A stretch of 64,000 nucleotides of DNA from an uncultured Granulicatella sp. (GTDB lineage: Bacteria; Bacillota; Bacilli; Lactobacillales; Aerococcaceae), in assembly GCA_963515985.1 (NCBI GenBank), contig CAUQAL010000001.1, forward strand, positions 2,357 to 66,356, written 5' to 3'. Both the position numbers and the translations under genes were made by a program. How positions within the stretch are numbered: the stretch's first letter is position 1; the number at the start of each line of letters is the position of its first letter. Of the stretch, positions 1 to 64,000 are shown in pieces. The notes under the pieces were generated by a model. That model worked only from the letters and a program-made list of their open reading frames with translations. It ran no database searches and was not told where the DNA came from.

Positions 1-1972
1 TCTCGATTAACATACTACGCAAAATACGAGGAACTCTGTAAAAATATTGTACATTTGAAGCTGAGACTACTTTAAAGAGTTCTTTCAAACCTGCTTGATG
101 CTTTGCAAAAATCGTAGCATGGAATGGACGACCATTTTTGAATACTTCTTCTGGGTGTAAGTTCGTATTTAATTGGTCATGATAAATCAATCCATGATCA
201 TTGGCTGCTTCTTTTAAGAAAATATGACATAAATGTCCAGTTGTTTCAGAGTCAAATACCGCACGGTGATGTTGTTCTAAGGCAACATTGTACCGTTTTG
301 CTAATGTATTTAATCGGTGAGATTTTAATTGTGGATGTAGTAATCTGGATAATTCTAATGTATCAATGACCGGTTGAGTTGTTTTCTCCAAGCCTTCTTT
401 TTCATATCCAGTATTTAAAAATCCCATATCGAAACTGGCATTATGCGCAACTAAAATCGTATCTTTTGTAAATGCTGCAAATTCTTTTAATACTTGAGCT
501 TGTGATTTAGAACCACGAACCATATCATCTGTAATGCCTGTTAATTGAATTGTTGTCGCAGATAAAGGATGTCCAGGGTCAATAAATTCTTCAAACTTAT
601 CAATGACATTTCCTTTATGCATTTTAACGGCAGCTAATTCAATAATAGAATCATAAATGGCTGATAAACCTGTTGTTTCCACGTCAAACACGACATACGT
701 TGCATCTTCTAATAAAATATGCTGTGGATTATAGGCAACATTCACTTGGTCATCGACAATATTTCCTTCTAATCCATATAAAATTTTAATATTATTACCT
801 TTTCCTGCTCCATGAGCTTCTGGATACGATTGTAAGTTTGCATGGTCTGTAATGGCTACAGCAGGATGTCCCCATTTAGCTGCTTGTTTCACTAAATCAC
901 TCGCGGAATTAGTGGCATCCATGACCGACATATTCGTATGCAAATGTAATTCAATTCGTTTTTGGTCTTCTGGCGCACGATCGATTCGTCCAATATGCTC
1001 CACTTTATTCATATCTCGAACAATCATGTTTAATTCTTGAGAAAATTTGTTAGTCTCAATATTTCCATAAGCTTTTACCCATGTTCCTTTTTTTAGGGCA
1101 GCTAAACGTTCTTCATCTTCAGCTGTTGAGGGAAATAAAGTTGCCCCAATTGATGAAGTGTAATCCGTCATTTTAATATTCGCAAAGGACTTCCCACTTG
1201 CTTTTCTTGTACGAATTTCAATATCAAAAATTTGTGCCTCGACTAATACATTTCGCTCTTCTTCATAAATATCTGCAATTTCTCTTGTTTCTAAATTACT
1301 ACGAATCGCTTTTCCATATAAAATGGAGGAATCTGTATTAACAGCAGCTGGTTTCGAAGCAACAGCTTCTTGAACTTCTTTTTTTTGAACAGCTTTTTCT
1401 TGATATTCTTGTTCAATCGTTTCATGTTTAATGCGTAACTCTTCTTCTAATTGACTTCCCAATTCATCATTGACAATAATATCAACGCCCATTTTGGGAA
1501 AACCAAAATTCTCAAAGTATTGTTGAATTTTTTTGATGTAATTTTCATTGACATGAGATTTGGTAATTTCATTTGGACAATGAAATTGTATTTTCTTCTG
1601 ATTCCAAGTAGGAATTTGTCCAGAAAGTAATTGGACAACAAGAGGTGATTCTTGTTGTAATTGGAAGAGAACCATTTCCCAATATGCTTGAATTTGTTCT
1701 TGTGTAATTTCTGATTCTTCTCTTGTTTTAACTACTAATTTTACTTGAGCAATTTTTTCATAGGTCTGTTTTAATTGTTCATAGAAACGTTTAAATTTTT
1801 CATACTGAACGACTTGATTCGTCTCAATATTAAAGCACCATTCTGGAATACTTTTTGTAATATCAATTTTTGTTAATGAGGCTTGATCAAAATCTGGTTG
1901 TAAAAACTCTTCTTTGTCTAACTGCAATTGATTCATTAATGTTAAAAATAATTGTTGTTGATGTTCTGACAC
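1..1972 (-). CDS. polC: DNA polymerase III PolC-type alpha subunit, N-terminal part (runs off window start)
   Basis: Minus-strand reading gives PHP motifs (IELHLHTNMS, AITDH) and a DEDDh exonuclease (VVFDVETTG, VAHNASFD, HHRAVFD). GTG at 1972 is preceded by GAGAGGAG. Not in the ORF track because it is truncated. Confidence 0.95.
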   Translation of the reverse strand, partial: MSEHQQQLFLTLMNQLQLDKEEFLQPDFDQASLTKIDITKSIPEWCFNIETNQVVQYEKFKRFYEQLKQTYEKIAQVKLVVKTREESEITQEQIQAYWEMVLFQLQQESPLVVQLLSGQIPTWNQKKIQFHCPNEITKSHVNENYIKKIQQYFENFGFPKMGVDIIVNDELGSQLEEELRIKHETIEQEYQEKAVQKKEVQEAVASKPAAVNTDSSILYGKAIRSNLETREIADIYEEERNVLVEAQIFDIEIRTRKASGKSFANIKMTDYTSSIGATLFPSTAEDEERLAALKKGTWVKAYGNIETNKFSQELNMIVRDMNKVEHIGRIDRAPEDQKRIELHLHTNMSVMDATNSASDLVKQAAKWGHPAVAITDHANLQSYPEAHGAGKGNNIKILYGLEGNIVDDQVNVAYNPQHILLEDATYVVFDVETTGLSAIYDSIIELAAVKMHKGNVIDKFEEFIDPGHPLSATTIQLTGITDDMVRGSKSQAQVLKEFAAFTKDTILVAHNASFDMGFLNTGYEKEGLEKTTQPVIDTLELSRLLHPQLKSHRLNTLAKRYNVALEQHHRAVFDSETTGHLCHIFLKEAANDHGLIYHDQLNTNLHPEEVFKNGRPFHATIFAKHQAGLKELFKVVSASNVQYFYRVPRILRSMLIE

Positions 1973-2059
1973 TTCATCACTCCTCTCTAAAACTGAAAAA
2001 ATAAGTGTGGTTTTCTATTATGTTACTATAGAAAACCATCACTTACCTCCTGTTCATTG

Positions 2060-3322
2060 TTAAAATAATTTACTAATATCGTTCCATGTCACTAAAATCA
2101 TTAAAATGATTAAGAACACTGCACCTGCAATTGTAATATAGGATTCCTTTTCAGGACTTAGTGGTTTCTTACGAATTCCTTCGATAATATTCAACACTAA
2201 TTTTCCTCCATCTAATGCAGGAATTGGTAATAAATTCATCATTCCTAAATTGGCACTAATTAATCCTAAGAAATTCAAAACAGAAACAAATCCACTTTGA
2301 GCCACTTGAGATGTATGAGAAAAAATTGCTACTGGACCACCTAAATGATTAATAGAAAATCCTTTTGTAAAGAATGATGCAATCGTTAAGAATACAGAAC
2401 TAATCACAAACCATGTTTGAGTAAAACCATAAAGTACTTTAGATAAAACATCTGTTTTCTTCGCAGCTTCAATTCCTAAAATACCAACTTTAGAACCATC
2501 TGATAAATCATACGCTTTAGGTGTTACAACAATCGTTTGTTGATTCCCATTTCGTTCAATCACAAGTTTAGTTTCAAGGTCAGCACGTGGAGAAATTTGT
2601 TTACTAATGTCTCCCCATTTTTGAACTGTCTGTCCTTCAATTTCAATAATTTTATCTCCAACTTGTAACCCAGCTACTTGAGCTGCAGAATCAGTTGCAA
2701 AGTTTCCAACTACTGCTTCATTAGAAGGAACTCCACCAGCTAAAAATGCCACGATAATAAATGTAATAATCGATAAAATAAAATTATTCATTGGTCCTGC
2801 AAAGTTCGTTAACATACGGTCTTTTAAACTTGCGGAATTAAACTGACGTTCAATCGGAGCAACAACTACTTCTGTTCCATCTTCTTCAATAATGGTTGCT
2901 GTTTTAGAAACTATTAAAATGTCTAATTCTTCTTTTTGAGGTTTATATCCTCTTACTTCCATTTTATCTTGCAAATCACAAGATTCAATTTGGAAAGGAA
3001 TTCCTTGTTCTAATTCAGTTGATGGATCAAATGAAATTTGTTGAACCATTCCATCTTCTAATCGAAGTGTCACCATCATACCAGGTTTTATATCTTGATC
3101 ATCTTCCTCATGACCTGCCATACGAACATATCCACCAACGGGTAGTAATCGTAATGTATAAACTGTTTCACCTTTACGCACTTGGAATACTTTTGGTCCC
3201 ATTCCAATGGCAAATTCTTTTACTAAAATACCTGCACGTTTTGCAAAATAAAAGTGTCCAAATTCATGAATAATCACAATGACACCAAATACAAATAAAA
3301 ATGCAATAATTGTTTTTATCAT
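2060..3322 (-). CDS. rseP: RIP metalloprotease RseP/Eep (site-2 protease with PDZ domain)
   Basis: HEFGH zinc motif, FAIGMGP, NLLPIPALDGG; lies downstream of cdsA. Confidence 0.96.
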   Translation of the reverse strand: MIKTIIAFLFVFGVIVIIHEFGHFYFAKRAGILVKEFAIGMGPKVFQVRKGETVYTLRLLPVGGYVRMAGHEEDDQDIKPGMMVTLRLEDGMVQQISFDPSTELEQGIPFQIESCDLQDKMEVRGYKPQKEELDILIVSKTATIIEEDGTEVVVAPIERQFNSASLKDRMLTNFAGPMNNFILSIITFIIVAFLAGGVPSNEAVVGNFATDSAAQVAGLQVGDKIIEIEGQTVQKWGDISKQISPRADLETKLVIERNGNQQTIVVTPKAYDLSDGSKVGILGIEAAKKTDVLSKVLYGFTQTWFVISSVFLTIASFFTKGFSINHLGGPVAIFSHTSQVAQSGFVSVLNFLGLISANLGMMNLLPIPALDGGKLVLNIIEGIRKKPLSPEKESYITIAGAVFLIILMILVTWNDISKLF

Positions 3323-3331
3323 ATGTCCTCC

Positions 3332-4132
3332 TTAATGAGTACCAATAAATTTCAATACAATTTGAAACATAAACATTGCAAAAAATGTTGAATCAAATCG
3401 GTCTAATACTCCACCATGACCTGGAAATATATTTCCAGAATCTTTTACATTAAATCTACGTTTATAAGCAGATTCTACTAAATCACCTAATTGTCCAAAT
3501 ACGGATAAGGCAATCATTAAAATGGTCATTTCAATAAAATGAAATCCTAATGGATTGAATAATTTTAATGCAATAGTCCCTAAACCAATCGCTCCAATCA
3601 CTCCACCAATGGAACCTTCAATTGTTTTATTTGGGCTAATAGCAGGTGCTAACTTATGCTTTCCATATGCTCTTCCTGTAAAATAAGCAAACGTATCAGT
3701 TCCCCATATAATACAAAAAACAAAAACGACCATTCCAAAACCATATTCACGAACATATAAAATTCCGGAAAATCCTCCACCAACATATAAAGCTATAAGA
3801 GATAAGAAACTGACATCTTCAATAAATAATGTCTCACTTTTATATACTGTTAATGACATTAATAACATGACACAGAGGAAGAAAATATAAAAGAAATCAA
3901 CTCCTACTGGTAATTCAATAATTGGTGCTCTTGCAAAAATAATCGATAGAGTAGCTATAAGAGTTAAGACTCCTTCAATAGAAAAAATAGACAATTTCTT
4001 CATTTGAAAAAATTCAAAAATAGCCACAAATGATAAAAATGCAATAACGACTTTTAACAAATGCCCTCCAATGACTAATGCAGGGACAAACAACATCAAG
4101 GCAACAATGGCAGTGATGATACGTGTCTTCAT
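3332..4132 (-). CDS. cdsA: Phosphatidate cytidylyltransferase
   Basis: ISPNKTIEG and KDSGNIFPGHGGVLDRFDS motifs. Confidence 0.96.
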   Translation of the reverse strand: MKTRIITAIVALMLFVPALVIGGHLLKVVIAFLSFVAIFEFFQMKKLSIFSIEGVLTLIATLSIIFARAPIIELPVGVDFFYIFFLCVMLLMSLTVYKSETLFIEDVSFLSLIALYVGGGFSGILYVREYGFGMVVFVFCIIWGTDTFAYFTGRAYGKHKLAPAISPNKTIEGSIGGVIGAIGLGTIALKLFNPLGFHFIEMTILMIALSVFGQLGDLVESAYKRRFNVKDSGNIFPGHGGVLDRFDSTFFAMFMFQIVLKFIGTH

Positions 4133-4896
4133 GAAATTAATCCTCCATATCGTCTCTGACGTTTCTGGTACGTTAAAATCGCTTCTTCTAAATCTTCTTT
4201 ACTAAAATCTGGCCAAAAAATATCTGTAAAATAATATTCACTATATGCTAATTGCCATAAAAGAAAATTACTTAACCGTTGTTCTCCACTTGTACGGATC
4301 ATTAAATCTGGCTCTGATAAATCTCCTAAAAAATTCGTTTGTAAATGATTCGCAAATACTTCTTCATTAATAGATTCCGCTTCATACTCACCATTAGAAA
4401 CATCTACAGCAATTTCTTTTACTGCTTGAAGTATTTCTGCTCTAGAACCATAATTCAAGGCAAAACAAAGTGTCATTCCTGTATTATTTTTCGTATCCTC
4501 TACAGCTTTTTCTACCACACGTCTTGTTGCTTCGGGTAATTGATCGGTAAAACCAATCAAACGAATACGCATATTTCTCTCTTGCAATTCAGGCATGAAT
4601 GAACTAAAAAAGTCTCCAGGAAGTTTCATTAAAAAGCTCACTTCTTCGGTTGGTCTCTTCCAATTTTCAGTACTAAATGCATACATAGTCATCGCTTTTA
4701 CTCCTAATTCATCAGCAGCAATCGCAATTTTCTTAACTGTACTCATCCCTTCTTTATGACCAGCAATCCGAGGGAGGTTTCTACTTTTTGCCCACCGTCC
4801 ATTACCATCCATAATGACAGCAATGTGTTGAGGAATATTTGTTTTATCTAATTCAATAGTTTTCGTTTCTTTTTTCTTTTTCCAAAAAAGCATCAT
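4129..4896 (-). CDS. uppS: Undecaprenyl diphosphate synthase (isoprenyl transferase)
   Basis: HIAVIMDGNGRWA, FSTENW, RTSGEQRLSNFLLWQ; start moved to ATG 4896 behind AAAGGA. Confidence 0.96.
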   Translation of the reverse strand: MMLFWKKKKETKTIELDKTNIPQHIAVIMDGNGRWAKSRNLPRIAGHKEGMSTVKKIAIAADELGVKAMTMYAFSTENWKRPTEEVSFLMKLPGDFFSSFMPELQERNMRIRLIGFTDQLPEATRRVVEKAVEDTKNNTGMTLCFALNYGSRAEILQAVKEIAVDVSNGEYEAESINEEVFANHLQTNFLGDLSEPDLMIRTSGEQRLSNFLLWQLAYSEYYFTDIFWPDFSKEDLEEAILTYQKRQRRYGGLIS

Positions 4897-5092
4897 TTCA
4901 ATTCCTTTACTTATGAAATACTCTCTCATTGTATCAGAAAAACACCTTATTGGGTAGTTTATTCCCTTCTTTTAACCCATTCTTATACTTTACTAGACAA
5001 AGTCGTGAATGAAGGTTTCTACCATGGTGTTCTTAGGAAAAAAATGGTATAATGCTAAAGGATAAAAGCTTATTAGGAGGTAGAAAAACAAA

Positions 5093-5650
5093 ATGATTAC
5101 GATGAAAGATATTGTCTTAGAAGGTCACCCTGCTTTAAGAAAACGTGCAGAAAAAATTAGTTTTCCATTATCAGATGACTTGCAGCATTTAGCAAAAGAA
5201 ATGCTTGAATTTTTACATAATAGTCAAGACGAAGAAATTGCTGCAAAATATGAATTACGTGCTGGAGTTGGTTTAGCTGCTCCACAATTAGGAAAAGAAA
5301 TTCAAATGATTGCTCTTTTAATTCCTGGATATGAAGATGAACCTGCTCTACTTGATGAAGTCTGGATTAATCCTCGCATTTTAAGAGAATCTGTTAAGAA
5401 AACTTGCTTAAAAGAAGGCGAAGGTTGTCTATCTGTGAATAGAGACGTTCCTGGAGTCGTATTACGACCTCAAAGAATTACTGTAAAATATTTCACACCA
5501 GAAGGTGACGAAAAAGTTAAAACTTTGACTGATTATGAAGCGATTGTTGTTCAGCACGAAATTGATCACTTAAACGGAGTCATGTTCTATGATCATATTA
5601 ACCAAGCTCAACCACAATATATTCCTGAAGGAGCTGTCGTAATTGGATAA
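5093..5650 (+). CDS. def: Peptide deformylase
   Basis: GVGLAAPQ, EGCLS, QHEIDH motifs; AGGAGG RBS; TGGTATAAT extended -10 upstream. Confidence 0.97.
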   Translation: MITMKDIVLEGHPALRKRAEKISFPLSDDLQHLAKEMLEFLHNSQDEEIAAKYELRAGVGLAAPQLGKEIQMIALLIPGYEDEPALLDEVWINPRILRESVKKTCLKEGEGCLSVNRDVPGVVLRPQRITVKYFTPEGDEKVKTLTDYEAIVVQHEIDHLNGVMFYDHINQAQPQYIPEGAVVIG

Positions 5651-6341
5651 AAAAATTGCAGTGATATTTGATTTAGATGATACCCTTTATTCTAAGAGTG
5701 AAGTGTTTTTTAAAACATTTTGTCAATTCGCAACACCAAGTATAGATGCGGAAAGTCTCTATTTAACTTATCAAAAAAGAAGTGATGAGGCTTTTGAAAA
5801 ATTTTCTGCAGAAGAAATTACTCTTTCTCAATCGCATCAAGAACGAGTTTCCAATACTTTTAAAGATGTAGGGATTGAGTTATCCTCTGAAAAAATTCAA
5901 GCTTTTATTAAAGCTTACCAAGACACTTTAAATGCTATTACCCTTTCTGAAGAATGGATTGAAGTATTTCAACAATGTAATAAAGAATCATATCAAATCG
6001 CTATTTTGACGAATGGTCCAACAAACCATCAGAAAAATAAACTGTATCAATTAAACTTATCCAAATGGATTCCTGAAGATTTTTGGTTTATTTCAGAATC
6101 TATTCAAGCGAAAAAACCAAGCATTCAAGCTTTCCATCATGTCGAATCAAAAATTTCTGCTGATGAGTATTTTATGATTGGAGACGATATCCAAACAGAT
6201 ATTACTGGAGCTATTCAAGCGAATTGGCATCCGATTCAATTTATAAAATATCATCAAATGGAGCCAGGAAAGCTCTCTTGTGATGTAGCTAAAGAACCGA
6301 AGGATGTATTTCCTATAATCCAACAAAAACTACACAGATAA
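5643..6341 (+). CDS. HAD-family hydrolase (YjjG/YfnB-like nucleotidase)
   Basis: FDLDDTL motif I, LTNG, KKP, IGDDIQTD; TTG start overlaps the def stop. Confidence 0.85.
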   Translation: MDKKIAVIFDLDDTLYSKSEVFFKTFCQFATPSIDAESLYLTYQKRSDEAFEKFSAEEITLSQSHQERVSNTFKDVGIELSSEKIQAFIKAYQDTLNAITLSEEWIEVFQQCNKESYQIAILTNGPTNHQKNKLYQLNLSKWIPEDFWFISESIQAKKPSIQAFHHVESKISADEYFMIGDDIQTDITGAIQANWHPIQFIKYHQMEPGKLSCDVAKEPKDVFPIIQQKLHR

Positions 6342-6411
6342 TTGTACTTAAAGTGTATTTTTATGTTAAAATAATTTTTGAAAATAAATTGAACAAATAA
6401 GGAGTTATAAA

Positions 6412-6627
6412 ATGATTTTTAAAATTACTTACCAACCATCAAAAAATGAAGCACCACGTCGTGAAAATACTTTATCTCTATATGTAGAAGCACAAGATAA
6501 AGTAGAAGCTCGTCGCCTAGTTGACGAAAATACTGAATATAATGTTGAATTCATTCAAGAATTAGATGAAAAACATTTAGCTTATGAACAAAAAAATCCT
6601 GATTTCAAAGTTACGGTGTTTAACTAA
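6412..6627 (+). CDS. rpoY: RNA polymerase epsilon subunit
   Basis: MIFKITYQ...[13 protein letters not shown]...YNVEFI; directly upstream of RNase J1, the usual arrangement. Confidence 0.92.
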
Positions 6628-8324
6628 TGAAACCAACAATCAAAAATAATGAAACGGGCGTATTCGCTTTTGGTGGTTTAGGTGAAATCGGAAAGAATAC
6701 CTATGGTGTCCAATTCCAGGATGAATTAATTATTTTAGATGCTGGAATTAAGTTCCCTGAAGATGATTTATTAGGAATTGACTATGTTATTCCTGACTAT
6801 AGCTATATTATTCAAAACCAAAGTAAAGTTAAAGGTCTCTTCATCTCTCATGGACACGAAGACCATATTGGTGGTATTCCTTTCTTAATTAAACAAGTGA
6901 ATATTCCAATTTATGCAACGAAATTGGCAATGTCACTTATTCGAAACAAGCTGGAAGAACATGGCTTACTTCGAGATGCTATCTTACATGAAATTGATGA
7001 AGATTCGGTTATTAAATTTAGAAAAACTCAAGTAAGTTTTTACCGCACTACTCACTCTATTCCAGATGCATTCGGAATTGTCATTAAAACTCCTCCTGGA
7101 AATATTGTATTTACAGGAGACTATAAATTTGACTTTACACCAGTAGGACAACCAGCTAATTTACACAAAATGGCTCAAATTGGTGAAGAAGGTGTCCTAG
7201 TTCTTTTAGGGGATAGTACGAACTCAGAAGTTCCAGGATTCACTAAATCAGAACAAGTTGTTGGACAATCGATTAAAGAAATCATTCAACGTGTGGAAGG
7301 TCGTATTATTTTCGCTACTTTTGCATCGAATGTTTCTCGTTTAAAACAAGTAACAGATGTTGCAGTAGCAACTGGACGTAAAATTGCTGTCTTTGGACGT
7401 AGTATGGAAGCTAGCTTTGCTACTTCTCGTGAATTAGGATATATTTCTGCGCCAGATGATACATTTATCGATGGTCGTGATATTAACCAATATCCTGCTG
7501 AAGAAGTGATTATTTTATGTACAGGATCTCAAGGTGAACCAATGGCTGCCTTAAGCCGTATTGCCAATGGAAATCACCGTCAAATTTCTGTACAACCTGG
7601 AGATACGGTCATCTTCTCAAGCTCTCCTATTCCTGGAAATACAGCTGCAGTAAATCGTGTGATTAACTTACTATCTGAAGCTGGAGCTGAAGTTATTCAT
7701 GGTAAATTAAATAATATTCACACTTCAGGACATGGTTCTCAAGAAGAACAAAAACTAATGTTACGATTAATGAAACCGAAGTATTTCATGCCCGTTCACG
7801 GTGAATACAGAATGCAAAAAATCCAAGCTAACTTAGCAAGTCAAGTTGGAATTCCTAAAGAGAATTCATTCATTTTAAGTAATGGAGATATTTTAGCTGT
7901 AACAAGTGACTCTGCTCGTCGTGCTGGACATTTCTATGCTGGAGATGTTTATGTAGACGGAAATGGTATTGGAGATATCGGAAATATCGTTTTACGTGAC
8001 CGTAAAACTTTATCTCAAGACGGTTTAGTGATTGTCGTTGCAACTATTGATTACAATGAACGTGAATTAGTAACAGGACCTGAAATTTTATCTCGCGGAT
8101 TTATTTATATGCGTGAGTCCGGTGAACTATTAAATCAAGCTCAGCAAATATTAAAAGAAGAATTACAAGCCTTCATTAATGAAGCTGATGAGCCTTTAAA
8201 TGAGAGATCATTACGTAATCTCATTATCGATACGTTAAATCCTTATTTATATAAACAAACAGCTCGCCGTCCAATGATTTTACCAGTCTTAATGGGTGTT
8301 AGCGCAGAAGATGTGGAAGAATAA
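6627..8324 (+). CDS. rnjA: Ribonuclease J1
   Basis: [35 protein letters not shown] overlap with rpoY. Confidence 0.96.
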
Positions 8325-8339
8325 ACTATAACTATAATG

Positions 8340-8381
8340 AAAAAAGAAACATCTCGCTTTATTAAGCGAGGTGTTTCTTTT
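8340..8381. terminator. Bidirectional intrinsic terminator between rnjA and the ABC-F gene
   Basis: AAAAAGAAACATCTCGCTT-tatt-AAGCGAGGTGTTTCTTTT hairpin with A/T tails. Confidence 0.85.
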
Positions 8382-9860
8382 CTATAATTGTATTATTTTA
8401 TTAGCAATATTAGTTACAAACCGTTGATCGTGTTCGATTAAAATCAAGGTCGGTGTCACTTCTTTAATTAGTTCCTCAATTTGTATTCTTGAAATGACAT
8501 CAATAAAATTTAGAGGTTCATCCCAAATGTATAAATGAGCAGGTTTAGAAAGACTAATAGAAATTAATACTTTCTTTTTTTGACCATCACTATAGTTTTT
8601 CATATTTGTATCAAATAATTGTTTCGGAAAATCTAATTTACTTAAAATGGTCCTACAAGTAGTTTCATCTACTCCTTGGCTATTAATATAGTTTATTAAA
8701 TCTCCTTCCAAGAAAGAAGCATCTTGTGAAATATATGAAATTTCTAAATGATTTGCTATTTTTAACTCACCAATATAGTCAAGATATTGCCCTAATAAAA
8801 TTTTAATAAGTGTTGATTTTCCACTACCGTTTGCTCCGTTTATAGCAATTACATCCCCTTGTTGAATTTCAAAATTGAGATCAGAAAATAGTTTTCTTTC
8901 TCCAAATTGATAGCTCAACTGACTGGCAGATACTAACAAAGATTTGTGATGTTGTAATGGACAAAGAAATAGACTATCTTTTCTTTCAAGATCTTTTAAT
9001 AATTTTTCTTTTTCTTCGATTGCTTTTTGCTGACGCTTTTCCAAGTTTTTTGTCTTTTGCATCATTTTTGCCGCCAAATGTCCAATACGTCCTTTATCTG
9101 GCTTTATACCAGAAATTTTCACACCATTCTTCGTATTTTCAACTTTATTCGACCAAACTTTTGTCTGCCTTGCTGCCTTATTTAATCGCTCAATCTCACT
9201 TTTAATTTTTTCATTTTGATTAAACTCATACTGATCTTTCGATACTTTATTTTCATACCAAGACGTAAAATTACCTGATTGGACATCGATTGAGTTTCGA
9301 TTAAAAGAAATGACATGATTAATACATCCATCTAAAAAATCTCTATCATGAGAAATTAATAGAAATCCTTTTTTACTCTTCAGATAATCAGATACAATTT
9401 TTCTTCCATTCACATCAAGATGATTTGTTGGTTCATCAATCAATAAAAATCCATTATCTTTCGTAAATAATATCGCCAAAAGAAGTTTAGTTTGTTCTCC
9501 TTTAGAAAGAGTTTCAAATTTTCTATCCATAATACTTTCATCTAACTTCAACTGATGAAGCTCACGATACACTTTCCACTCATCTTCTTGCACTGTCCAC
9601 TCTTCCAGCAATTCTATCCCAGTCTTTGAAACATCTAGATAATTAGGTGGAAATTGAACAAATTCAACACTTTTATGAATCTTTCCTTGGTAAGATTCTT
9701 GTTCTAATAATAACTTAAACAAGGTTGATTTTCCGATTCCATTTCTACCAATTAACCCCGTTTTCCAATTGGTGTCTAAAGAAAAACTTACATTATCAAA
9801 CACAGGTTTTGTAGATGAAAAATACGAAAATGTTAAGTTTTCAATTTTTATCAATGACAT
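8382..9860 (-). CDS. lsa: ABC-F ribosomal protection protein, Lsa family (resembles Lsa(C))
   Basis: Two ABC domains with no TM segments; N-terminus IKIENLTFSY...DTNWKTGLIGRNGIGKST, signatures LSKGEQTK and YSDGQKKK, linker KNGVKISGIKPDKG match Lsa(C) as recalled. Confidence 0.85.
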   Translation of the reverse strand: MSLIKIENLTFSYFSSTKPVFDNVSFSLDTNWKTGLIGRNGIGKSTLFKLLLEQESYQGKIHKSVEFVQFPPNYLDVSKTGIELLEEWTVQEDEWKVYRELHQLKLDESIMDRKFETLSKGEQTKLLLAILFTKDNGFLLIDEPTNHLDVNGRKIVSDYLKSKKGFLLISHDRDFLDGCINHVISFNRNSIDVQSGNFTSWYENKVSKDQYEFNQNEKIKSEIERLNKAARQTKVWSNKVENTKNGVKISGIKPDKGRIGHLAAKMMQKTKNLEKRQQKAIEEKEKLLKDLERKDSLFLCPLQHHKSLLVSASQLSYQFGERKLFSDLNFEIQQGDVIAINGANGSGKSTLIKILLGQYLDYIGELKIANHLEISYISQDASFLEGDLINYINSQGVDETTCRTILSKLDFPKQLFDTNMKNYSDGQKKKVLISISLSKPAHLYIWDEPLNFIDVISRIQIEELIKEVTPTLILIEHDQRFVTNIANKIIQL

Positions 9861-9974
9861 CATATCACCTTCATTTTGAATAAGCTTTAACATTATTATA
9901 GCAAAATTTTATTTCATTAATAGGGTTAATTGTAAAATAAGGACAAAAAAAGACGACTTGCGTCGTCTTAATCA

Positions 9975-10928
9975 TTATTGAAATACATGTTGTAAGTCTT
10001 GTAGCATTAATTTAGTAGATTCTAATCCTCCACCACTTAAATACCATAAGTCAGAAGTTAAGTTTACTACTTTATTATTTTTTACAGCATTTGTAGCTTG
10101 AATTAATTCATTTTTCATTAAGGCATCTGCTTTAGAATTATCTCCACCGATGGCTAATGTACGATTTAATACAAATAAGACATCAGGATTTAATTCGCTA
10201 ACACCTTCAAAACTAATTTCTTGTCCGTGTCTGCTATCTTCAATTTTAGCATCTGTTGGACGGAATTTTAAATCTTGATATAAGAATCCAAAACGTGATT
10301 GTGCGCCAAATGCAGACATTTTACCTTCGTTTAACATAATTGCTAAACTTTTTTCGCTATGTTTTTCATTTTGAGATGCAATTGTATCAATAACTGATTG
10401 TAATTCTTTTACTTGGTCACTTGCTTTTTGTTGAGCTTCTTCGTTAAATAAACTTGCTAAGCTTTTTACATTTTTTTGGACAGAACCCCAATAATCTTTA
10501 CTATCAACATTAAAGATTACAGTTGGAGCAATTTCTTTTAATTGAGGGATAAAATCTTTTGTACGTGCAGAAGCAATAATTAAGTCAGGTTGCATTGCTG
10601 CAATTGCTTCGATATCCGGTTCTTTCATGCTTCCAACATTTTGAACTTTTTCTCCTAAATCTTTAATATACGTTGGTAATGGTTTTGTTGGCATTCCAAC
10701 GATTGTTTCACCTTGTCCAATTGCACGTAATGTATCTGCTGAACCTAAGTCAAATGTCACAATTTTCTTTGGATTTGACTTCACTTCAACCGTTTCTGAT
10801 CCATCTGTTAATTGTACTTGCTTCACTGAATTTTCTTGTGTAGTAGGTGTCACATTTGTTGATTTTGTACCACAAGAAGCTAATAAAAATGTTGCTCCCA
10901 TAACTACGGTTGTTAATAATTTTTTCAT
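9975..10928 (-). CDS. Siderophore ABC transporter substrate-binding lipoprotein (YclQ/FatB-like)
   Basis: Lipobox LASC; GSMKEPDIEAI, SRHGQEISFE, WYLSGGG. Confidence 0.9.
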   Translation of the reverse strand: MKKLLTTVVMGATFLLASCGTKSTNVTPTTQENSVKQVQLTDGSETVEVKSNPKKIVTFDLGSADTLRAIGQGETIVGMPTKPLPTYIKDLGEKVQNVGSMKEPDIEAIAAMQPDLIIASARTKDFIPQLKEIAPTVIFNVDSKDYWGSVQKNVKSLASLFNEEAQQKASDQVKELQSVIDTIASQNEKHSEKSLAIMLNEGKMSAFGAQSRFGFLYQDLKFRPTDAKIEDSRHGQEISFEGVSELNPDVLFVLNRTLAIGGDNSKADALMKNELIQATNAVKNNKVVNLTSDLWYLSGGGLESTKLMLQDLQHVFQ

Positions 10929-10937
10929 ACTTTTCTC

Positions 10938-11687
10938 CTACTTTACTGTAATATATTTTTTTCCTGAAACTTCTATCACTTCGATATCAATTTCATATAA
11001 TTCTGATAAGGTTTGATTCGTTACCACATCCATGATTTGGCCATAAAACTCACATTTTCCTTCTTTAAAGGCTACTAAATAATCAGAAAAGTTAATTGCC
11101 ATATTTAAATCATGCATAACAATAACGACTGTTTTATCCAGATTTTCTACCATATAACGTAGTAGTTTCATAATTTCTACCGCTTGTTTTAAATCTAAAT
11201 GATTTAATGGTTCATCTAATAAAATAATTTCTGTATCTTGAGCTAATACCATTGCGATAAAAACTCTTTGCATTTGTCCGCCTGATAAAGTTTGTATCGA
11301 ACGTTCTCTTAACTCTAATAAATTCGTATGTTTTAATGCTTGATCAATCATTCGATAATCAAGTGTCGATAACTTTCCTTTTGAATAAGGATAACGACCA
11401 AAGCTAACTAACTCTTCTACTGTTAAAGATACTTGAAATGATTGATTTTGTTTTAAAACGGATAATTCTTTTGCGAGTTCTTTTGAATTCCAAGCTTCAA
11501 TTTCTTTACCTTTAATCCATAATTGACCAGAATCTTTCTGTAATAATCGACTCATAATGGAAACTAAAGTCGATTTTCCTGCTCCATTTGGTCCGATAAA
11601 AGCTGTTAACTGATTTTTTGGAATCGTTAATGAAACGGAATCGACAACTACCGTATCATATGCTTTATGAATATTTTTTAATTCCAC
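10938..11687 (-). CDS. Iron-siderophore ABC transporter ATP-binding protein (YclP-like)
   Basis: GPNGAGKST, LSGGQ, LLDEP; FGRYPYS. Confidence 0.92.
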   Translation of the reverse strand: MELKNIHKAYDTVVVDSVSLTIPKNQLTAFIGPNGAGKSTLVSIMSRLLQKDSGQLWIKGKEIEAWNSKELAKELSVLKQNQSFQVSLTVEELVSFGRYPYSKGKLSTLDYRMIDQALKHTNLLELRERSIQTLSGGQMQRVFIAMVLAQDTEIILLDEPLNHLDLKQAVEIMKLLRYMVENLDKTVVIVMHDLNMAINFSDYLVAFKEGKCEFYGQIMDVVTNQTLSELYEIDIEVIEVSGKKYITVK

Positions 11688-12654
11688 TACGGTACCTTCC
11701 TTTCAATAACAATACAAAATATAATAATCCTCCAAACCATTCAATAACAACACTAATTGGAATATTAAGTTGGAAAACCTTCTCAATAACAAGTTGCCCT
11801 CCTAGTAATAAAATACTTCCTAATAAAAATGCGATAGTCCACATTTGTAAGTGTCGGTAATCTTTAATCCATTGATACGTTACATTAGCAATCATAAATC
11901 CTAAAAATTGCATCGGACCTACTAATGTTGTCGATAGACTTGTTAGTAACACAATTACTAATAAAATCCACTTCTCTTCTTTTGCTACATTTACACCTAG
12001 TATTTGTGCTTGAACTTTCCCAAGGTGAAATACATTTAACACCATATGTTTTCTTATTAAATAGATTACTGAGATAGCTGTTAATATGACCACTATAATG
12101 ACTAATTCACTTTGATGATGCATTCTTTGGAAGGAGGGAAATAATTTTCCTTGCAATTTATCAAATTCATTTGGATCCATTAATACTTGAACAAATGTAC
12201 TTAAACTTCTAAATAATGTTCCAAACGCTAAACAAATGAATAACAGCATCGAAAACGGAATCGATAATAAATCATTAAAGGCTCGATAAATGAGGAAGAA
12301 AAAAATCATCTGCAACACAATCGTAAACATTGAAATCCATAGATTTGGCGATGTTTCCATTCCTAGACTTAATTGTCCCCAATAAACCAACGTTTGAAAT
12401 AATACAAAGACACTCTCAATTCCAAGAACACCCGGTGTTAAAAATCGATTTTGTACAATTGTTTGGAAACTAATGGTCGATATTGAAACACATAAACTAA
12501 CTAATAAAATGACTAACCATTTTAAAACTCTCTTTTTAAATAAAAGAAAAGAAAATTTTCCCATATTTCCGATTGGAAAAAATAAGAAAATAGCACTGAT
12601 AATAAGTAATAAGCTTACTAGTGTAATGGTTAATAGAAGGGTTCTTTTCTTCAA
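11665..12654 (-). CDS. FecCD-family iron-siderophore permease (YclO-like)
   Basis: FQTIVQNRFLTPGVLG, VGPMQFLG; hydrophobic. Confidence 0.9.
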   Translation of the reverse strand: MKKRTLLLTITLVSLLLIISAIFLFFPIGNMGKFSFLLFKKRVLKWLVILLVSLCVSISTISFQTIVQNRFLTPGVLGIESVFVLFQTLVYWGQLSLGMETSPNLWISMFTIVLQMIFFFLIYRAFNDLLSIPFSMLLFICLAFGTLFRSLSTFVQVLMDPNEFDKLQGKLFPSFQRMHHQSELVIIVVILTAISVIYLIRKHMVLNVFHLGKVQAQILGVNVAKEEKWILLVIVLLTSLSTTLVGPMQFLGFMIANVTYQWIKDYRHLQMWTIAFLLGSILLLGGQLVIEKVFQLNIPISVVIEWFGGLLYFVLLLKGRYRSGIKKYS

Positions 12655-13616
12655 CGAACTCTCCCCCTTCTTTGCGAGCTAATTCTTAAGATTTGACTAA
12701 TTAAAAGTACTGCTCCAACAATCCCTAAAATCAGACTAACTGATACTTCATAAGGCGGAATAACTAATCGAGCTACAATATCGCATGCTAGAACTAGTAC
12801 TGCACCTAATAAAGCTGTTTGTGGAATGGTCTTTTTTAAATCATCTCCCGATAAATATCGTACTAAATTTGGAATAATAATCCCTATAAAAGGAAGTGAA
12901 CCTACTGTTATCATCGTAACACTCGTTGTAAGTGAAACGAGTAATAGTGTTAACCATTCTAATTTCTTATAAGAAATTCCTAAATTCAAACTAATCGATT
13001 CTCCTAAATTAGCAATCGTATAAACATGAGCTAATTTCGTAGAAATAACAATAATGATTAAACTAAAGAATAACCATTCGTATTGGTGAGTTTGAATCAT
13101 GGAGAAGGATCCTTGTGTCCATGACGTTAAACTTTGTACGAGATGAAATTGATACGATATCATATTGGTAAAGGCTGAAATCATTCCACTAAAAATTAAT
13201 CCTACTAAAGGAATCATCCACTTCTCTTTCAATTGTAAAGATTGCTGAATCATAATAAAAACAATCGTAAGTGCAAATGAACAGATAAAAGCACATAGCA
13301 TTTTCTGAAATAAGCTAGGTCCATTAAAAAAGAATAAACTTAATAGTAAGCCTAATTTCGCTGCTTCAGTGGTACCAATTGTACTAGGTGCTGCAAATTC
13401 ATTTTGCGTCATTGTCTGCATTAATAATCCTGCAATACTCATTGAACTTCCAGCTAATATCACACTCAATAGTCTTGGAACTCGAGATAACCAAAAGACT
13501 TGTTGCATTTTAACATCTTGTTGGATAAATAGTTCCCAAGAAAATGTTTGTGCTCCAACTGATAAAGATATTAATGATAGAATGAGCAAAAGGATGCTTA
13601 AATGCTTAAATTTCAT
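12651..13616 (-). CDS. FecCD-family iron-siderophore permease (YclN-like)
   Basis: SRVPRLL, MQTMTQNEFAAPSTIGT, VGSLPFIG. Confidence 0.9.
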   Translation of the reverse strand: MKFKHLSILLLILSLISLSVGAQTFSWELFIQQDVKMQQVFWLSRVPRLLSVILAGSSMSIAGLLMQTMTQNEFAAPSTIGTTEAAKLGLLLSLFFFNGPSLFQKMLCAFICSFALTIVFIMIQQSLQLKEKWMIPLVGLIFSGMISAFTNMISYQFHLVQSLTSWTQGSFSMIQTHQYEWLFFSLIIIVISTKLAHVYTIANLGESISLNLGISYKKLEWLTLLLVSLTTSVTMITVGSLPFIGIIIPNLVRYLSGDDLKKTIPQTALLGAVLVLACDIVARLVIPPYEVSVSLILGIVGAVLLISQILRISSQRRGRVR

Positions 13617-13630
13617 AATCTCTCCTTTCT

Positions 13631-13651
13631 AATTGATAATCATTCTCAATT
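13631..13651. promoter_or_regulatory. Fur box upstream of the siderophore ABC operon
   Basis: AATTGATAATCATTCTCAATT is a near-perfect 21-bp palindrome with one mismatch to TGATAATnATTATCA; it lies between the putative promoter (TTGCAA...TAAACT, minus strand) and the RBS. Confidence 0.9.
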
Positions 13652-13737
13652 ACATAATTATTAGTTTACCAAAAATTTTTGTGATTGCAATGGGTTTGGG
13701 GAAGATTGGACTTATTCTAAAATAGTAAATCTTGTTT

Positions 13738-13884
13738 ATAGACTTCTTGGGTACAGTAGTATTTGGACGCCAGTAGCCACCTTTGGTGTCTCTTGGCTAA
13801 AAATCAAGCCTATAGTCTTGATTTTTCCAGTAATAGAATCTGCTTCTGCAGATTCTATTACTCATACTACTGTAAGAAGTCTAT
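13738..13884 (-). repeat. Modular multi-hairpin intergenic element, copy A
   Basis: Reverse complement: ATAGACTTCTTACAGTAGTAT-GA-[GTAATAGAATCTGC agaa GCAGATTCTATTAC]-TGG-[AAAAATCAAG actatagg CTTGATTTTT]-AGCC-AAGAGA-[CACC aaa GGTG]-GCTACT-GGC-GTCC-AA-ATACTACTGT-accc-AAGAAGTCTAT. Confidence 0.85.
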
Positions 13885-14067
13885 GGAGGGAACATTCATT
13901 TACTCTTTTTCGCAATTGATTGTATTTCTTTTCTTGTCTGAAATTCTTATATTTAATTCGTTAGCAACGGACTCTAGCTAAACGAAGTCTATGATAAAGG
14001 TTATCTTTTGCTCTTTTTCCCTATTCAAATTTTTTTATTCCTACTTTATTTAGCGTACTAAATAAGG

Positions 14068-14094
14068 TATAATATTCACAAGAAAGCGTTATCA
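14068..14094 (+). promoter_or_regulatory. Putative -10 box followed by a cre (CcpA) site-like sequence
   Basis: TATAAT at 14068-14073; AGAAAGCGTTATCA at 14081-14094 resembles TGWAARCGYTWNCA. Confidence 0.55.
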
Positions 14095-14125
14095 AATTTT
14101 AATTTAATAAATTGGAGGTTTTATT

Positions 14126-14182
14126 ATGATAGTTATAGATCCTCAAAGGTATAAAAATGGAGATACTTTTTATAAATTTTAA
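14126..14182 (+). CDS. Putative 18-aa small peptide MIVIDPQRYKNGDTFYKF
   Basis: GGAGG RBS 7 nt before ATG, downstream of a TATAAT box; below the ORF-track length cutoff. Confidence 0.4.
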   Translation: MIVIDPQRYKNGDTFYKF

Positions 14183-14251
14183 TCAAAAATTCTATTCGAT
14201 CAACTGTTTAAAATCATTATGGAAAGCTTTTTCTATAAAGGAGGAATTTAT

Positions 14252-14350
14252 ATGTCAGGTGTTTTAATTGTTACAGTAGTATTTGCGTTAATTGTTATTG
14301 GATTGATTATGAATTTCAAAAAGATAGTTAGATGGATAAAAAATATTTAA
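14252..14350 (+). CDS. Putative 32-aa single-TM small membrane protein MSGVLIVTVVFALIVIGLIMNFKKIVRWIKNI
   Basis: AAAGGAGG RBS 7 nt before ATG; hydrophobic helix plus basic/Trp tail; followed by a terminator. Confidence 0.65.
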   Translation: MSGVLIVTVVFALIVIGLIMNFKKIVRWIKNI

Positions 14351-14366
14351 TATTTAGTTTCGAAGT

Positions 14367-14412
14367 AAAAAGGTATAAAAGCTTTGCTGTTGCTCTGCTT
14401 TTATACCTTTTT
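14367..14412. terminator. Bidirectional terminator
   Basis: AAAAAGGTATAAAAGC...GCTTTTATACCTTTTT inverted repeat between convergent genes. Confidence 0.75.
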
Positions 14413-14413
14413 C

Positions 14414-14935
14414 TTATACAAATCTTCTATATTTTGATTGGCTCCATTTTACTGAGATCCATCCGCTGAATGTTCCTACGATTACTCCTGCTAGTACATC
14501 TGTTGGGTAATGAACATATAAATACATTCTTGAAAAAGCAATGAGGCTTGCTAAAACGAAAGCCATAATCCAGTACTTTTTCATACGAAGGAAATACAAT
14601 ACACTAACTACTGTAAATGAAATAGCTGTATGCCCTGATGGGAATGAATAATCTAATGGTTTTGAAATTAATAAAGAAACCGCTGAATTAACCTCATACG
14701 GACGTGTTCTAGCCACAATTGGTTTAAGGAGACCATTACACAAAATTGTATTGATTACTACCGCAATAGCTAGCAGAATCCCTAAAGTTCTTGTTTTCTT
14801 ATTCATTAACAAAACTGCAATTATAGCTAGCCAAATGAATCCAACATTTCCTAATGAAGTAATAAAAATCATGATAGAATCTAATGTTGGATTGTGTAAT
14901 TTTTGAAATCCATCAAGAATTTGTAATTCTGTCAT
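14414..14935 (-). CDS. PAP2-family phosphatase (candidate undecaprenyl-PP phosphatase)
   Basis: KPIVARTRP, SFPSGH, SRMYLYVHYPTDV (C1-C3 motifs). Confidence 0.92.
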   Translation of the reverse strand: MTELQILDGFQKLHNPTLDSIMIFITSLGNVGFIWLAIIAVLLMNKKTRTLGILLAIAVVINTILCNGLLKPIVARTRPYEVNSAVSLLISKPLDYSFPSGHTAISFTVVSVLYFLRMKKYWIMAFVLASLIAFSRMYLYVHYPTDVLAGVIVGTFSGWISVKWSQSKYRRFV

Positions 14936-15808
14936 CTATTTAGAATCCTTTTCTTTTAATTTTTGTAATCCTAATACTAATAACAAACCAACTAAAGCTG
15001 CAATTGGTGAAAATGTTGAAAAATTCATAGCTTCTTGTGGAATTTTTAATGTCGTTGGTCCCATTATAATCGCATAAAATGAACCAATCATCATTCCAAT
15101 AATACCATAAATCATTTGACTACGATAATGTTCTAAACAATATTTAATGGCTTTAACTACAAATAAAGCTCCAGCTAACACCCCTAAACCAAAAATAGCT
15201 AAACTTGGAACATATGCTAATTGGAAAGTTAACACTGCTTTTACCGCAAAAACGACTGGAATATAAGCTCCAAAAATTAATAATAAAGTTGAACCAGAAA
15301 TTCCTGGTAAAAACATTGCTGAAATAGCAATCATTCCAATAAAGAATAATTTAATGGAAGCTACAAGAGAAAACTGGCTTAAATCAAAACTGCCTTTACC
15401 TGTACGAGAATTCATCCAAGTAATTCCAGCTACAATCGCTACCCCTAGAAGAATATAAAAAATTCCAATTAATGGTTTTTTCAAAGATTCTTTTTCTTCC
15501 ATCATCATTAAAGGAATGGCTCCTGCAATAAATCCAATAAATAAAGAACTTACTCCATAAATATGTGATTCAAATAATGAAGATAATACTAAAATGGCAC
15601 TGACCATTCCAATACCCCAACCAATTCCTAATTTTACTAAATAAGTAAAAGCTTCTTTCTTCTCCTTTTTACTTCCAAATGCCATATCATGAATAGAACC
15701 AATAAATTGGTCATAAAATCCCATAATAAAAGCTACTGTTCCTCCAGAAACTCCGGGAACACTATCGGCTAATGCCATACAAAAACCATTTAAAATTTGA
15801 CGAAACAT
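14936..15808 (-). CDS. DUF368 membrane protein (undecaprenyl-phosphate translocase family)
   Basis: Duplicated ADSVPGVSGGT and AMFLPGISGS motifs. Confidence 0.92.
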   Translation of the reverse strand: MFRQILNGFCMALADSVPGVSGGTVAFIMGFYDQFIGSIHDMAFGSKKEKKEAFTYLVKLGIGWGIGMVSAILVLSSLFESHIYGVSSLFIGFIAGAIPLMMMEEKESLKKPLIGIFYILLGVAIVAGITWMNSRTGKGSFDLSQFSLVASIKLFFIGMIAISAMFLPGISGSTLLLIFGAYIPVVFAVKAVLTFQLAYVPSLAIFGLGVLAGALFVVKAIKYCLEHYRSQMIYGIIGMMIGSFYAIIMGPTTLKIPQEAMNFSTFSPIAALVGLLLVLGLQKLKEKDSK

Positions 15809-15867
15809 AAGTTTCTCCTTTCATTTATAAATAAAGAGACTAGGCTACTGCCCAGTCTCCATCAATA

Positions 15868-16992
15868 TTAGTCTAAGAAATCTTTCAATTGTTTTGAACG
15901 ACTTGGATGACGTAATTTGCGAAGTGCTTTCGCTTCAATTTGACGGATTCTTTCACGAGTAACTCCAAATACTTGGCCTACTTGTTCTAATGTACGGATT
16001 TCTCCATTTTTGTCTAGACCAAAACGTAAACGTAATACATTTTCTTCACGATCCGTTAATTGTTCTAATACTTCATCTAATTGTTCTTTTAATAATGCAT
16101 ACGCTGTATGTTCAGCTGGACTAGTTGCATTATCATCTTCAATAAAATCTCCTAAATGTGAATCATCTTCTTCCCCAATTGGAGTTTCTAATGAGACTGG
16201 CTCTTGAGCAATTTTTAGAATTTCTCTCACTTTTTCAGTTGGTAAATCCATTTCTGCTCCAATTTCTTCAGGAGTAGGTTCGCGTCCTAAATCTTGTAAT
16301 AGTTGTCTTTGAATACGAACTAATTTATTAATCGTTTCTACCATATGAACTGGAATACGAATCGTACGTGCTTGGTCAGCAATGGCACGAGTAATTGCTT
16401 GACGAATCCACCATGTAGCATATGTTGAGAACTTAAATCCTTTTGTATGGTCGAATTTCTCAACAGCTTTCATTAATCCCATATTTCCTTCTTGAATTAA
16501 ATCTAAAAACTGCATTCCACGTCCTACATAACGTTTCGCAATTGAAACTACTAAACGTAAGTTTGCTTCTGCTAAATCTTGTTTTGCTTCTTGATCTCCT
16601 TGTTGAATTCTTAAAGCAAGATTTACTTCTTCATCCGCACTTAATAATGGAACACGTCCAATTTCTTTTAAATACATACGAACAGAGTCATTAATTTTTA
16701 CATTTGACGATAAAGCTGTTTCGTCTTCTGTCATTTCTACTTCAGGTTCTTTTGCAGATTCTGAAGATAATTGACGACTAGTTGGTCCACCATCTGCATC
16801 TACTACACTCACACCAGCATCTTCGAATTGTTGGATTAATTTATCCATTCCTTCTGCATCTAATTCATATGGAATCGCAATTTGCGCTGATAAATCATCA
16901 TATAAAATTTGTCCAAACAATTTTCGTTCTGCTAACAATTTACTTGTAGCTTCTTTTAGCGTTTGACCATTCTTATTGTTTTCAACTGTCAT
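15868..16992 (-). CDS. rpoD: Primary RNA polymerase sigma factor SigA
   Basis: [48 protein letters not shown]. Confidence 0.98.
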
Positions 16993-17007
16993 CCACTATT
17001 CCTCCAT

Positions 17008-18837
17008 TCATGATTTTTTTAATTGTTTCTGTATATTAATTAGCTCCATCATTAACTGATTTGCTTTCATTTTATCATTTAATAACTGAGCCTCTTTTAA
17101 TTCTTGCAAACATCTTTGATATTGTTGTTTTAAATCTTCTTTTTTTGATAAAAAGTACATTAAGTCATGAATTTCTTTTTCCGTACATTCTTCAGGCATT
17201 TCTAGCCATTCAATCATCGATAATAAATTACGATTCACTGCATCGGATTCATCTAAAAAATTCATAAATTCTTGTACAAGTAATTCTTCAAGATGCTGCT
17301 CACGATAGCTTCTCAACAAAATATAAAATTGTTGATAATCTACATAAGGAAATTCAAACTCTTCATTTTCTCTTGCTAAATAACTCCATGCTTCCGGAGA
17401 ATGTAATAGACGATACAGAAGTTGCTTTTGAGAAACTTCCTTCGGACTATCCTGTGAAATTTTCATAGGACTTGCCGTCCAATCCCCTGTTGAGTGAGAA
17501 GATTGTTGTTTGAATTTTCTCTGAACAAAATTGACTTGACTAGAAATTAATTCTACCGAAATTCCGAACTCATCTGCTAATGATTTAATCGCAAATTCAC
17601 GTTCAATAGGTTTAGAAATTTTTGCTAATTCAATCGTCATTTGTTCTAAAAATTGTACTTTTTCTCGTTCAATTTCTAATCGATATTGTTTTGAAAAATA
17701 TCTCTTTTTAAACTGAAAAACAGATTCTGTATGATGAGCTAATTGTTCAAGATAAGCTTCCGCTCCTCTTTGTTGAATAAACTCATCAGGATCTTTTCCA
17801 GCATCTAAAGATAAGATTGAAATCGTTAAAGCTGAATTTTCTTGCAATAATTCAATTGCCCGATTTGTTGCATCTAAACCTGCCCTATCACTATCATAAG
17901 CAATAATAATTTCGTTTGCTACACGTGATAAGATTTGGATTTGTTCTTTTGTTAATGAGGTACCCATTGATGCTACACCGTTTTTAGCACCAGCTTGCCA
18001 AGAAGCAATGACATCCATATATCCTTCATATAAGACAACTTGTCCTGATTTACGAATCGCTGATTTTGCTAAATCATAATTGAATAAGAAATGTCGCTTA
18101 TTAAAAATAGGTGTTTCTGAACTATTTAAATATTTCGCTTCTTGTTCATCAACCATTTCCTCATCATTAGGTAAAATTCGACCAGAAAAAGCAATCACTT
18201 TCCCTTGTTCATTACGAAGTGGAATCATAATTCGATGATAAAAACGATCGATAAAATCACCATTTCTTGAAATGAATAATCCTGATTCTTCCATTTGTTG
18301 AGGTGTTAATGGAATCTGTTTGATTAAATTCGTCACATAAGTGCGATCTTTTAATGCTAATCCCATTTTAAAGGTTTGAATAGTCTCTAATGTATATCCT
18401 CTGTTTTGAAGATACTCTAAAGCTTTTTCACCACCACGTGTTTGTAATAACACATGTTGATAAAACTCAGCAGCTTTTTCATGTGCTGTTATTAGCGGTT
18501 GATGAGTATCTTGAACCGATGGTCGAGAACTCGAATATTTATTTTCAAATGGGATTTGAGCTAATTCTGCAACTTTTGCTACGGATTCAACAAAAGAAAG
18601 TCCTTCAATTTCTGAAATAAATGAAAAAACAGTTCCTCCTCTACCACAACTAAAGCAATGATAGATTTGTTTTTCCTCAGTTACTGAAAATGAAGGTGTC
18701 CGTTCATCATGAAAAGGACAATGGCCAAAATAGTTCTTCCCTCGTTTTTTCAAAGAAACATACTGACTTACAATATCGACAATATTTACTTGCGATTGAA
18801 TCTGATTCAGCGTTTCTTCAGGAATGACTTGACTCAT
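17008..18837 (-). CDS. dnaG: DNA primase
   Basis: CPFHDERTPSF...CFSC zinc finger, KYLNS, EGYMD, AYDSDRAG TOPRIM domain. Confidence 0.97.
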   Translation of the reverse strand: MSQVIPEETLNQIQSQVNIVDIVSQYVSLKKRGKNYFGHCPFHDERTPSFSVTEEKQIYHCFSCGRGGTVFSFISEIEGLSFVESVAKVAELAQIPFENKYSSSRPSVQDTHQPLITAHEKAAEFYQHVLLQTRGGEKALEYLQNRGYTLETIQTFKMGLALKDRTYVTNLIKQIPLTPQQMEESGLFISRNGDFIDRFYHRIMIPLRNEQGKVIAFSGRILPNDEEMVDEQEAKYLNSSETPIFNKRHFLFNYDLAKSAIRKSGQVVLYEGYMDVIASWQAGAKNGVASMGTSLTKEQIQILSRVANEIIIAYDSDRAGLDATNRAIELLQENSALTISILSLDAGKDPDEFIQQRGAEAYLEQLAHHTESVFQFKKRYFSKQYRLEIEREKVQFLEQMTIELAKISKPIEREFAIKSLADEFGISVELISSQVNFVQRKFKQQSSHSTGDWTASPMKISQDSPKEVSQKQLLYRLLHSPEAWSYLARENEEFEFPYVDYQQFYILLRSYREQHLEELLVQEFMNFLDESDAVNRNLLSMIEWLEMPEECTEKEIHDLMYFLSKKEDLKQQYQRCLQELKEAQLLNDKMKANQLMMELINIQKQLKKS

Positions 18838-18998
18838 AAACTGCCTCCTTTTCCTGAAATATTAAGGAACTTTTCCTTTTACACATAATATCCCTAATGA
18901 TACAGGATATATATTATCATCAATTGAAAATTGTTTCAACTAATTTAGCTTTTCTATTATAAAAAATATCATTTGATTCTAACTGAAATTTAAAATAT

Positions 18999-19041
18999 AA
19001 AAAACTCAAGAATCGCTACTATTTTAACGATTCTTGAGTTT
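18999..19041 (-). terminator. rpsD terminator
   Basis: AAACTCAAGAATCG...CGATTCTTGAGTTT hairpin with a U-tract on the minus strand. Confidence 0.75.
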
Positions 19042-19060
19042 GATAAATCTAGGAATAATC

Positions 19061-19672
19061 CTAGCCTAATTTGTTATAATATTCAACGATTAATGATTCG
19101 TCAACATCAGATGTTAACTCATCACGTAATGGTAGACGGTTTAATGAACCTTCTAATTTTTCTTCATCAAATGTAACAAATTCTGGACGTCCATATAAAG
19201 ATTCTAAAGATTCTTTAATGATTGTTAAGTTACGTGATTTTTCACGAACACCAACAACATCTCCAACTTGTACTTGGAATGAAGGGATATCTACACGTTT
19301 ACCATTTACAGTAACGTGACCGTGGTTTACTAATTGACGAGCTTGACGACGAGTTGAAGCTAATCCTAAACGGTAAACTACGTTATCTAAACGTTGTTCT
19401 AGAAGGAGCATGAAGTTTTCACCATGTTTACCTTCTTTAATTTTGCCAGCTTTTTTGAATAAAGTAGCAAATTGACGTTCGTTCATACCATACATATGAC
19501 GTAGTTTTTGTTTTTCTTGTAATTGTTGACCATACTCAGATAATTTTTTACGGCTGTTTGGTCCGTGTTGACCTGGTGCGTATGGACGACGAGCGATTTC
19601 TTTTCCTGTTCCTGAAAGTGAAATGCCTAAACGACGAGATAACTTCCAGCTTGGTCCAGTGTAACGTGACAT
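19061..19672 (-). CDS. rpsD: 30S ribosomal protein S4
   Basis: [34 protein letters not shown] before ATG 19672. Confidence 0.98.
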
Positions 19673-19689
19673 TGAACATTCCTCCAATA

Positions 19690-19845
19690 ATAAAAAATTT
19701 TTTTTGGAGTAAAATAATTGCGAAACAGTAGATTCGTGCAGTCTCTACTAGGGTTCACCTTTGCAGCCGTGGTTACTACCTTCCTCTTAATGGATAGGAC
19801 TGTTGACGAGCTTCTCTTATTTCTGCTGCATATTTTACACAAAAA
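19690..19845 (-). promoter_or_regulatory. rpsD 5' leader (S4 autoregulatory RNA of Bacilli)
   Basis: About 170-nt GC-richer leader with GCAGC...GGCTGC pairing and GTAA motifs; upstream TTGCAT and TG-A-TACAAT promoter elements. Confidence 0.65.
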
Positions 19846-19882
19846 TTATTGTATCAGATGTTTGAACAAAATGCAAACTATT

Positions 19883-20632
19883 TTATACGATTTCTTCCCA
19901 TTCCATTTGAATATTCGCACATCGATTTCCATCTTGCGAAATTAAATGATACGTTTGTCTTCTCTCTTGATTTTCTTCCCATATAGTCGAACATACAATC
20001 GTTGATTCTGGTAATACTTCTTTTTCGTATTTAATCACAACTTGTTTCAACTGATGCTCATTTAAATAATTCATTCCTAATTCACTAAATGCAAAATCAA
20101 AGTAACGAGCATTATTAACATGAAGATTAGCATCAATATCATTGATTCGAATTTTGTATTCTCCTATTGGTGCATCTGTAAAATCTTTTTTAGGAATTCG
20201 AGTTGCTTTTCTCATTTCTTTTCCAATTGATAATGGATATTCCAACACAACTTCTTCATCTATTGAAACAATTTTGCGTGCCTTCATATCAAGCATTGCA
20301 AATGTCGTGATACATTCAAACAACTCTTCTCTTTCTTTTGAAAGAATACGATATTCACGGTAAGTAAAAAATTTATTATAGCTAATCGCTTGTGTTTCAA
20401 TGATAACTTCTTCATCTACTTTTGGCATACGATGAATCTCAATTTCGTGTTGAATCACGATCCATGTATAGCCCTTTTCATAAATTAAGTTTGGATTTTG
20501 TAATTGTTGTTGTTGCTTTCTAGAAGCTAACATCATCATTCCTAGAGCTTGGCTTAATAATAAATTCCCTTTCCAATCACATTCATAAGGAAGAATTGTA
20601 CGCTCTATTTGGCAAATTACGTCAACCGTCAT
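19883..20632 (-). CDS. Acyl-ACP thioesterase
   Basis: YECD, double hot-dog layout, DIDANLHVNNARY. Confidence 0.92.
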   Translation of the reverse strand: MTVDVICQIERTILPYECDWKGNLLLSQALGMMMLASRKQQQQLQNPNLIYEKGYTWIVIQHEIEIHRMPKVDEEVIIETQAISYNKFFTYREYRILSKEREELFECITTFAMLDMKARKIVSIDEEVVLEYPLSIGKEMRKATRIPKKDFTDAPIGEYKIRINDIDANLHVNNARYFDFAFSELGMNYLNEHQLKQVVIKYEKEVLPESTIVCSTIWEENQERRQTYHLISQDGNRCANIQMEWEEIV

Positions 20633-20644
20633 AGCAGCCTCCTA

Positions 20645-21235
20645 TTAATTCCAAATATCTTCACTATTTTCATTTAATACCGATACAATTTCTCCTTTAT
20701 GGAAAATCACAATTGTATCTGTTGGTAAATGCATTATTTCATAAAAGTTAGGATAATCCGGGAAAATTTCATAAGCTTTTGCCCCTGATAATGGTTGAGA
20801 TTCAATTTCTTGATCCACAGGTGCTACATACCATGTTTCATCATCAAAACGATGCGCATAAAAATCTTCCACTTCAAATGTATGATTTGCAATAATAACA
20901 GGACTATCAAAACGGAATGGAACTAACTTCCCTAATGTTTTCGTACGTTTCCCTGCTTTAAATGTTTTTTGAACAATCTCTAAGAAATAACTACAATCTG
21001 TAATCCATTCCTCTAATTGTTTTTGTTCATAATTTGGAACGCAAACATGATACTCATTTTCAATGGATACAACTTTAATATTTCCATAATGAATTGGAAT
21101 CAATTGATTTAATTCTTCTAAATTTTCTTCAAAATAATCTTCTACAATCGTTAATAAGTCTTCTGCTTCTTTTTGGTAAGCCTCTTTTGCTTCTACAATA
21201 AATAAACGTTCTTGAATTGTTCTTGTAAATTTCAT
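20645..21235 (-). CDS. Hypothetical acidic protein, Imm33/DUF2185-like immunity domain suspected
   Basis: YAHR...WY...AYEI..YP....MHLP..TIVIF...I..VLN....IW pattern; AGGAG RBS. Confidence 0.5.
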   Translation of the reverse strand: MKFTRTIQERLFIVEAKEAYQKEAEDLLTIVEDYFEENLEELNQLIPIHYGNIKVVSIENEYHVCVPNYEQKQLEEWITDCSYFLEIVQKTFKAGKRTKTLGKLVPFRFDSPVIIANHTFEVEDFYAHRFDDETWYVAPVDQEIESQPLSGAKAYEIFPDYPNFYEIMHLPTDTIVIFHKGEIVSVLNENSEDIWN

Positions 21236-21342
21236 TTCATCACTCCTTGTTTTCTAGTATACAGTATTTGAAACATTTTTTCTTGTATCTTCCCCTCATA
21301 CTAATAAATTTGTTATACTAGAGTCAACTAAGGGGGCTTAAT

Positions 21343-22620
21343 ATGAACGACCAATTATTTTATAAATTTTATCAAAAAACACCGCTAGAAAGAAAAAATA
21401 TTTTAACAAACTTATCTCATTTATCAGATGAAAAGAAATCAAACTTATTAAAAGGATTTAACTTGCCAGAATCAGTAGCTAATCAAATGATTGAAAATCA
21501 AATCGGACTATATGACTTACCACTTGGAATTGTTCCTGAAGTTACCGTAAATGGTATAACTTATACTGTTCCAATGGTGACAGAAGAACCTTCCGTCATT
21601 GCTGCAGCAAGTAATGGTTGTAAAATCATCCATCGTTCTGGTGGATTTACTACTTCTCAAGAAAAGAGAGAAATGATTGGTGAAATTGCGATCTATGATT
21701 CCCCATACTCTATAGAAGAAATAGAGAAAAAACTTTCAAAGGGAATCGAACATTTATTTACAATTGCTCATGAAGCTCACCCTTCTATTGTCAAACGTGG
21801 TGGTGGAATCCAATCGATTTGGGTAGAAGAAAAACAACATCCAAATCATACATTTTACGTATTTTATATTTCTGTAGATACAAAGGAAGCAATGGGGGCA
21901 AATATTTTAAATACGATTTTAGAAGCCTTAGTTTCTCCAATCGAAATTCTTACGAATGGAACTTGTATTATGGCAATTTTATCGAATTTAGCAACTCATT
22001 CCGTTGTCACGACTACTTGTCGTATTCCTTTTGAAAATTTAGAAACAAAGACAATCTCTGGTAAAGAAATTGCCCGTAGAATTGAAATAGCTAGCGAACT
22101 ATCCCAAGTAGATGCTTATCGAGCTGCTACTCATAATAAAGGTATTATGAATGGAATTGATGCAGTTGTTATTGCAACTGGAAATGATTGGCGAGCCATT
22201 GAAGCTGGGGCACATTCTTATGCAACTCTTAACAGAACTTATCAACCTTTAAGTAAATGGTTCATCCATGATGATAAGGAATTACTCGGAACATTAAGTA
22301 TTCCAATGCCAATTGGAACAGTTGGTGGTTCCATTTCGATTCATCCAGCTGCTCAATTTTCTCATGAATTATTAATGAATCCATCCTCTAAAGAATTAGC
22401 AGCAATTATTGCTTCTATAGGTTTAGCACAAAATTTTGCTGCATTAAAAGCATTAGTAACCGATGGCATTCAAAAAGGACATATGAATTTACAAGTAAAA
22501 TCTCTAGCTTTAACAGCTGGAGCAACAGAAGAAGAAATTCCACAAATTATCCAATTACTGAAAGAGCAAAAACATTTTAATCTAGAAACAGTACAAAAAA
22601 TATTAGAAAGCATTAGATAA
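21343..22620 (+). CDS. mvaA: HMG-CoA reductase, class II
   Basis: IENQIG, TEEPSVIAAAS, DTKEAMGAN, THNKG, GIQKGHM. Confidence 0.94.
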   Translation: MNDQLFYKFYQKTPLERKNILTNLSHLSDEKKSNLLKGFNLPESVANQMIENQIGLYDLPLGIVPEVTVNGITYTVPMVTEEPSVIAAASNGCKIIHRSGGFTTSQEKREMIGEIAIYDSPYSIEEIEKKLSKGIEHLFTIAHEAHPSIVKRGGGIQSIWVEEKQHPNHTFYVFYISVDTKEAMGANILNTILEALVSPIEILTNGTCIMAILSNLATHSVVTTTCRIPFENLETKTISGKEIARRIEIASELSQVDAYRAATHNKGIMNGIDAVVIATGNDWRAIEAGAHSYATLNRTYQPLSKWFIHDDKELLGTLSIPMPIGTVGGSISIHPAAQFSHELLMNPSSKELAAIIASIGLAQNFAALKALVTDGIQKGHMNLQVKSLALTAGATEEEIPQIIQLLKEQKHFNLETVQKILESIR

Positions 22621-22626
22621 GCATAA

Positions 22627-22663
22627 AAGCCATGATATTCGCAAATCCGAATATCATGGCTTT
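22627..22663. terminator. Bidirectional terminator between mvaA and apt
   Basis: AAAGCCATGATATTCG-caaatc-CGAATATCATGGCTTT. Confidence 0.8.
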
Positions 22664-22691
22664 CGTTACTACTTCAGAAAAATCTATTTCT

Positions 22692-23219
22692 TTATCTTTC
22701 GTCTTCTGTGTATTCCATCAATGTAAAGATGTCATATCCTTCGATTTTTTCACGGCCTTTTAAGTCTGTTAATTCCACTAAAAATGCTAAACCAACGACT
22801 TCTCCGCCTAATTTTTCAACTAATTTTGCACAAGCATCCATAGTTCCACCTGTCGCTAATAAGTCATCACAAATTAATACTTTTTGTCCTGGTTTTACAG
22901 CATCTTTATGTAAATGTAATTCAGCAGTACCATATTCTAAATCATATTCTACAGAAACTGTTTCACGAGGTAATTTTCCTTTTTTACGAGCAGGTGCAAA
23001 ACCAATTCCTAATTCATAGGCAACAGGACATCCAACGATAAATCCACGAGCTTCCGGACCAACAATCATGTCAGCTCCTCTACTTTTTGCATAATCTACA
23101 ATTTGTTGTGTCGCATATTGGTATGCCTTCCCATCTGCCATTAAAGGAGAGATATCTCTAAAAATAATTCCTTCTTTAGGATAGTTTGGTACACTTGCAA
23201 TGTAATTTTTTAAATTCAT
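22692..23219 (-). CDS. apt: Adenine phosphoribosyltransferase
   Basis: [27 protein letters not shown]. Confidence 0.97.
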
Positions 23220-23221
23220 TT

Positions 23222-25537
23222 TTATTCCTCCATATTTGTCAGCCAATTTGTTAATTCGGAAAATTGACTATAGATAAATACTCTTTCGAGCCAAAGTTCT
23301 TCTTGCAATTGTTTCATTAAAGTTGACTGCATTAAATCCATAGATGTGGAATCTGGATTTAATTTTAAACAGCCGTCTTCTATTATAACAAATTTCAATT
23401 CAAAAAACACTTTTAAAATCACTTTAAATTGCTCTAAAGGAATTTTTAAATAAGTAGCTAATTCTCCAGTTTTTTCATTATAGGGAACTGTGGGATGTGT
23501 TTTTAAATATTGGTAAACAGCCACAAATCGTTCCCTTGTTGGGATTCCCATTGTCATAATAGATTTAGGTGTATACGCAATAATATACATTTTTTGCGTA
23601 TACGAATGTTTACGAAATTCTTGAATGACTTCTTTAGATTGCGGACAATCAAAGAATACAAGCGAATCAAAATCTGCTTGTTTTACTTCTTGTATCCATT
23701 CTTCCATCGAAAAGACGTTAGAAGTTGTATCAATTCTTTCACTCACTAATGGTTTTAGGGCATCTCTTTCAACTAAATAAGCTGCTTTCTTCAATGATAA
23801 ATGTTCTGGGCGAATTTTATTTGTACGCCAATCAAAAATTAATGCATCTTTAACAGCGATATCTTTTAACATTAATTGAGGCAAGCGATTTTGTTGCCAT
23901 TCATTGATTTCTAAAGTTCCAATGACTTCAACCTCTGCTTGAAGATTTAAGCTATCCGCCCATTCTCCTTTATTAAAGATTAACGCTTGTAACTGTTGCT
24001 GTTCAGAATTCAACGTTAATTTTAAATGTTGTTGCTGAGCTCCAATCTTTTGTTTTTGACCTACTGTTACGGAACTAATTTTAAAAATCGGTTCAGTATT
24101 ATTCGTTCCATAAGGTTTTAATGCTTGAAGAGAATTAATAAACTCAACATTTACTTGAGAAAGTGATAATGCTTCTTCAATATTAATCACTTTTTCTTCT
24201 TCAAATAATTCAGGATGTTGTTTCGCATAAGTCTCGATAGCTTCCATAAATCCTGGTAGCATTACTGTTTCGATACTGAGTCCAGCAGCCATATGATGTC
24301 CACCAAATTTAGCCAAAGTGTCTTGACAAGCAGATAGTGCATCATAGAGATTAAACTGTGCGCAAGATCTTGCAGAACCTTTTGCCATTAATCCATCTGT
24401 TTGAATTCCTAAAACAATCGTCGGCTTTTGTAAATGTTCGACGATTCGACTCGCAACAATTCCTAATACACCTTCATGCCAATTAGATTGAGCTAATACT
24501 AACACTTTTTGATCTATTTGAGCTTTAGCTAATTCCAATGCTTCAGCTGTAATATCATCTACAATTTGTTTTCTCTTAGCATTTTCTTGTTGCATTAAAG
24601 TCACAACTTCTTGGGCGACTTCATCATCAAAAGTCGTAAATAAAGCAACCCCTGGAGTCGCATCTCCAAGTCTTCCAAGAGCATTCAAACAAGGAGCTAC
24701 TTGAAATCCTATTGTTTTTTCATCTATTGAACCAGGAGTTAATTGTAATTCTTGAAATAAATAACTTAATCCAATTCTCTCTGTTTGATTTAATTGTTGC
24801 AAGCCTAATTTTACTAAACTACGATTTTCATCTGTTAAGCTAACTAAGTCCGCAATTGTTCCAATACAGGCAATTTCAGCTAATTCAACAGGAAGTTCTC
24901 CTAATAAGGCATGTGCTAATTTAAAAGCAACTCCTGCTCCAGATAAATCTCCAAAGGGATACTCACCATCAGGATGACGAGGATGAATGACTGCATAAGC
25001 TTTAGGGAGAACAGGAGGAATTTCATGGTGATCTGTTACAATAACATCACATTGTTGACTCATTGCCCATTCAACACTTTCATGAGCTGCAATTCCACAG
25101 TCAACCGTTATAATTAAAGATACTCCTTTTTCAAGATACTCTTCAAAAACACGAATATTTGGACCATATCCATCTATAAAACGATTCGGTAAATAATATT
25201 CTACTTGTGCTCCCATCATTTCTAATGTTTCGTATAATACCGCTGTACTAGTAATACCATCAGCATCATAGTCCCCGAATATTAAAATACTTTCACCCGT
25301 TTCAATCGCTTGTTGAATCCGTTGAATCGCTTTTTCCATATCATACATTAAATATGGATCATGCCATAATGTCGGTGAAGATGATAGAAATTCTTGAATT
25401 TGTTCCTCAGTTTGATATCCTCTTCTCCTACAAATTTGAATCAATAAAGGAGAAAGTCCTAATGCTTTCGCAATTTCTTTTGAACTTTCCTCTATTTCTT
25501 TATTGACCAAATCCCATTTAGCATTTGCAAAAGACAT
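23222..25537 (-). CDS. recJ: ssDNA exonuclease RecJ
   Basis: GDYDADG, TVDCG, TDHH, GTIAD, FGGH. Confidence 0.97.
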
Positions 25538-25554
25538 CCTATCACCTCCAGAAC

Positions 25555-26355
25555 TTATTTCTTATTAAATAATTTTAAAATACTAAAGTCTCCAATTTTT
25601 GGAAAACAAAAGTTTAATTTTGCTGCAAGATTCATACTATACGGTACATTCACTTCTCTTTTTTGAAGTTCCATTCCTCGAACAATTTCTCTTGCGACTT
25701 CCTCACTTGTTAAAACATATTGAGAGACACTTGCTAAATATTTTCCTGTTGGTTCTGCTTTTTCAAAAAATTGAGTCGCAATTGGTCCAGGATTGACCGT
25801 CATTACATGAATGCCTTGTTCTTTTAATTCTAAACGCAAAGCATTGGAATAACCTAACACTCCAAATTTTGAAGCTGAATAAACCGAAGTTTTAGGAGTT
25901 GCTGTTTTCCCTGCTTGAGAAGCAATTTGTACAAACATTCCTGATTTTTTCTTAATAAATTTTGAAAGATAATGTTGCGTCGTTTGAATTAAAGTGTATA
26001 AATTCAATTGTAACATCTCTTCAATTTCTTCTTTTGATAGATCAACGGCTTGTTTTAAATAGCCTCTTCCTGCATTATTAATGACTACGTCTACATCAAT
26101 AGATTGTATTTTTTCTAATAACAATTCTACTTCAGTTGCTTTTGATAAATCACAGGCATAGTAATAAACTGGTTGATTCGTCCATTGTTGGCATGTATTG
26201 GCTACTTGTTTTAAGACTTCTTCACGTCTTGCCACTAATATTAAACCGGCTTGTTGTTTGGCACATTCATAAGCTAATTGTTCGCCTAAGCCTCCACTAG
26301 CTCCTGTAATCAATACCATTTTCCCATTTATTGAAAACTGTTCACGTTTTACCAT
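25555..26355 (-). CDS. Short-chain dehydrogenase/reductase (YqjQ-like)
   Basis: TGASGGLG, NNAG, YSASK; usual rnz-SDR-recJ-apt context. Confidence 0.92.
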   Translation of the reverse strand: MVKREQFSINGKMVLITGASGGLGEQLAYECAKQQAGLILVARREEVLKQVANTCQQWTNQPVYYYACDLSKATEVELLLEKIQSIDVDVVINNAGRGYLKQAVDLSKEEIEEMLQLNLYTLIQTTQHYLSKFIKKKSGMFVQIASQAGKTATPKTSVYSASKFGVLGYSNALRLELKEQGIHVMTVNPGPIATQFFEKAEPTGKYLASVSQYVLTSEEVAREIVRGMELQKREVNVPYSMNLAAKLNFCFPKIGDFSILKLFNKK

Positions 26356-26356
26356 A

Positions 26357-27283
26357 TTAATTTCTTCCAATCGTAAATGTATCAAAATCTTTAACTACTT
26401 TTGTTTGCGGGAATACTTTACGAGCTTCTTGTTCTAATTGACTCACTTGGTGACCTAAATAACGGGCACTAATATGAGTTAAATATAATTGTTGAACATT
26501 CGCTTCTAAAGCAATCGTTGCCGCTTGTTTACTCGTTGAATGGAAATGTTGACGAGCAGTTTTTTCTTTATCTGCTTCATAGGTTGCTTCATGGACAAGA
26601 ACATTCGCATTTTGCGCTAAAGTAATACTTTTAGGAGTGAATCTTGTATCTCCACAAATGACAACAACACGTCCCTTAATATCCTCGCTGACATAGTCTT
26701 TTCCATCAATGACACGACCATCTTCTAATGTGACAACTTCCCCACGTTTCAATCGACCAAAAACTGGACCAAACGGCACTCCTAGCGCTTTTAATTCATC
26801 AGCTTTTAATTCACCAATTTGGTCAGATTCTGTGATTCTAAATCCATAAGAAGGAATACCATGTTCTAACTTCATCGCTTCTACTTTAAATTGTTGATCC
26901 GAAAATAATAATCCATCCTCTTCAAATTCAATAACTTTCAATGGATAGCTAAGTTTAGAATATGAAACTGAAATACTTGCATCAATAAAACGTTTAATGC
27001 CTTTTGGTCCATAAACGGTTAATTCATCTTCTCCACCTTGGAATGAGCGACTCGTTAATAAACCTGGTAAGCCAAAAATATGATCTCCATGAAGATGCGT
27101 AATAAATATTTTTTTTATTTTTCCTGGTCGAATAGTTGTGTTTAAAATTTGTTGTTGCGTTGCTTCTCCACAATCAAATAACCAGATTTCATTTCTTTCA
27201 TCTAATAGTTTCAAAGCGATTGACGAAACATTTCTCATTTTGGCTGGAACTCCAGCACCTGTACCTAAAAATTGTAATTCCAT
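26357..27283 (-). CDS. rnz: Ribonuclease Z
   Basis: FLGTGAG, DCGE, THLHGDH, HEAT, THISARY. Confidence 0.97.
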   Translation of the reverse strand: MELQFLGTGAGVPAKMRNVSSIALKLLDERNEIWLFDCGEATQQQILNTTIRPGKIKKIFITHLHGDHIFGLPGLLTSRSFQGGEDELTVYGPKGIKRFIDASISVSYSKLSYPLKVIEFEEDGLLFSDQQFKVEAMKLEHGIPSYGFRITESDQIGELKADELKALGVPFGPVFGRLKRGEVVTLEDGRVIDGKDYVSEDIKGRVVVICGDTRFTPKSITLAQNANVLVHEATYEADKEKTARQHFHSTSKQAATIALEANVQQLYLTHISARYLGHQVSQLEQEARKVFPQTKVVKDFDTFTIGRN

Positions 27284-27291
27284 ACTTGCTC

Positions 27292-29112
27292 CTAACTACC
27301 TCTTAATGTTTGATAAATCATTTTAGCAATCCATAATCCTTGTTGATGGGCTCCAGTAGTATTAACAATTGATGCTTTTTCATAGAACCAATCTGGATGT
27401 GTACTTGCTTCAGTTTTCCAATCAATATAATAAACATTTGAATATTTATCGGCTAATTGATTCGCAATTTGATTAATTTCACGTTGCCATGTACGATTAA
27501 TCGTATTTGACACTAAAAATATTTGTTTATCCATTCCAATATTTTTTAAAACAGCATCTAATTGTCCCTTCGTATAAGCTCCGTTACTTCCAACCATTAA
27601 TACAATGATATCTCCCAATTGTTTTTGTTGTTTCAATTGGTCAATCATTCCACCGAGTTCATACACTTGAAGATCTCGATTGGCACTAATCACGGCATTT
27701 GGATATAATGTTGGAATTTCTTGAGCCATCGCTAATAACATCGTATCACCAATAAAAGTAATAGAAGTATTCGAACTAAATACCGTTTCTTCTCGACTCA
27801 GTCCTTGAATATTATTAATTGTTTTAACGATTTTTTTATCTGTATTTCGAGTATTTTTTGATAAAGATTCACTAGCTAATAATACTTCTTGTAAAGCTGA
27901 TTCTTGAGCAGATAATCTTGGACTTGCTTGAATAAATCCAATTACTAAAATCATGACAATCGAAATATAATACACTACTGTTACTGTTCTTCGTGTTGAA
28001 TGACTCCACTGTGATGTTAATCCTTGCATTACTTTAGTGAATTTTCCTCTTTCAAATAATTGATACCAAAGTTCTCCTAAAATAACTAATAACACAATTT
28101 CTACCATTCTATGTAAAACGGGGGTAGAACTTGTATCTCCAATATTAGCTTGGTATAAAACCGATAATGGTAAGTACCATAAATAATAAGAAAGACTTCT
28201 TCTCCCGATAACTGTTAAAGGTTTTAAACGGAAAATAATTGATGTAACTGATTTAGGATGCAATGAAATCATGATTAAAGCTGCTACAACCATATCGAAA
28301 ATAAACATTCCACCTCTAAAAGCTAGATGACTATGCTCTTTCATTGTAAATAAGCTTAAAACTAATAATACAATGGGGACAAAACGAATCACTGACTCAT
28401 AACGATATTTTTGCTTGTATTCCCCATAAAACTTTTGAATCGGGAATAATAACGCTACAACTGCTCCCGTTAAAACAGAAAAAGCACGTGTATCCGTTCC
28501 AAAGAAAATTCTTAAGAAATGAGCATTTGAAACATCTTTCGTCATCATTAATATAACAGAAGCTACTAAAAGAACAATGATGACCTTTTGTAACACTTGA
28601 TGTTTTTTTATCATCACACTTAAAAATACAAATAAAATTGGCCATAATAGATAATATTGAACTGCTAATGACATATACCATAAATGAGAAAATGGTGATT
28701 GCGTTAATACCGTTATCGCATGATCATTTTCCTGAATAATTTGCCACCAGTTATTCATAAAGAATAAATTGGAAACCATTGTACTTCTTAAATTCACTAA
28801 GAGTTCCCTTTGAAATAACAGTAAATAGAAAATTACTGCTACTATCATCGCAAAAGTTGGGACAATAATTCGTTTTAATCTTTTTATTAAAAATGACTTT
28901 AATGGTACTTTTCCATTTTTCATTAAAGAATCCATTAGACTAGCGGTCATAAAATAGCCTGATAATAGTAAAAATATATTTAAGCCTAGAAATCCACCTG
29001 GAATACGGTAAGCCATCATTTGATGGCCTACGATACTCATAATCGCAATGGCTCTTAAACCATCAAAAGCTGCGATATAATCTCGTTTTTCAATTTCAGT
29101 TCTATCAATCAT
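27292..29112 (-). CDS. OatA-like acyltransferase-3 plus SGNH-fold protein with degenerate catalytic motifs
   Basis: DGLRAIA, GGFLG, RxxR, NNWWQI, FGTDTR and a C-terminal SGNH-like domain, but GDT instead of GDS and no DxxH. Confidence 0.85.
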   Translation of the reverse strand: MIDRTEIEKRDYIAAFDGLRAIAIMSIVGHQMMAYRIPGGFLGLNIFLLLSGYFMTASLMDSLMKNGKVPLKSFLIKRLKRIIVPTFAMIVAVIFYLLLFQRELLVNLRSTMVSNLFFMNNWWQIIQENDHAITVLTQSPFSHLWYMSLAVQYYLLWPILFVFLSVMIKKHQVLQKVIIVLLVASVILMMTKDVSNAHFLRIFFGTDTRAFSVLTGAVVALLFPIQKFYGEYKQKYRYESVIRFVPIVLLVLSLFTMKEHSHLAFRGGMFIFDMVVAALIMISLHPKSVTSIIFRLKPLTVIGRRSLSYYLWYLPLSVLYQANIGDTSSTPVLHRMVEIVLLVILGELWYQLFERGKFTKVMQGLTSQWSHSTRRTVTVVYYISIVMILVIGFIQASPRLSAQESALQEVLLASESLSKNTRNTDKKIVKTINNIQGLSREETVFSSNTSITFIGDTMLLAMAQEIPTLYPNAVISANRDLQVYELGGMIDQLKQQKQLGDIIVLMVGSNGAYTKGQLDAVLKNIGMDKQIFLVSNTINRTWQREINQIANQLADKYSNVYYIDWKTEASTHPDWFYEKASIVNTTGAHQQGLWIAKMIYQTLRGS

Positions 29113-29120
29113 GACATCAC

Positions 29121-30428
29121 CTAATCGACAAATTCAAAGACAAACTTACGAATTCGAACCATGTCTCCATTTTCAGCACCTTGACTACGTAAGGCAGCAT
29201 CGACACCCATTCCACGTAATTGACGGGAAAAACGCATCACAGATTCATCATGTTCCATATTCGTCATTAAGAATAATTTTTCTAATTTATCTCCATATAA
29301 TACCCATGTACCATCAGGATCTCTAGTAATATCAAATGGTCGTTCTTCTTCTAACCCATAAACCATATGCGTTTGAGCTTCTTGTACTTCATCTAATGGG
29401 AAGAATTCTGTTTCTTCTAATATTTCTGCTGTTCTTGCTAGTAGTGCTTGTAAGCCATCTTTACGATAAGCAGAAATCGGGAATATTTCTGGCATTTCTT
29501 GACCATCTGGTAAGTTTTCTTGTAAATCTTTTTTAAATTGTTCTAATAATTCTTCAGACTGTGGTTGATCCATTTTATTTGCCACAATAATCATTGGACG
29601 TTCTAGTAATCTTAAATGATAAGAACCTAGTTCTTGCATAATCACTTGATAATCTTCGTAAGTATTTCTTCCTTCCATTGAAGCCATATCAATAACATGC
29701 AGTAATACTTTTGTACGTTCAATATGTTTTAAGAAATGGATTCCTAAACCAACACCCATATGAGCTCCTTCGATTAATCCAGGAAGATCGGCTACAACAA
29801 ATTGTTCACCGTTTGGAGCTTGTGTCATCCCTAATTGTGGATTTAAAGTTGTAAAATGATAATCCGCAATTTTTGGTTTTGCACTAGAAATCACCGATAA
29901 TAAAGTTGATTTTCCTACAGATGGGAATCCAACTAAACCAACATCTGCTAATACTTTTAATTCTAATTCAATTTCAAATTCTTCTCCTGGTTCTCCATTT
30001 TCAGCAATATCTGGAGCAGGATTTTTATGAGTAGCAAAGCGAATATTTCCACGGCCTCCACGACCACCCTTTGCTACTACTACTTCTTGATCTACTTCTA
30101 CTAGGTCTGCAATCAATTCTTTTGTTTGAGCATTACGAACAATCGTTCCAGCAGGTACTTTAACAATTAAGTCATCTGCTCCACGACCATACATACTTTT
30201 ACTCATCCCATTTTCACCAGGTTTTGCTTTAAAATGACGTTTGTGACGGAAATCTAATAACGTTCTAAGTCCTGAATCGACTTTAAAAATGACACTACCG
30301 CCTCGTCCGCCATCTCCACCAGCAGGACCTCCATCTGGGACGTATTTTTCTCTTCTAAATGCTACCATACCGTTACCACCGTCTCCGGCTTTCACCCATA
30401 TCGTCGCACGATCATAAAAAACTGCCAA
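29121..30428 (-). CDS. obgE: GTPase ObgE/CgtA
   Basis: Gly-rich Obg fold, [20 protein letters not shown] start. Confidence 0.97.
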
Positions 30429-30458
30429 TAGGATTCTCTCCTTTCATATTTTTAGTGA

Positions 30459-32534
30459 CTATTTAACAATTAACTCTGTAAAGTCAGCAAACTCTAAAAT
30501 CATTAGTGCTAATTCACGTAAGAAACGTAAACGATTTGTACGAATTTCTTCATTATCGACCATGACCATATTTTCATTAAAGAATTCATGAATTTTTGGA
30601 GTAATCGATGCAAATGCAGCTAATTTTTCTTGAGCTGAATAGTTCTCGAAGTCTTTTCTTAAAGTAGCAATTGATTCTACTAATTGACGTTCACTTTCAG
30701 TTTCAACTTTATCTATTGAGTATTCTGAAGAATGACGAGCTTCTGCAAATCCTTTTGAACTAATATTAATCACTCGGTTTAATGCTTCAGTAATATCTTT
30801 GATTGCCGCATTAGATACTTCTTTTTCTAACACAGCTACAGCTTTCATTTGTTCTGGTACACTCTTAGAGTTAGAATTCAATACAGCTTCAATAATATCA
30901 TGACGCTTTGTTACTGTAGTCATTCTTTGAGCAAGTCTTTCACGAATAAATCCTAAAACGAATGCTTGGACATCTTCTTTTTTATCTTCTAAAAATTCTG
31001 CATAATCTAACCCTAATAATAATTTAGCAAATTCTTCAATTTCTAAATGCCAATCAAATGCTTCGACAATTTGCACTAATCCCATTACTTGACGACGTAA
31101 TGCATAAGGGTCGTTTGAACCTGTTGGTAACATACCTGCTGCTGTAAAGCTTAAGAATGTATCTAATTTATCTGCAATCGCTAATAATGCCCCTGGTACT
31201 GATGAAGGTAATTCACCATCAGCACTAATTGGCATATAATGTTCACGAATTGCTCTAGCTACTTCTGGAGTCTCCCCGTAATTTTTCGCGTAAATTTCAC
31301 CCATAATTCCTTGTAATTCAGGGAATTCACCAACCATATTTGTTACTAGGTCAAATTTGTAAATGGCAGCTGCACGTTGTGCAGTTTGAATATCTTTTGC
31401 ATCCACATTTAATTCACTTGCAATACGGCCTACTAATAATTGGACACGATTCATTTTTTCAGTCATTGAGCCAATTTTAGCATGGAAGTTTAATGTTTCT
31501 AATTTCTTCAAGAATGCTGTCATTGGAACTTTTTTATCTTCTTCATAGAAGAATAAAGCATCTTCTAAACGAGCTGTTAATACTTTTTGATTTCCTTTTG
31601 CCACATTTTCAATCATGTAGTCATTTCCGTTACGAGCAGAAATGAAGTAAGGTTGTAATTCACCTTTAGCATTATACACAACAAAGTAACGTTGGTGTTC
31701 TTTCATAGAAGTGACTAATACTGGTTCTGGAACGACTAAATATTTTTCATCAAAAGTTCCAGCAAATGCTGTTGGATATTCTAAAATTGAACTTACTTCT
31801 TCTAATAATTCTTCATCAATTGGAACTGTCCAAGCATTTTTAGCAGCTAATTCTTCAATTTGTTTACGTACTAATGCTTTTCTTTCATCTTGATTTACAA
31901 TCACAAATTGTGCCGCTAAAGCTTGTTCATATTGTTCTGGGCTTGCAATCTTAGTATCTTTTCCTAAGAAACGGTGTCCTCTTGAAACTCGACCAGCTTT
32001 TACATCTAATACTTGAATTTCTTTAATGACTTCTTCTCCATATAAAGCAACAATCCAGTGAATTGGACGTATATATTCAAAAGTATGAGCAGCCCAACGC
32101 ATTGTAACTGGGAATTTCATATCTGTAATAACAGAAGATAAATTCTTAACAACTTCTTTTGTTGATTTTCCTTTTAATAATTGTTTAACGTGGATATATT
32201 CCACATCTTTAATCGTTTCTACATAAATGTCGTCTGTTGTTAATCCTTTTCCACGAACAAATCCTTCAGCAGCTCTTGTCCATGCCCCATCTTTTTGAGC
32301 AATCGCTAATGATGGACCTTTGAAAATTTCAACACGATCTTCTTGTTCTTCTTCTAATCCATTTACTCGAACAGCTAATCGTCTTGGTGTTGCAAAAGCT
32401 TCTACAGATTCAAATGCTAAGTTTTCTTGTTTGAAAAAGTCTTCTACACGAGTTGCTAATTGTTCTGAACTTGTACGAACATATTGCGCTGGTAATTCTT
32501 CTAAACCAATTTCTAATAATAATGATTTTGTCAT
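30459..32534 (-). CDS. glyS: Glycine--tRNA ligase beta subunit
   Basis: LLEIGLEELP, TPRRLA, EFPELQG, DPYALRR. Confidence 0.97.
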   Translation of the reverse strand: MTKSLLLEIGLEELPAQYVRTSSEQLATRVEDFFKQENLAFESVEAFATPRRLAVRVNGLEEEQEDRVEIFKGPSLAIAQKDGAWTRAAEGFVRGKGLTTDDIYVETIKDVEYIHVKQLLKGKSTKEVVKNLSSVITDMKFPVTMRWAAHTFEYIRPIHWIVALYGEEVIKEIQVLDVKAGRVSRGHRFLGKDTKIASPEQYEQALAAQFVIVNQDERKALVRKQIEELAAKNAWTVPIDEELLEEVSSILEYPTAFAGTFDEKYLVVPEPVLVTSMKEHQRYFVVYNAKGELQPYFISARNGNDYMIENVAKGNQKVLTARLEDALFFYEEDKKVPMTAFLKKLETLNFHAKIGSMTEKMNRVQLLVGRIASELNVDAKDIQTAQRAAAIYKFDLVTNMVGEFPELQGIMGEIYAKNYGETPEVARAIREHYMPISADGELPSSVPGALLAIADKLDTFLSFTAAGMLPTGSNDPYALRRQVMGLVQIVEAFDWHLEIEEFAKLLLGLDYAEFLEDKKEDVQAFVLGFIRERLAQRMTTVTKRHDIIEAVLNSNSKSVPEQMKAVAVLEKEVSNAAIKDITEALNRVINISSKGFAEARHSSEYSIDKVETESERQLVESIATLRKDFENYSAQEKLAAFASITPKIHEFFNENMVMVDNEEIRTNRLRFLRELALMILEFADFTELIVK

Positions 32535-32566
32535 AATTGTCCTCCTAATGTTACTAATCTATCCTA

Positions 32567-33448
32567 TTAGTCTTTTAATAATGGGAATCCTAAAGATTCT
32601 CTTTCAGCTACGAATGTTTTAGCAATGGTACGGGCCATTTTACGAATACGACCTAAAAATCCTGCACGGTCTGTCGCAGAAATAATGCCACGTGCATCCA
32701 TTAAGTTAAAGGCATGAGAGCATTTCAATACACAGTCATAAGCTGGGTGAACAAGACCTTTTTCCATTAAGATTGTTGCTTCTTTTTCATATTCAGTAAA
32801 TAATTGCATTAATAATTCAGGATTACTTTCTTCAAAAGCATATTTAGAATGTTCAAATTCTGGTTGTTTGAAAATATCTCCATATTTTACATCGCCAGTC
32901 CATACTAAATCATAAACACTTTCTACTTCTTGGATATAAGATGCTAAACGTTCTAATCCATAAGTGATTTCACTTGTTACTGGGTGACATTCTAATCCCC
33001 CTACTTGTTGGAAGTATGTAAATTGAGTCACTTCCATTCCATCTAACCATACTTCCCAACCAAGACCAGCACAGCCTAATGATGGATTTTCCCAGTTATC
33101 TTCTACGAAACGAATATCATGTTCTAATGGGTCAATTCCAAGAGCTTCTAGGCTTCCTAAATATAACTCTTGAATATTTTCAGGAGATGGTTTCATCACA
33201 ACTTGGAATTGATGATGTTGGAATAAACGGTTTGGATTTTCACCATAACGACCATCAGCTGGACGGCGAGATGGTTCTACATAAGCAGCATTCCATGGTT
33301 CTGGTCCAATCGCACGTAAAAAAGTATATGGACTCATTGTTCCAGCACCTTTTTCAGTATCATAAGCTTGTAATAATAAACAGCCTTGATTTGACCAATA
33401 ATTTTGTAATGTTAAAATAATTTCTTGTACTGTTAATTTTTTTGACAT
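32567..33448 (-). CDS. glyQ: Glycine--tRNA ligase alpha subunit
   Basis: [25 protein letters not shown]. Confidence 0.98.
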
Positions 33449-33539
33449 AGTATTCCTACTTTCTATAATTTTTATGACAGGATAAAATTCATCTAGAATC
33501 TCTTATTGTAAAACGAAGTCTTTCCTCCTTTTCCCTATA

Positions 33540-33740
33540 AAAAAATCCCTATGTACACTAAAAAAGCATACATAGGGACGATTCATCGCGGTTCCACCCT
33601 AATTTCTTAGAAAACTCTAAGCTTCATTGTTGATTGACTCCAATGCGCCACAATTCATTCTCTATCAAACGGCTTCCACCTATCCCGTTCTCTCTATCCA
33701 TATTTAGAATGATTGTTTCATTTTCCACGTCATATTTACT
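33540..33740 (-). promoter_or_regulatory. Glycine T-box riboswitch leader of glyQS
   Basis: Minus strand has T-box AATTAGGGTGGAACCGCG (33587-33604), AG box AGAGA, candidate GGC specifier, terminator TCCCTATGTA...TACATAGGGATTTTT, and a TTGACT-N17-TAATAT promoter at 33747-33775. Confidence 0.93.
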
Positions 33741-33850
33741 GCATTAATATTACTGATTTTTCCTTCAAAAGTCAAGTTATATCAATCATTTGTTAGCTTT
33801 TACCACTTCATTATGATATAATTTTTTCATTCTTAAAGGGGGAAAATTTT

Positions 33851-34402
33851 ATGCATTGTGCTTGGGCAACTATTTCTGAACTCGATCAAAAATATCATGA
33901 TGAAGAATGGGGAGTTCCTTGTTTTGATGATCAAAAACTATTTGAGATATTGACATTAGAAGTGATGCAAGCTGGACTCAGTTGGTCGACCATTTTGAAA
34001 AAACGTGAAGGTTTCAGAGAAGCCTTTGACCAATTTCAAATCTATAAAGTTAGTCAATTTATAAAAGATGATGTAGAAATATTACTCCAAAATCCTAACA
34101 TCATTCGTCATCGTCAAAAGATTGAAGCCACTATTCAAAATGCAAAAATCATTTTGCAACTACAAAATCAATACGGAAGTTTTCATGAATTTTTATGGAG
34201 CAAGTTTGAATACACTCCCATCATCAATCATTGGGAAAGAATGGAAGATGTTCCATCTTCTACTCCACTAACTGAACAATTATGTAAAGAATTTAAAAAA
34301 CTTGGTTTTAAGTTTATCGGACCGACTACTCTCTATTCATTTTTACAGGCATCTGGCATCATCAATGATCATCTTGATTCTTGTCCATTCAAACACAAAT
34401 AA
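33851..34402 (+). CDS. tag: DNA-3-methyladenine glycosylase I
   Basis: CAWA, YHDEEWG, LEVMQAGLSW, NDHLDSC. Confidence 0.95.
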   Translation: MHCAWATISELDQKYHDEEWGVPCFDDQKLFEILTLEVMQAGLSWSTILKKREGFREAFDQFQIYKVSQFIKDDVEILLQNPNIIRHRQKIEATIQNAKIILQLQNQYGSFHEFLWSKFEYTPIINHWERMEDVPSSTPLTEQLCKEFKKLGFKFIGPTTLYSFLQASGIINDHLDSCPFKHK

Positions 34403-34434
34403 AGACTTTTATGCGCTGCATAAAAGTCTTTATT
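34397..34434. terminator. Bidirectional terminator between tag and nrdF
   Basis: AAATAAAGACTTTTATGC-gct-GCATAAAAGTCTTTATTT. Confidence 0.8.
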
Positions 34435-34438
34435 TTAA

Positions 34439-35449
34439 TTACATCCATTTAGAATAATCATCATCTTCCATAGCTTCTACTGTTCCAAGTAAATAACCAT
34501 TCCCCACTTGAGAGAAGAAGTCATGGTTACTTGTACCTGTTGAAATACCATTCATCACAATTGGATCCACATCTTCAGCTGTATCTGGGAATAATGGATC
34601 AAACCCTAAATTTTGTAAAGCCTTATTCGCATTATATCGAATAAATACTTTTACTTTTTCAGTCCAACCAACTTGATCATAAATTGATTGTGTATACTTC
34701 ACTTCATTTTGATACAATTCTAAACATAATTGATAAACCCACATTTTAAGAGTTTCTTGTTCTTCTAAAGGTAATTCATTGTATCCTTGTTGGAATTTAT
34801 AGCCTGTATAAGTTCCGTGAACAGATTCATCACGAATAATTAATTTAATAATTTCCGCTACATTGGCTAATTTATTGTTTCCTAAATAATACAATGGTGT
34901 AAAGAAGCCACTATAGAATAAAAATGTTTCTAACATCGTTGAAGCAACTTTCATTTTTAGTGCATCTCTACTTTGATAAATTTCATTAATTTTTTGAGCT
35001 TTATATTGTAAAAACTCATTATTATTTGTCCACTCAAAAATTTCTTCGATTTCAGCTTTTGTATGTAAAGTACTAAAAATCGTTGAATAACTTTTCGCAT
35101 GAACAGATTCCATAAATTGAATATTATTCCATACTGCTTCTTCATGTTGTGTACGAACATAGTCTTTCATCAGACTTGCACCTTCTTCAGATTGCAATGT
35201 ATCTAATAAAGTCAATCCTCCAAATACTTTCCCTACAACATCTTTTTCAGCTGGGGATAATGTTCTCCAGTCATCTAAGTCATTTGAAACAGGAATACGA
35301 GTATCTAACCAAAATTGCTCGGTTAACTTTTCCCATGTCATTTTGTCGATCATATCTTCTACTTGGTTCCAGTCGATTGCTTTATAATAAGCTACTGGTG
35401 CAGAAGCATTTTGTGACAAAATCTCATTAAAATAACGTTTCTCACTCAT
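34439..35449 (-). CDS. nrdF: Class Ib ribonucleotide reductase beta subunit
   Basis: LTLLDTLQ, ESVHAKSYS, FYSGF, RDESVH, NHDFFS; true start ATG 35449 behind AGGAG (the ORF-track start overlaps nrdE). Confidence 0.96.
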   Translation of the reverse strand: MSEKRYFNEILSQNASAPVAYYKAIDWNQVEDMIDKMTWEKLTEQFWLDTRIPVSNDLDDWRTLSPAEKDVVGKVFGGLTLLDTLQSEEGASLMKDYVRTQHEEAVWNNIQFMESVHAKSYSTIFSTLHTKAEIEEIFEWTNNNEFLQYKAQKINEIYQSRDALKMKVASTMLETFLFYSGFFTPLYYLGNNKLANVAEIIKLIIRDESVHGTYTGYKFQQGYNELPLEEQETLKMWVYQLCLELYQNEVKYTQSIYDQVGWTEKVKVFIRYNANKALQNLGFDPLFPDTAEDVDPIVMNGISTGTSNHDFFSQVGNGYLLGTVEAMEDDDYSKWM

Positions 35450-35468
35450 GATAAGTCTCCTTTTTGAA

Positions 35469-37646
35469 TTAAATACTACAACTTTCGCAACCATTACTTC
35501 CAATTTCATCATTATTTTCTGTAAATGTACGAACATAATAAATTGATTTGATTCCTTTATTCCAAGCATAGTTTCTTAAGATATTTAAATCTCTTGTTGT
35601 CATTTTTCTTGTACGTCCATTTTTCCATTCATATAGACCTTCTGGTAATTCAGAACGCATGAATAATGTTAAACTCATTCCTTGGTCAATATGTTTTTGT
35701 GCTGCAGCGTATACATCAATGACTTTACGCATATCAATATCATAAGCTGATTTATAATATGGTAATGTTTCATTTGATAAGAATGGTGCTGGATAATATG
35801 TTTTACCAGTTTTCTTCTCTTGACGCTCCTCAATTAAACGAGTAATTGGATGCAAGCTTGCACTTGTTTCATTTACATAGCTGATTGATCCTGTTGGAGC
35901 AATTGCTAAACGATTTTGGTGATATAAGCCATCAGCCATAATATCTGCTTTTAATTGTTTCCAATCTTCTGCCGTTGGGATTGGTAAGTTTGCAAAAATT
36001 TCTTTTACTTTTTCAGATTTAATTTCTACATCTGACTCTGTATAAGCATCGAAATAAGTTCCTGATGCATAGGCAGATTTTTCAAAGCCATCAAATGTTA
36101 CGCCACGTTCTTTCGCAATTTTATGACTTGCTTTTAATGTATAGAAATTCAATAGACGGAAGTATAAATCTGTCACTTCAATCGATTCAGGCGAACCATA
36201 TTCCATTTGATTTAATGCAAAGAATGTATGTAAGCCCATTGCTCCTAAACCAATTGTATGAGCTTTTTGGTTTCCATTTTTCACTGTTGGAACTGCATCG
36301 ATACTTGAGTGATCTGTGACAAATGTTAATGCACGAACTGCTACTTCAATCGAGCGTTCAAAATCAGGTGATTGCATTAAATTAACAATATTTGTAGAAC
36401 CTAAATTACAACTAATATCCGTTCCAAGCACTTCATACTCTTGCGCATTATTAATTACAGAAGGACTTTGTACTTGTAAAATTTCTGAACATAAGTTACT
36501 CATAATGATTTTTCCATCAATTGGATTTGCTTTGTTCACTGTATCAATATTTACGATATATGGATAACCAGATTCTTGTTGTAATTTACTAATTTCTTGT
36601 TCTAAATCACGTGCACGCAATTTTGATTTACGAATTTCTGGATTATTCACCATATTCTCATACTCTTTTGTAATATCTACATAAGAGAAAGGAACCCCAT
36701 AAATACGTTCTACATCATATGGACTAAATAAATACATCATATCATCATTCTTAATTAACTCGTAAAACTTATCTGGAACTACTAGCCCTAATGATAATGT
36801 TTTAACACGAATTTTTTCATCCGCATTTTCTTTTTTAGTCGACAAGAATGATACGATATCTGGGTGGAAAACATTTAAATAAACGGCTCCTGCACCATTA
36901 CGTTGTCCTAATTGGTTTGAATAACTGAAACTATCTTCTAATAATTTCATAATTGGAACAACCCCGCTAGAAGCATTTTCAATTTTCTTAATTGGGTCTC
37001 CAGCTGCACGAACATTTGATAAGCTTACTCCAACTCCTCCACCAATTCTAGAAAGTTGTAATGCAGAGTTAATTGTACGTCCAATACTATTCATGTCATC
37101 CGTTGTTTGAATTAAGAAACAAGAAACTAATTCTCCACGACGCTTTCTACCAGCATTTAAAAATGTTGGAGTCGCTGGTTGGTAACGTTGATGAATCATC
37201 TCTTCGGCTAAGTCTCTAGCTAATTGTTCATCTCCATCTGCTAAAAATAAAGCATTAAAAACGATACGATCCTCAAAACGTTCTAAATAACGTTCACCAT
37301 CATTTGTTTTTAAAGCATATTGCTTATAAAACTTAAAGGCTGACATAAATGAACGAAAACGGAATTTCTTCTTATAAATTTCTTGCATTAAGCTTTTTAC
37401 AAATTCACGGTCATATTTATTTAAAAACTCTTCTTCTAAATAATCATGTTCAAGTAAATAATCTAATTTTTCATCTAATGTATAGAAAAATACCGTGTTT
37501 GGATTGACATGTTCTAAGAAGAAAGCACGTACTGCTTCTTTATCCTTATGTAACGGAATTTTTCCATCAACCGGACGGTTCAATTCATTATTTAATGAAA
37601 AATATGTTACTTCTTGAGATTTACTAATTAATTTTGGACTATCCAA
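35469..37646 (-). CDS. nrdE: Class Ib ribonucleotide reductase alpha subunit
   Basis: PATPTF, VSCF, SNLCSE, ISCNL, APTGSIS, C-terminal CESC; no ATP cone, no intron or intein. Confidence 0.97.
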   Translation of the reverse strand: MDSPKLISKSQEVTYFSLNNELNRPVDGKIPLHKDKEAVRAFFLEHVNPNTVFFYTLDEKLDYLLEHDYLEEEFLNKYDREFVKSLMQEIYKKKFRFRSFMSAFKFYKQYALKTNDGERYLERFEDRIVFNALFLADGDEQLARDLAEEMIHQRYQPATPTFLNAGRKRRGELVSCFLIQTTDDMNSIGRTINSALQLSRIGGGVGVSLSNVRAAGDPIKKIENASSGVVPIMKLLEDSFSYSNQLGQRNGAGAVYLNVFHPDIVSFLSTKKENADEKIRVKTLSLGLVVPDKFYELIKNDDMMYLFSPYDVERIYGVPFSYVDITKEYENMVNNPEIRKSKLRARDLEQEISKLQQESGYPYIVNIDTVNKANPIDGKIIMSNLCSEILQVQSPSVINNAQEYEVLGTDISCNLGSTNIVNLMQSPDFERSIEVAVRALTFVTDHSSIDAVPTVKNGNQKAHTIGLGAMGLHTFFALNQMEYGSPESIEVTDLYFRLLNFYTLKASHKIAKERGVTFDGFEKSAYASGTYFDAYTESDVEIKSEKVKEIFANLPIPTAEDWKQLKADIMADGLYHQNRLAIAPTGSISYVNETSASLHPITRLIEERQEKKTGKTYYPAPFLSNETLPYYKSAYDIDMRKVIDVYAAAQKHIDQGMSLTLFMRSELPEGLYEWKNGRTRKMTTRDLNILRNYAWNKGIKSIYYVRTFTENNDEIGSNGCESCSI

Positions 37647-38004
37647 GTTCGCTCACCTTTTCCTTTATTATAGTTACGTCTTTTTGAGTTCCATGAAACT
37701 CAAAACAATGCAATAGTGGAACTTCATAAGTAGCAGAAATAATTTTTGCTGTTTGACAAAAGGACGTATTAAAATTTAGATTTCCAGAACCAGCTACTCC
37801 TTTTAATAAAGCTTGGTTATTACCTGTTTCAATAAAATCCTGAAAATATTCAAATACTTCCATATCATAAGTAGGACTTATAATAATATAAGGCTCATCC
37901 ATTGTTTGAAATACATTTTGTGGTGTAATTTCTACAGTGGAAAACTCCAATTTTTGAACAAACCTTCTCGTCTGTCCTGTCAATGATAAAAAAACTACTT
38001 TCAT
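37639..38004 (-). CDS. nrdI: Flavodoxin-like RNR maintenance protein
   Basis: SLTGQTRRF, PTY, GSGNLNF, FEFHGT; overlaps the nrdE start. Confidence 0.92.
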   Translation of the reverse strand: MKVVFLSLTGQTRRFVQKLEFSTVEITPQNVFQTMDEPYIIISPTYDMEVFEYFQDFIETGNNQALLKGVAGSGNLNFNTSFCQTAKIISATYEVPLLHCFEFHGTQKDVTIIKEKVSELG

Positions 38005-38067
38005 ACTTACTCCTCTATTTCATACCTCCCTATTATATCTACTTTCCAGTCTTATATCAACAAAAAA

Positions 38068-38114
38068 ATTCTATATTTAGTACTTCATAAAAACAACAAC
38101 ACAAAATATAGTGA
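38068..38114. promoter_or_regulatory. Tandem NrdR boxes upstream of nrdIEF
   Basis: ATTCTATATTTAGTAC (38068) and ACACAAAATATAGTGA (38099), 31 bp apart, resembling acaCwAtATaTwGtg. Confidence 0.75.
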
Positions 38115-38195
38115 TAAAATTAAGTCTACATCAATATATTGACAAAGAGATTTTTCAGATTTACACTAATAAATATCAAAGAAAGGAGACTAAAA

Positions 38196-38627
38196 ATGAC
38201 ACTTTCTCATACAATTAGCGCTTCAGAAAGACAAGTTCTTCGAGTAATATGGGCAAACCCAAAATGCACGAGTATTTTTATTATTGAAGCTTTATCTACA
38301 AATTTCAATTGGCAAGCTGCTACGATTAAAACTCTTATCAATCGACTGTTGAAAAAGGAATTTATCATCCCGACTTCAAAAAGACCTTATCAATATGTCG
38401 CAACTTTGACAGAAGAAGAATTACTAGATTTAGAATGCAATGAGTTATTAAGTCATGTTTGCCAAAAAAAACAAGGTGAATTACTAGCATTACTTATTCA
38501 AAAAGCTCAATTATCAAAACAAGATACTCATCAATTACAAAAATTATTACAAGAAAAAGAAATCGATGCTCCTGAACATCTAGCTTGTACTTGTATCCCT
38601 GGTCAATGTCGTTGTTGCCACCACTAA
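38196..38627 (+). CDS. copY: CopY/TcrY-family copper-responsive repressor
   Basis: BlaI-type wHTH (SERQVLRVIW, TIKTLINRL) and C-terminal CTC-IPGQ-CRC; AAAGGAG RBS. Confidence 0.85.
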   Translation: MTLSHTISASERQVLRVIWANPKCTSIFIIEALSTNFNWQAATIKTLINRLLKKEFIIPTSKRPYQYVATLTEEELLDLECNELLSHVCQKKQGELLALLIQKAQLSKQDTHQLQKLLQEKEIDAPEHLACTCIPGQCRCCHH

Positions 38628-38658
38628 AAAAAGCCAGACTTATGTCTGACTTTTTTTA
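38627..38658. terminator. Bidirectional terminator between copY and the lysozyme gene
   Basis: AAAAAAGCCAGAC-ttat-GTCTGACTTTTTT. Confidence 0.75.
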
Positions 38659-38673
38659 TATTTCTTAAATTCA

Positions 38674-40185
38674 TTAATACCAAACGCTAACGTCCACTTT
38701 TCCACTAATACCTTTTAAGTATTCACTTGAAGTATATTGCCACCCTTTAGGGCCTGAATAATGTGGATTATTCCAATCTAATGCATCTGTATAAGCAGCT
38801 ACCCAGTCCACATATTTTAAAATATCTGGATGATTTAAACGAGTTTGTAATAAATGTCTGTAACTATAAATTCTTACATTCGTATAACCCGCTTTATGCA
38901 TTGTTTCCATATATTTATTTACAATTTTTACCCATGTTTTTGTATCTTTAGGTGCAGCTTTTGTTTTATTCACATATTCCCAATTTTCAACATCATAATA
39001 AATTGGATAACTTGGTTGAATATGATATTTTTTCATTAATTTAATCGTATGTTTTGCTTCTAATTCAGCATCTGATTCATTTTCAGCATAAGTGTACAAA
39101 TAAACTCCATAAGGAACTCCTAGACGGTTTAATTCTTTAATATTATAGGCTAATTGTTTATCTTCATCATAAGCATAATACCCTAAACGAACAATGACTC
39201 CATCAATGCCATTATCACGAATAACTTGACTCCAATTTTGGATTTTCCCATTATGTTCACTAACATCGATAACTTTCTTCGCACTAGTTCCACCAACTTG
39301 TTCTTGACGGCGATTTAAGAAATAACGTTGACCATTTTTTTGTACCCAACCCCATTCTAATCGTTCTTGCTTTTGAATTTCACCAGTATCTGAGAAGGTA
39401 TATTTCGTATCTCCAACCGTTACAACGCCTGTTGCCATTACACCAGTATCCCCTAAATAATAATTACCTGCCCATTCTTTTTCGGCTCTTGCACCATTCG
39501 CTTTGAAATAATACCAATTCCCATCAATCTGAACCCATTGATTGCGTGCATATTTTCCATCCGCATTTAAATAGAACATCGCATTATATTGTGGATCAAA
39601 TAACCATTCTTTTGCCATCATAGCACCTTCACCATTGACAAAATAATCACTAATCCATTGATGAGTTGCTAAGTAACCACCTGATAGTAAGTAATACCAT
39701 TTATTTCCATCTTGAATCCATTCTTTATCAGCATATTTCCCATCCGCTTTCAAATAGAAATAAGAATTATATTTATTATCATAAATCCATTCTTTTTTCG
39801 CCATGGCACCACTTGGATTTAAATAGTAATTCCCTTTCCATTCACTCTTAGCCATATAGCCCCATTCTTTGAAATAGTACCATTTGCCACCAATTTCTAG
39901 CCATTGATTTTCAGCATAATTTCCATCTGCTTTCAAATAAAAATAAGACTTATAAGTTTCATCATAAATGAAAGAACCAACAACTTTTTTACCATCTTTA
40001 TCTACATAAGAATGATCAATCCATGAAGACATTACTTTTGATCCATCTTCTTTAATAAAATATTGTTGTCCATTAATCGTTTGCCATCCTTTACCTTGCG
40101 CAGGCTTATCTTCTTGAGCGTCTACCGTTGGTAACGTAAATAATACTAACGCAGATAATGATAATGCGATATTTCTTAATTTCAT
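38674..40185 (-). CDS. Secreted choline-binding GH25 lysozyme (LytC-like)
   Basis: Signal peptide; multiple cell-wall/choline-binding repeats (YFYLKADG.YA, WYYFK); C-terminal GH25 with IDVSEHNG, YYDVE, WQYTS, VDVS. Confidence 0.88.
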   Translation of the reverse strand: MKLRNIALSLSALVLFTLPTVDAQEDKPAQGKGWQTINGQQYFIKEDGSKVMSSWIDHSYVDKDGKKVVGSFIYDETYKSYFYLKADGNYAENQWLEIGGKWYYFKEWGYMAKSEWKGNYYLNPSGAMAKKEWIYDNKYNSYFYLKADGKYADKEWIQDGNKWYYLLSGGYLATHQWISDYFVNGEGAMMAKEWLFDPQYNAMFYLNADGKYARNQWVQIDGNWYYFKANGARAEKEWAGNYYLGDTGVMATGVVTVGDTKYTFSDTGEIQKQERLEWGWVQKNGQRYFLNRRQEQVGGTSAKKVIDVSEHNGKIQNWSQVIRDNGIDGVIVRLGYYAYDEDKQLAYNIKELNRLGVPYGVYLYTYAENESDAELEAKHTIKLMKKYHIQPSYPIYYDVENWEYVNKTKAAPKDTKTWVKIVNKYMETMHKAGYTNVRIYSYRHLLQTRLNHPDILKYVDWVAAYTDALDWNNPHYSGPKGWQYTSSEYLKGISGKVDVSVWY

Positions 40186-40366
40186 TTACTGTAAATCTCC
40201 TTTTTCTTGAACTCTCACTTTGCCATTGTATAATTAAACGCATAAAAACTCAAACAAAATCCTAAATTGTACACTTTAACGATATAAAAAATTTACAATA
40301 TAAAAGAGGAACTTCTACTAAATAGAAATTCCCTCTTTTAACGATAGATAAAATTAAGTCAAATGA

Positions 40367-43291
40367 TTAGTCATTGAATAATGAACGAATTGTTTTGAAA
40401 ATTTCTTTATTTTGTTCGATTTTTACATCATTTCCAACTACTACAAAGGCATTTTGATCTAATACTTTTTTCATTGTTGGAGCAAATGAACGAACTTTTT
40501 CAGGTGTTACATTTAAAACTTCATCACGAGTTTTTTGAACAAGTTCATTTGATACATGAGTAAAGTAACGAGTAAAGGCAATATTTCCTTTTTGATTTGC
40601 CGATAATGGACGATCAATACTACTAAATGTTCCAATGAGATTTTTCTCAAATTCTTCTTTTGATGGATTGTAATTTTCTAAGTATTGTACTTGACCATCA
40701 TAAGCCTTTAGAGTTTCTACTAAGTTTGGATCACGGTACGACACAGCAGCTACTTCACCTTTCCCACCAATGACACTCATTCCACCGTAAGCTCCACCTT
40801 TTACACGAACGGTATTCCATAAATAATCTAACCCTAAAACTGTTTGTAAGAATGCATTTGATCCTTCAAATGGAACACCTAGTAATGTTTGGTTGTACCC
40901 TTTTGCTACATATTGAATTTCTTGAGCTGTTTTAAATCCTTCATTCAATACTTCAACAGGAGTTGTAAATGATTGTGGTGTCACTACTTCTTTTGATAAG
41001 TGTTGGAAGAATGATTGAGATAAAGCTTTAAATTGTTCAAAATCCTCTTTACTTCCAACAAATGTAGCAGTCACTCCATGAATATTTAAGATTTGACGAA
41101 GTACAGCAATCAATTGTTGACTAAAGCTTTCTTTTCTCTCATCATAATGTTTCACTAAATCAGAAATATAATCATAGTAATCAATACCTTCTAATGCCTG
41201 AGCATATTTTGCACCTTCTGAATAATAAGATTCTAAGCGACGGACTGCAATGGTATGCGAAGCATAATTCATATGCATTTCTAAATTCGCTTTTGTATTT
41301 AATAACAGTTCTTTAATCTTATCATAATCTTCCAAGTTTGAACGTAAGACAATTTCTTCCACCAATTCAATTAATTTTGGTAAATATTGAGATAAGGCTT
41401 TTCCTGAAACTGTGAAGAATGGATAATACACATTTTTCGCAACATCTTCTGTCATGACAAAAGCATTTGTTGAAATTCCACCTGTATAGAAATCCATCTC
41501 TGTATTTAAATCTTCATCAGCAAAATGTTTTGTACTAATTTCACCTAATAATTCAGTGACAAAAGCAGCTACTGGAATTTCTTCAGTTTTAATCCCTCTC
41601 ATATCGAAGAAATATTTCGCATATGAAATCCCTGCTGTGAAGTCTTCATAATGTAAGAAAGTCGGTGTCTCTTTTCCTTCTTCAACTGTTAATGGATATT
41701 GAGTTGCTTTCTTTTGAATATCATCAATGGATAGTGTTGGAATTTTCGCTAAATCTTCTGGTCTATCAGGAGATTCTTGTCTTTCAATTAATTTTTGAGT
41801 TGTTTCTACTAATTGATCTAATTCTTCTTCACTTAGACTTGCTTTGTACTCTGCTAATTTTTTAGCTAATTCTGCTTCTTTTTCTTCTAATAAACCTGGT
41901 TCTGGTTTTAAAGTAATAATAGCAGCATGAGTATTATCTAATAAATATTTTTGAATAATATTTTCAAAATATCCTTCTTCAACTTTAGCTTGAATGGCAT
42001 CTAAATGTTGTTGGTATTCAAATGATACATATGGACTTCCATCATATAACCAACTTGTTAAAGCATTCATTCCATACATAACACCTTTTGGTGTACTACC
42101 TTCCAAAGCAGTTAATTCTTTATAACGAAAAGCTGTTTTATTTAAAGCAGCTTGAATCGCTTTTCTAGAAATTCCTTCTTTCACTAAACGTTGTAATTCC
42201 TGTTGAATAATTTGAACAAATTGTTCTTTTTTATCAGCATCTGTATCTTTTAAAATAACTTCAAATGTTGGAGAATACGTATAAGCAGAATATCCACCCA
42301 TAACATCACTACCAATATTCGCTTTTAATAAAGCTTTCTTCAATGGTGCGGTATTACTACCTAATAGCAATTCATCTAAAATACTTAAAGCAATTCCTTC
42401 TTCTCCATTCGTACTCGTTCCTGTAGCCCAAGCATATTCTAACAATGTTTTGTTCTCAGTTGAGTCGCCTTTAGAAACAGAATACGTACTTGTTAGTTCT
42501 TTAACACTTGTAAATGGTTCTTGTTTGTATCCTACAAATGGAACTTCTTTTGCTTCAAAAGCATCAAAGTATTCTGATAATTGTTCCATTGCTTTTGCTA
42601 AATCTAAATTCCCATATAAAGTTACTCGAGCATTACTTGGATGATAATACGTTTGATGGAAATCAATGAATTTTTCTTGAGTTAGTGTAGGAATTGAAGC
42701 TGGCATTCCTCCAGAAACATGTTTATAAAATGTATCCGGGAATAATGTTGGTTCAACTAGACGGTTTAATTCTGATTCTGGTTGAGAAAATGCTCCCTTC
42801 ATTTCATTATAAACAACGCCTTTATACGTTAATTCATCTTCTTTATTTTCTAAATGATAATGCCATCCTTCTTGCATTAAAATTTGTGGGTTTGATAAAA
42901 GATTTGGATAAAATACTGCATCTAAATAAACGTCCATTAAATTCTCGAAATCCTTTTGGTTTCTTGAAGCTACTGGATACATAGTTTTATCAGAGAATGT
43001 CCATGCGTTTAAAAATGTTTGTAGGGACCCTTTTAATAATTCTACAAATGGTTCTTTTGTTGGGTATTTTTTTGATCCGTTTAATACGGAGTGTTCAATA
43101 ATGTGAGCAATTCCGTTGTCATCATATGGTGGTGTACGGAATGCGATAGAGAATGCTTTGTTGTCATCGTCTGTTTTTAAGTACATAACTTGAGCGCCTG
43201 TTTTGTCATGTTTGTATAAATAGTAATCGCAACGGATATCTGCTAATGGTTTTTGTTCTACGAGTGTAAAACTGTTAAATTCTTTTGTCAT
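40367..43291 (-). CDS. M16C insulinase-family peptidase (presequence protease PreP-like)
   Basis: HIIEHSVL inverted zinc motif, FLNAWT, GVVYNEMKG, RVKGGAYG, SYRDP. Confidence 0.93.
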   Translation of the reverse strand: MTKEFNSFTLVEQKPLADIRCDYYLYKHDKTGAQVMYLKTDDDNKAFSIAFRTPPYDDNGIAHIIEHSVLNGSKKYPTKEPFVELLKGSLQTFLNAWTFSDKTMYPVASRNQKDFENLMDVYLDAVFYPNLLSNPQILMQEGWHYHLENKEDELTYKGVVYNEMKGAFSQPESELNRLVEPTLFPDTFYKHVSGGMPASIPTLTQEKFIDFHQTYYHPSNARVTLYGNLDLAKAMEQLSEYFDAFEAKEVPFVGYKQEPFTSVKELTSTYSVSKGDSTENKTLLEYAWATGTSTNGEEGIALSILDELLLGSNTAPLKKALLKANIGSDVMGGYSAYTYSPTFEVILKDTDADKKEQFVQIIQQELQRLVKEGISRKAIQAALNKTAFRYKELTALEGSTPKGVMYGMNALTSWLYDGSPYVSFEYQQHLDAIQAKVEEGYFENIIQKYLLDNTHAAIITLKPEPGLLEEKEAELAKKLAEYKASLSEEELDQLVETTQKLIERQESPDRPEDLAKIPTLSIDDIQKKATQYPLTVEEGKETPTFLHYEDFTAGISYAKYFFDMRGIKTEEIPVAAFVTELLGEISTKHFADEDLNTEMDFYTGGISTNAFVMTEDVAKNVYYPFFTVSGKALSQYLPKLIELVEEIVLRSNLEDYDKIKELLLNTKANLEMHMNYASHTIAVRRLESYYSEGAKYAQALEGIDYYDYISDLVKHYDERKESFSQQLIAVLRQILNIHGVTATFVGSKEDFEQFKALSQSFFQHLSKEVVTPQSFTTPVEVLNEGFKTAQEIQYVAKGYNQTLLGVPFEGSNAFLQTVLGLDYLWNTVRVKGGAYGGMSVIGGKGEVAAVSYRDPNLVETLKAYDGQVQYLENYNPSKEEFEKNLIGTFSSIDRPLSANQKGNIAFTRYFTHVSNELVQKTRDEVLNVTPEKVRSFAPTMKKVLDQNAFVVVGNDVKIEQNKEIFKTIRSLFND

Positions 43292-43409
43292 GAAATGACC
43301 TCCATTTCTTAAATAAATCTACTTGTCTTTTATTCAAACACGATTTGTATCAATAAGCAAGAGAAAATCATTGGAACGTAAAAGTTTTGGGCGTAAAATA
43401 AAGAAATAA

Positions 43410-43580
43410 AATAAAGAATTCAAAAAAGTTTCCTTTTTAGCTTTAGTAATAGAAATGCTTTTCAGCATTTCTATTACAGTGGAAAATTTGAGACCTTAGG
43501 CTCAAATTTTAGCCATGAGATTCGCAAAGCGAAGCTGCTGGCGTCCTAGCTAATTAGGAAACTTTTTTGGATTCTTTATT
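43410..43580 (+). repeat. Modular multi-hairpin intergenic element, copy B
   Basis: AATAAAGAATTCAAAAAAGTTTCCT-tt-TTAGCT-tta-[GTAATAGAAATGCT tttc AGCATTTCTATTAC]-AGTGG-[AAAATTTGAG accttagg CTCAAATTTT]-AGCC-ATGAGA-[TTCGC aaa GCGAA]-GCTGCT-GGC-GTCC-t-AGCTAA-tt-AGGAAACTTTTTTGGATTCTTTATT. Confidence 0.85.
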
Positions 43581-43607
43581 GACTTAGAATTATTTGAAAA
43601 GTATTAT

Positions 43608-44147
43608 TTAATTCTTTTTCACACGATTCGCAATTAATTTAAATAAAGCTGTTGCGAAAATGGCAATAAGAATTGAATTAATCATACTAAAAATCCAACC
43701 ATTAATAAAAACAACTGCCGTAGAAGCTTGATAGAAAAAGACCTCTAACGTCGGTAAAATCAAACCAAAAATAATCACATTCGCAACCACTTGAATCACA
43801 TTAAAACGCAAAGCATCATGACGAGAAAAAGTACCCGCTAAAAACGACTTACGACGAATGCCTAAACCAAAAACATATCCAAGCATCCCTACAGAAATTG
43901 CAATCGCAATCCATTGCTCTGTCGTTCCTAATAACAAATCAATGATAATCGTTGAAACACCAACAACTGCAGCAAATAACGAACCTGCCAAACCAGCCAC
44001 AATCGCTAGTAAAATATAAAAGAAGTTAATCTCCACTCCTTCAAAAATAGGTAATGTAATTCCTACATAGTGATAACTAAGAACTAAAACAATTAATGAA
44101 ACGATATGAAGAAGACCTGTTTTTATGAATTTATTTTCTTTCATCAT
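43608..44147 (-). CDS. ECF transporter S component (UPF0397-like)
   Basis: Small multi-TM protein; FNVIQVVAN...LILPTLEVFFY pattern. Confidence 0.6.
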   Translation of the reverse strand: MMKENKFIKTGLLHIVSLIVLVLSYHYVGITLPIFEGVEINFFYILLAIVAGLAGSLFAAVVGVSTIIIDLLLGTTEQWIAIAISVGMLGYVFGLGIRRKSFLAGTFSRHDALRFNVIQVVANVIIFGLILPTLEVFFYQASTAVVFINGWIFSMINSILIAIFATALFKLIANRVKKN

Positions 44148-44156
44148 TTTTCTCCT

Positions 44157-45059
44157 CTATTTTGACTCTTCACCAATAATTTTTACTTCTGGTTCAAGTG
44201 CTACTTGGAATTGTTCGAATACAACTTCTTGAACATGTTGAATCACCGCTAAATAATCTGTAGCTGTTGCATGATCAATATTTACAATAAAACCTGCATG
44301 TTTTTTAGACACTTGAGCGCCACCAATTTGAAACCCTTGAAGTCCTGCATCTTGTATTAATTTACCAGTAAAATGACCTTCTGGGCGTTTAAACACACTT
44401 CCACAAGAAGGATATTCTAATGGCTGTTTACTTTCACGTAAATGGGTTAATTCTTCCATTTTAGCTTGAATCGTTTCTTTTTTCCCTAAACTTAGATTAA
44501 AGCAGACATCAATCACTAAATCTCCACTTTCTTGTAGGGCGCTATGACGATATGAAAACTTTAATTCTTCATTCGTTAAACGTTTAATTTCACCAGTACG
44601 AGTCACAACATCGACATATTCGACAACTTCGCAAACTTCTCCGCCATAAGCACCTGCATTCATATACATGGCTCCCCCAACACTTCCTGGGATACCACAT
44701 GCGAATTCTAATCCTGTTAACGAGTGTTCTAATGCGCATTTTGTCACTTCAATTAAAGATACACCAGCTTCTGCTAAAATTTTATTCTCCATTACTTTTA
44801 TAGCAGTCATTTCATTTAATAAAATAACCGCTCCTTTAATGCCACCATCTCTAACTATAACATTACTCGCATTTCCTAGTACTGTAATAGGAATTTGTTT
44901 TTCTTGCAGTGCTGTAATAATTTTTGCTGTTTCATGTTTATCTCTTGGAAAAATTAAACATTCTGCTTCTCCACCTGTTTTAGTAAAAGTATATTTTTTT
45001 AAAGGTTCATGGAAGTATACTTTTACTTCTGGAAATTGCTCTTTCCACCAATCTTTCAT
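44157..45059 (-). CDS. murB: UDP-N-acetylenolpyruvoylglucosamine reductase
   Basis: GNASNV, GIPGSVGGA.YMNAGAYG, YRHS, SCGSVF, KHAGF. Confidence 0.97.
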   Translation of the reverse strand: MKDWWKEQFPEVKVYFHEPLKKYTFTKTGGEAECLIFPRDKHETAKIITALQEKQIPITVLGNASNVIVRDGGIKGAVILLNEMTAIKVMENKILAEAGVSLIEVTKCALEHSLTGLEFACGIPGSVGGAMYMNAGAYGGEVCEVVEYVDVVTRTGEIKRLTNEELKFSYRHSALQESGDLVIDVCFNLSLGKKETIQAKMEELTHLRESKQPLEYPSCGSVFKRPEGHFTGKLIQDAGLQGFQIGGAQVSKKHAGFIVNIDHATATDYLAVIQHVQEVVFEQFQVALEPEVKIIGEESK

Positions 45060-45097
45060 CTTTTTCTCTCCTATTATGCAATATCTTTTTAATGATA

Positions 45098-46039
45098 CTA
45101 TTCATCAGTTTCTACGTCAAATGATAAAAAGCCTTCAGATGCTTTTGCATGTGCTAATCTCTCACAAATAAAGTGACTTAATAAACTAGAAATAGGAGTA
45201 ACTGGGTTATCCCCCTGAGTTTGAACAGCAATAATAAAGGAATGAACAATACTTTCAAACCCTCTCTTATATAAAGTTGAATCCCATGATGAAAAATGAT
45301 CTTTAATTTCTTCTCCACCTTGATAAATGGTCAAGTCTGTTAAATTTTGTAATGAAAAAGTACCCGTTTCAGCTTGAACTTCAATTCTTTCATGATTCGC
45401 TCCAGATACTGTATTCATCATCACAACAGCTGATTGTTCTTCATTTTCTAAATAAATTGTGCATTGTTCAATAACACCACAATTTTTCTTATAATAAAAT
45501 GACCCACGTTTTGGTTTTTCATCCATTAAAAATAATGCTGTATCCAAAGGATGAATAAATACATCAAAAATACGTGTACGATTATCAAAACTTGGAATCG
45601 TACAATTTTTTTCTGTAATAATTCTCTTCTTATGAGGGACATTTTTTAATTCAACTACTTTTGGAGCAAAACGTCGATTAAATCCAGCTGTTAAGAAAGT
45701 TTGATTTTCTTTTGCTAATCGGTATAATTCAAGCGTTTCTTCATAACTAGGAGCAATCGGTTTATCTAAATAAACAGGGATTCCTTTTTCTAAAAATTGC
45801 TTTGCAACTTCAACATGAGCCTTTGTCGAAACATGAATCATGACCCCATCTAAATCAAACTGTAATAACTCCTCTACACTACTACATGGAATACAACGCC
45901 CTAATAATTTTGATTCTCGTTGTAAAACTTCTACATTTCTAGTACACATATACCATTTCACATTACCAATTGAACGCATTACTGGTAAATAGGCCTTTTG
46001 TGCAATCGCACCAATCCCAACTACTCCAATATTTAACAC
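45098..46039 (-). CDS. Gfo/Idh/MocA oxidoreductase (MviM/YceM-like)
   Basis: GIGAIAQKAYLP, DKP, GFNRRFAP, IHPLDT. Confidence 0.9.
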   Translation of the reverse strand: MLNIGVVGIGAIAQKAYLPVMRSIGNVKWYMCTRNVEVLQRESKLLGRCIPCSSVEELLQFDLDGVMIHVSTKAHVEVAKQFLEKGIPVYLDKPIAPSYEETLELYRLAKENQTFLTAGFNRRFAPKVVELKNVPHKKRIITEKNCTIPSFDNRTRIFDVFIHPLDTALFLMDEKPKRGSFYYKKNCGVIEQCTIYLENEEQSAVVMMNTVSGANHERIEVQAETGTFSLQNLTDLTIYQGGEEIKDHFSSWDSTLYKRGFESIVHSFIIAVQTQGDNPVTPISSLLSHFICERLAHAKASEGFLSFDVETDE

Positions 46040-46057
46040 GAGAACTCCCCCTAATCA

Positions 46058-46759
46058 TTAATTTTCTTTTAAATGATGTAATAATTGTTGAACAATCAAC
46101 GCTGATTTACGACCTGCTTCAACAATAAATGTATCAAAATCAACTGCTGATGTTCCTTTTTGTGGCATATCCGAGATTGCTCTTACAACAATAACTGGAG
46201 TTTGTAATGCATAACACGCTTGTGCAATAGAAGCTCCTTCCATTTCAGTTGCTAAAACATCTGGGAAATATTTTAAAATTAATAATCGTTGATCTTCACG
46301 ATGAATAAAACTATCTGCTGAAACGACTAATCCTTTATACACCGATAAATTCAATTCAGATTGAATTTCTTCGATAACGTCATCTTCAATCACTTGAGCT
46401 TGGAAGCGTGCAGGCATCCCTGGCATTTGTCCATATTTATATTGAAAGGCTGTTACATCTGCATCACTGTACGCTAACTCTGTAGCAACTACGATATCTC
46501 CAATATTCATTTCTGTTCCAAATCCACCCGCTGATCCTGTATTAATAACAAGTGTCACTTTAAAATGGTGAATTAATAAAGCAGCTGTTACACTAGACAT
46601 TACTTTACCAATACCAGATTGCACTAATACAATAGATACGCCATTTAAACGTCCTTCTAAAAATGTCCATCCTGCAATTTTTACTTCCTGTTCAATTGTC
46701 ATTTCTTCAGATAGAAGACGTTTTTCCTCTTCCATCGCTGCAATAATTCCGACTTTCAT
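46058..46759 (-). CDS. mtnN: 5'-methylthioadenosine/S-adenosylhomocysteine nucleosidase
   Basis: GIIAAMEEE, SGIGKV, NTGSAGG, EMEG, RAISD. Confidence 0.95.
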   Translation of the reverse strand: MKVGIIAAMEEEKRLLSEEMTIEQEVKIAGWTFLEGRLNGVSIVLVQSGIGKVMSSVTAALLIHHFKVTLVINTGSAGGFGTEMNIGDIVVATELAYSDADVTAFQYKYGQMPGMPARFQAQVIEDDVIEEIQSELNLSVYKGLVVSADSFIHREDQRLLILKYFPDVLATEMEGASIAQACYALQTPVIVVRAISDMPQKGTSAVDFDTFIVEAGRKSALIVQQLLHHLKEN

Positions 46760-46762
46760 GTA

Positions 46763-47290
46763 TTACTCCTTTTCTAAAAAATAGGCCATTTGAATAACAT
46801 CATAATATTGACCATTTACTTTCATTTCTTTTTCTTCAATTGCTACTACTTCAAACCCAAACTTTTTATATAAAGCAATCGCTGCAACATTTTCTTGAAC
46901 AACTGCTAATTTAATTTTTTCAAGAGGTGAATAGTCTTTTGCCCATGACAATAATTCTTCCATTAAGGCACTTCCTAAACCTTGACCCCAATATTCCTTT
47001 AAAATACTAATGCCTAGTTCACCCACATGTTGGAATTTTTCTTTAGAATTTCCTCCAATTGAGGCAACTGCAATAATTTCTTGTCCTAATTTAGCAAGTA
47101 GCATCATTTGATTATCACTTTCTAAAACAGATTGAATATAAAGTTCCTCTTGTTGGATACTTAACTCTAATCCTTCTTCACCAAAACTTAAAAAATCTGT
47201 TTCTTTTCCAACTTTTTTTGTATATTCAATTAAAGCTTCTGCATCTCCCACAGACACTACTTCAATTTCTAATTCAACTTTCTCTTTCAT
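46763..47290 (-). CDS. GNAT N-acetyltransferase
   Basis: YWGQGLG, AIALYKKFGF. Confidence 0.9.
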   Translation of the reverse strand: MKEKVELEIEVVSVGDAEALIEYTKKVGKETDFLSFGEEGLELSIQQEELYIQSVLESDNQMMLLAKLGQEIIAVASIGGNSKEKFQHVGELGISILKEYWGQGLGSALMEELLSWAKDYSPLEKIKLAVVQENVAAIALYKKFGFEVVAIEEKEMKVNGQYYDVIQMAYFLEKE

Positions 47291-47759
47291 TTGTCCACCA
47301 AACCTTAAATTGATTCAACCATTTTTCATATTCTTCTCCTATAGCATCAAGTGTAATGGTACGAGTAGTGAGAGAAGTTTGTTCGATAGAAATAATTAAT
47401 CGATTCATCGGTAATTCTTCTTCGATAAAATTTGCCCATTCAACCATTACGACACCTTCACGATGAAAATACTCCTCTAAACCAATTTCACTCGCTCCTC
47501 CACTTTCTTCAATACGATACATATCCATATGAAATAAAGGCAAGCGACCTTTTGTATACTCACGAATTAAAGTATAAGTTGGACTTTTAATGACACGTGT
47601 AATGTCTAATCCTAAAGCAAATCCTTTTGTAAAAGTCGTTTTACCAGCTCCTAAATCTCCAGACAAAATGATTGTACTGTTAGAAAAGGCACCTTTTGCT
47701 AATAATTCTCCTATTTTCATTGTTTCTTCTTGTGATATCGTTTGAATTGTGATCGTCAT
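47274..47759 (-). CDS. tsaE: tRNA threonylcarbamoyladenosine biosynthesis ATPase
   Basis: GDLGAGKT, SPTY, HMDMYR, VEW. Confidence 0.95.
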   Translation of the reverse strand: MTITIQTISQEETMKIGELLAKGAFSNSTIILSGDLGAGKTTFTKGFALGLDITRVIKSPTYTLIREYTKGRLPLFHMDMYRIEESGGASEIGLEEYFHREGVVMVEWANFIEEELPMNRLIISIEQTSLTTRTITLDAIGEEYEKWLNQFKVWWTNERES

Positions 47760-47912
47760 ATTTTTCCTCATTTCAGTGAAAATTCCTCAAAAACATTATA
47801 ACATAATTCAGTGATTGATTAGTATGAAAAACAAAAATGACTTTACCTAGTAGTTTGCCCATAACCAGTAAAAACTGGCTACAGGCATTCATAACTACTT
47901 CAGAAAAGTCAA

Positions 47913-48638
47913 TTAAATCTCATTTTTTGCTAAACGAACTAATTTTTGAACTTCAAAAGCACGAAGTTCACGATAATCTCCCGGTCTTAAATTTTCTAAT
48001 GTTAAAAATCCGAATTCTTCACGTTTTAATTTTTGAACGGGTAATTCTACCGCTTCAAACATTTTCTTCACTTGGTGATTCCAACCTTCGTGAATCGTTA
48101 AAGAAACAATTCCTGTATTTTTTTCAGTATCTACAGATAAAATTCTGGCAACTGCTTTAGAAGTTTTCTTGCCATCAATCCAAATACCTCTTTCTAATTG
48201 TCTCATATGGCGTGGTGTTGGAACACCTTTTACTTTAGCAATATATTTCTTTTCAACATGATGTTTTGGATGCGTCATTAAATTCGCAAATTCACCATCA
48301 TTCGTTAATAAAATTAATCCTGTTGTATCATAGTCTAATCTTCCTACTGGATAGACACGTTGTGGGATATCTTTAAAATAATCACTAATAACGGTACGTC
48401 CTCTATCATCTGTTACACTGGATAATACAGATTTTGGTTTATAAAACATAAAGTAAACTGGTTCTTCTTTATAAATCGGAATGCCATCTACTTCAATTTT
48501 ATCCGATTGAGACACTTTATATCCCAATTCTCTCACAACTGTGCCATTTACTTTAACACGACCTTCTTCAATAAAGGCTTCGCATTTTCTACGAGATGCA
48601 ATTCCAGCATGTGCCATGACTTTTTGTAATCTTTCCAC
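47913..48638 (-). CDS. rluB: rRNA pseudouridine synthase
   Basis: S4 domain, GRLDYDTTG; downstream of scpAB; GTG start. Confidence 0.92.
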   Translation of the reverse strand: MERLQKVMAHAGIASRRKCEAFIEEGRVKVNGTVVRELGYKVSQSDKIEVDGIPIYKEEPVYFMFYKPKSVLSSVTDDRGRTVISDYFKDIPQRVYPVGRLDYDTTGLILLTNDGEFANLMTHPKHHVEKKYIAKVKGVPTPRHMRQLERGIWIDGKKTSKAVARILSVDTEKNTGIVSLTIHEGWNHQVKKMFEAVELPVQKLKREEFGFLTLENLRPGDYRELRAFEVQKLVRLAKNEI

Positions 48639-48656
48639 TAGATACTCCTTCTTCCC

Positions 48657-49265
48657 TTACGAAATGGTTTCTTCATCTTGATGCATTTGTTCTAATTCTG
48701 CAAACAAGTCTTCATTATTTTTAAATAATTGCTTACTTTCTTCTTGATTTAATTCTAGTAATGATTCAACATCTGGCAATTGATCTAATGTTTCTAATCC
48801 GAAATAATCCATAAAATAAGTAGTCGTACGATATAATTTTGGACGACCTGGACTATCCATTCGACCTGCTTCTTCAATTAAATCTCTTAACAATAATTTT
48901 TGAATGGCTCCACTACATTGAACTCCACGTATACTTTCAACTTCTAATCTTGTGATTGGTTGTTTATAAGCAATAATGGCCAATGTTTCAAGAGCTGCAC
49001 TAGATAATTGAGAAGAAAATGGGGAAACAGCATATTTTTCAAGATAGGGTTTTAACGATGCTTTCGTTACAAATTTATATCGTTGCGCCGTTAATATCAA
49101 TTCTAAGCCACTTGTTTCATCTTTTAATTGTTCCATTAATTCTTCCAATAGTTGTCGAACTGCCGTTTTATCAATGCCAACGACATAACTAATTTCTTCT
49201 AGTGTTAAGCCATCATCTCCTGCTACAAATAATAAAGCTTGAGTTGCTGCTAAATAATTATTCAC
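48657..49265 (-). CDS. scpB: SMC-ScpAB complex subunit ScpB
   Basis: LETLAIIAYKQPITR, RGV, GRPKLY. Confidence 0.95.
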   Translation of the reverse strand: MNNYLAATQALLFVAGDDGLTLEEISYVVGIDKTAVRQLLEELMEQLKDETSGLELILTAQRYKFVTKASLKPYLEKYAVSPFSSQLSSAALETLAIIAYKQPITRLEVESIRGVQCSGAIQKLLLRDLIEEAGRMDSPGRPKLYRTTTYFMDYFGLETLDQLPDVESLLELNQEESKQLFKNNEDLFAELEQMHQDEETIS

Positions 49266-50010
49266 TAAATGCACCACCTTTATCGAAAGTTTCTAAAACA
49301 ATATCTTCATAAGGCACATGTTGTACCAATCGAATTTTATGTTCTCTTACTAATTGTAACATCGCCAAAAATGTTGTTACAATGGCATGACGATGAAACG
49401 AAGGAAAACATTTATCAAATCGAATACTTTTTTGAGGATTTTCTTGAATTTTTGTTAAAATCGAGTCCATCATTTCCTCTACCGTATGTGTTTCATGTTG
49501 AATATTTGCTTGTAGAGGCATTTTATCAAGATTTCTTCTTGCAATTTTCTTTAATGCATTCCATAAATCTTGAGTCGTTACTTGACCTTCTTGTAATGGA
49601 ATAATTTCTTGAAGAGCAGATAAATCACTTGCTTCTTTTCCATAATGCATGCCTCTTTGGACAGAAAGTTCTTCCAATTTTTTAGCACCTTCTTGGAATT
49701 GCTTATATTCCATTAATTTCTCAACTAACTCATCCCTAGGATCTTCTTCTACCTCAACTTCATCAATTTCCACTTTTGGTTTCGGTAAAAGCATTCTTGC
49801 TTTAATTTCTAATAAAGTTGCTGCCATTAATAAATACTCGCTAGCTACTTCTAATTCCATTTCTTGCATGGAATAAATATAGGATAAATATTGATGCGTT
49901 AATTCCACCATTGGAATGTTATAAATATCAATTTTCATCTCTTTAATTAAATGTAATAACAAATCCATTGGGCCTTCAAATTCCCCAATTCGTAGCGTTA
50001 ACGCATCCAC
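49258..50010 (-). CDS. scpA: Segregation/condensation protein A (kleisin)
   Basis: FEGPMDLLLHL, EDPR, FLAMLQL. Confidence 0.95.
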   Translation of the reverse strand: MDALTLRIGEFEGPMDLLLHLIKEMKIDIYNIPMVELTHQYLSYIYSMQEMELEVASEYLLMAATLLEIKARMLLPKPKVEIDEVEVEEDPRDELVEKLMEYKQFQEGAKKLEELSVQRGMHYGKEASDLSALQEIIPLQEGQVTTQDLWNALKKIARRNLDKMPLQANIQHETHTVEEMMDSILTKIQENPQKSIRFDKCFPSFHRHAIVTTFLAMLQLVREHKIRLVQHVPYEDIVLETFDKGGAFSE

Positions 50011-50030
50011 TTTCTCTTCTCCTATTCTAA

Positions 50031-50846
50031 TTAATAAATTTCAATAACTTTACGAACTAAACCTTTGAATGATTCTTTTACACGTTGAGTTGTTTCCACA
50101 ACTTCCTCATGATTTAAGTTTGCTTGTAATCCTGCTGCTAAGTTTGTAATACAAGAAATACCAATCACTTTAATTCCTGAATGATTCGCAATAATGACTT
50201 CAGGAACCGTTGACATACCAACTGCATCTCCACCTAATACTTGTACCATACGAACTTCTGCTGGTGTTTCATAAGTCGGACCAGATAATCCTGTATAAAC
50301 TCCTTCTTGTAATTGAACTCCTACTTCTTTAGCTGCTTTACGAACAACTTCTTGTCCATAGATATGATAAGCATGTGACATATCAGGGAAACGAGGTCCA
50401 AAGCGGTCATCATTTGCTCCAATTAATGGATTTGTTCCTGTAATATTAATATGATCTGTTATTAACATTAAGTCTCCTGGTTTGAAGTTTGGATTACTTC
50501 CTCCTGCAGAGTTTGTCACAATCATTGTTTCAACTTCTAATAATTTCATTAAACGAATTGGGAACGTAACAGTTTCCATTGGATATCCTTCGTAAAAATG
50601 GAAACGTCCATCCATAATTAAAACTTTTTTACCAGATAATTCGCCATATACTAAACGTCCAGCGTGACCTACTACTGTAGATACTGGGAAGTTTGGAATG
50701 TCTTTGTAATCGAAGATAACTGGATTTTCAACTTCCGTTGCTAATTCTCCTAGTCCAGACCCTAAAATTAGTCCAAAATCAATACTTTGAATTCCATTAC
50801 TTTGTAAAAATTGTTTTGTTTCTAATAATTGATCATATAAAGCCAT
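50031..50846 (-). CDS. punA: Purine nucleoside phosphorylase (trimeric type)
   Basis: LGSGLG, GRFHFYEG, GPTYET, GMSTVPE. Confidence 0.95.
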   Translation of the reverse strand: MALYDQLLETKQFLQSNGIQSIDFGLILGSGLGELATEVENPVIFDYKDIPNFPVSTVVGHAGRLVYGELSGKKVLIMDGRFHFYEGYPMETVTFPIRLMKLLEVETMIVTNSAGGSNPNFKPGDLMLITDHINITGTNPLIGANDDRFGPRFPDMSHAYHIYGQEVVRKAAKEVGVQLQEGVYTGLSGPTYETPAEVRMVQVLGGDAVGMSTVPEVIIANHSGIKVIGISCITNLAAGLQANLNHEEVVETTQRVKESFKGLVRKVIEIY

Positions 50847-50929
50847 GCTACTCTTTCCTCTCTTTTTTTAGATAATTTAAAAAAGAAGTGGAAATCCAAT
50901 AATGGAACTCATTGAATTTCCACAATATA

Positions 50930-52099
50930 TTATTGTAATTCACTTAAGAAGCTTTGTCCGTTTCCTGTTGAAGATACGCCAAAGTTTTCAGAAATTGTTT
51001 CAGCAATATCTGAGAAATGTCCTTGAGTTAAGCGTGTTGGATGTTGAAGAGATTTACTAATCGCTAAAACTGGAATATACTCACGAGTATGGTCAGTTCC
51101 AGGGAATGTTGGGTCATTACCATGGTCAGCTGTAACAATTAATAAGTCATCTTCATGCATATGCTCTAAAATTTCTGGAATACGTGCATCGAATTCTTCT
51201 AATGCATTCCCATATCCAACAGTATCTCTACGGTGTCCATAAGCAGCATCGAAGTCTACTAAGTTTAAGAAACTCATTCCAGTGAAATCTTTTTTCAAGA
51301 TATCTACTAATTTATCGACACCATCCATATTGTTTTTCGTACGAACAAATTCAGTAATTCCTTGACCGTTGAAGATGTCATTAATTTTGCCAATTGCAAT
51401 AACATCAAAACCTTTTTCTTTTAAGAAATCTAATGTTGTTTGACCAAATGGACTTAATGCATAGTCATGACGGTTCGAAGTACGTTGGAAGTTACCTGGT
51501 GTTCCAACATATGGACGAGCAATAATACGGCCAATCATATATGGATCATCTTTAGTAATTCCTCTTGTATATTCACAAATACGATATAATTCTTCTAATG
51601 GAATAATTTCTTCATGAGCTGCAATTTGTAAAACTGGATCAGCACTTGTATAAACAATTAAATCGCCTGTTTCCATTTGATGTTTACCAAAATCATCAAT
51701 AACAGCTGTTCCACTATATGGTTTATTACATACAATGTTTCTACCAGAAAATTCTGTAATTTTATCTAATAAATCTTGAGGGAATCCATCAGGGAATACT
51801 CTAAATGGCGTTTTAATATTTAATCCCATTAATTCCCAGTGACCTGTCATTGTATCTTTTCCTACAGAAACTTCTTCTAATTTAGTGTAACTTCCTTTTG
51901 GATTTTCAACTGGCGGTACAGTTTTTAATGGTGCAATATTTCCTAATCCATATGCTTGCATATTTGGAACATTTAAACCAACTCGTTCTGAAATATGTCC
52001 TAATGTATGAGAACCTGCATCATTAAATGCAGCAGCATCCGGTGCTTCTCCAATCCCTACTGAGTCCATTACAATTACGTGAATTCTTTTAAATTTCAT
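50930..52099 (-). CDS. deoB: Phosphopentomutase
   Basis: [33 protein letters not shown]. Confidence 0.97.
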
Positions 52100-52126
52100 C
52101 TGACATTCTTCTTTCTAGTATAAATT

Positions 52127-53020
52127 TTATTTTTTCGCACGAGGGTGCGCTTGTTGATAAATTTCTTTCATTCGTTCATTGGTTAAGTGTGTATAAATTT
52201 GAGTTGTACTAATATCACTATGTCCTAATAATTCTTGTACAATTCTCAAATCAGCCCCTGCTTCTAAAATATGCGTTGCAAAAGAATGACGCAATGTATG
52301 GGGACTTACTTCTTTATGAACGCCTGCTTCTTGTACAATTTTCTTTAAATTTTTCCAAAAACCTTGTCTTGTAAATCCATTTCCACGATGATTTAAAAAT
52401 AAATATTCTACTGGATTTGATTCCCGCTCTAACATCACTCTTGCATAAGTTAAATAATGCTGAACCCAATTAGTGGCTGCTTGTCCAATAGGAATAATTC
52501 TTTGTTTATTTCCTTTACCAATTGTTTGAAGAAATCCTAATTCTAAATGTAAGTCACTTAGTTTTAAAGTAATTAACTCACTAACACGCATCCCCGTTGC
52601 ATAAAGAAGTTCTAACATTGCTTTATCTCTTAACCCTAATACCGTTGAAGTATCACAGGAATTTAATACTTGTGTCACTTCATCAACGGTTAATGCTTTT
52701 GGTAACGTCTTACTCTTTTTAGGAACTTTCAGTGGTTGTACTGGATTTGTTTCCACTAATTGTTCCTGTTGTAAAAATTTAAAGAATTTTTTTAGGCAAC
52801 TAATCATTCTACTGGTAGAACTTGTCGCATAACCATCCTGTTTTAAGTCTTGTAAAAATAATACAATTAGAGAATAATCGACTTCTTTCCAATCTCGAAT
52901 CTGCTGTTCTTTCAAAAATTGGTAAAATTTCATTAAATCTCTTTGATAACTCATTACTGTATTTTGAGATAATCCTTGAATTGCCAATGAATCCACAAAA
53001 TAATCCAAATTACGTTGCAT
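52127..53020 (-). CDS. xerD: Site-specific tyrosine recombinase XerD
   Basis: TGMRVSE, HTLRHSFATH, LGH, TQIY; fur-xerD-deoB-punA synteny as in Bacillus. Confidence 0.93.
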   Translation of the reverse strand: MQRNLDYFVDSLAIQGLSQNTVMSYQRDLMKFYQFLKEQQIRDWKEVDYSLIVLFLQDLKQDGYATSSTSRMISCLKKFFKFLQQEQLVETNPVQPLKVPKKSKTLPKALTVDEVTQVLNSCDTSTVLGLRDKAMLELLYATGMRVSELITLKLSDLHLELGFLQTIGKGNKQRIIPIGQAATNWVQHYLTYARVMLERESNPVEYLFLNHRGNGFTRQGFWKNLKKIVQEAGVHKEVSPHTLRHSFATHILEAGADLRIVQELLGHSDISTTQIYTHLTNERMKEIYQQAHPRAKK

Positions 53021-53462
53021 GAGTTTCACCTTCTCTACATTTTTGACAAATGCCATGGAAAGTTAAACGATGATCTTCCACTTTGAAATGAAATCTTTCT
53101 TCAACTACTTTTTCTACTTCACCTAATAAATTTTCATGAATTTCTTCAATATTCCCACATTTATTACATAGTAAGTGATGGTGGAAACGATTGGATTCAT
53201 CTCGTTTTAAATCATAACGAGCTAATCCATCATCGAACACAACTCGATAAGTAATATTTAAATCTGTTAATATTTCTAAAGTTCGATAGACTGTTGCTAA
53301 TCCAATATCAGGATATTTCCGCTTAACAAGCATATATATAGCTTCAGCACTCAGATGGTCATCTTCTTTTTCTAATAAAATTGCAACTGTTGCTTGTCTT
53401 TGAGGAGTTAACTTAAATCCCTCTTCCTGCAATTTCTTTTTGATGCCTTCCATTGTTAACAC
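53010..53462 (-). CDS. fur: Ferric uptake regulator
   Basis: KLTPQR, HLSAE, GLATVYRTL, HHHLLC..C, HGICQKC; exact start uncertain (GTG 53462 or ATG 53453). Confidence 0.92.
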   Translation of the reverse strand: MLTMEGIKKKLQEEGFKLTPQRQATVAILLEKEDDHLSAEAIYMLVKRKYPDIGLATVYRTLEILTDLNITYRVVFDDGLARYDLKRDESNRFHHHLLCNKCGNIEEIHENLLGEVEKVVEERFHFKVEDHRLTFHGICQKCREGETHAT

Positions 53463-53486
53463 AGTCCTATCCCTCCATTTCAATCC

Positions 53487-54350
53487 TTATTTTTCTTCTA
53501 CTAATTGAATAAATCCTTCTGATTGTGTAATTTTTTTTGCTTTTAATAAGGAACCAATTGCACGTTTGAATTGTCCCTTACTAATTCCAAAAATTTCTTT
53601 AATAATCGTCGGATCTGTTTTATCCCAATACGGTAATGTATGCGTTGGACGATTTCTTAACATTGTTAAAATCATTTCTGCATCATCCCCAATTGCTTCA
53701 AATGCTCTTGGTCTCATGGATACATTTAATACACCATCTGGACGAACACCAATCACTCGTACATTGACTAATTCACCAAGTGTTGGTTCATATAATCGTT
53801 CACTTGGATGTAAGAAGCATCGATACCCTTCTTCTGTTATTAAAAATGTTCCTACTAATTTTACATTGGTTACAGTAGCAGATACATCTTTATTTTTTAA
53901 TGTATGATTGGCTCTAATGGATTTTGCTTTTAACTCTGTTCCATCTCCCATAGTTGCCCAAGTACGATTTTTCTTATCTTTAATTAAAGTTACATATAAT
54001 CGATTATTTTTCTTCGGCCATAATTCTTTTAAGTTTGGTAATTCATCTAATGAAACAACCATATCTTTATCCGGTAGTCCAATCGATACGAATACGCCTA
54101 AATCTTTTCTCACTTGAGTAACTGTTGCCCATCCATAAGTTTCATTGGTTACTTCTGGAATATCAAGGGTCATGATTTTCTTACGATCACTATTTTCATA
54201 TACAAAGCCTGTTACGACATCTCCGATGGCTAATATTACATCGGGATTTTTTGAAACACGATACGTTTCACCTTGTTTTTGAACAAAGTACGCTTTATCA
54301 TTTTCATCCGTCACAATAGCTTGAATAATAGTGGATAAATCATTTGTCAT
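53487..54350 (-). CDS. cvfB: S1 RNA-binding protein CvfB/YitL
   Basis: Tandem S1 domains and a C-terminal winged helix (FGISKGQFKRAIG). Confidence 0.9.
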   Translation of the reverse strand: MTNDLSTIIQAIVTDENDKAYFVQKQGETYRVSKNPDVILAIGDVVTGFVYENSDRKKIMTLDIPEVTNETYGWATVTQVRKDLGVFVSIGLPDKDMVVSLDELPNLKELWPKKNNRLYVTLIKDKKNRTWATMGDGTELKAKSIRANHTLKNKDVSATVTNVKLVGTFLITEEGYRCFLHPSERLYEPTLGELVNVRVIGVRPDGVLNVSMRPRAFEAIGDDAEMILTMLRNRPTHTLPYWDKTDPTIIKEIFGISKGQFKRAIGSLLKAKKITQSEGFIQLVEEK

Positions 54351-54413
54351 CGCTTTCCCTCCTTTACTTATTTAGCATTCCTATTCTAACACAGAAATCA
54401 TAAAAGCGAAAAC

Positions 54414-54442
54414 AAAAAAACGAGACAGCTGTCTCGTTTTTT
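54414..54442. terminator. Terminator downstream of the choline locus
   Basis: AAAAAAACGAGACA-gc-TGTCTCGTTTTTT. Confidence 0.75.
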
Positions 54443-54474
54443 AACGTCTAATATTTAAAATGTATGCAACAGAA

Positions 54475-54569
54475 TAGACTTCCTAATAGTAGTATGGGTA
54501 ATATAAGCCGAATTTTCGGCTTATATTACAGGTTGACGTCCTAATACTACTATTCCCTTAGGAAGTCTA
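54475..54569 (+). repeat. Modular hairpin element, copy C (short variant lacking the two inner hairpins)
   Basis: TAGACTTCCT-AATAGTAGTAT-gg-[GTAATATAAGCCGA attt TCGGCTTATATTAC]-AGG-TTGAC-GTCC-ta-ATACTACTATT-ccctt-AGGAAGTCTA. Confidence 0.8.
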
Positions 54570-54574
54570 AAATA

Positions 54575-56089
54575 TTACATCTCTTTTTCGTAAGCTTTCA
54601 AATCTTTTAAGAAACTTGCCACAATCAAAATAATAATTAATCCAATTGGGAATGCTGCAATAATCGCAACAGATTGTAAATTATACATTGAATTTTCTGA
54701 GAAAATTAATGCAATCGGTAAAATAATAAACACTACTGCCCAGAACATACGAACACGTTTATCAGAATCATGCGTATCTTCTAATGTCTTATAAGAATAA
54801 GCAGAAATCACTAAAGTTAACGCATCAAATGTTGTCGCATAAAAGGCAACCATTGTCACAGCTAATAAAATTAACCCTAATTGACTTAAAGGCATTGTAT
54901 CAAAAATTTTCAAAATAATTCCTGCATAATCTGGATTATCTGTTACTAATCCACTAGAAATATCTAAACCATGTTTTAATTGTTGTGCTAAACCATAGTT
55001 TCCTAAAATAATAAATGAAGTAAATGTTCCAGCAATTCCCCAAGAATAAGCCCCTAAAATAGTTTGCTTAATCGTACGTCCTTTACTAATGCTACCAATA
55101 AAGAATGGAGTTGCTACACACCAAACCATCCAATAAGCCCAGTAATAAATTGTCCATTTTTGAGGAAACGATGTTTCACGCAATGGATCTAACCAAGTTG
55201 ATAACCCAATAAAGTTTTGCGCTAAATTCCCAATAGAGCTAAACCCAGTTTCTAAAATATATACTGTTTCTCCACCAGCAAATAAGAAATAAGCTAATAG
55301 AGCAAAGAATAAATATGAACAGTAAGTTGCTAATTTAGAAACAGCTTCCATTCCTAATAACACTGTCGAAGTGTAAACTAAAGCAATTAATAATAAAATA
55401 ACAATTGTTGCACCAGTTGAGTTTTCAAATCCAAAAACATGACCCATTGCTGCTGATAATAAAGGAGTTGCTAATGAAAACGTTGTTGCAGTTCCAGCAA
55501 TTAAGGCAAAAATAGCAATTAAATCAATGACTTTCCCCATCCATCCATCTACTTTATCTTTTAAAATAGGACGACATGCTTCAGAGAATTTTTGTTTTTC
55601 CACTTTACGCACATGTAACATGAAACCAAATGCAACAGCTAACATAATATAAAATCCCCAAGCAATTGGTCCCCAGTGAAATAATGGAAACGTAGGAGCC
55701 CATCTTTGAATGCCACCTAATTGAGCCACATAATCTTCATTTGCATATAGTGCCCACTCACATAAAGAATAGAACAAAATATCCGCAGCCATTGTAGAAG
55801 TAAAAATCATCACTCCCCATTGGAAAGAAGTATATTCAGGCTTTTCTCCTTTTCCTAATACAATAGAACCATATTTTGAAAAGGCTACATACATACTACA
55901 ACTAAAAATTCCCACACCTAAAAGTGCATAATAAATACTAAATTGGTCTCCTAGCCAAGTACGAATCCCGCCTAGAATTAATGATGATTGTTCAGGAATG
56001 ACTAAAAATAGTACTCCTAGTAACAAAACTCCTAACAAAGGTACTATAGTAGATACCCAGTCAATTTCTTGATGTAATCTCTTTTGCAT
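54575..56089 (-). CDS. BCCT-family betaine/choline/carnitine transporter
   Basis: About 12 TM; FHWG...W, WTIYYWAYWMVW, SKGRTI motifs. Confidence 0.9.
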   Translation of the reverse strand: MQKRLHQEIDWVSTIVPLLGVLLLGVLFLVIPEQSSLILGGIRTWLGDQFSIYYALLGVGIFSCSMYVAFSKYGSIVLGKGEKPEYTSFQWGVMIFTSTMAADILFYSLCEWALYANEDYVAQLGGIQRWAPTFPLFHWGPIAWGFYIMLAVAFGFMLHVRKVEKQKFSEACRPILKDKVDGWMGKVIDLIAIFALIAGTATTFSLATPLLSAAMGHVFGFENSTGATIVILLLIALVYTSTVLLGMEAVSKLATYCSYLFFALLAYFLFAGGETVYILETGFSSIGNLAQNFIGLSTWLDPLRETSFPQKWTIYYWAYWMVWCVATPFFIGSISKGRTIKQTILGAYSWGIAGTFTSFIILGNYGLAQQLKHGLDISSGLVTDNPDYAGIILKIFDTMPLSQLGLILLAVTMVAFYATTFDALTLVISAYSYKTLEDTHDSDKRVRMFWAVVFIILPIALIFSENSMYNLQSVAIIAAFPIGLIIILIVASFLKDLKAYEKEM

Positions 56090-56090
56090 G

Positions 56091-56825
56091 TTAAACTTCC
56101 TCACCTTCATCCAAGATACTTTGATAACTTGGATCTAATTCTAATAATTCTTCTAAATTATCGATTTCCACAATATCTGTTTTTTCCATTGGATAAATTC
56201 CTAATTCATATTCATCTGCATGACAAAACATTGCTACATCATCCCAATAAATTTGACGATTTTGTTTCACATCAAATTCTTGTTCTAAATGACGTGCTAA
56301 ACGCTGTCCATCTTCTTTATTCCAACGAGAAATACTATATAATTGCCAGCCTTTTTCTCCACCAGTTCGTGAACATTGAATAACTTTTTCTTGTTCATTG
56401 ACTGTCATTAACCATTCATCGGTATGTCCTTCAGTCCACACACAGTTATAACCTGAGTGAGTAAAGTCAGCATGAAGAATTTCCGGATTATAAATTAATT
56501 GATCGCTATCTAAAATAATGACATCTTCTAAATATTCTCTTGCTACATACAGAGACGAAATATTATTACATGTGTTATAATACGGATTTTCAATAATTTT
56601 TAATCCTGGATATTCTTGTTCTAATGGATAAAATTGTTCTTTTAAATATCCAACTACTACATAAATTTCATGAATACCATTTTTATGTAACGCTTGAATC
56701 ACAGTGTCAATCATACGTACTCCATTGACCTTTACAAGCGGTTTTGGAGTATGATTTGTAATAGGTCTCATTCTTGTTCCTTGACCTGCAGCCATTAAAA
56801 TGGCTCTTTTAATTGTATGTGTCAT
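56091..56825 (-). CDS. licC: CTP:phosphocholine cytidylyltransferase (LicC-like)
   Basis: AILMAAGQGTRMRP, PKPL, NNISSL, DSD, YWD, EID. Confidence 0.85.
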   Translation of the reverse strand: MTHTIKRAILMAAGQGTRMRPITNHTPKPLVKVNGVRMIDTVIQALHKNGIHEIYVVVGYLKEQFYPLEQEYPGLKIIENPYYNTCNNISSLYVAREYLEDVIILDSDQLIYNPEILHADFTHSGYNCVWTEGHTDEWLMTVNEQEKVIQCSRTGGEKGWQLYSISRWNKEDGQRLARHLEQEFDVKQNRQIYWDDVAMFCHADEYELGIYPMEKTDIVEIDNLEELLELDPSYQSILDEGEEV

Positions 56826-56838
56826 CTTTTCCCTCTTT

Positions 56839-58584
56839 TCACAGTTCCTTTAATAAAGATAGTACTAATTTAGAATATTCTTTTGCATAACGGTACTGAC
56901 ATAATGAATATTCTCCAAAATCAATTCCTAAACTTCGCTTATATTCGCACCAATTACTCCATAATAATCCAGCACTTGCAATATACGCATAAATTTTCGT
57001 ACGAATAATTGGAGAAACTTCTCCTTTAAAGTATAAATCAATCAATTGATCCACTTGTTCTTTTGAATATAGAGAATAAATACTAAACATCGCAATATCA
57101 ACATGGGGATCTTGCATTCCCGCATATTCCCAGTCAATAATTCGAATACCATCTTTTGTAAATAAGAAGTTATCTGGAACTGCATCGATATGAACAAGAG
57201 TCTCTTTCTTCTCTAATGTATCAATCCATTTCTTTAATTCAAAAATAGCTGCTTTTGTTTTTTCATAATCTTTAAAATAAGATTTTTCTCCGTTCCATAA
57301 ACTTTCATAAAAATCAATTTGCCCAAAAATATCAAAATGATGGTCTACTTTTAAATTTAATTCATGAAATTCTCGAAGTTTCGTCATACAAGCTTCTACT
57401 TCATTCCAATTTTCTGCATCACAATTTGTTGCATCTTCTAAATAAGCTGTAATTTTATATCCATTATCCGGGTTCATATATAAAACATCATCACAAATTT
57501 GTCGATTCTCTAATGCTTGATAAACATCTGCTTCTTCTTTTCGATTAATTAAATGATCCGTTCCTTCACCAGGAATTCTCATAATATATTTTTGATTTTG
57601 ACATTCGAATAAAAACGATCGATTCGTCATTCCTTTTTTCAAAACAGTAATATTTTTAATTTCATCAACTTCAACATTAAAACAATCTTGAATAATTGAA
57701 ATTGCATCTGTTTGTAAGTTAGCAGAATTTCCATCTATTTCTCGCAGTTGTTCATATGTGTTAATCTCAATGAATTGTTTTGAATTTACCACTTTAGAAG
57801 GAATGATCCATTTATTTTTATCTTGTAAAGTACATTCCCAAAACTCATGGTCATAGGAAGGCTTTTTGGAAAATTCTTGTAATCTTTCTTGAACAGTTTT
57901 TGCCTCATTTCCAGCTAAATAACAAAGACCAATCATTTGATTTCCTTCATTTTCTTCATCTACCATGACTAATTCTCTTTTACGATTCACACGAACTGTA
58001 CTATCCAATGAAGATTCATCTGTAACCATATACCACGAATACGGTTCAAAATCACTAAATGGATTTTCTTCTGACCAAATATCGCATGGAATAATATACG
58101 TTTGATCTAATGAAGTTTTTATCTTACTTAATGAATGTAAATTATTTTTCACTTGATATTCAGAATTAACCACTAATCGAACATTAAATTCATCGATTAA
58201 ATATTCATATCTTTCCTTCATAAAGCCAACTACTACTTGGATATCTGTAATCCCAACTTCATGAAGATGACGAATCATTCTCTCAATTAATACTTCTCCT
58301 TTAACTTCTAATAATCCTTTTGGAATTTCCGTATTAATTGGAACCATTCGCATTCCAAATCCTGCTGCTAAAATAATTGCTTTCTTTGGTCGATTCTCCA
58401 TAATAAAGTTAACAGCCATTTCACTTAGTTCTCCATTTGCTGTTATCCATTTGTTATCTTGTAATTCTTTTACTACACGATTGACTAATCCTAACGAATA
58501 TCCTGATTGATTTGCGATTTCTCGTTGATTCATCATCGGATTCATTCGAATTGCGTTCAGAATATCCAATTCTTGAACGTTCAT
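56839..58584 (-). CDS. Fusion: MarR-like wHTH + LicC-like NTP transferase + choline kinase (LicA-like)
   Basis: N-terminal NQREIA..SGYSLGLVN HTH; ILAAGFGMRM..PKGL; kinase GMTN, RIPG, HIDAVPDN (Brenner motif), IDWEYAG. Confidence 0.9.
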   Translation of the reverse strand: MNVQELDILNAIRMNPMMNQREIANQSGYSLGLVNRVVKELQDNKWITANGELSEMAVNFIMENRPKKAIILAAGFGMRMVPINTEIPKGLLEVKGEVLIERMIRHLHEVGITDIQVVVGFMKERYEYLIDEFNVRLVVNSEYQVKNNLHSLSKIKTSLDQTYIIPCDIWSEENPFSDFEPYSWYMVTDESSLDSTVRVNRKRELVMVDEENEGNQMIGLCYLAGNEAKTVQERLQEFSKKPSYDHEFWECTLQDKNKWIIPSKVVNSKQFIEINTYEQLREIDGNSANLQTDAISIIQDCFNVEVDEIKNITVLKKGMTNRSFLFECQNQKYIMRIPGEGTDHLINRKEEADVYQALENRQICDDVLYMNPDNGYKITAYLEDATNCDAENWNEVEACMTKLREFHELNLKVDHHFDIFGQIDFYESLWNGEKSYFKDYEKTKAAIFELKKWIDTLEKKETLVHIDAVPDNFLFTKDGIRIIDWEYAGMQDPHVDIAMFSIYSLYSKEQVDQLIDLYFKGEVSPIIRTKIYAYIASAGLLWSNWCEYKRSLGIDFGEYSLCQYRYAKEYSKLVLSLLKEL

Positions 58585-58763
58585 GTAATCACCTCTTTAT
58601 ATTTTTATGAACTAAAATCAGTTTACACCTACTATTTTTAAATAGCAATAGTATTTTTTTAAGAATTGTTAAAAATTCATATAAAAAAACTTTTCAAAAT
58701 AGCTTACTGATCCTCGCTATTTTGAAAAGTCATCTATAAACTTACTTTTAATATATATGGCAA

Positions 58764-59018
58764 TTAATACATGGAAATCACTTTAATTCTTTTCCAGCAT
58801 TTGCAAATTGGTACACCGATTACTTCTGATTCAATTAATTCAATAATGGATTCAAAAATAAATTCTTTTTTCTTCTTAATATTATTTAACAGAAATGAAT
58901 TTTCATTTCGATAACTTAAATATTTTTGTTCACCAATTTCAAATTCAATTCGATGCCCTTTTTCTAACATATCTATAAACAAATTCAATGATTTTAATTG
59001 ACGATTCATTGCATACAT
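58764..59018 (-). CDS. Small hypothetical protein, possible orphan toxin-immunity protein
   Basis: AGGTGA RBS; G.RIEFE...KY...FESI.ELI...I...W..I.VISMY pattern; downstream hairpin at about 58689-58730. Confidence 0.5.
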   Translation of the reverse strand: MYAMNRQLKSLNLFIDMLEKGHRIEFEIGEQKYLSYRNENSFLLNNIKKKKEFIFESIIELIESEVIGVPICKCWKRIKVISMY

Positions 59019-59236
59019 TGCTATCACCTATACCATTAGATTTGTGAAGGTTAAACTGTCACTTCATCATTCCATATTCAGTCTGTCTTATCAGTCCATT
59101 AAAATAATCCTTTTTTAAATTTATCCCCCTCCCCTATATTTTACGTATTTGTTCCGTGAATTAGAAACAAGCTTATTTTCGTAAAACCAAAAAGCTTTTA
59201 AATCAATGTTTTCACACTCGTAAAAACGTATAAAAA

Positions 59237-59310
59237 CGGTGCTAGAGGGATTTGAACCCCCGACCTAACGTTTAGGAAACGTTTGCTCTATCCTACTGAG
59301 CTATAGCACC
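59237..59310 (-). tRNA. tRNA-Arg(CCT)
   Basis: GGTGCTA acceptor stem, D arm GCTCAGTAGGATAGAGC, anticodon arm AACGT-TT-CCT-AA-ACGTT, T arm GGGGG-TTCAAAT-CCCTC; CCA not encoded. Confidence 0.95.
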
Positions 59311-59376
59311 CCTCGAATGTATTCTGTCATAAAACAGCTTCAATGTCTAGTAGTACAGATATATTTTTATCATATT

Positions 59377-60726
59377 TCAATCTGTTTTTTTCCGATTTAT
59401 ACTTTTTTCTTTTCTTCTCTTTTTAGCTCGATGTTCTCCGATTAAAACTAATAACAATAACAGTGATCCACCAATAATTACCGCAAAAGCAAAAGCGTTT
59501 TGAATAATATACACTTGAAGCGTTTGCTGTCTTTTCTCAGGTTCTTTTGGTAAATCAGCAAAACCACTTTCTGCTACAACCTCTACACTCGGAAATGTTT
59601 GATTTTCTTTTAGGAACTCCCCTTTTAAAGTAAGATTTATTTTTTTATTTTCTACTTTCCATTCTGGCGTTTTACCCTTTTCAATAATCATCTCAAGAGA
59701 TTGATTCGTTGTAATTTTATGGCCATCAAAATCATGTTCTCCTGCTGGTAAAATTGTTTGATAGGAAAAATGTTCTAATACATATTTTAAAATCGCATTT
59801 CCAAATGTATGGCGAATAAATTCTCCATCTTGGTTTGACCAATTCCCAACTCCAAGAACCACTTCCACTAGTTTCATCTTATCTTTTTCATAAGTAGCAA
59901 TATAGTTAAAAGCACCATAACCACTTGATCCTGTCTTTAGTCCATTTACTCCTTCCAATCCATATTTAGCACCTGGAACTGAATAATTATAAGTATCAAA
60001 TTTTTCTTCATATGGAGTCCCTTCCATCGTTTTAACAACAGCTGAATTGGTATAGTGTAAAACCTGTGGATATCGATTCATTAAATCCATCGCTAATATC
60101 GCTAAATCTCGAGCAGTTGTTTGATTTGGCTTTGAAGCATCATATCCTTCTGGTTGATAATAGCCTTGGAATAACTCTGCTACAGCACCTGAAGCATTAT
60201 TAAACTGTGTGTGGTTCATGCCTAATTCTTTTGCTTTTGCATTCATTTTTTCAATAAATTTTGCAGAATCATTCGTAATCGCATTAGCTAACATGAGTGT
60301 TGCAGCATTTGAAGAAGGAACAAGTGTCATTTTAATTAATTCTTCAATTGGGTATTCTACCCCTTCTACAATTTTATTATTACTAATCGCATAAATATTT
60401 GAAATAGCTTGATCCTCTTTTGTTGCAGTCACTTTCTGAGTGAGAGATAAATCTCCTTTCTCGATAGTTTCCATCACTAAATATACTGTCATTACTTTAC
60501 TGATACTAGCAGGATCACGCTGTTCATCAATATGATCTTGCCATAAAATTCTACCGGTATACGCATCTACTACAATAGATGCTTTTGGTTTATCTTCTGG
60601 ATTCACTTCATAACCAGCACCTTTTGTTAATTCAACAATATCTACTGTTTCTGCAGCAATTTGTTTCATCATTCCCATGAAACAAAATAAAAATATAATT
60701 CCCAAAAATTTTGAAAAATTTCTCAA
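59377..60726 (-). CDS. D-alanyl-D-alanine carboxypeptidase (peptidase S11, low-MW PBP) with C-terminal TM anchor
   Basis: SISK (SxxK), SSN (SxN), KTG; signal peptide; TTG start. Confidence 0.92.
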   Translation of the reverse strand: MRNFSKFLGIIFLFCFMGMMKQIAAETVDIVELTKGAGYEVNPEDKPKASIVVDAYTGRILWQDHIDEQRDPASISKVMTVYLVMETIEKGDLSLTQKVTATKEDQAISNIYAISNNKIVEGVEYPIEELIKMTLVPSSNAATLMLANAITNDSAKFIEKMNAKAKELGMNHTQFNNASGAVAELFQGYYQPEGYDASKPNQTTARDLAILAMDLMNRYPQVLHYTNSAVVKTMEGTPYEEKFDTYNYSVPGAKYGLEGVNGLKTGSSGYGAFNYIATYEKDKMKLVEVVLGVGNWSNQDGEFIRHTFGNAILKYVLEHFSYQTILPAGEHDFDGHKITTNQSLEMIIEKGKTPEWKVENKKINLTLKGEFLKENQTFPSVEVVAESGFADLPKEPEKRQQTLQVYIIQNAFAFAVIIGGSLLLLLVLIGEHRAKKRRKEKSINRKKTD

Positions 60727-60846
60727 GTATCTCTCACCTTTTCTCTAATATTCTAAATTAATTATAACATATTTCGATAAACAGTTCACATTTTACTCAA
60801 ACAAAAAACTGTAAGAGTTTATTCTCTTACAGTTCACAAAGATTTC

Positions 60847-61326
60847 TTATACAGATTCAATTTTTGTAATTTTAACTTTCATATCTCCACCAGGAGTCTG
60901 GATGACAACTTCGTCATTTAATTTCTTACCAAGAATTCCTTTTGCAATTGGAGAATCATTTGAAATTTTTCCTTCGATAGGATTTGCTTCTGCACTTCCT
61001 ACGATTGTATAAGATTCTTCTTCACCATTTGGTAATTCAATAAAAGTAATTTTACGTCCTAATGAAACGACATCTTTTTCGACATTATTATCATCGATAA
61101 TTTCAGCAAAACGAATCATTTTTTCAAGAGTTGTAATTCTTCCTTCAACAAAGGCTTGTTCATCTTTAGCTGATTCGTACTCTGAATTTTCAGATAAGTC
61201 ACCATAACTACGAGCAATTTTAATACGCTCAACGATTTCTTTACGTTTAACTACTTTTAGTTCTTCCAATTCAGCTTCTAATTTTGCTTTACCTTCAAGT
61301 GTCATTGGATATAATTTCTCAGTCAT
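60847..61326 (-). CDS. greA: Transcription elongation factor GreA
   Basis: [20 protein letters not shown]. Confidence 0.97.
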
Positions 61327-61426
61327 TTGGCTTCTCCCTCTTTTCCATTTTAATGCTTTGACAGTGGTAAAAACATACCATTTTATGAAGAAGAATGCAA
61401 GCATTATTTATAATATTCTAAGAATT

Positions 61427-62056
61427 TTATGCTAAATTACTTAAAATGGAAGCAATTTTTGTTGTCATTAAGTCGATTGCTACTGCATTTGAGCCACCTT
61501 CAGGGATAATAATATCCGCAAATTTCTTTGTTGGTTCAATAAATTGATGATACATTGGTTTTACAACTGTAATATATTGATGAATAATCGAATCAAGTGT
61601 TCTACCACGTTCAACCATATCTCGTTTAATACGTCGAATAATACGAATATCATCATCCGTATCAACATACACTTTAATATCCATTAAATTACGTAAACGT
61701 TCATCTTCTAAAATTAAAATTCCTTCAATTAGAATAACATCTTTTGGTTCTTGATGAATGGTACGATCACTTCTCGTATGATTTTCATAATCATAAACTG
61801 GTTCATCAATCGATTTAAAATTAATTAATTTATTCATATGTTCAATTAATAAATCCGTATCGAATGCAAATGGATGGTCATAGTTTGTTTTTAAACGTTC
61901 TTCAAAAGGCATTTCACTTTGGTCTTTATAATAGAAATCTTGGTCAATTTTAACAATACTTAATTCTGGAAAATGATTCAAAATTTTTCTACTAACGGTA
62001 GTTTTACCACTACCTGAACCACCAGTCACTCCAATAACAATCGGCTTCTTTTTCAT
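61427..62056 (-). CDS. udk: Uridine kinase
   Basis: [24 protein letters not shown]. Confidence 0.96.
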
Positions 62057-62059
62057 AAA

Positions 62060-63202
62060 TTACTCCTTATCAACGTATTTAGCTTTTAATGCTAAGTGTT
62101 CTTCATATGTTTTTGCAAAATAAATTTCTTTTGTTTGAATATCTGCTACGAAGTACTCATAATCTGTTTGAGCTGGATCAATTGCTGCTAAAATCGCTTC
62201 TTCACTTGGACTATTAAACGGTCCAGGACCCATCCCTCTATTTCTATATAAATTATATGGAGAATTTACTTCTAAATCTTTTAATGTAACAACTTCTTTA
62301 TGTTCCCCTAGTGCATAAAGAACCGAAATATCTGTTTGTAACATCATATTTTTTTGTAAACGATTATAGAAAACACTGGCAATTTTTTGACGATCTTCTA
62401 ATTTATACCCTTCTTTTTCAAGTAAAGAAGCCATTGTTAAAATTTCATGAACGTTATAATCACCTTGAGAGATTTTCGCATAATATTTAGATAAAATACT
62501 ATCTGTTTTAGCAACCATTTCTTCAATAATCATTTGTAAAGTTTTTGTTTCATCTGCATCATAAGTAGCAGGATATAAATAACCTTCTAAGAAATAACGA
62601 ACATTTTTCGCTTTTTGAGCATCTTTAAATAATCGAGGGAATTTTTGTATTAACTGATCAATAAAAGCTTGATCTTGGACTTTATTCATAAAATCATCTT
62701 TAGAATATTTCGTTGATTTTTCAATTTCTTCAGCAATTCCAGTTAAAGTTTCACCTTCACGCACGACTACTTTAGCTACATTAGCAGATTTATCTGTACC
62801 ACCATCCGCTAATTGCCCTAGAATTTGATCCAATGTCATTGATGGAGATAATTGGTAAAATCCTGCTTTGAAACCTGCTACATTTTTAAATTTAATATAA
62901 AAATTAAAAATTTTTGCATTGCGAATGAGTTTATTTTCTTCTAATATTTTAGCAATTTGCTTCACAGAAGAGCCTGTTGGAATTTCCACTTCAATGGTTT
63001 GAGTTTGTTTCGTATCGACAGGTTTTAATGAGCTAGACACATAATAATACCCATAAGCTCCACCACCAAGTACAATAATTGTTAATAAAATTACAAAAAA
63101 TCTAACAATATTACGAGTAACTTTCGATTCTTTCTTTCGAATCGCTCTTAATTCATCATTTTCATGAAGAAATCCCTTACTAAAACGATCTCTTTTTGAC
63201 AT
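62060..63202 (-). CDS. mltG: Endolytic transglycosylase MltG (YceG family)
   Basis: N-terminal TM, LEGYLYPATY, ASLLEKE, SPYNLY; AGGAGG RBS. Confidence 0.95.
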   Translation of the reverse strand: MSKRDRFSKGFLHENDELRAIRKKESKVTRNIVRFFVILLTIIVLGGGAYGYYYVSSSLKPVDTKQTQTIEVEIPTGSSVKQIAKILEENKLIRNAKIFNFYIKFKNVAGFKAGFYQLSPSMTLDQILGQLADGGTDKSANVAKVVVREGETLTGIAEEIEKSTKYSKDDFMNKVQDQAFIDQLIQKFPRLFKDAQKAKNVRYFLEGYLYPATYDADETKTLQMIIEEMVAKTDSILSKYYAKISQGDYNVHEILTMASLLEKEGYKLEDRQKIASVFYNRLQKNMMLQTDISVLYALGEHKEVVTLKDLEVNSPYNLYRNRGMGPGPFNSPSEEAILAAIDPAQTDYEYFVADIQTKEIYFAKTYEEHLALKAKYVDKE

Positions 63203-63397
63203 AATCCGCCTCCTTTTAACTTCGTTGTCATTATACATGAATTCCTATAACATTTGAAGACTAGGAGTTATACAATTATGTTACAAATTCTAACAATAAG
63301 ACATCAACAGACGAAATTTAGATATGAAACCAGAGGGCTCTACCCTAGTCAAGTCCAATCATTTAAACGTCCTCTCATATACACACGTCCAGCTAAA

Positions 63398-63531
63398 TGG
63401 ACTTGACGCTGTAGCATTAGTACTAGAAGCCATACCGGCTTCTAGTACAGGAAATTTCGAGACCTTAGGCTCGAAATTTAGGCATGAGACCGAAGGGCTG
63501 CTGCCGTCCTAGGCTACTTCAGTCAAGTCCA
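63398..63531 (+). repeat. Modular multi-hairpin intergenic element, copy D
   Basis: TGGACTTGAC-gct-GTAGC-atta-[GTACTAGAAGCC atacc GGCTTCTAGTAC]-AGG-[AAATTTCGAG accttagg CTCGAAATTT]-AGGC-ATGAGA-[CC gaa GG]-GCTGCT-GCC-GTCC-tag-GCTAC-ttca-GTCAAGTCCA. Confidence 0.85.
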
Positions 63532-63597
63532 ATTTCACCCTATATAAGAAAAGAAGACACCAAATAGCATCCTATTAGGCGTCTTCTCACATTATCA

Positions 63598-63894
63598 TTA
63601 TTCTTCTTCTTCATCTAAGAAAGTATTTAAAACTTCCTCAATCATATCCCATTCTTCATCAGTTTCAATAGGAAGTAAGTCTCCTTCAGTACCATCTTCA
63701 GCTTCAACATATGAAAATGCTTGAAGTTCAACTTCTTCTCCTTCTGGAATTCCTGCTGGGTATACTAAAACATATGATTTACCAAAATCTTCTGAATCGA
63801 AAGTAAATAAAACCTCGTGTAAGACTTCATTTCCTTCCTCATCAATAATTGTAATATGTTCATGTCCATCATGTTCATGTGTATGTTCTGTCAT
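63598..63894 (-). CDS. DUF1292 (YrzB-like) acidic protein
   Basis: [29 protein letters not shown]; downstream of ruvX. Confidence 0.9.
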
Positions 63895-63909
63895 TACGTT
63901 TCCTCTTTT

Positions 63910-64000
63910 CTATTTAATATTTAAATCTAAATAATTTTGTAAAATGATGACTGCTGCTAACTTATCAATGACTTCTTTTCTCTTTTTACGAGAAACATTT
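63910..64000 (-). CDS. ruvX: Holliday junction resolvase-like/pre-16S rRNA nuclease RuvX (YrrK), C-terminal fragment
   Basis: Minus strand reads NVSRKKRKEVIDKLAAVIILQNYLDLNIK*. Confidence 0.9.
   Translation of the reverse strand, partial: NVSRKKRKEVIDKLAAVIILQNYLDLNIK

Follow-up and report, generated by a model that had tools for sequence, protein, structure and literature searches.

The window, a 64,000-nucleotide stretch from an uncultured Granulicatella sp. (genome G000, 84% complete), contains several copies and remnants of an intergenic repeat (Table 1). Copy 1 is flanked by a phosphatase-like gene and an iron ABC permease gene, all three on one strand. The 3' end of copy 2 points at the stop codon of an ECF transporter gene (43608-44147, minus strand), and about 10 nt separate the end of copy 3 from the stop codon of a BCCT transporter gene (54575-56110, minus strand). 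A DUF1292 gene (63598-63894, minus strand) lies beyond copy 4, and between its stop codon and the copy is a separate hairpin of the host that is kept in relatives and at which the terminator scan made no call. The sequence-only reading of this DNA had overlooked the decayed partial unit and linker 5' of copy 4 (63321-63390).

Table 1. Repeat copies, remnants, and associated features in the window
Feature	Position	Strand	Details
Copy 1, full core	13741-13883	-	P1 outer stem; P2 13830-13861; P3 13799-13826; P4 13769-13798
Copy 2, full core	43424-43568	+	P3 43483-43510; outer stem reaches about 43410-43580
Lone hairpin 5' of copy 3; likely P3 left over from a decayed upstream unit	54415-54442	+	Basis: relatives L167-L169, L171
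Copy 3, internal-deletion derivative without P3 and P4	54476-54565	+	41 bits
Decayed 3' half of upstream tandem unit	63321-63356	+	P4 remnant and outer-stem arm
Conserved part of the linker between tandem units of Granulicatella arrays	63367-63390	+	
Copy 4, full core	63398-63532	+	P3 63452-63479
Separate host hairpin, outside the repeat	63551-63587		

The sequence-only reading had described four copies with one architecture. Copies 1, 2, and 4 do fold as described, with folding z scores against 200 shuffles of -11.3, -7.2, and -8.4, respectively, pairwise identities of only about 63 to 66%, and covariance-model scores of 123 to 128 bits (all three copies being within the training set of the model). 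Copy 3, however, is reduced to the outer stem and the first of the three hairpins, with the GG and GTCC junction bases still present; because its other two hairpins are missing, the full architecture is not common to all four copies. At the copy 3 site, two of six aligned relatives have a full copy, and at the copy 4 site the number of full units in relatives ranges from 0 to 2, accompanied by remnants. Four expression runs over positions 52500 to 64000 gave zero coverage on the repeat copies.

Fold and distribution of the repeat family

The core comprises an outer stem, a short GG/CC helix, three hairpins, and fixed junction bases, with a total length of about 140 bases; the short helix, which pairs GG with CC, is an addition to the earlier description. 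An alignment of 47 sequences shows changes on both sides at 31 of its 42 pairs, a value matched by none of 500 shuffles, and pairing is 97.5% in the true register versus 27 to 44% in slid controls, which bears out the earlier claim that the stems covary while pairing is kept. A three-pair junction helix likewise covaries from GGA/TCC (14 copies) to GCA/TGC (8 copies), and the unpaired junction bases are 94 to 100% conserved. At orthologous sites, where the flanks are 94% identical, we counted 189 two-sided and 37 one-sided stem changes. Because the stems change mostly by two-sided jumps, their covariation is no proof of RNA function.

Searching G000 with nhmmer returned 183 matches, compared with none in the reversed genome. 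The 178 nonoverlapping matches fall at 135 loci, 114 of them full length, and occupy 1.2% of the genome, so that the expectation of many more copies genome-wide proved correct. A complete Granulicatella genome (G008) has 104 matches. Overall, the core was found in 8 of the 36 same-genus genomes and in 139 of the 151 Streptococcus genomes searched. Phages and plasmids gave no match to the one streptococcal copy used as a query, and none of six pattern matches in viral sequences passed the covariance model. Within G000, neighboring units in tandem arrays are joined by a linker and are mostly in direct orientation (35 of 43 pairs), and the 3' end of the core faces a stop codon at 71 of 84 classifiable loci, at a median distance of 21 to 27 nt.

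These features define a REP/BIME/BOX-like repeat family, of which our searches found no earlier description as a family. In common with REP, BIME, and REPIN repeats (PMC3733652), it has more than 100 copies, a location near stop codons, linker-joined tandem arrays, and a role as an IS110 target. A REP, however, is a palindrome of 20 to 40 bp, whereas the repeat described here has a 140-nt branched core, mostly direct arrays, and no linked RAYT gene that we could find. GTAG and CGTC, the terminal tags of REPs, both occur but lie within the 140-nt fold rather than on a short palindrome, and streptococcal copies do not retain GTAG. The BOX, RUP, and SPRITE repeats of pneumococci and the BOX-type repeats of S. 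suis are also modular, folded, and intergenic streptococcal repeats and, like the core, are underrepresented between divergent genes, old, and slow moving (Croucher et al. 2011, PMC3049150). Distribution sets them apart, as they are reported to be almost absent from other streptococci (PMC3049150), in contrast to the wide occurrence of the core in that genus.

Mobility and candidate enzymes

A part of the streptococcal copies is marked by ends of the IS1182 type, by long duplications of the target, and by the existence of empty sites. Both ends enclose 18 of 93 streptococcal cores, forming MITEs of 244 to 290 bp, and 13 of these 18 have target duplications of at least 12 bp. In one genome (G192), a 294-bp unit is 95 to 100% identical across 11 loci (one match being partial), with duplicated targets at four of the six loci listed. 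Flanking direct repeats occur at 19 of 78 streptococcal cores, compared with 2 in shuffled pairs. One orthologous site is filled at L202, empty at L461 and L462, and occupied by an insert in the opposite orientation at L460; the L202 insert has a decayed right end and a short duplication. The sequence-only reading had set the family against MITEs, a contrast that fails in part, since the streptococcal core is cargo inside such elements. Under strict criteria, this transposition route covers a minority of the streptococcal copies.

The MITE ends match those of autonomous IS1182 elements (encoding DUF772 and DDE_Tnp_1_6; loci such as L475, L480, and L481), which duplicate hairpins on insertion. 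The MITEs resemble IS1182/IS1272 in their terminal inverted repeats, which match, in inserting at terminator hairpins, and in having empty sites. IS1272, a member of the IS1182 family, targets terminator hairpins (PMC4923244). It deletes part of the target hairpin, whereas the streptococcal core-bearing elements duplicate it. The autonomous elements also differ in lacking the core (0 of 29 IS1182-type loci scanned), and the Granulicatella core occurs without IS1182 ends. The IS1182 transposase family PF13751 was present in 24 of 51 genomes tested, with no tie to repeat copy number, and had no match in G000 (84% complete).

No IS1182-type ends surround the Granulicatella cores (0 of 119 in G000 and 0 of 58 in G008), and there is no excess of flanking direct repeats (5 of 73, versus 3 when shuffled). 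Therefore, transposition is demonstrated for streptococci only. Comparison of 78 G000 loci with G008 found a full copy at 15, a partial copy at 12, no match at 14, and no orthologue fit for use at 37; the 14 sites without a match look mostly like the products of decay or deletion rather than clean empty sites. A further 96 Granulicatella site comparisons gave 61 full, 17 partial, and 18 absent copies, and the search for clean empty sites in these comparisons established none. The nearest copy at another locus has a median identity of 80%, reaching at least 95% in just 4 of 114 cases. Granulicatella copies are old, and they change in place through tandem duplication and deletion, both of which are observed at these sites, and probably through hairpin exchange.

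Other candidate enzymes were sought by comparing the neighbors of metagenome and streptococcal loci with 10 transposases and by profile searches. The sequence-only reading had proposed an HUH/Y1 enzyme (TnpA or RAYT) encoded elsewhere, a suggestion that found no linked gene to support it. PF01797 (Y1) had no match in G000 (84% complete) or in the complete genome G008, and among 53 Y1 loci scanned (23 of 26, plus 30), the core was near one degenerate fragment only. The 16 Y1 loci listed resemble ordinary IS200, and Y1 presence across genomes does not track repeat copy number. TnpB and reverse transcriptase (PF00078) were likewise not found in G000 at 84% completeness. An IS200 partner suggested by shared contig ends was rejected, as these ends belong to an IS110 element inserted in the repeat. 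This element inserts into the repeat at one fixed spot; in a bridge-RNA guide check, its left end gave an 8-base match to the target, which is within chance.

The DNA or RNA nature of the core and its significance

Loop and pair statistics favor a single-stranded-DNA form, which is the likely state in which the core adopts its branched fold. On the strand of the sequence-only reading, cGNAg mini-hairpins outnumber those on the other strand by 40 to 8 in 130 G000 cores, 19 to 7 in 58 G008 cores, 64 to 14 in 97 streptococcal cores, and 22 to 1 in 24 copies of the G216 variant, against a background of 0.03 to 0.11 per 140 nt; the control for this strand bias, on 11 IS200 left ends, was weak (4 versus 2). 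Loops of this type are much more stable as DNA than as RNA (PMC13037366). In P4, 21 of 112 loops are cGNAg and 5 are GNRA, and G-T pairs are scarce (91 of 5,485 cells). Counting against the DNA form, 82 of the 104 G008 matches have their folded strand as the leading-strand template, not as the strand exposed at the fork.

We consider it somewhat probable that this is a noncoding REP/BIME/BOX-like repeat with a core folded as single-stranded DNA and that streptococci carry it as cargo of terminator-inserting IS1182-type MITEs. The selected form would then be a DNA strand rather than a transcript, and IS1182 transposases may move the MITEs in trans. The Granulicatella loci could date back to an old burst of insertion similarly targeted at hairpins, with ends that are gone or of another kind, and two-sided stem changes might arise by whole-hairpin exchange between copies or by template switching. 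The host has likely put some of the copies to its own use as RNA. Of the structured selfish or regulatory nucleic acid first proposed, what stands is a dispersed, structure-conserved, and probably selfish element, with the statistics above pointing to single-stranded DNA.

That the core instead acts as RNA, i.e., as an element of mRNA processing, stability, or termination, a small RNA, or a new ribozyme, seems unlikely, although several observations favor it. One streptococcal copy lies within a documented transcript, the S. pyogenes small RNA SSRC8, which was detected by Northern blotting and mapped by RACE (Tesorero et al. 2013, PMC3675131). The Rfam model SSRC8_2 (RF02616) matches P3 and P4 over its positions of about 145 to 211 with the same pairing and strand. 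The novelty of the family is reduced by this match, but all 58 matches in G000 (best E value, 1.8e-13; best score, 51 bits) fall below the 72-bit threshold. Table 4 of PMC3675131 gives homology over about the same positions in 13 other streptococci and none in S. pneumoniae CGSP14 or S. suis BM407, and in the part of that paper describing it, SSRC8 is treated as one 281-position small RNA at one locus, neither as a repeat family nor as MITE cargo. The core also lies in sense directly 5' of dnaK at six streptococcal loci, and besides the conserved junction bases, two unpaired P4 positions covary (36 T/G and 11 A/A). G-T exceeds A-C on the strand described (91 versus 55), but the excess comes from two positions, without which the counts are 59 and 54. 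Orientation to transcription is mixed, with the core antisense to both flanking genes at 48 of 59 codirectional G000 loci and non-MITE streptococcal copies divided into 27 sense and 20 antisense. GNRA loops are rare (the 5 of 112 above and 0 of 45), and UNCG loops are absent. The earlier suggestion of a ribozyme-like RNA is weakened by this variable orientation, the rarity of GNRA loops, and the two-sided stem jumps. No Rfam ribozyme family matched at threshold, the window scan at threshold yielded one tRNA, and the ribozyme check of eight loci at E values up to 10 gave an RNase MRP match alone (E = 5.1). A new self-cleaving ribozyme is very improbable.

A tentative and similarly doubtful alternative is that the core is a portable single-stranded-DNA module that has its own function, for example as a recognition site for a structure-specific nuclease or recombinase or as a priming signal like the single-strand origins of phages and plasmids. 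Two kinds of IS1182-type MITE and an ISLre2-like IS may each have captured such a module on their own; it might amplify as free tandem arrays in Granulicatella while serving as the fixed IS110 target, and could be retained inside core operons such as grpE-dnaK.

Less probable still is a REP-like substrate for a rare or lost HUH (Y1/RAYT-type) nuclease that cuts and reinserts folded single-stranded DNA. The DNA-type loops, the bulged tips of hairpins (two of them in the G216 variant), and the linker-joined arrays positioned after stop codons, as in REP/BIME, agree with such a substrate, as does targeting by IS110, which parallels that of REPs by IS621. However, the Y1 searches reported above, with G000 and G008 lacking PF01797 and Y1 presence independent of copy number, argue against it. 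Finally, a functionless relic that rides with capturing elements, its pairing kept by palindrome self-correction (template switching or gene conversion), would fit the predominance of two-sided changes and the frequent decay and deletion but is improbable, as self-correction leaves unexplained the invariant unpaired bases across two bacterial families, the strand-biased loop preference, and the covarying junction helix.

Found in most of the Streptococcus genomes searched and accounting for 1.2% of G000, the repeat seems to have been overlooked as a family because its fold is kept while the sequence drifts. The family may account for isolated reports such as that of SSRC8 and of regulatory gaps in operons. 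The repeat provides a clear case of covariation at the DNA level, which calls for caution in RNA-motif screens, and within a single testable system it combines hairpin-targeting IS1182 elements, an IS110 that targets the repeat, and structured cargo.

A folded intergenic repeat family

All four sites of the repeat in the window are intergenic (see the table). The single architecture that the sequence-only reading saw in them holds for copies 1, 2, and 4, in which an outer stem (P1) encloses hairpins P2, P3, and P4 (z scores of -7 to -11 against shuffles) and which are ~63 to 66% identical pairwise, and fails for copy 3, which lacks P3 and P4. Because relatives at the same site carry full copies (2 of 6 aligned) or partial ones (the rest), copy 3 is a deletion derivative. 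The prediction of more copies genome-wide was borne out: in the window's genome, G000 (1.55 Mb, 109 contigs, 84% complete), a profile search gave 183 matches versus none in the reversed genome, with 178 non-overlapping matches at 135 loci, 114 of full length, covering 18,598 bases in total. Tandem arrays of 2 to 3 units occupy 37 loci, and neighbor pairs are direct in 35 of 43 cases. The repeat is real and widespread, and has been noticed only in part.

Coordinates of the repeat copies and of other features
Feature	Location	Strand	Remark
Repeat copy 1	window 13741-13883	-	
Repeat copy 2	window 43424-43568	+	
Repeat copy 3	window 54476-54565	+	
Repeat copy 4	window 63398-63532	+	
Insulinase-like (M16-type) peptidase gene	window 40367-43291	-	974 aa; YfmH and pitrilysin matches weak
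BCCT transporter, nucleotidyltransferase, and fused kinase/nucleotidyltransferase genes	window 54575-58584	-	resembles a lic-type operon for choline uptake and phosphocholine (inferred name)
tRNA gene	window 59237-59310	-	sole Rfam match at threshold in window
IS110-family element	L159:1470-2960 and L162:1-1490		inserts at one fixed repeat position
Amplified IS1182	G008:C1:87035-88895		recent; 12 copies listed, ~99.9% identical
Broken IS200-type Y1 fragment (genome G033)	L016:1176-1700		~190 bp from core, cardiolipin synthase locus; only such neighbor among 53 Y1 loci

The covarying stems described earlier were recovered in an alignment of 47 hand-picked sequences (42 from Granulicatella, including three window copies, and 5 from Streptococcus). 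Pairing is kept in 97.5% of cells (27 to 44% in slid controls). Of the 42 pairs, 31 vary at both partners, a level reached by none of 500 shuffles, which relatedness among sequences can by itself beat. An extra short helix, in which the GG before P3 pairs with the final CC, is nearly invariant in this alignment; in a variant family in genome G216, 14 copies have GGA/TCC at this helix and 8 have GCA/TGC. Conservation is 94 to 100% at the bulged A of P3, at the TAG junction, and in parts of the inner loop of P4, over 135 matches in an alignment fitted to the covariance model itself. Between orthologous copies, compared along 96 tree edges with flanks 94% identical, both partners had changed with pairing kept in 189 of 1432 pair comparisons and one partner had changed in 37; distal P4 differed on 72 of the 96 edges. 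We infer whole-hairpin exchange or template switching behind the two-sided changes, and stem covariation is therefore not the usual evidence of a functional RNA here.

Distribution and position relative to genes

The P3-P4 pattern occurs in 8 of 36 same-genus genomes (4 to 99 matches each) and in none of 24 other genomes of the order; titled records that contain it come mainly from Granulicatella (G. elegans among them), with several Streptococcus as well. The covariance model placed the core in 139 of 151 Streptococcus genomes, with copy counts that are floors because no more than 21 candidates per genome were scored; deeper scoring of two genomes gave at least 40 and at least 37 copies. In an even draw from the order, the core was found in 19 of 19 genomes of the streptococcal genus, in 1 of 19 of the window's family (G216), and in none outside these two groups. 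The G216 variant family (L296, L310-L334; 26 matches) has two P3-like hairpins. One of its subfamilies bears cGNAg mini-hairpins at both ends, and another has ends resembling a second IS1182 type; among 21 copies, such ends lie upstream of 6 and downstream of 3.

By simple ORF calls, 84 of the 135 G000 loci could be classified once 39 at contig edges, 8 mixed ones, and 4 inside called ORFs were set aside; at 71 of these 84, the 3' end of the core faces a stop codon (median distance, 21 to 27 nt). Of the 59 co-directional loci, 48 are antisense to genes. Non-MITE streptococcal copies are sense in 27 cases and antisense in 20. The complete Granulicatella genome G008 holds 104 matches (41 full), and the folded strand is the leading-strand template in 82, a bias confounded with gene direction.

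Movement of the repeat and insertion into it

Streptococcal copies with the appropriate ends are IS1182-type MITEs. In genome G192, the core lies within a 294-bp unit that is 95 to 100% identical across 11 loci, picked because their scores were nearly equal (one match is partial), and hairpin targets are duplicated at 4 of 6 loci inspected. Comparison of empty and occupied orthologous loci, as proposed earlier, revealed one streptococcal site that is filled in L202, empty in L461 and L462, and occupied in the opposite orientation in L460. Both IS1182-type ends (chance rates, 0.4% and 2%) flank 18 of 93 streptococcal cores in a non-random sample that includes orthologues, 244 to 290 nt apart, with duplications of at least 12 bp at 13 of the 18. 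Autonomous elements that share these ends encode DUF772 plus DDE_Tnp_1_6 transposases and likewise duplicate hairpins; none of 29 such loci contained the core. IS1272, of the same family, targets terminators, according to PMC4923244.

The window copies are not IS1182-type MITEs: such ends flank 0 of 119 Granulicatella cores in G000 and 0 of 58 in G008, and flanking direct repeats are at chance level. Between Granulicatella loci, the median identity of copies is 80%. Most sites are common to relatives and differ in unit number, deletion, and hairpin content, and no clean empty site was found among the relatives' orthologous sites.

Other elements also meet the repeat. A 1.49-kb IS110-family element (PF01548 plus PF02371) inserts at the base of P3, repeating a short A run (filled in L159 versus empty in L016). 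In G000, where it has multiple copies, most of them collapsed at the ends of contigs, all 22 junctions (11 left, after P2; 11 right, before P3) lie within repeat copies. This parallels IS621, which targets REP sequences. An 8-base match to the target in the left non-coding end, within chance, may be a bridge-RNA guide. At one of the 12 listed copies of the amplified G008 IS1182, the element replaces P3; the ends of this IS1182 are similar to a repeat common in streptococci, presumably SPRITE, suggesting that SPRITE may derive from IS1182. In 3 of the 4 contigs inspected from genome G218, a PF06782 transposase gene has the core on its 3' side; the core is carried (L289, L306, L307) in the 3' non-coding end of an IS that we take to be ISLre2-like.

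Nature of the core

Our best explanation, which we consider somewhat probable, is a REP/BIME/BOX-like repeat whose core likely folds as single-stranded DNA and which in streptococci is cargo of IS1182-type MITEs. The cGNAg mini-hairpins are enriched in cores over background (0.03 to 0.11 per 140 nt) and favor the strand first described over the other by 40 to 8 in 130 G000 cores, 19 to 7 in 58 G008 cores, 64 to 14 in 97 streptococcal cores, and 22 to 1 in 24 G216 cores; the IS200 left-end control for this bias was weak (4 versus 2 in 11). The P4 loop is cGNAg in 21 of 112 G000 and 18 of 45 streptococcal cases and GNRA in 5 of 112 and 0 of 45, and hairpins outside the repeat have cGNAg in 0 of 15 triloops and GNRA in 9 of 41 tetraloops. 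A review (PMC13037366) describes cGNAg-type loops as much less stable as RNA and places them at single-strand priming sites of phages and plasmids. Of 5485 cells, 91 hold G-T pairs, 32 of these at two positions, the remainder equaling A-C. Many streptococcal cores have a GCGAAGC-type short motif ~10 to 25 nt upstream of the outer stem (e.g., L123, L248, L256, L279, L303), a zone with cGNAg at 24 versus 5 by strand.

Beside these loop and pair counts, a core that works as an RNA element seems doubtful. Comparison with Rfam returned the tRNA alone at threshold; below it, the Streptococcus pyogenes small RNA family SSRC8_2 matched at 7 of the 8 loci compared and at 58 places across G000, and by this test the window copies are not members. 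SSRC8 itself was detected by Northern blot and RACE, as Tesorero et al. (PMC3675131) report. Improbable, too, is a core serving as substrate of an HUH nuclease. A co-occurring Y1/RAYT or reverse transcriptase gene, as proposed, was sought: Y1, TnpB, reverse transcriptase, and IS1182 transposase were not found in G000 at its 84% completeness, and Y1 is absent from G008 and, one broken fragment aside (see the table), elsewhere unlinked to cores. By the tests run, the window copies are not REP/RAYT members. That the core, with its conserved junctions, is a functionless relic is very unlikely.

Croucher et al. (PMC3049150) place BOX, RUP, and SPRITE almost exclusively in S. pneumoniae and S. mitis and BOX-type repeats in S. 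suis. Such a family was not found in passages of PMC2267715, PMC3733652, PMC6212727, and PMC9241797, nor was the repeat described as a family in the open-access papers searched.

The repeat works like a REP/BIME/BOX repeat. Streptococcal cores recur in sense within core operons, just before the downstream start (L303, L204, L208, L210, L269, L273; also L070, L090, L285, L290, L234); from protein likeness, we take these operons to be grpE-dnaK, rmlC-rmlB, groES-groEL, purD-purE, and yqeH-yhbY. The core precedes dnaK in sense at six streptococcal loci, which is not so in G008, and the grpE-dnaK gap of S. mutans was reportedly studied by Palmer and Burne in 2015. Host co-option of the cores inside these operons is possible.
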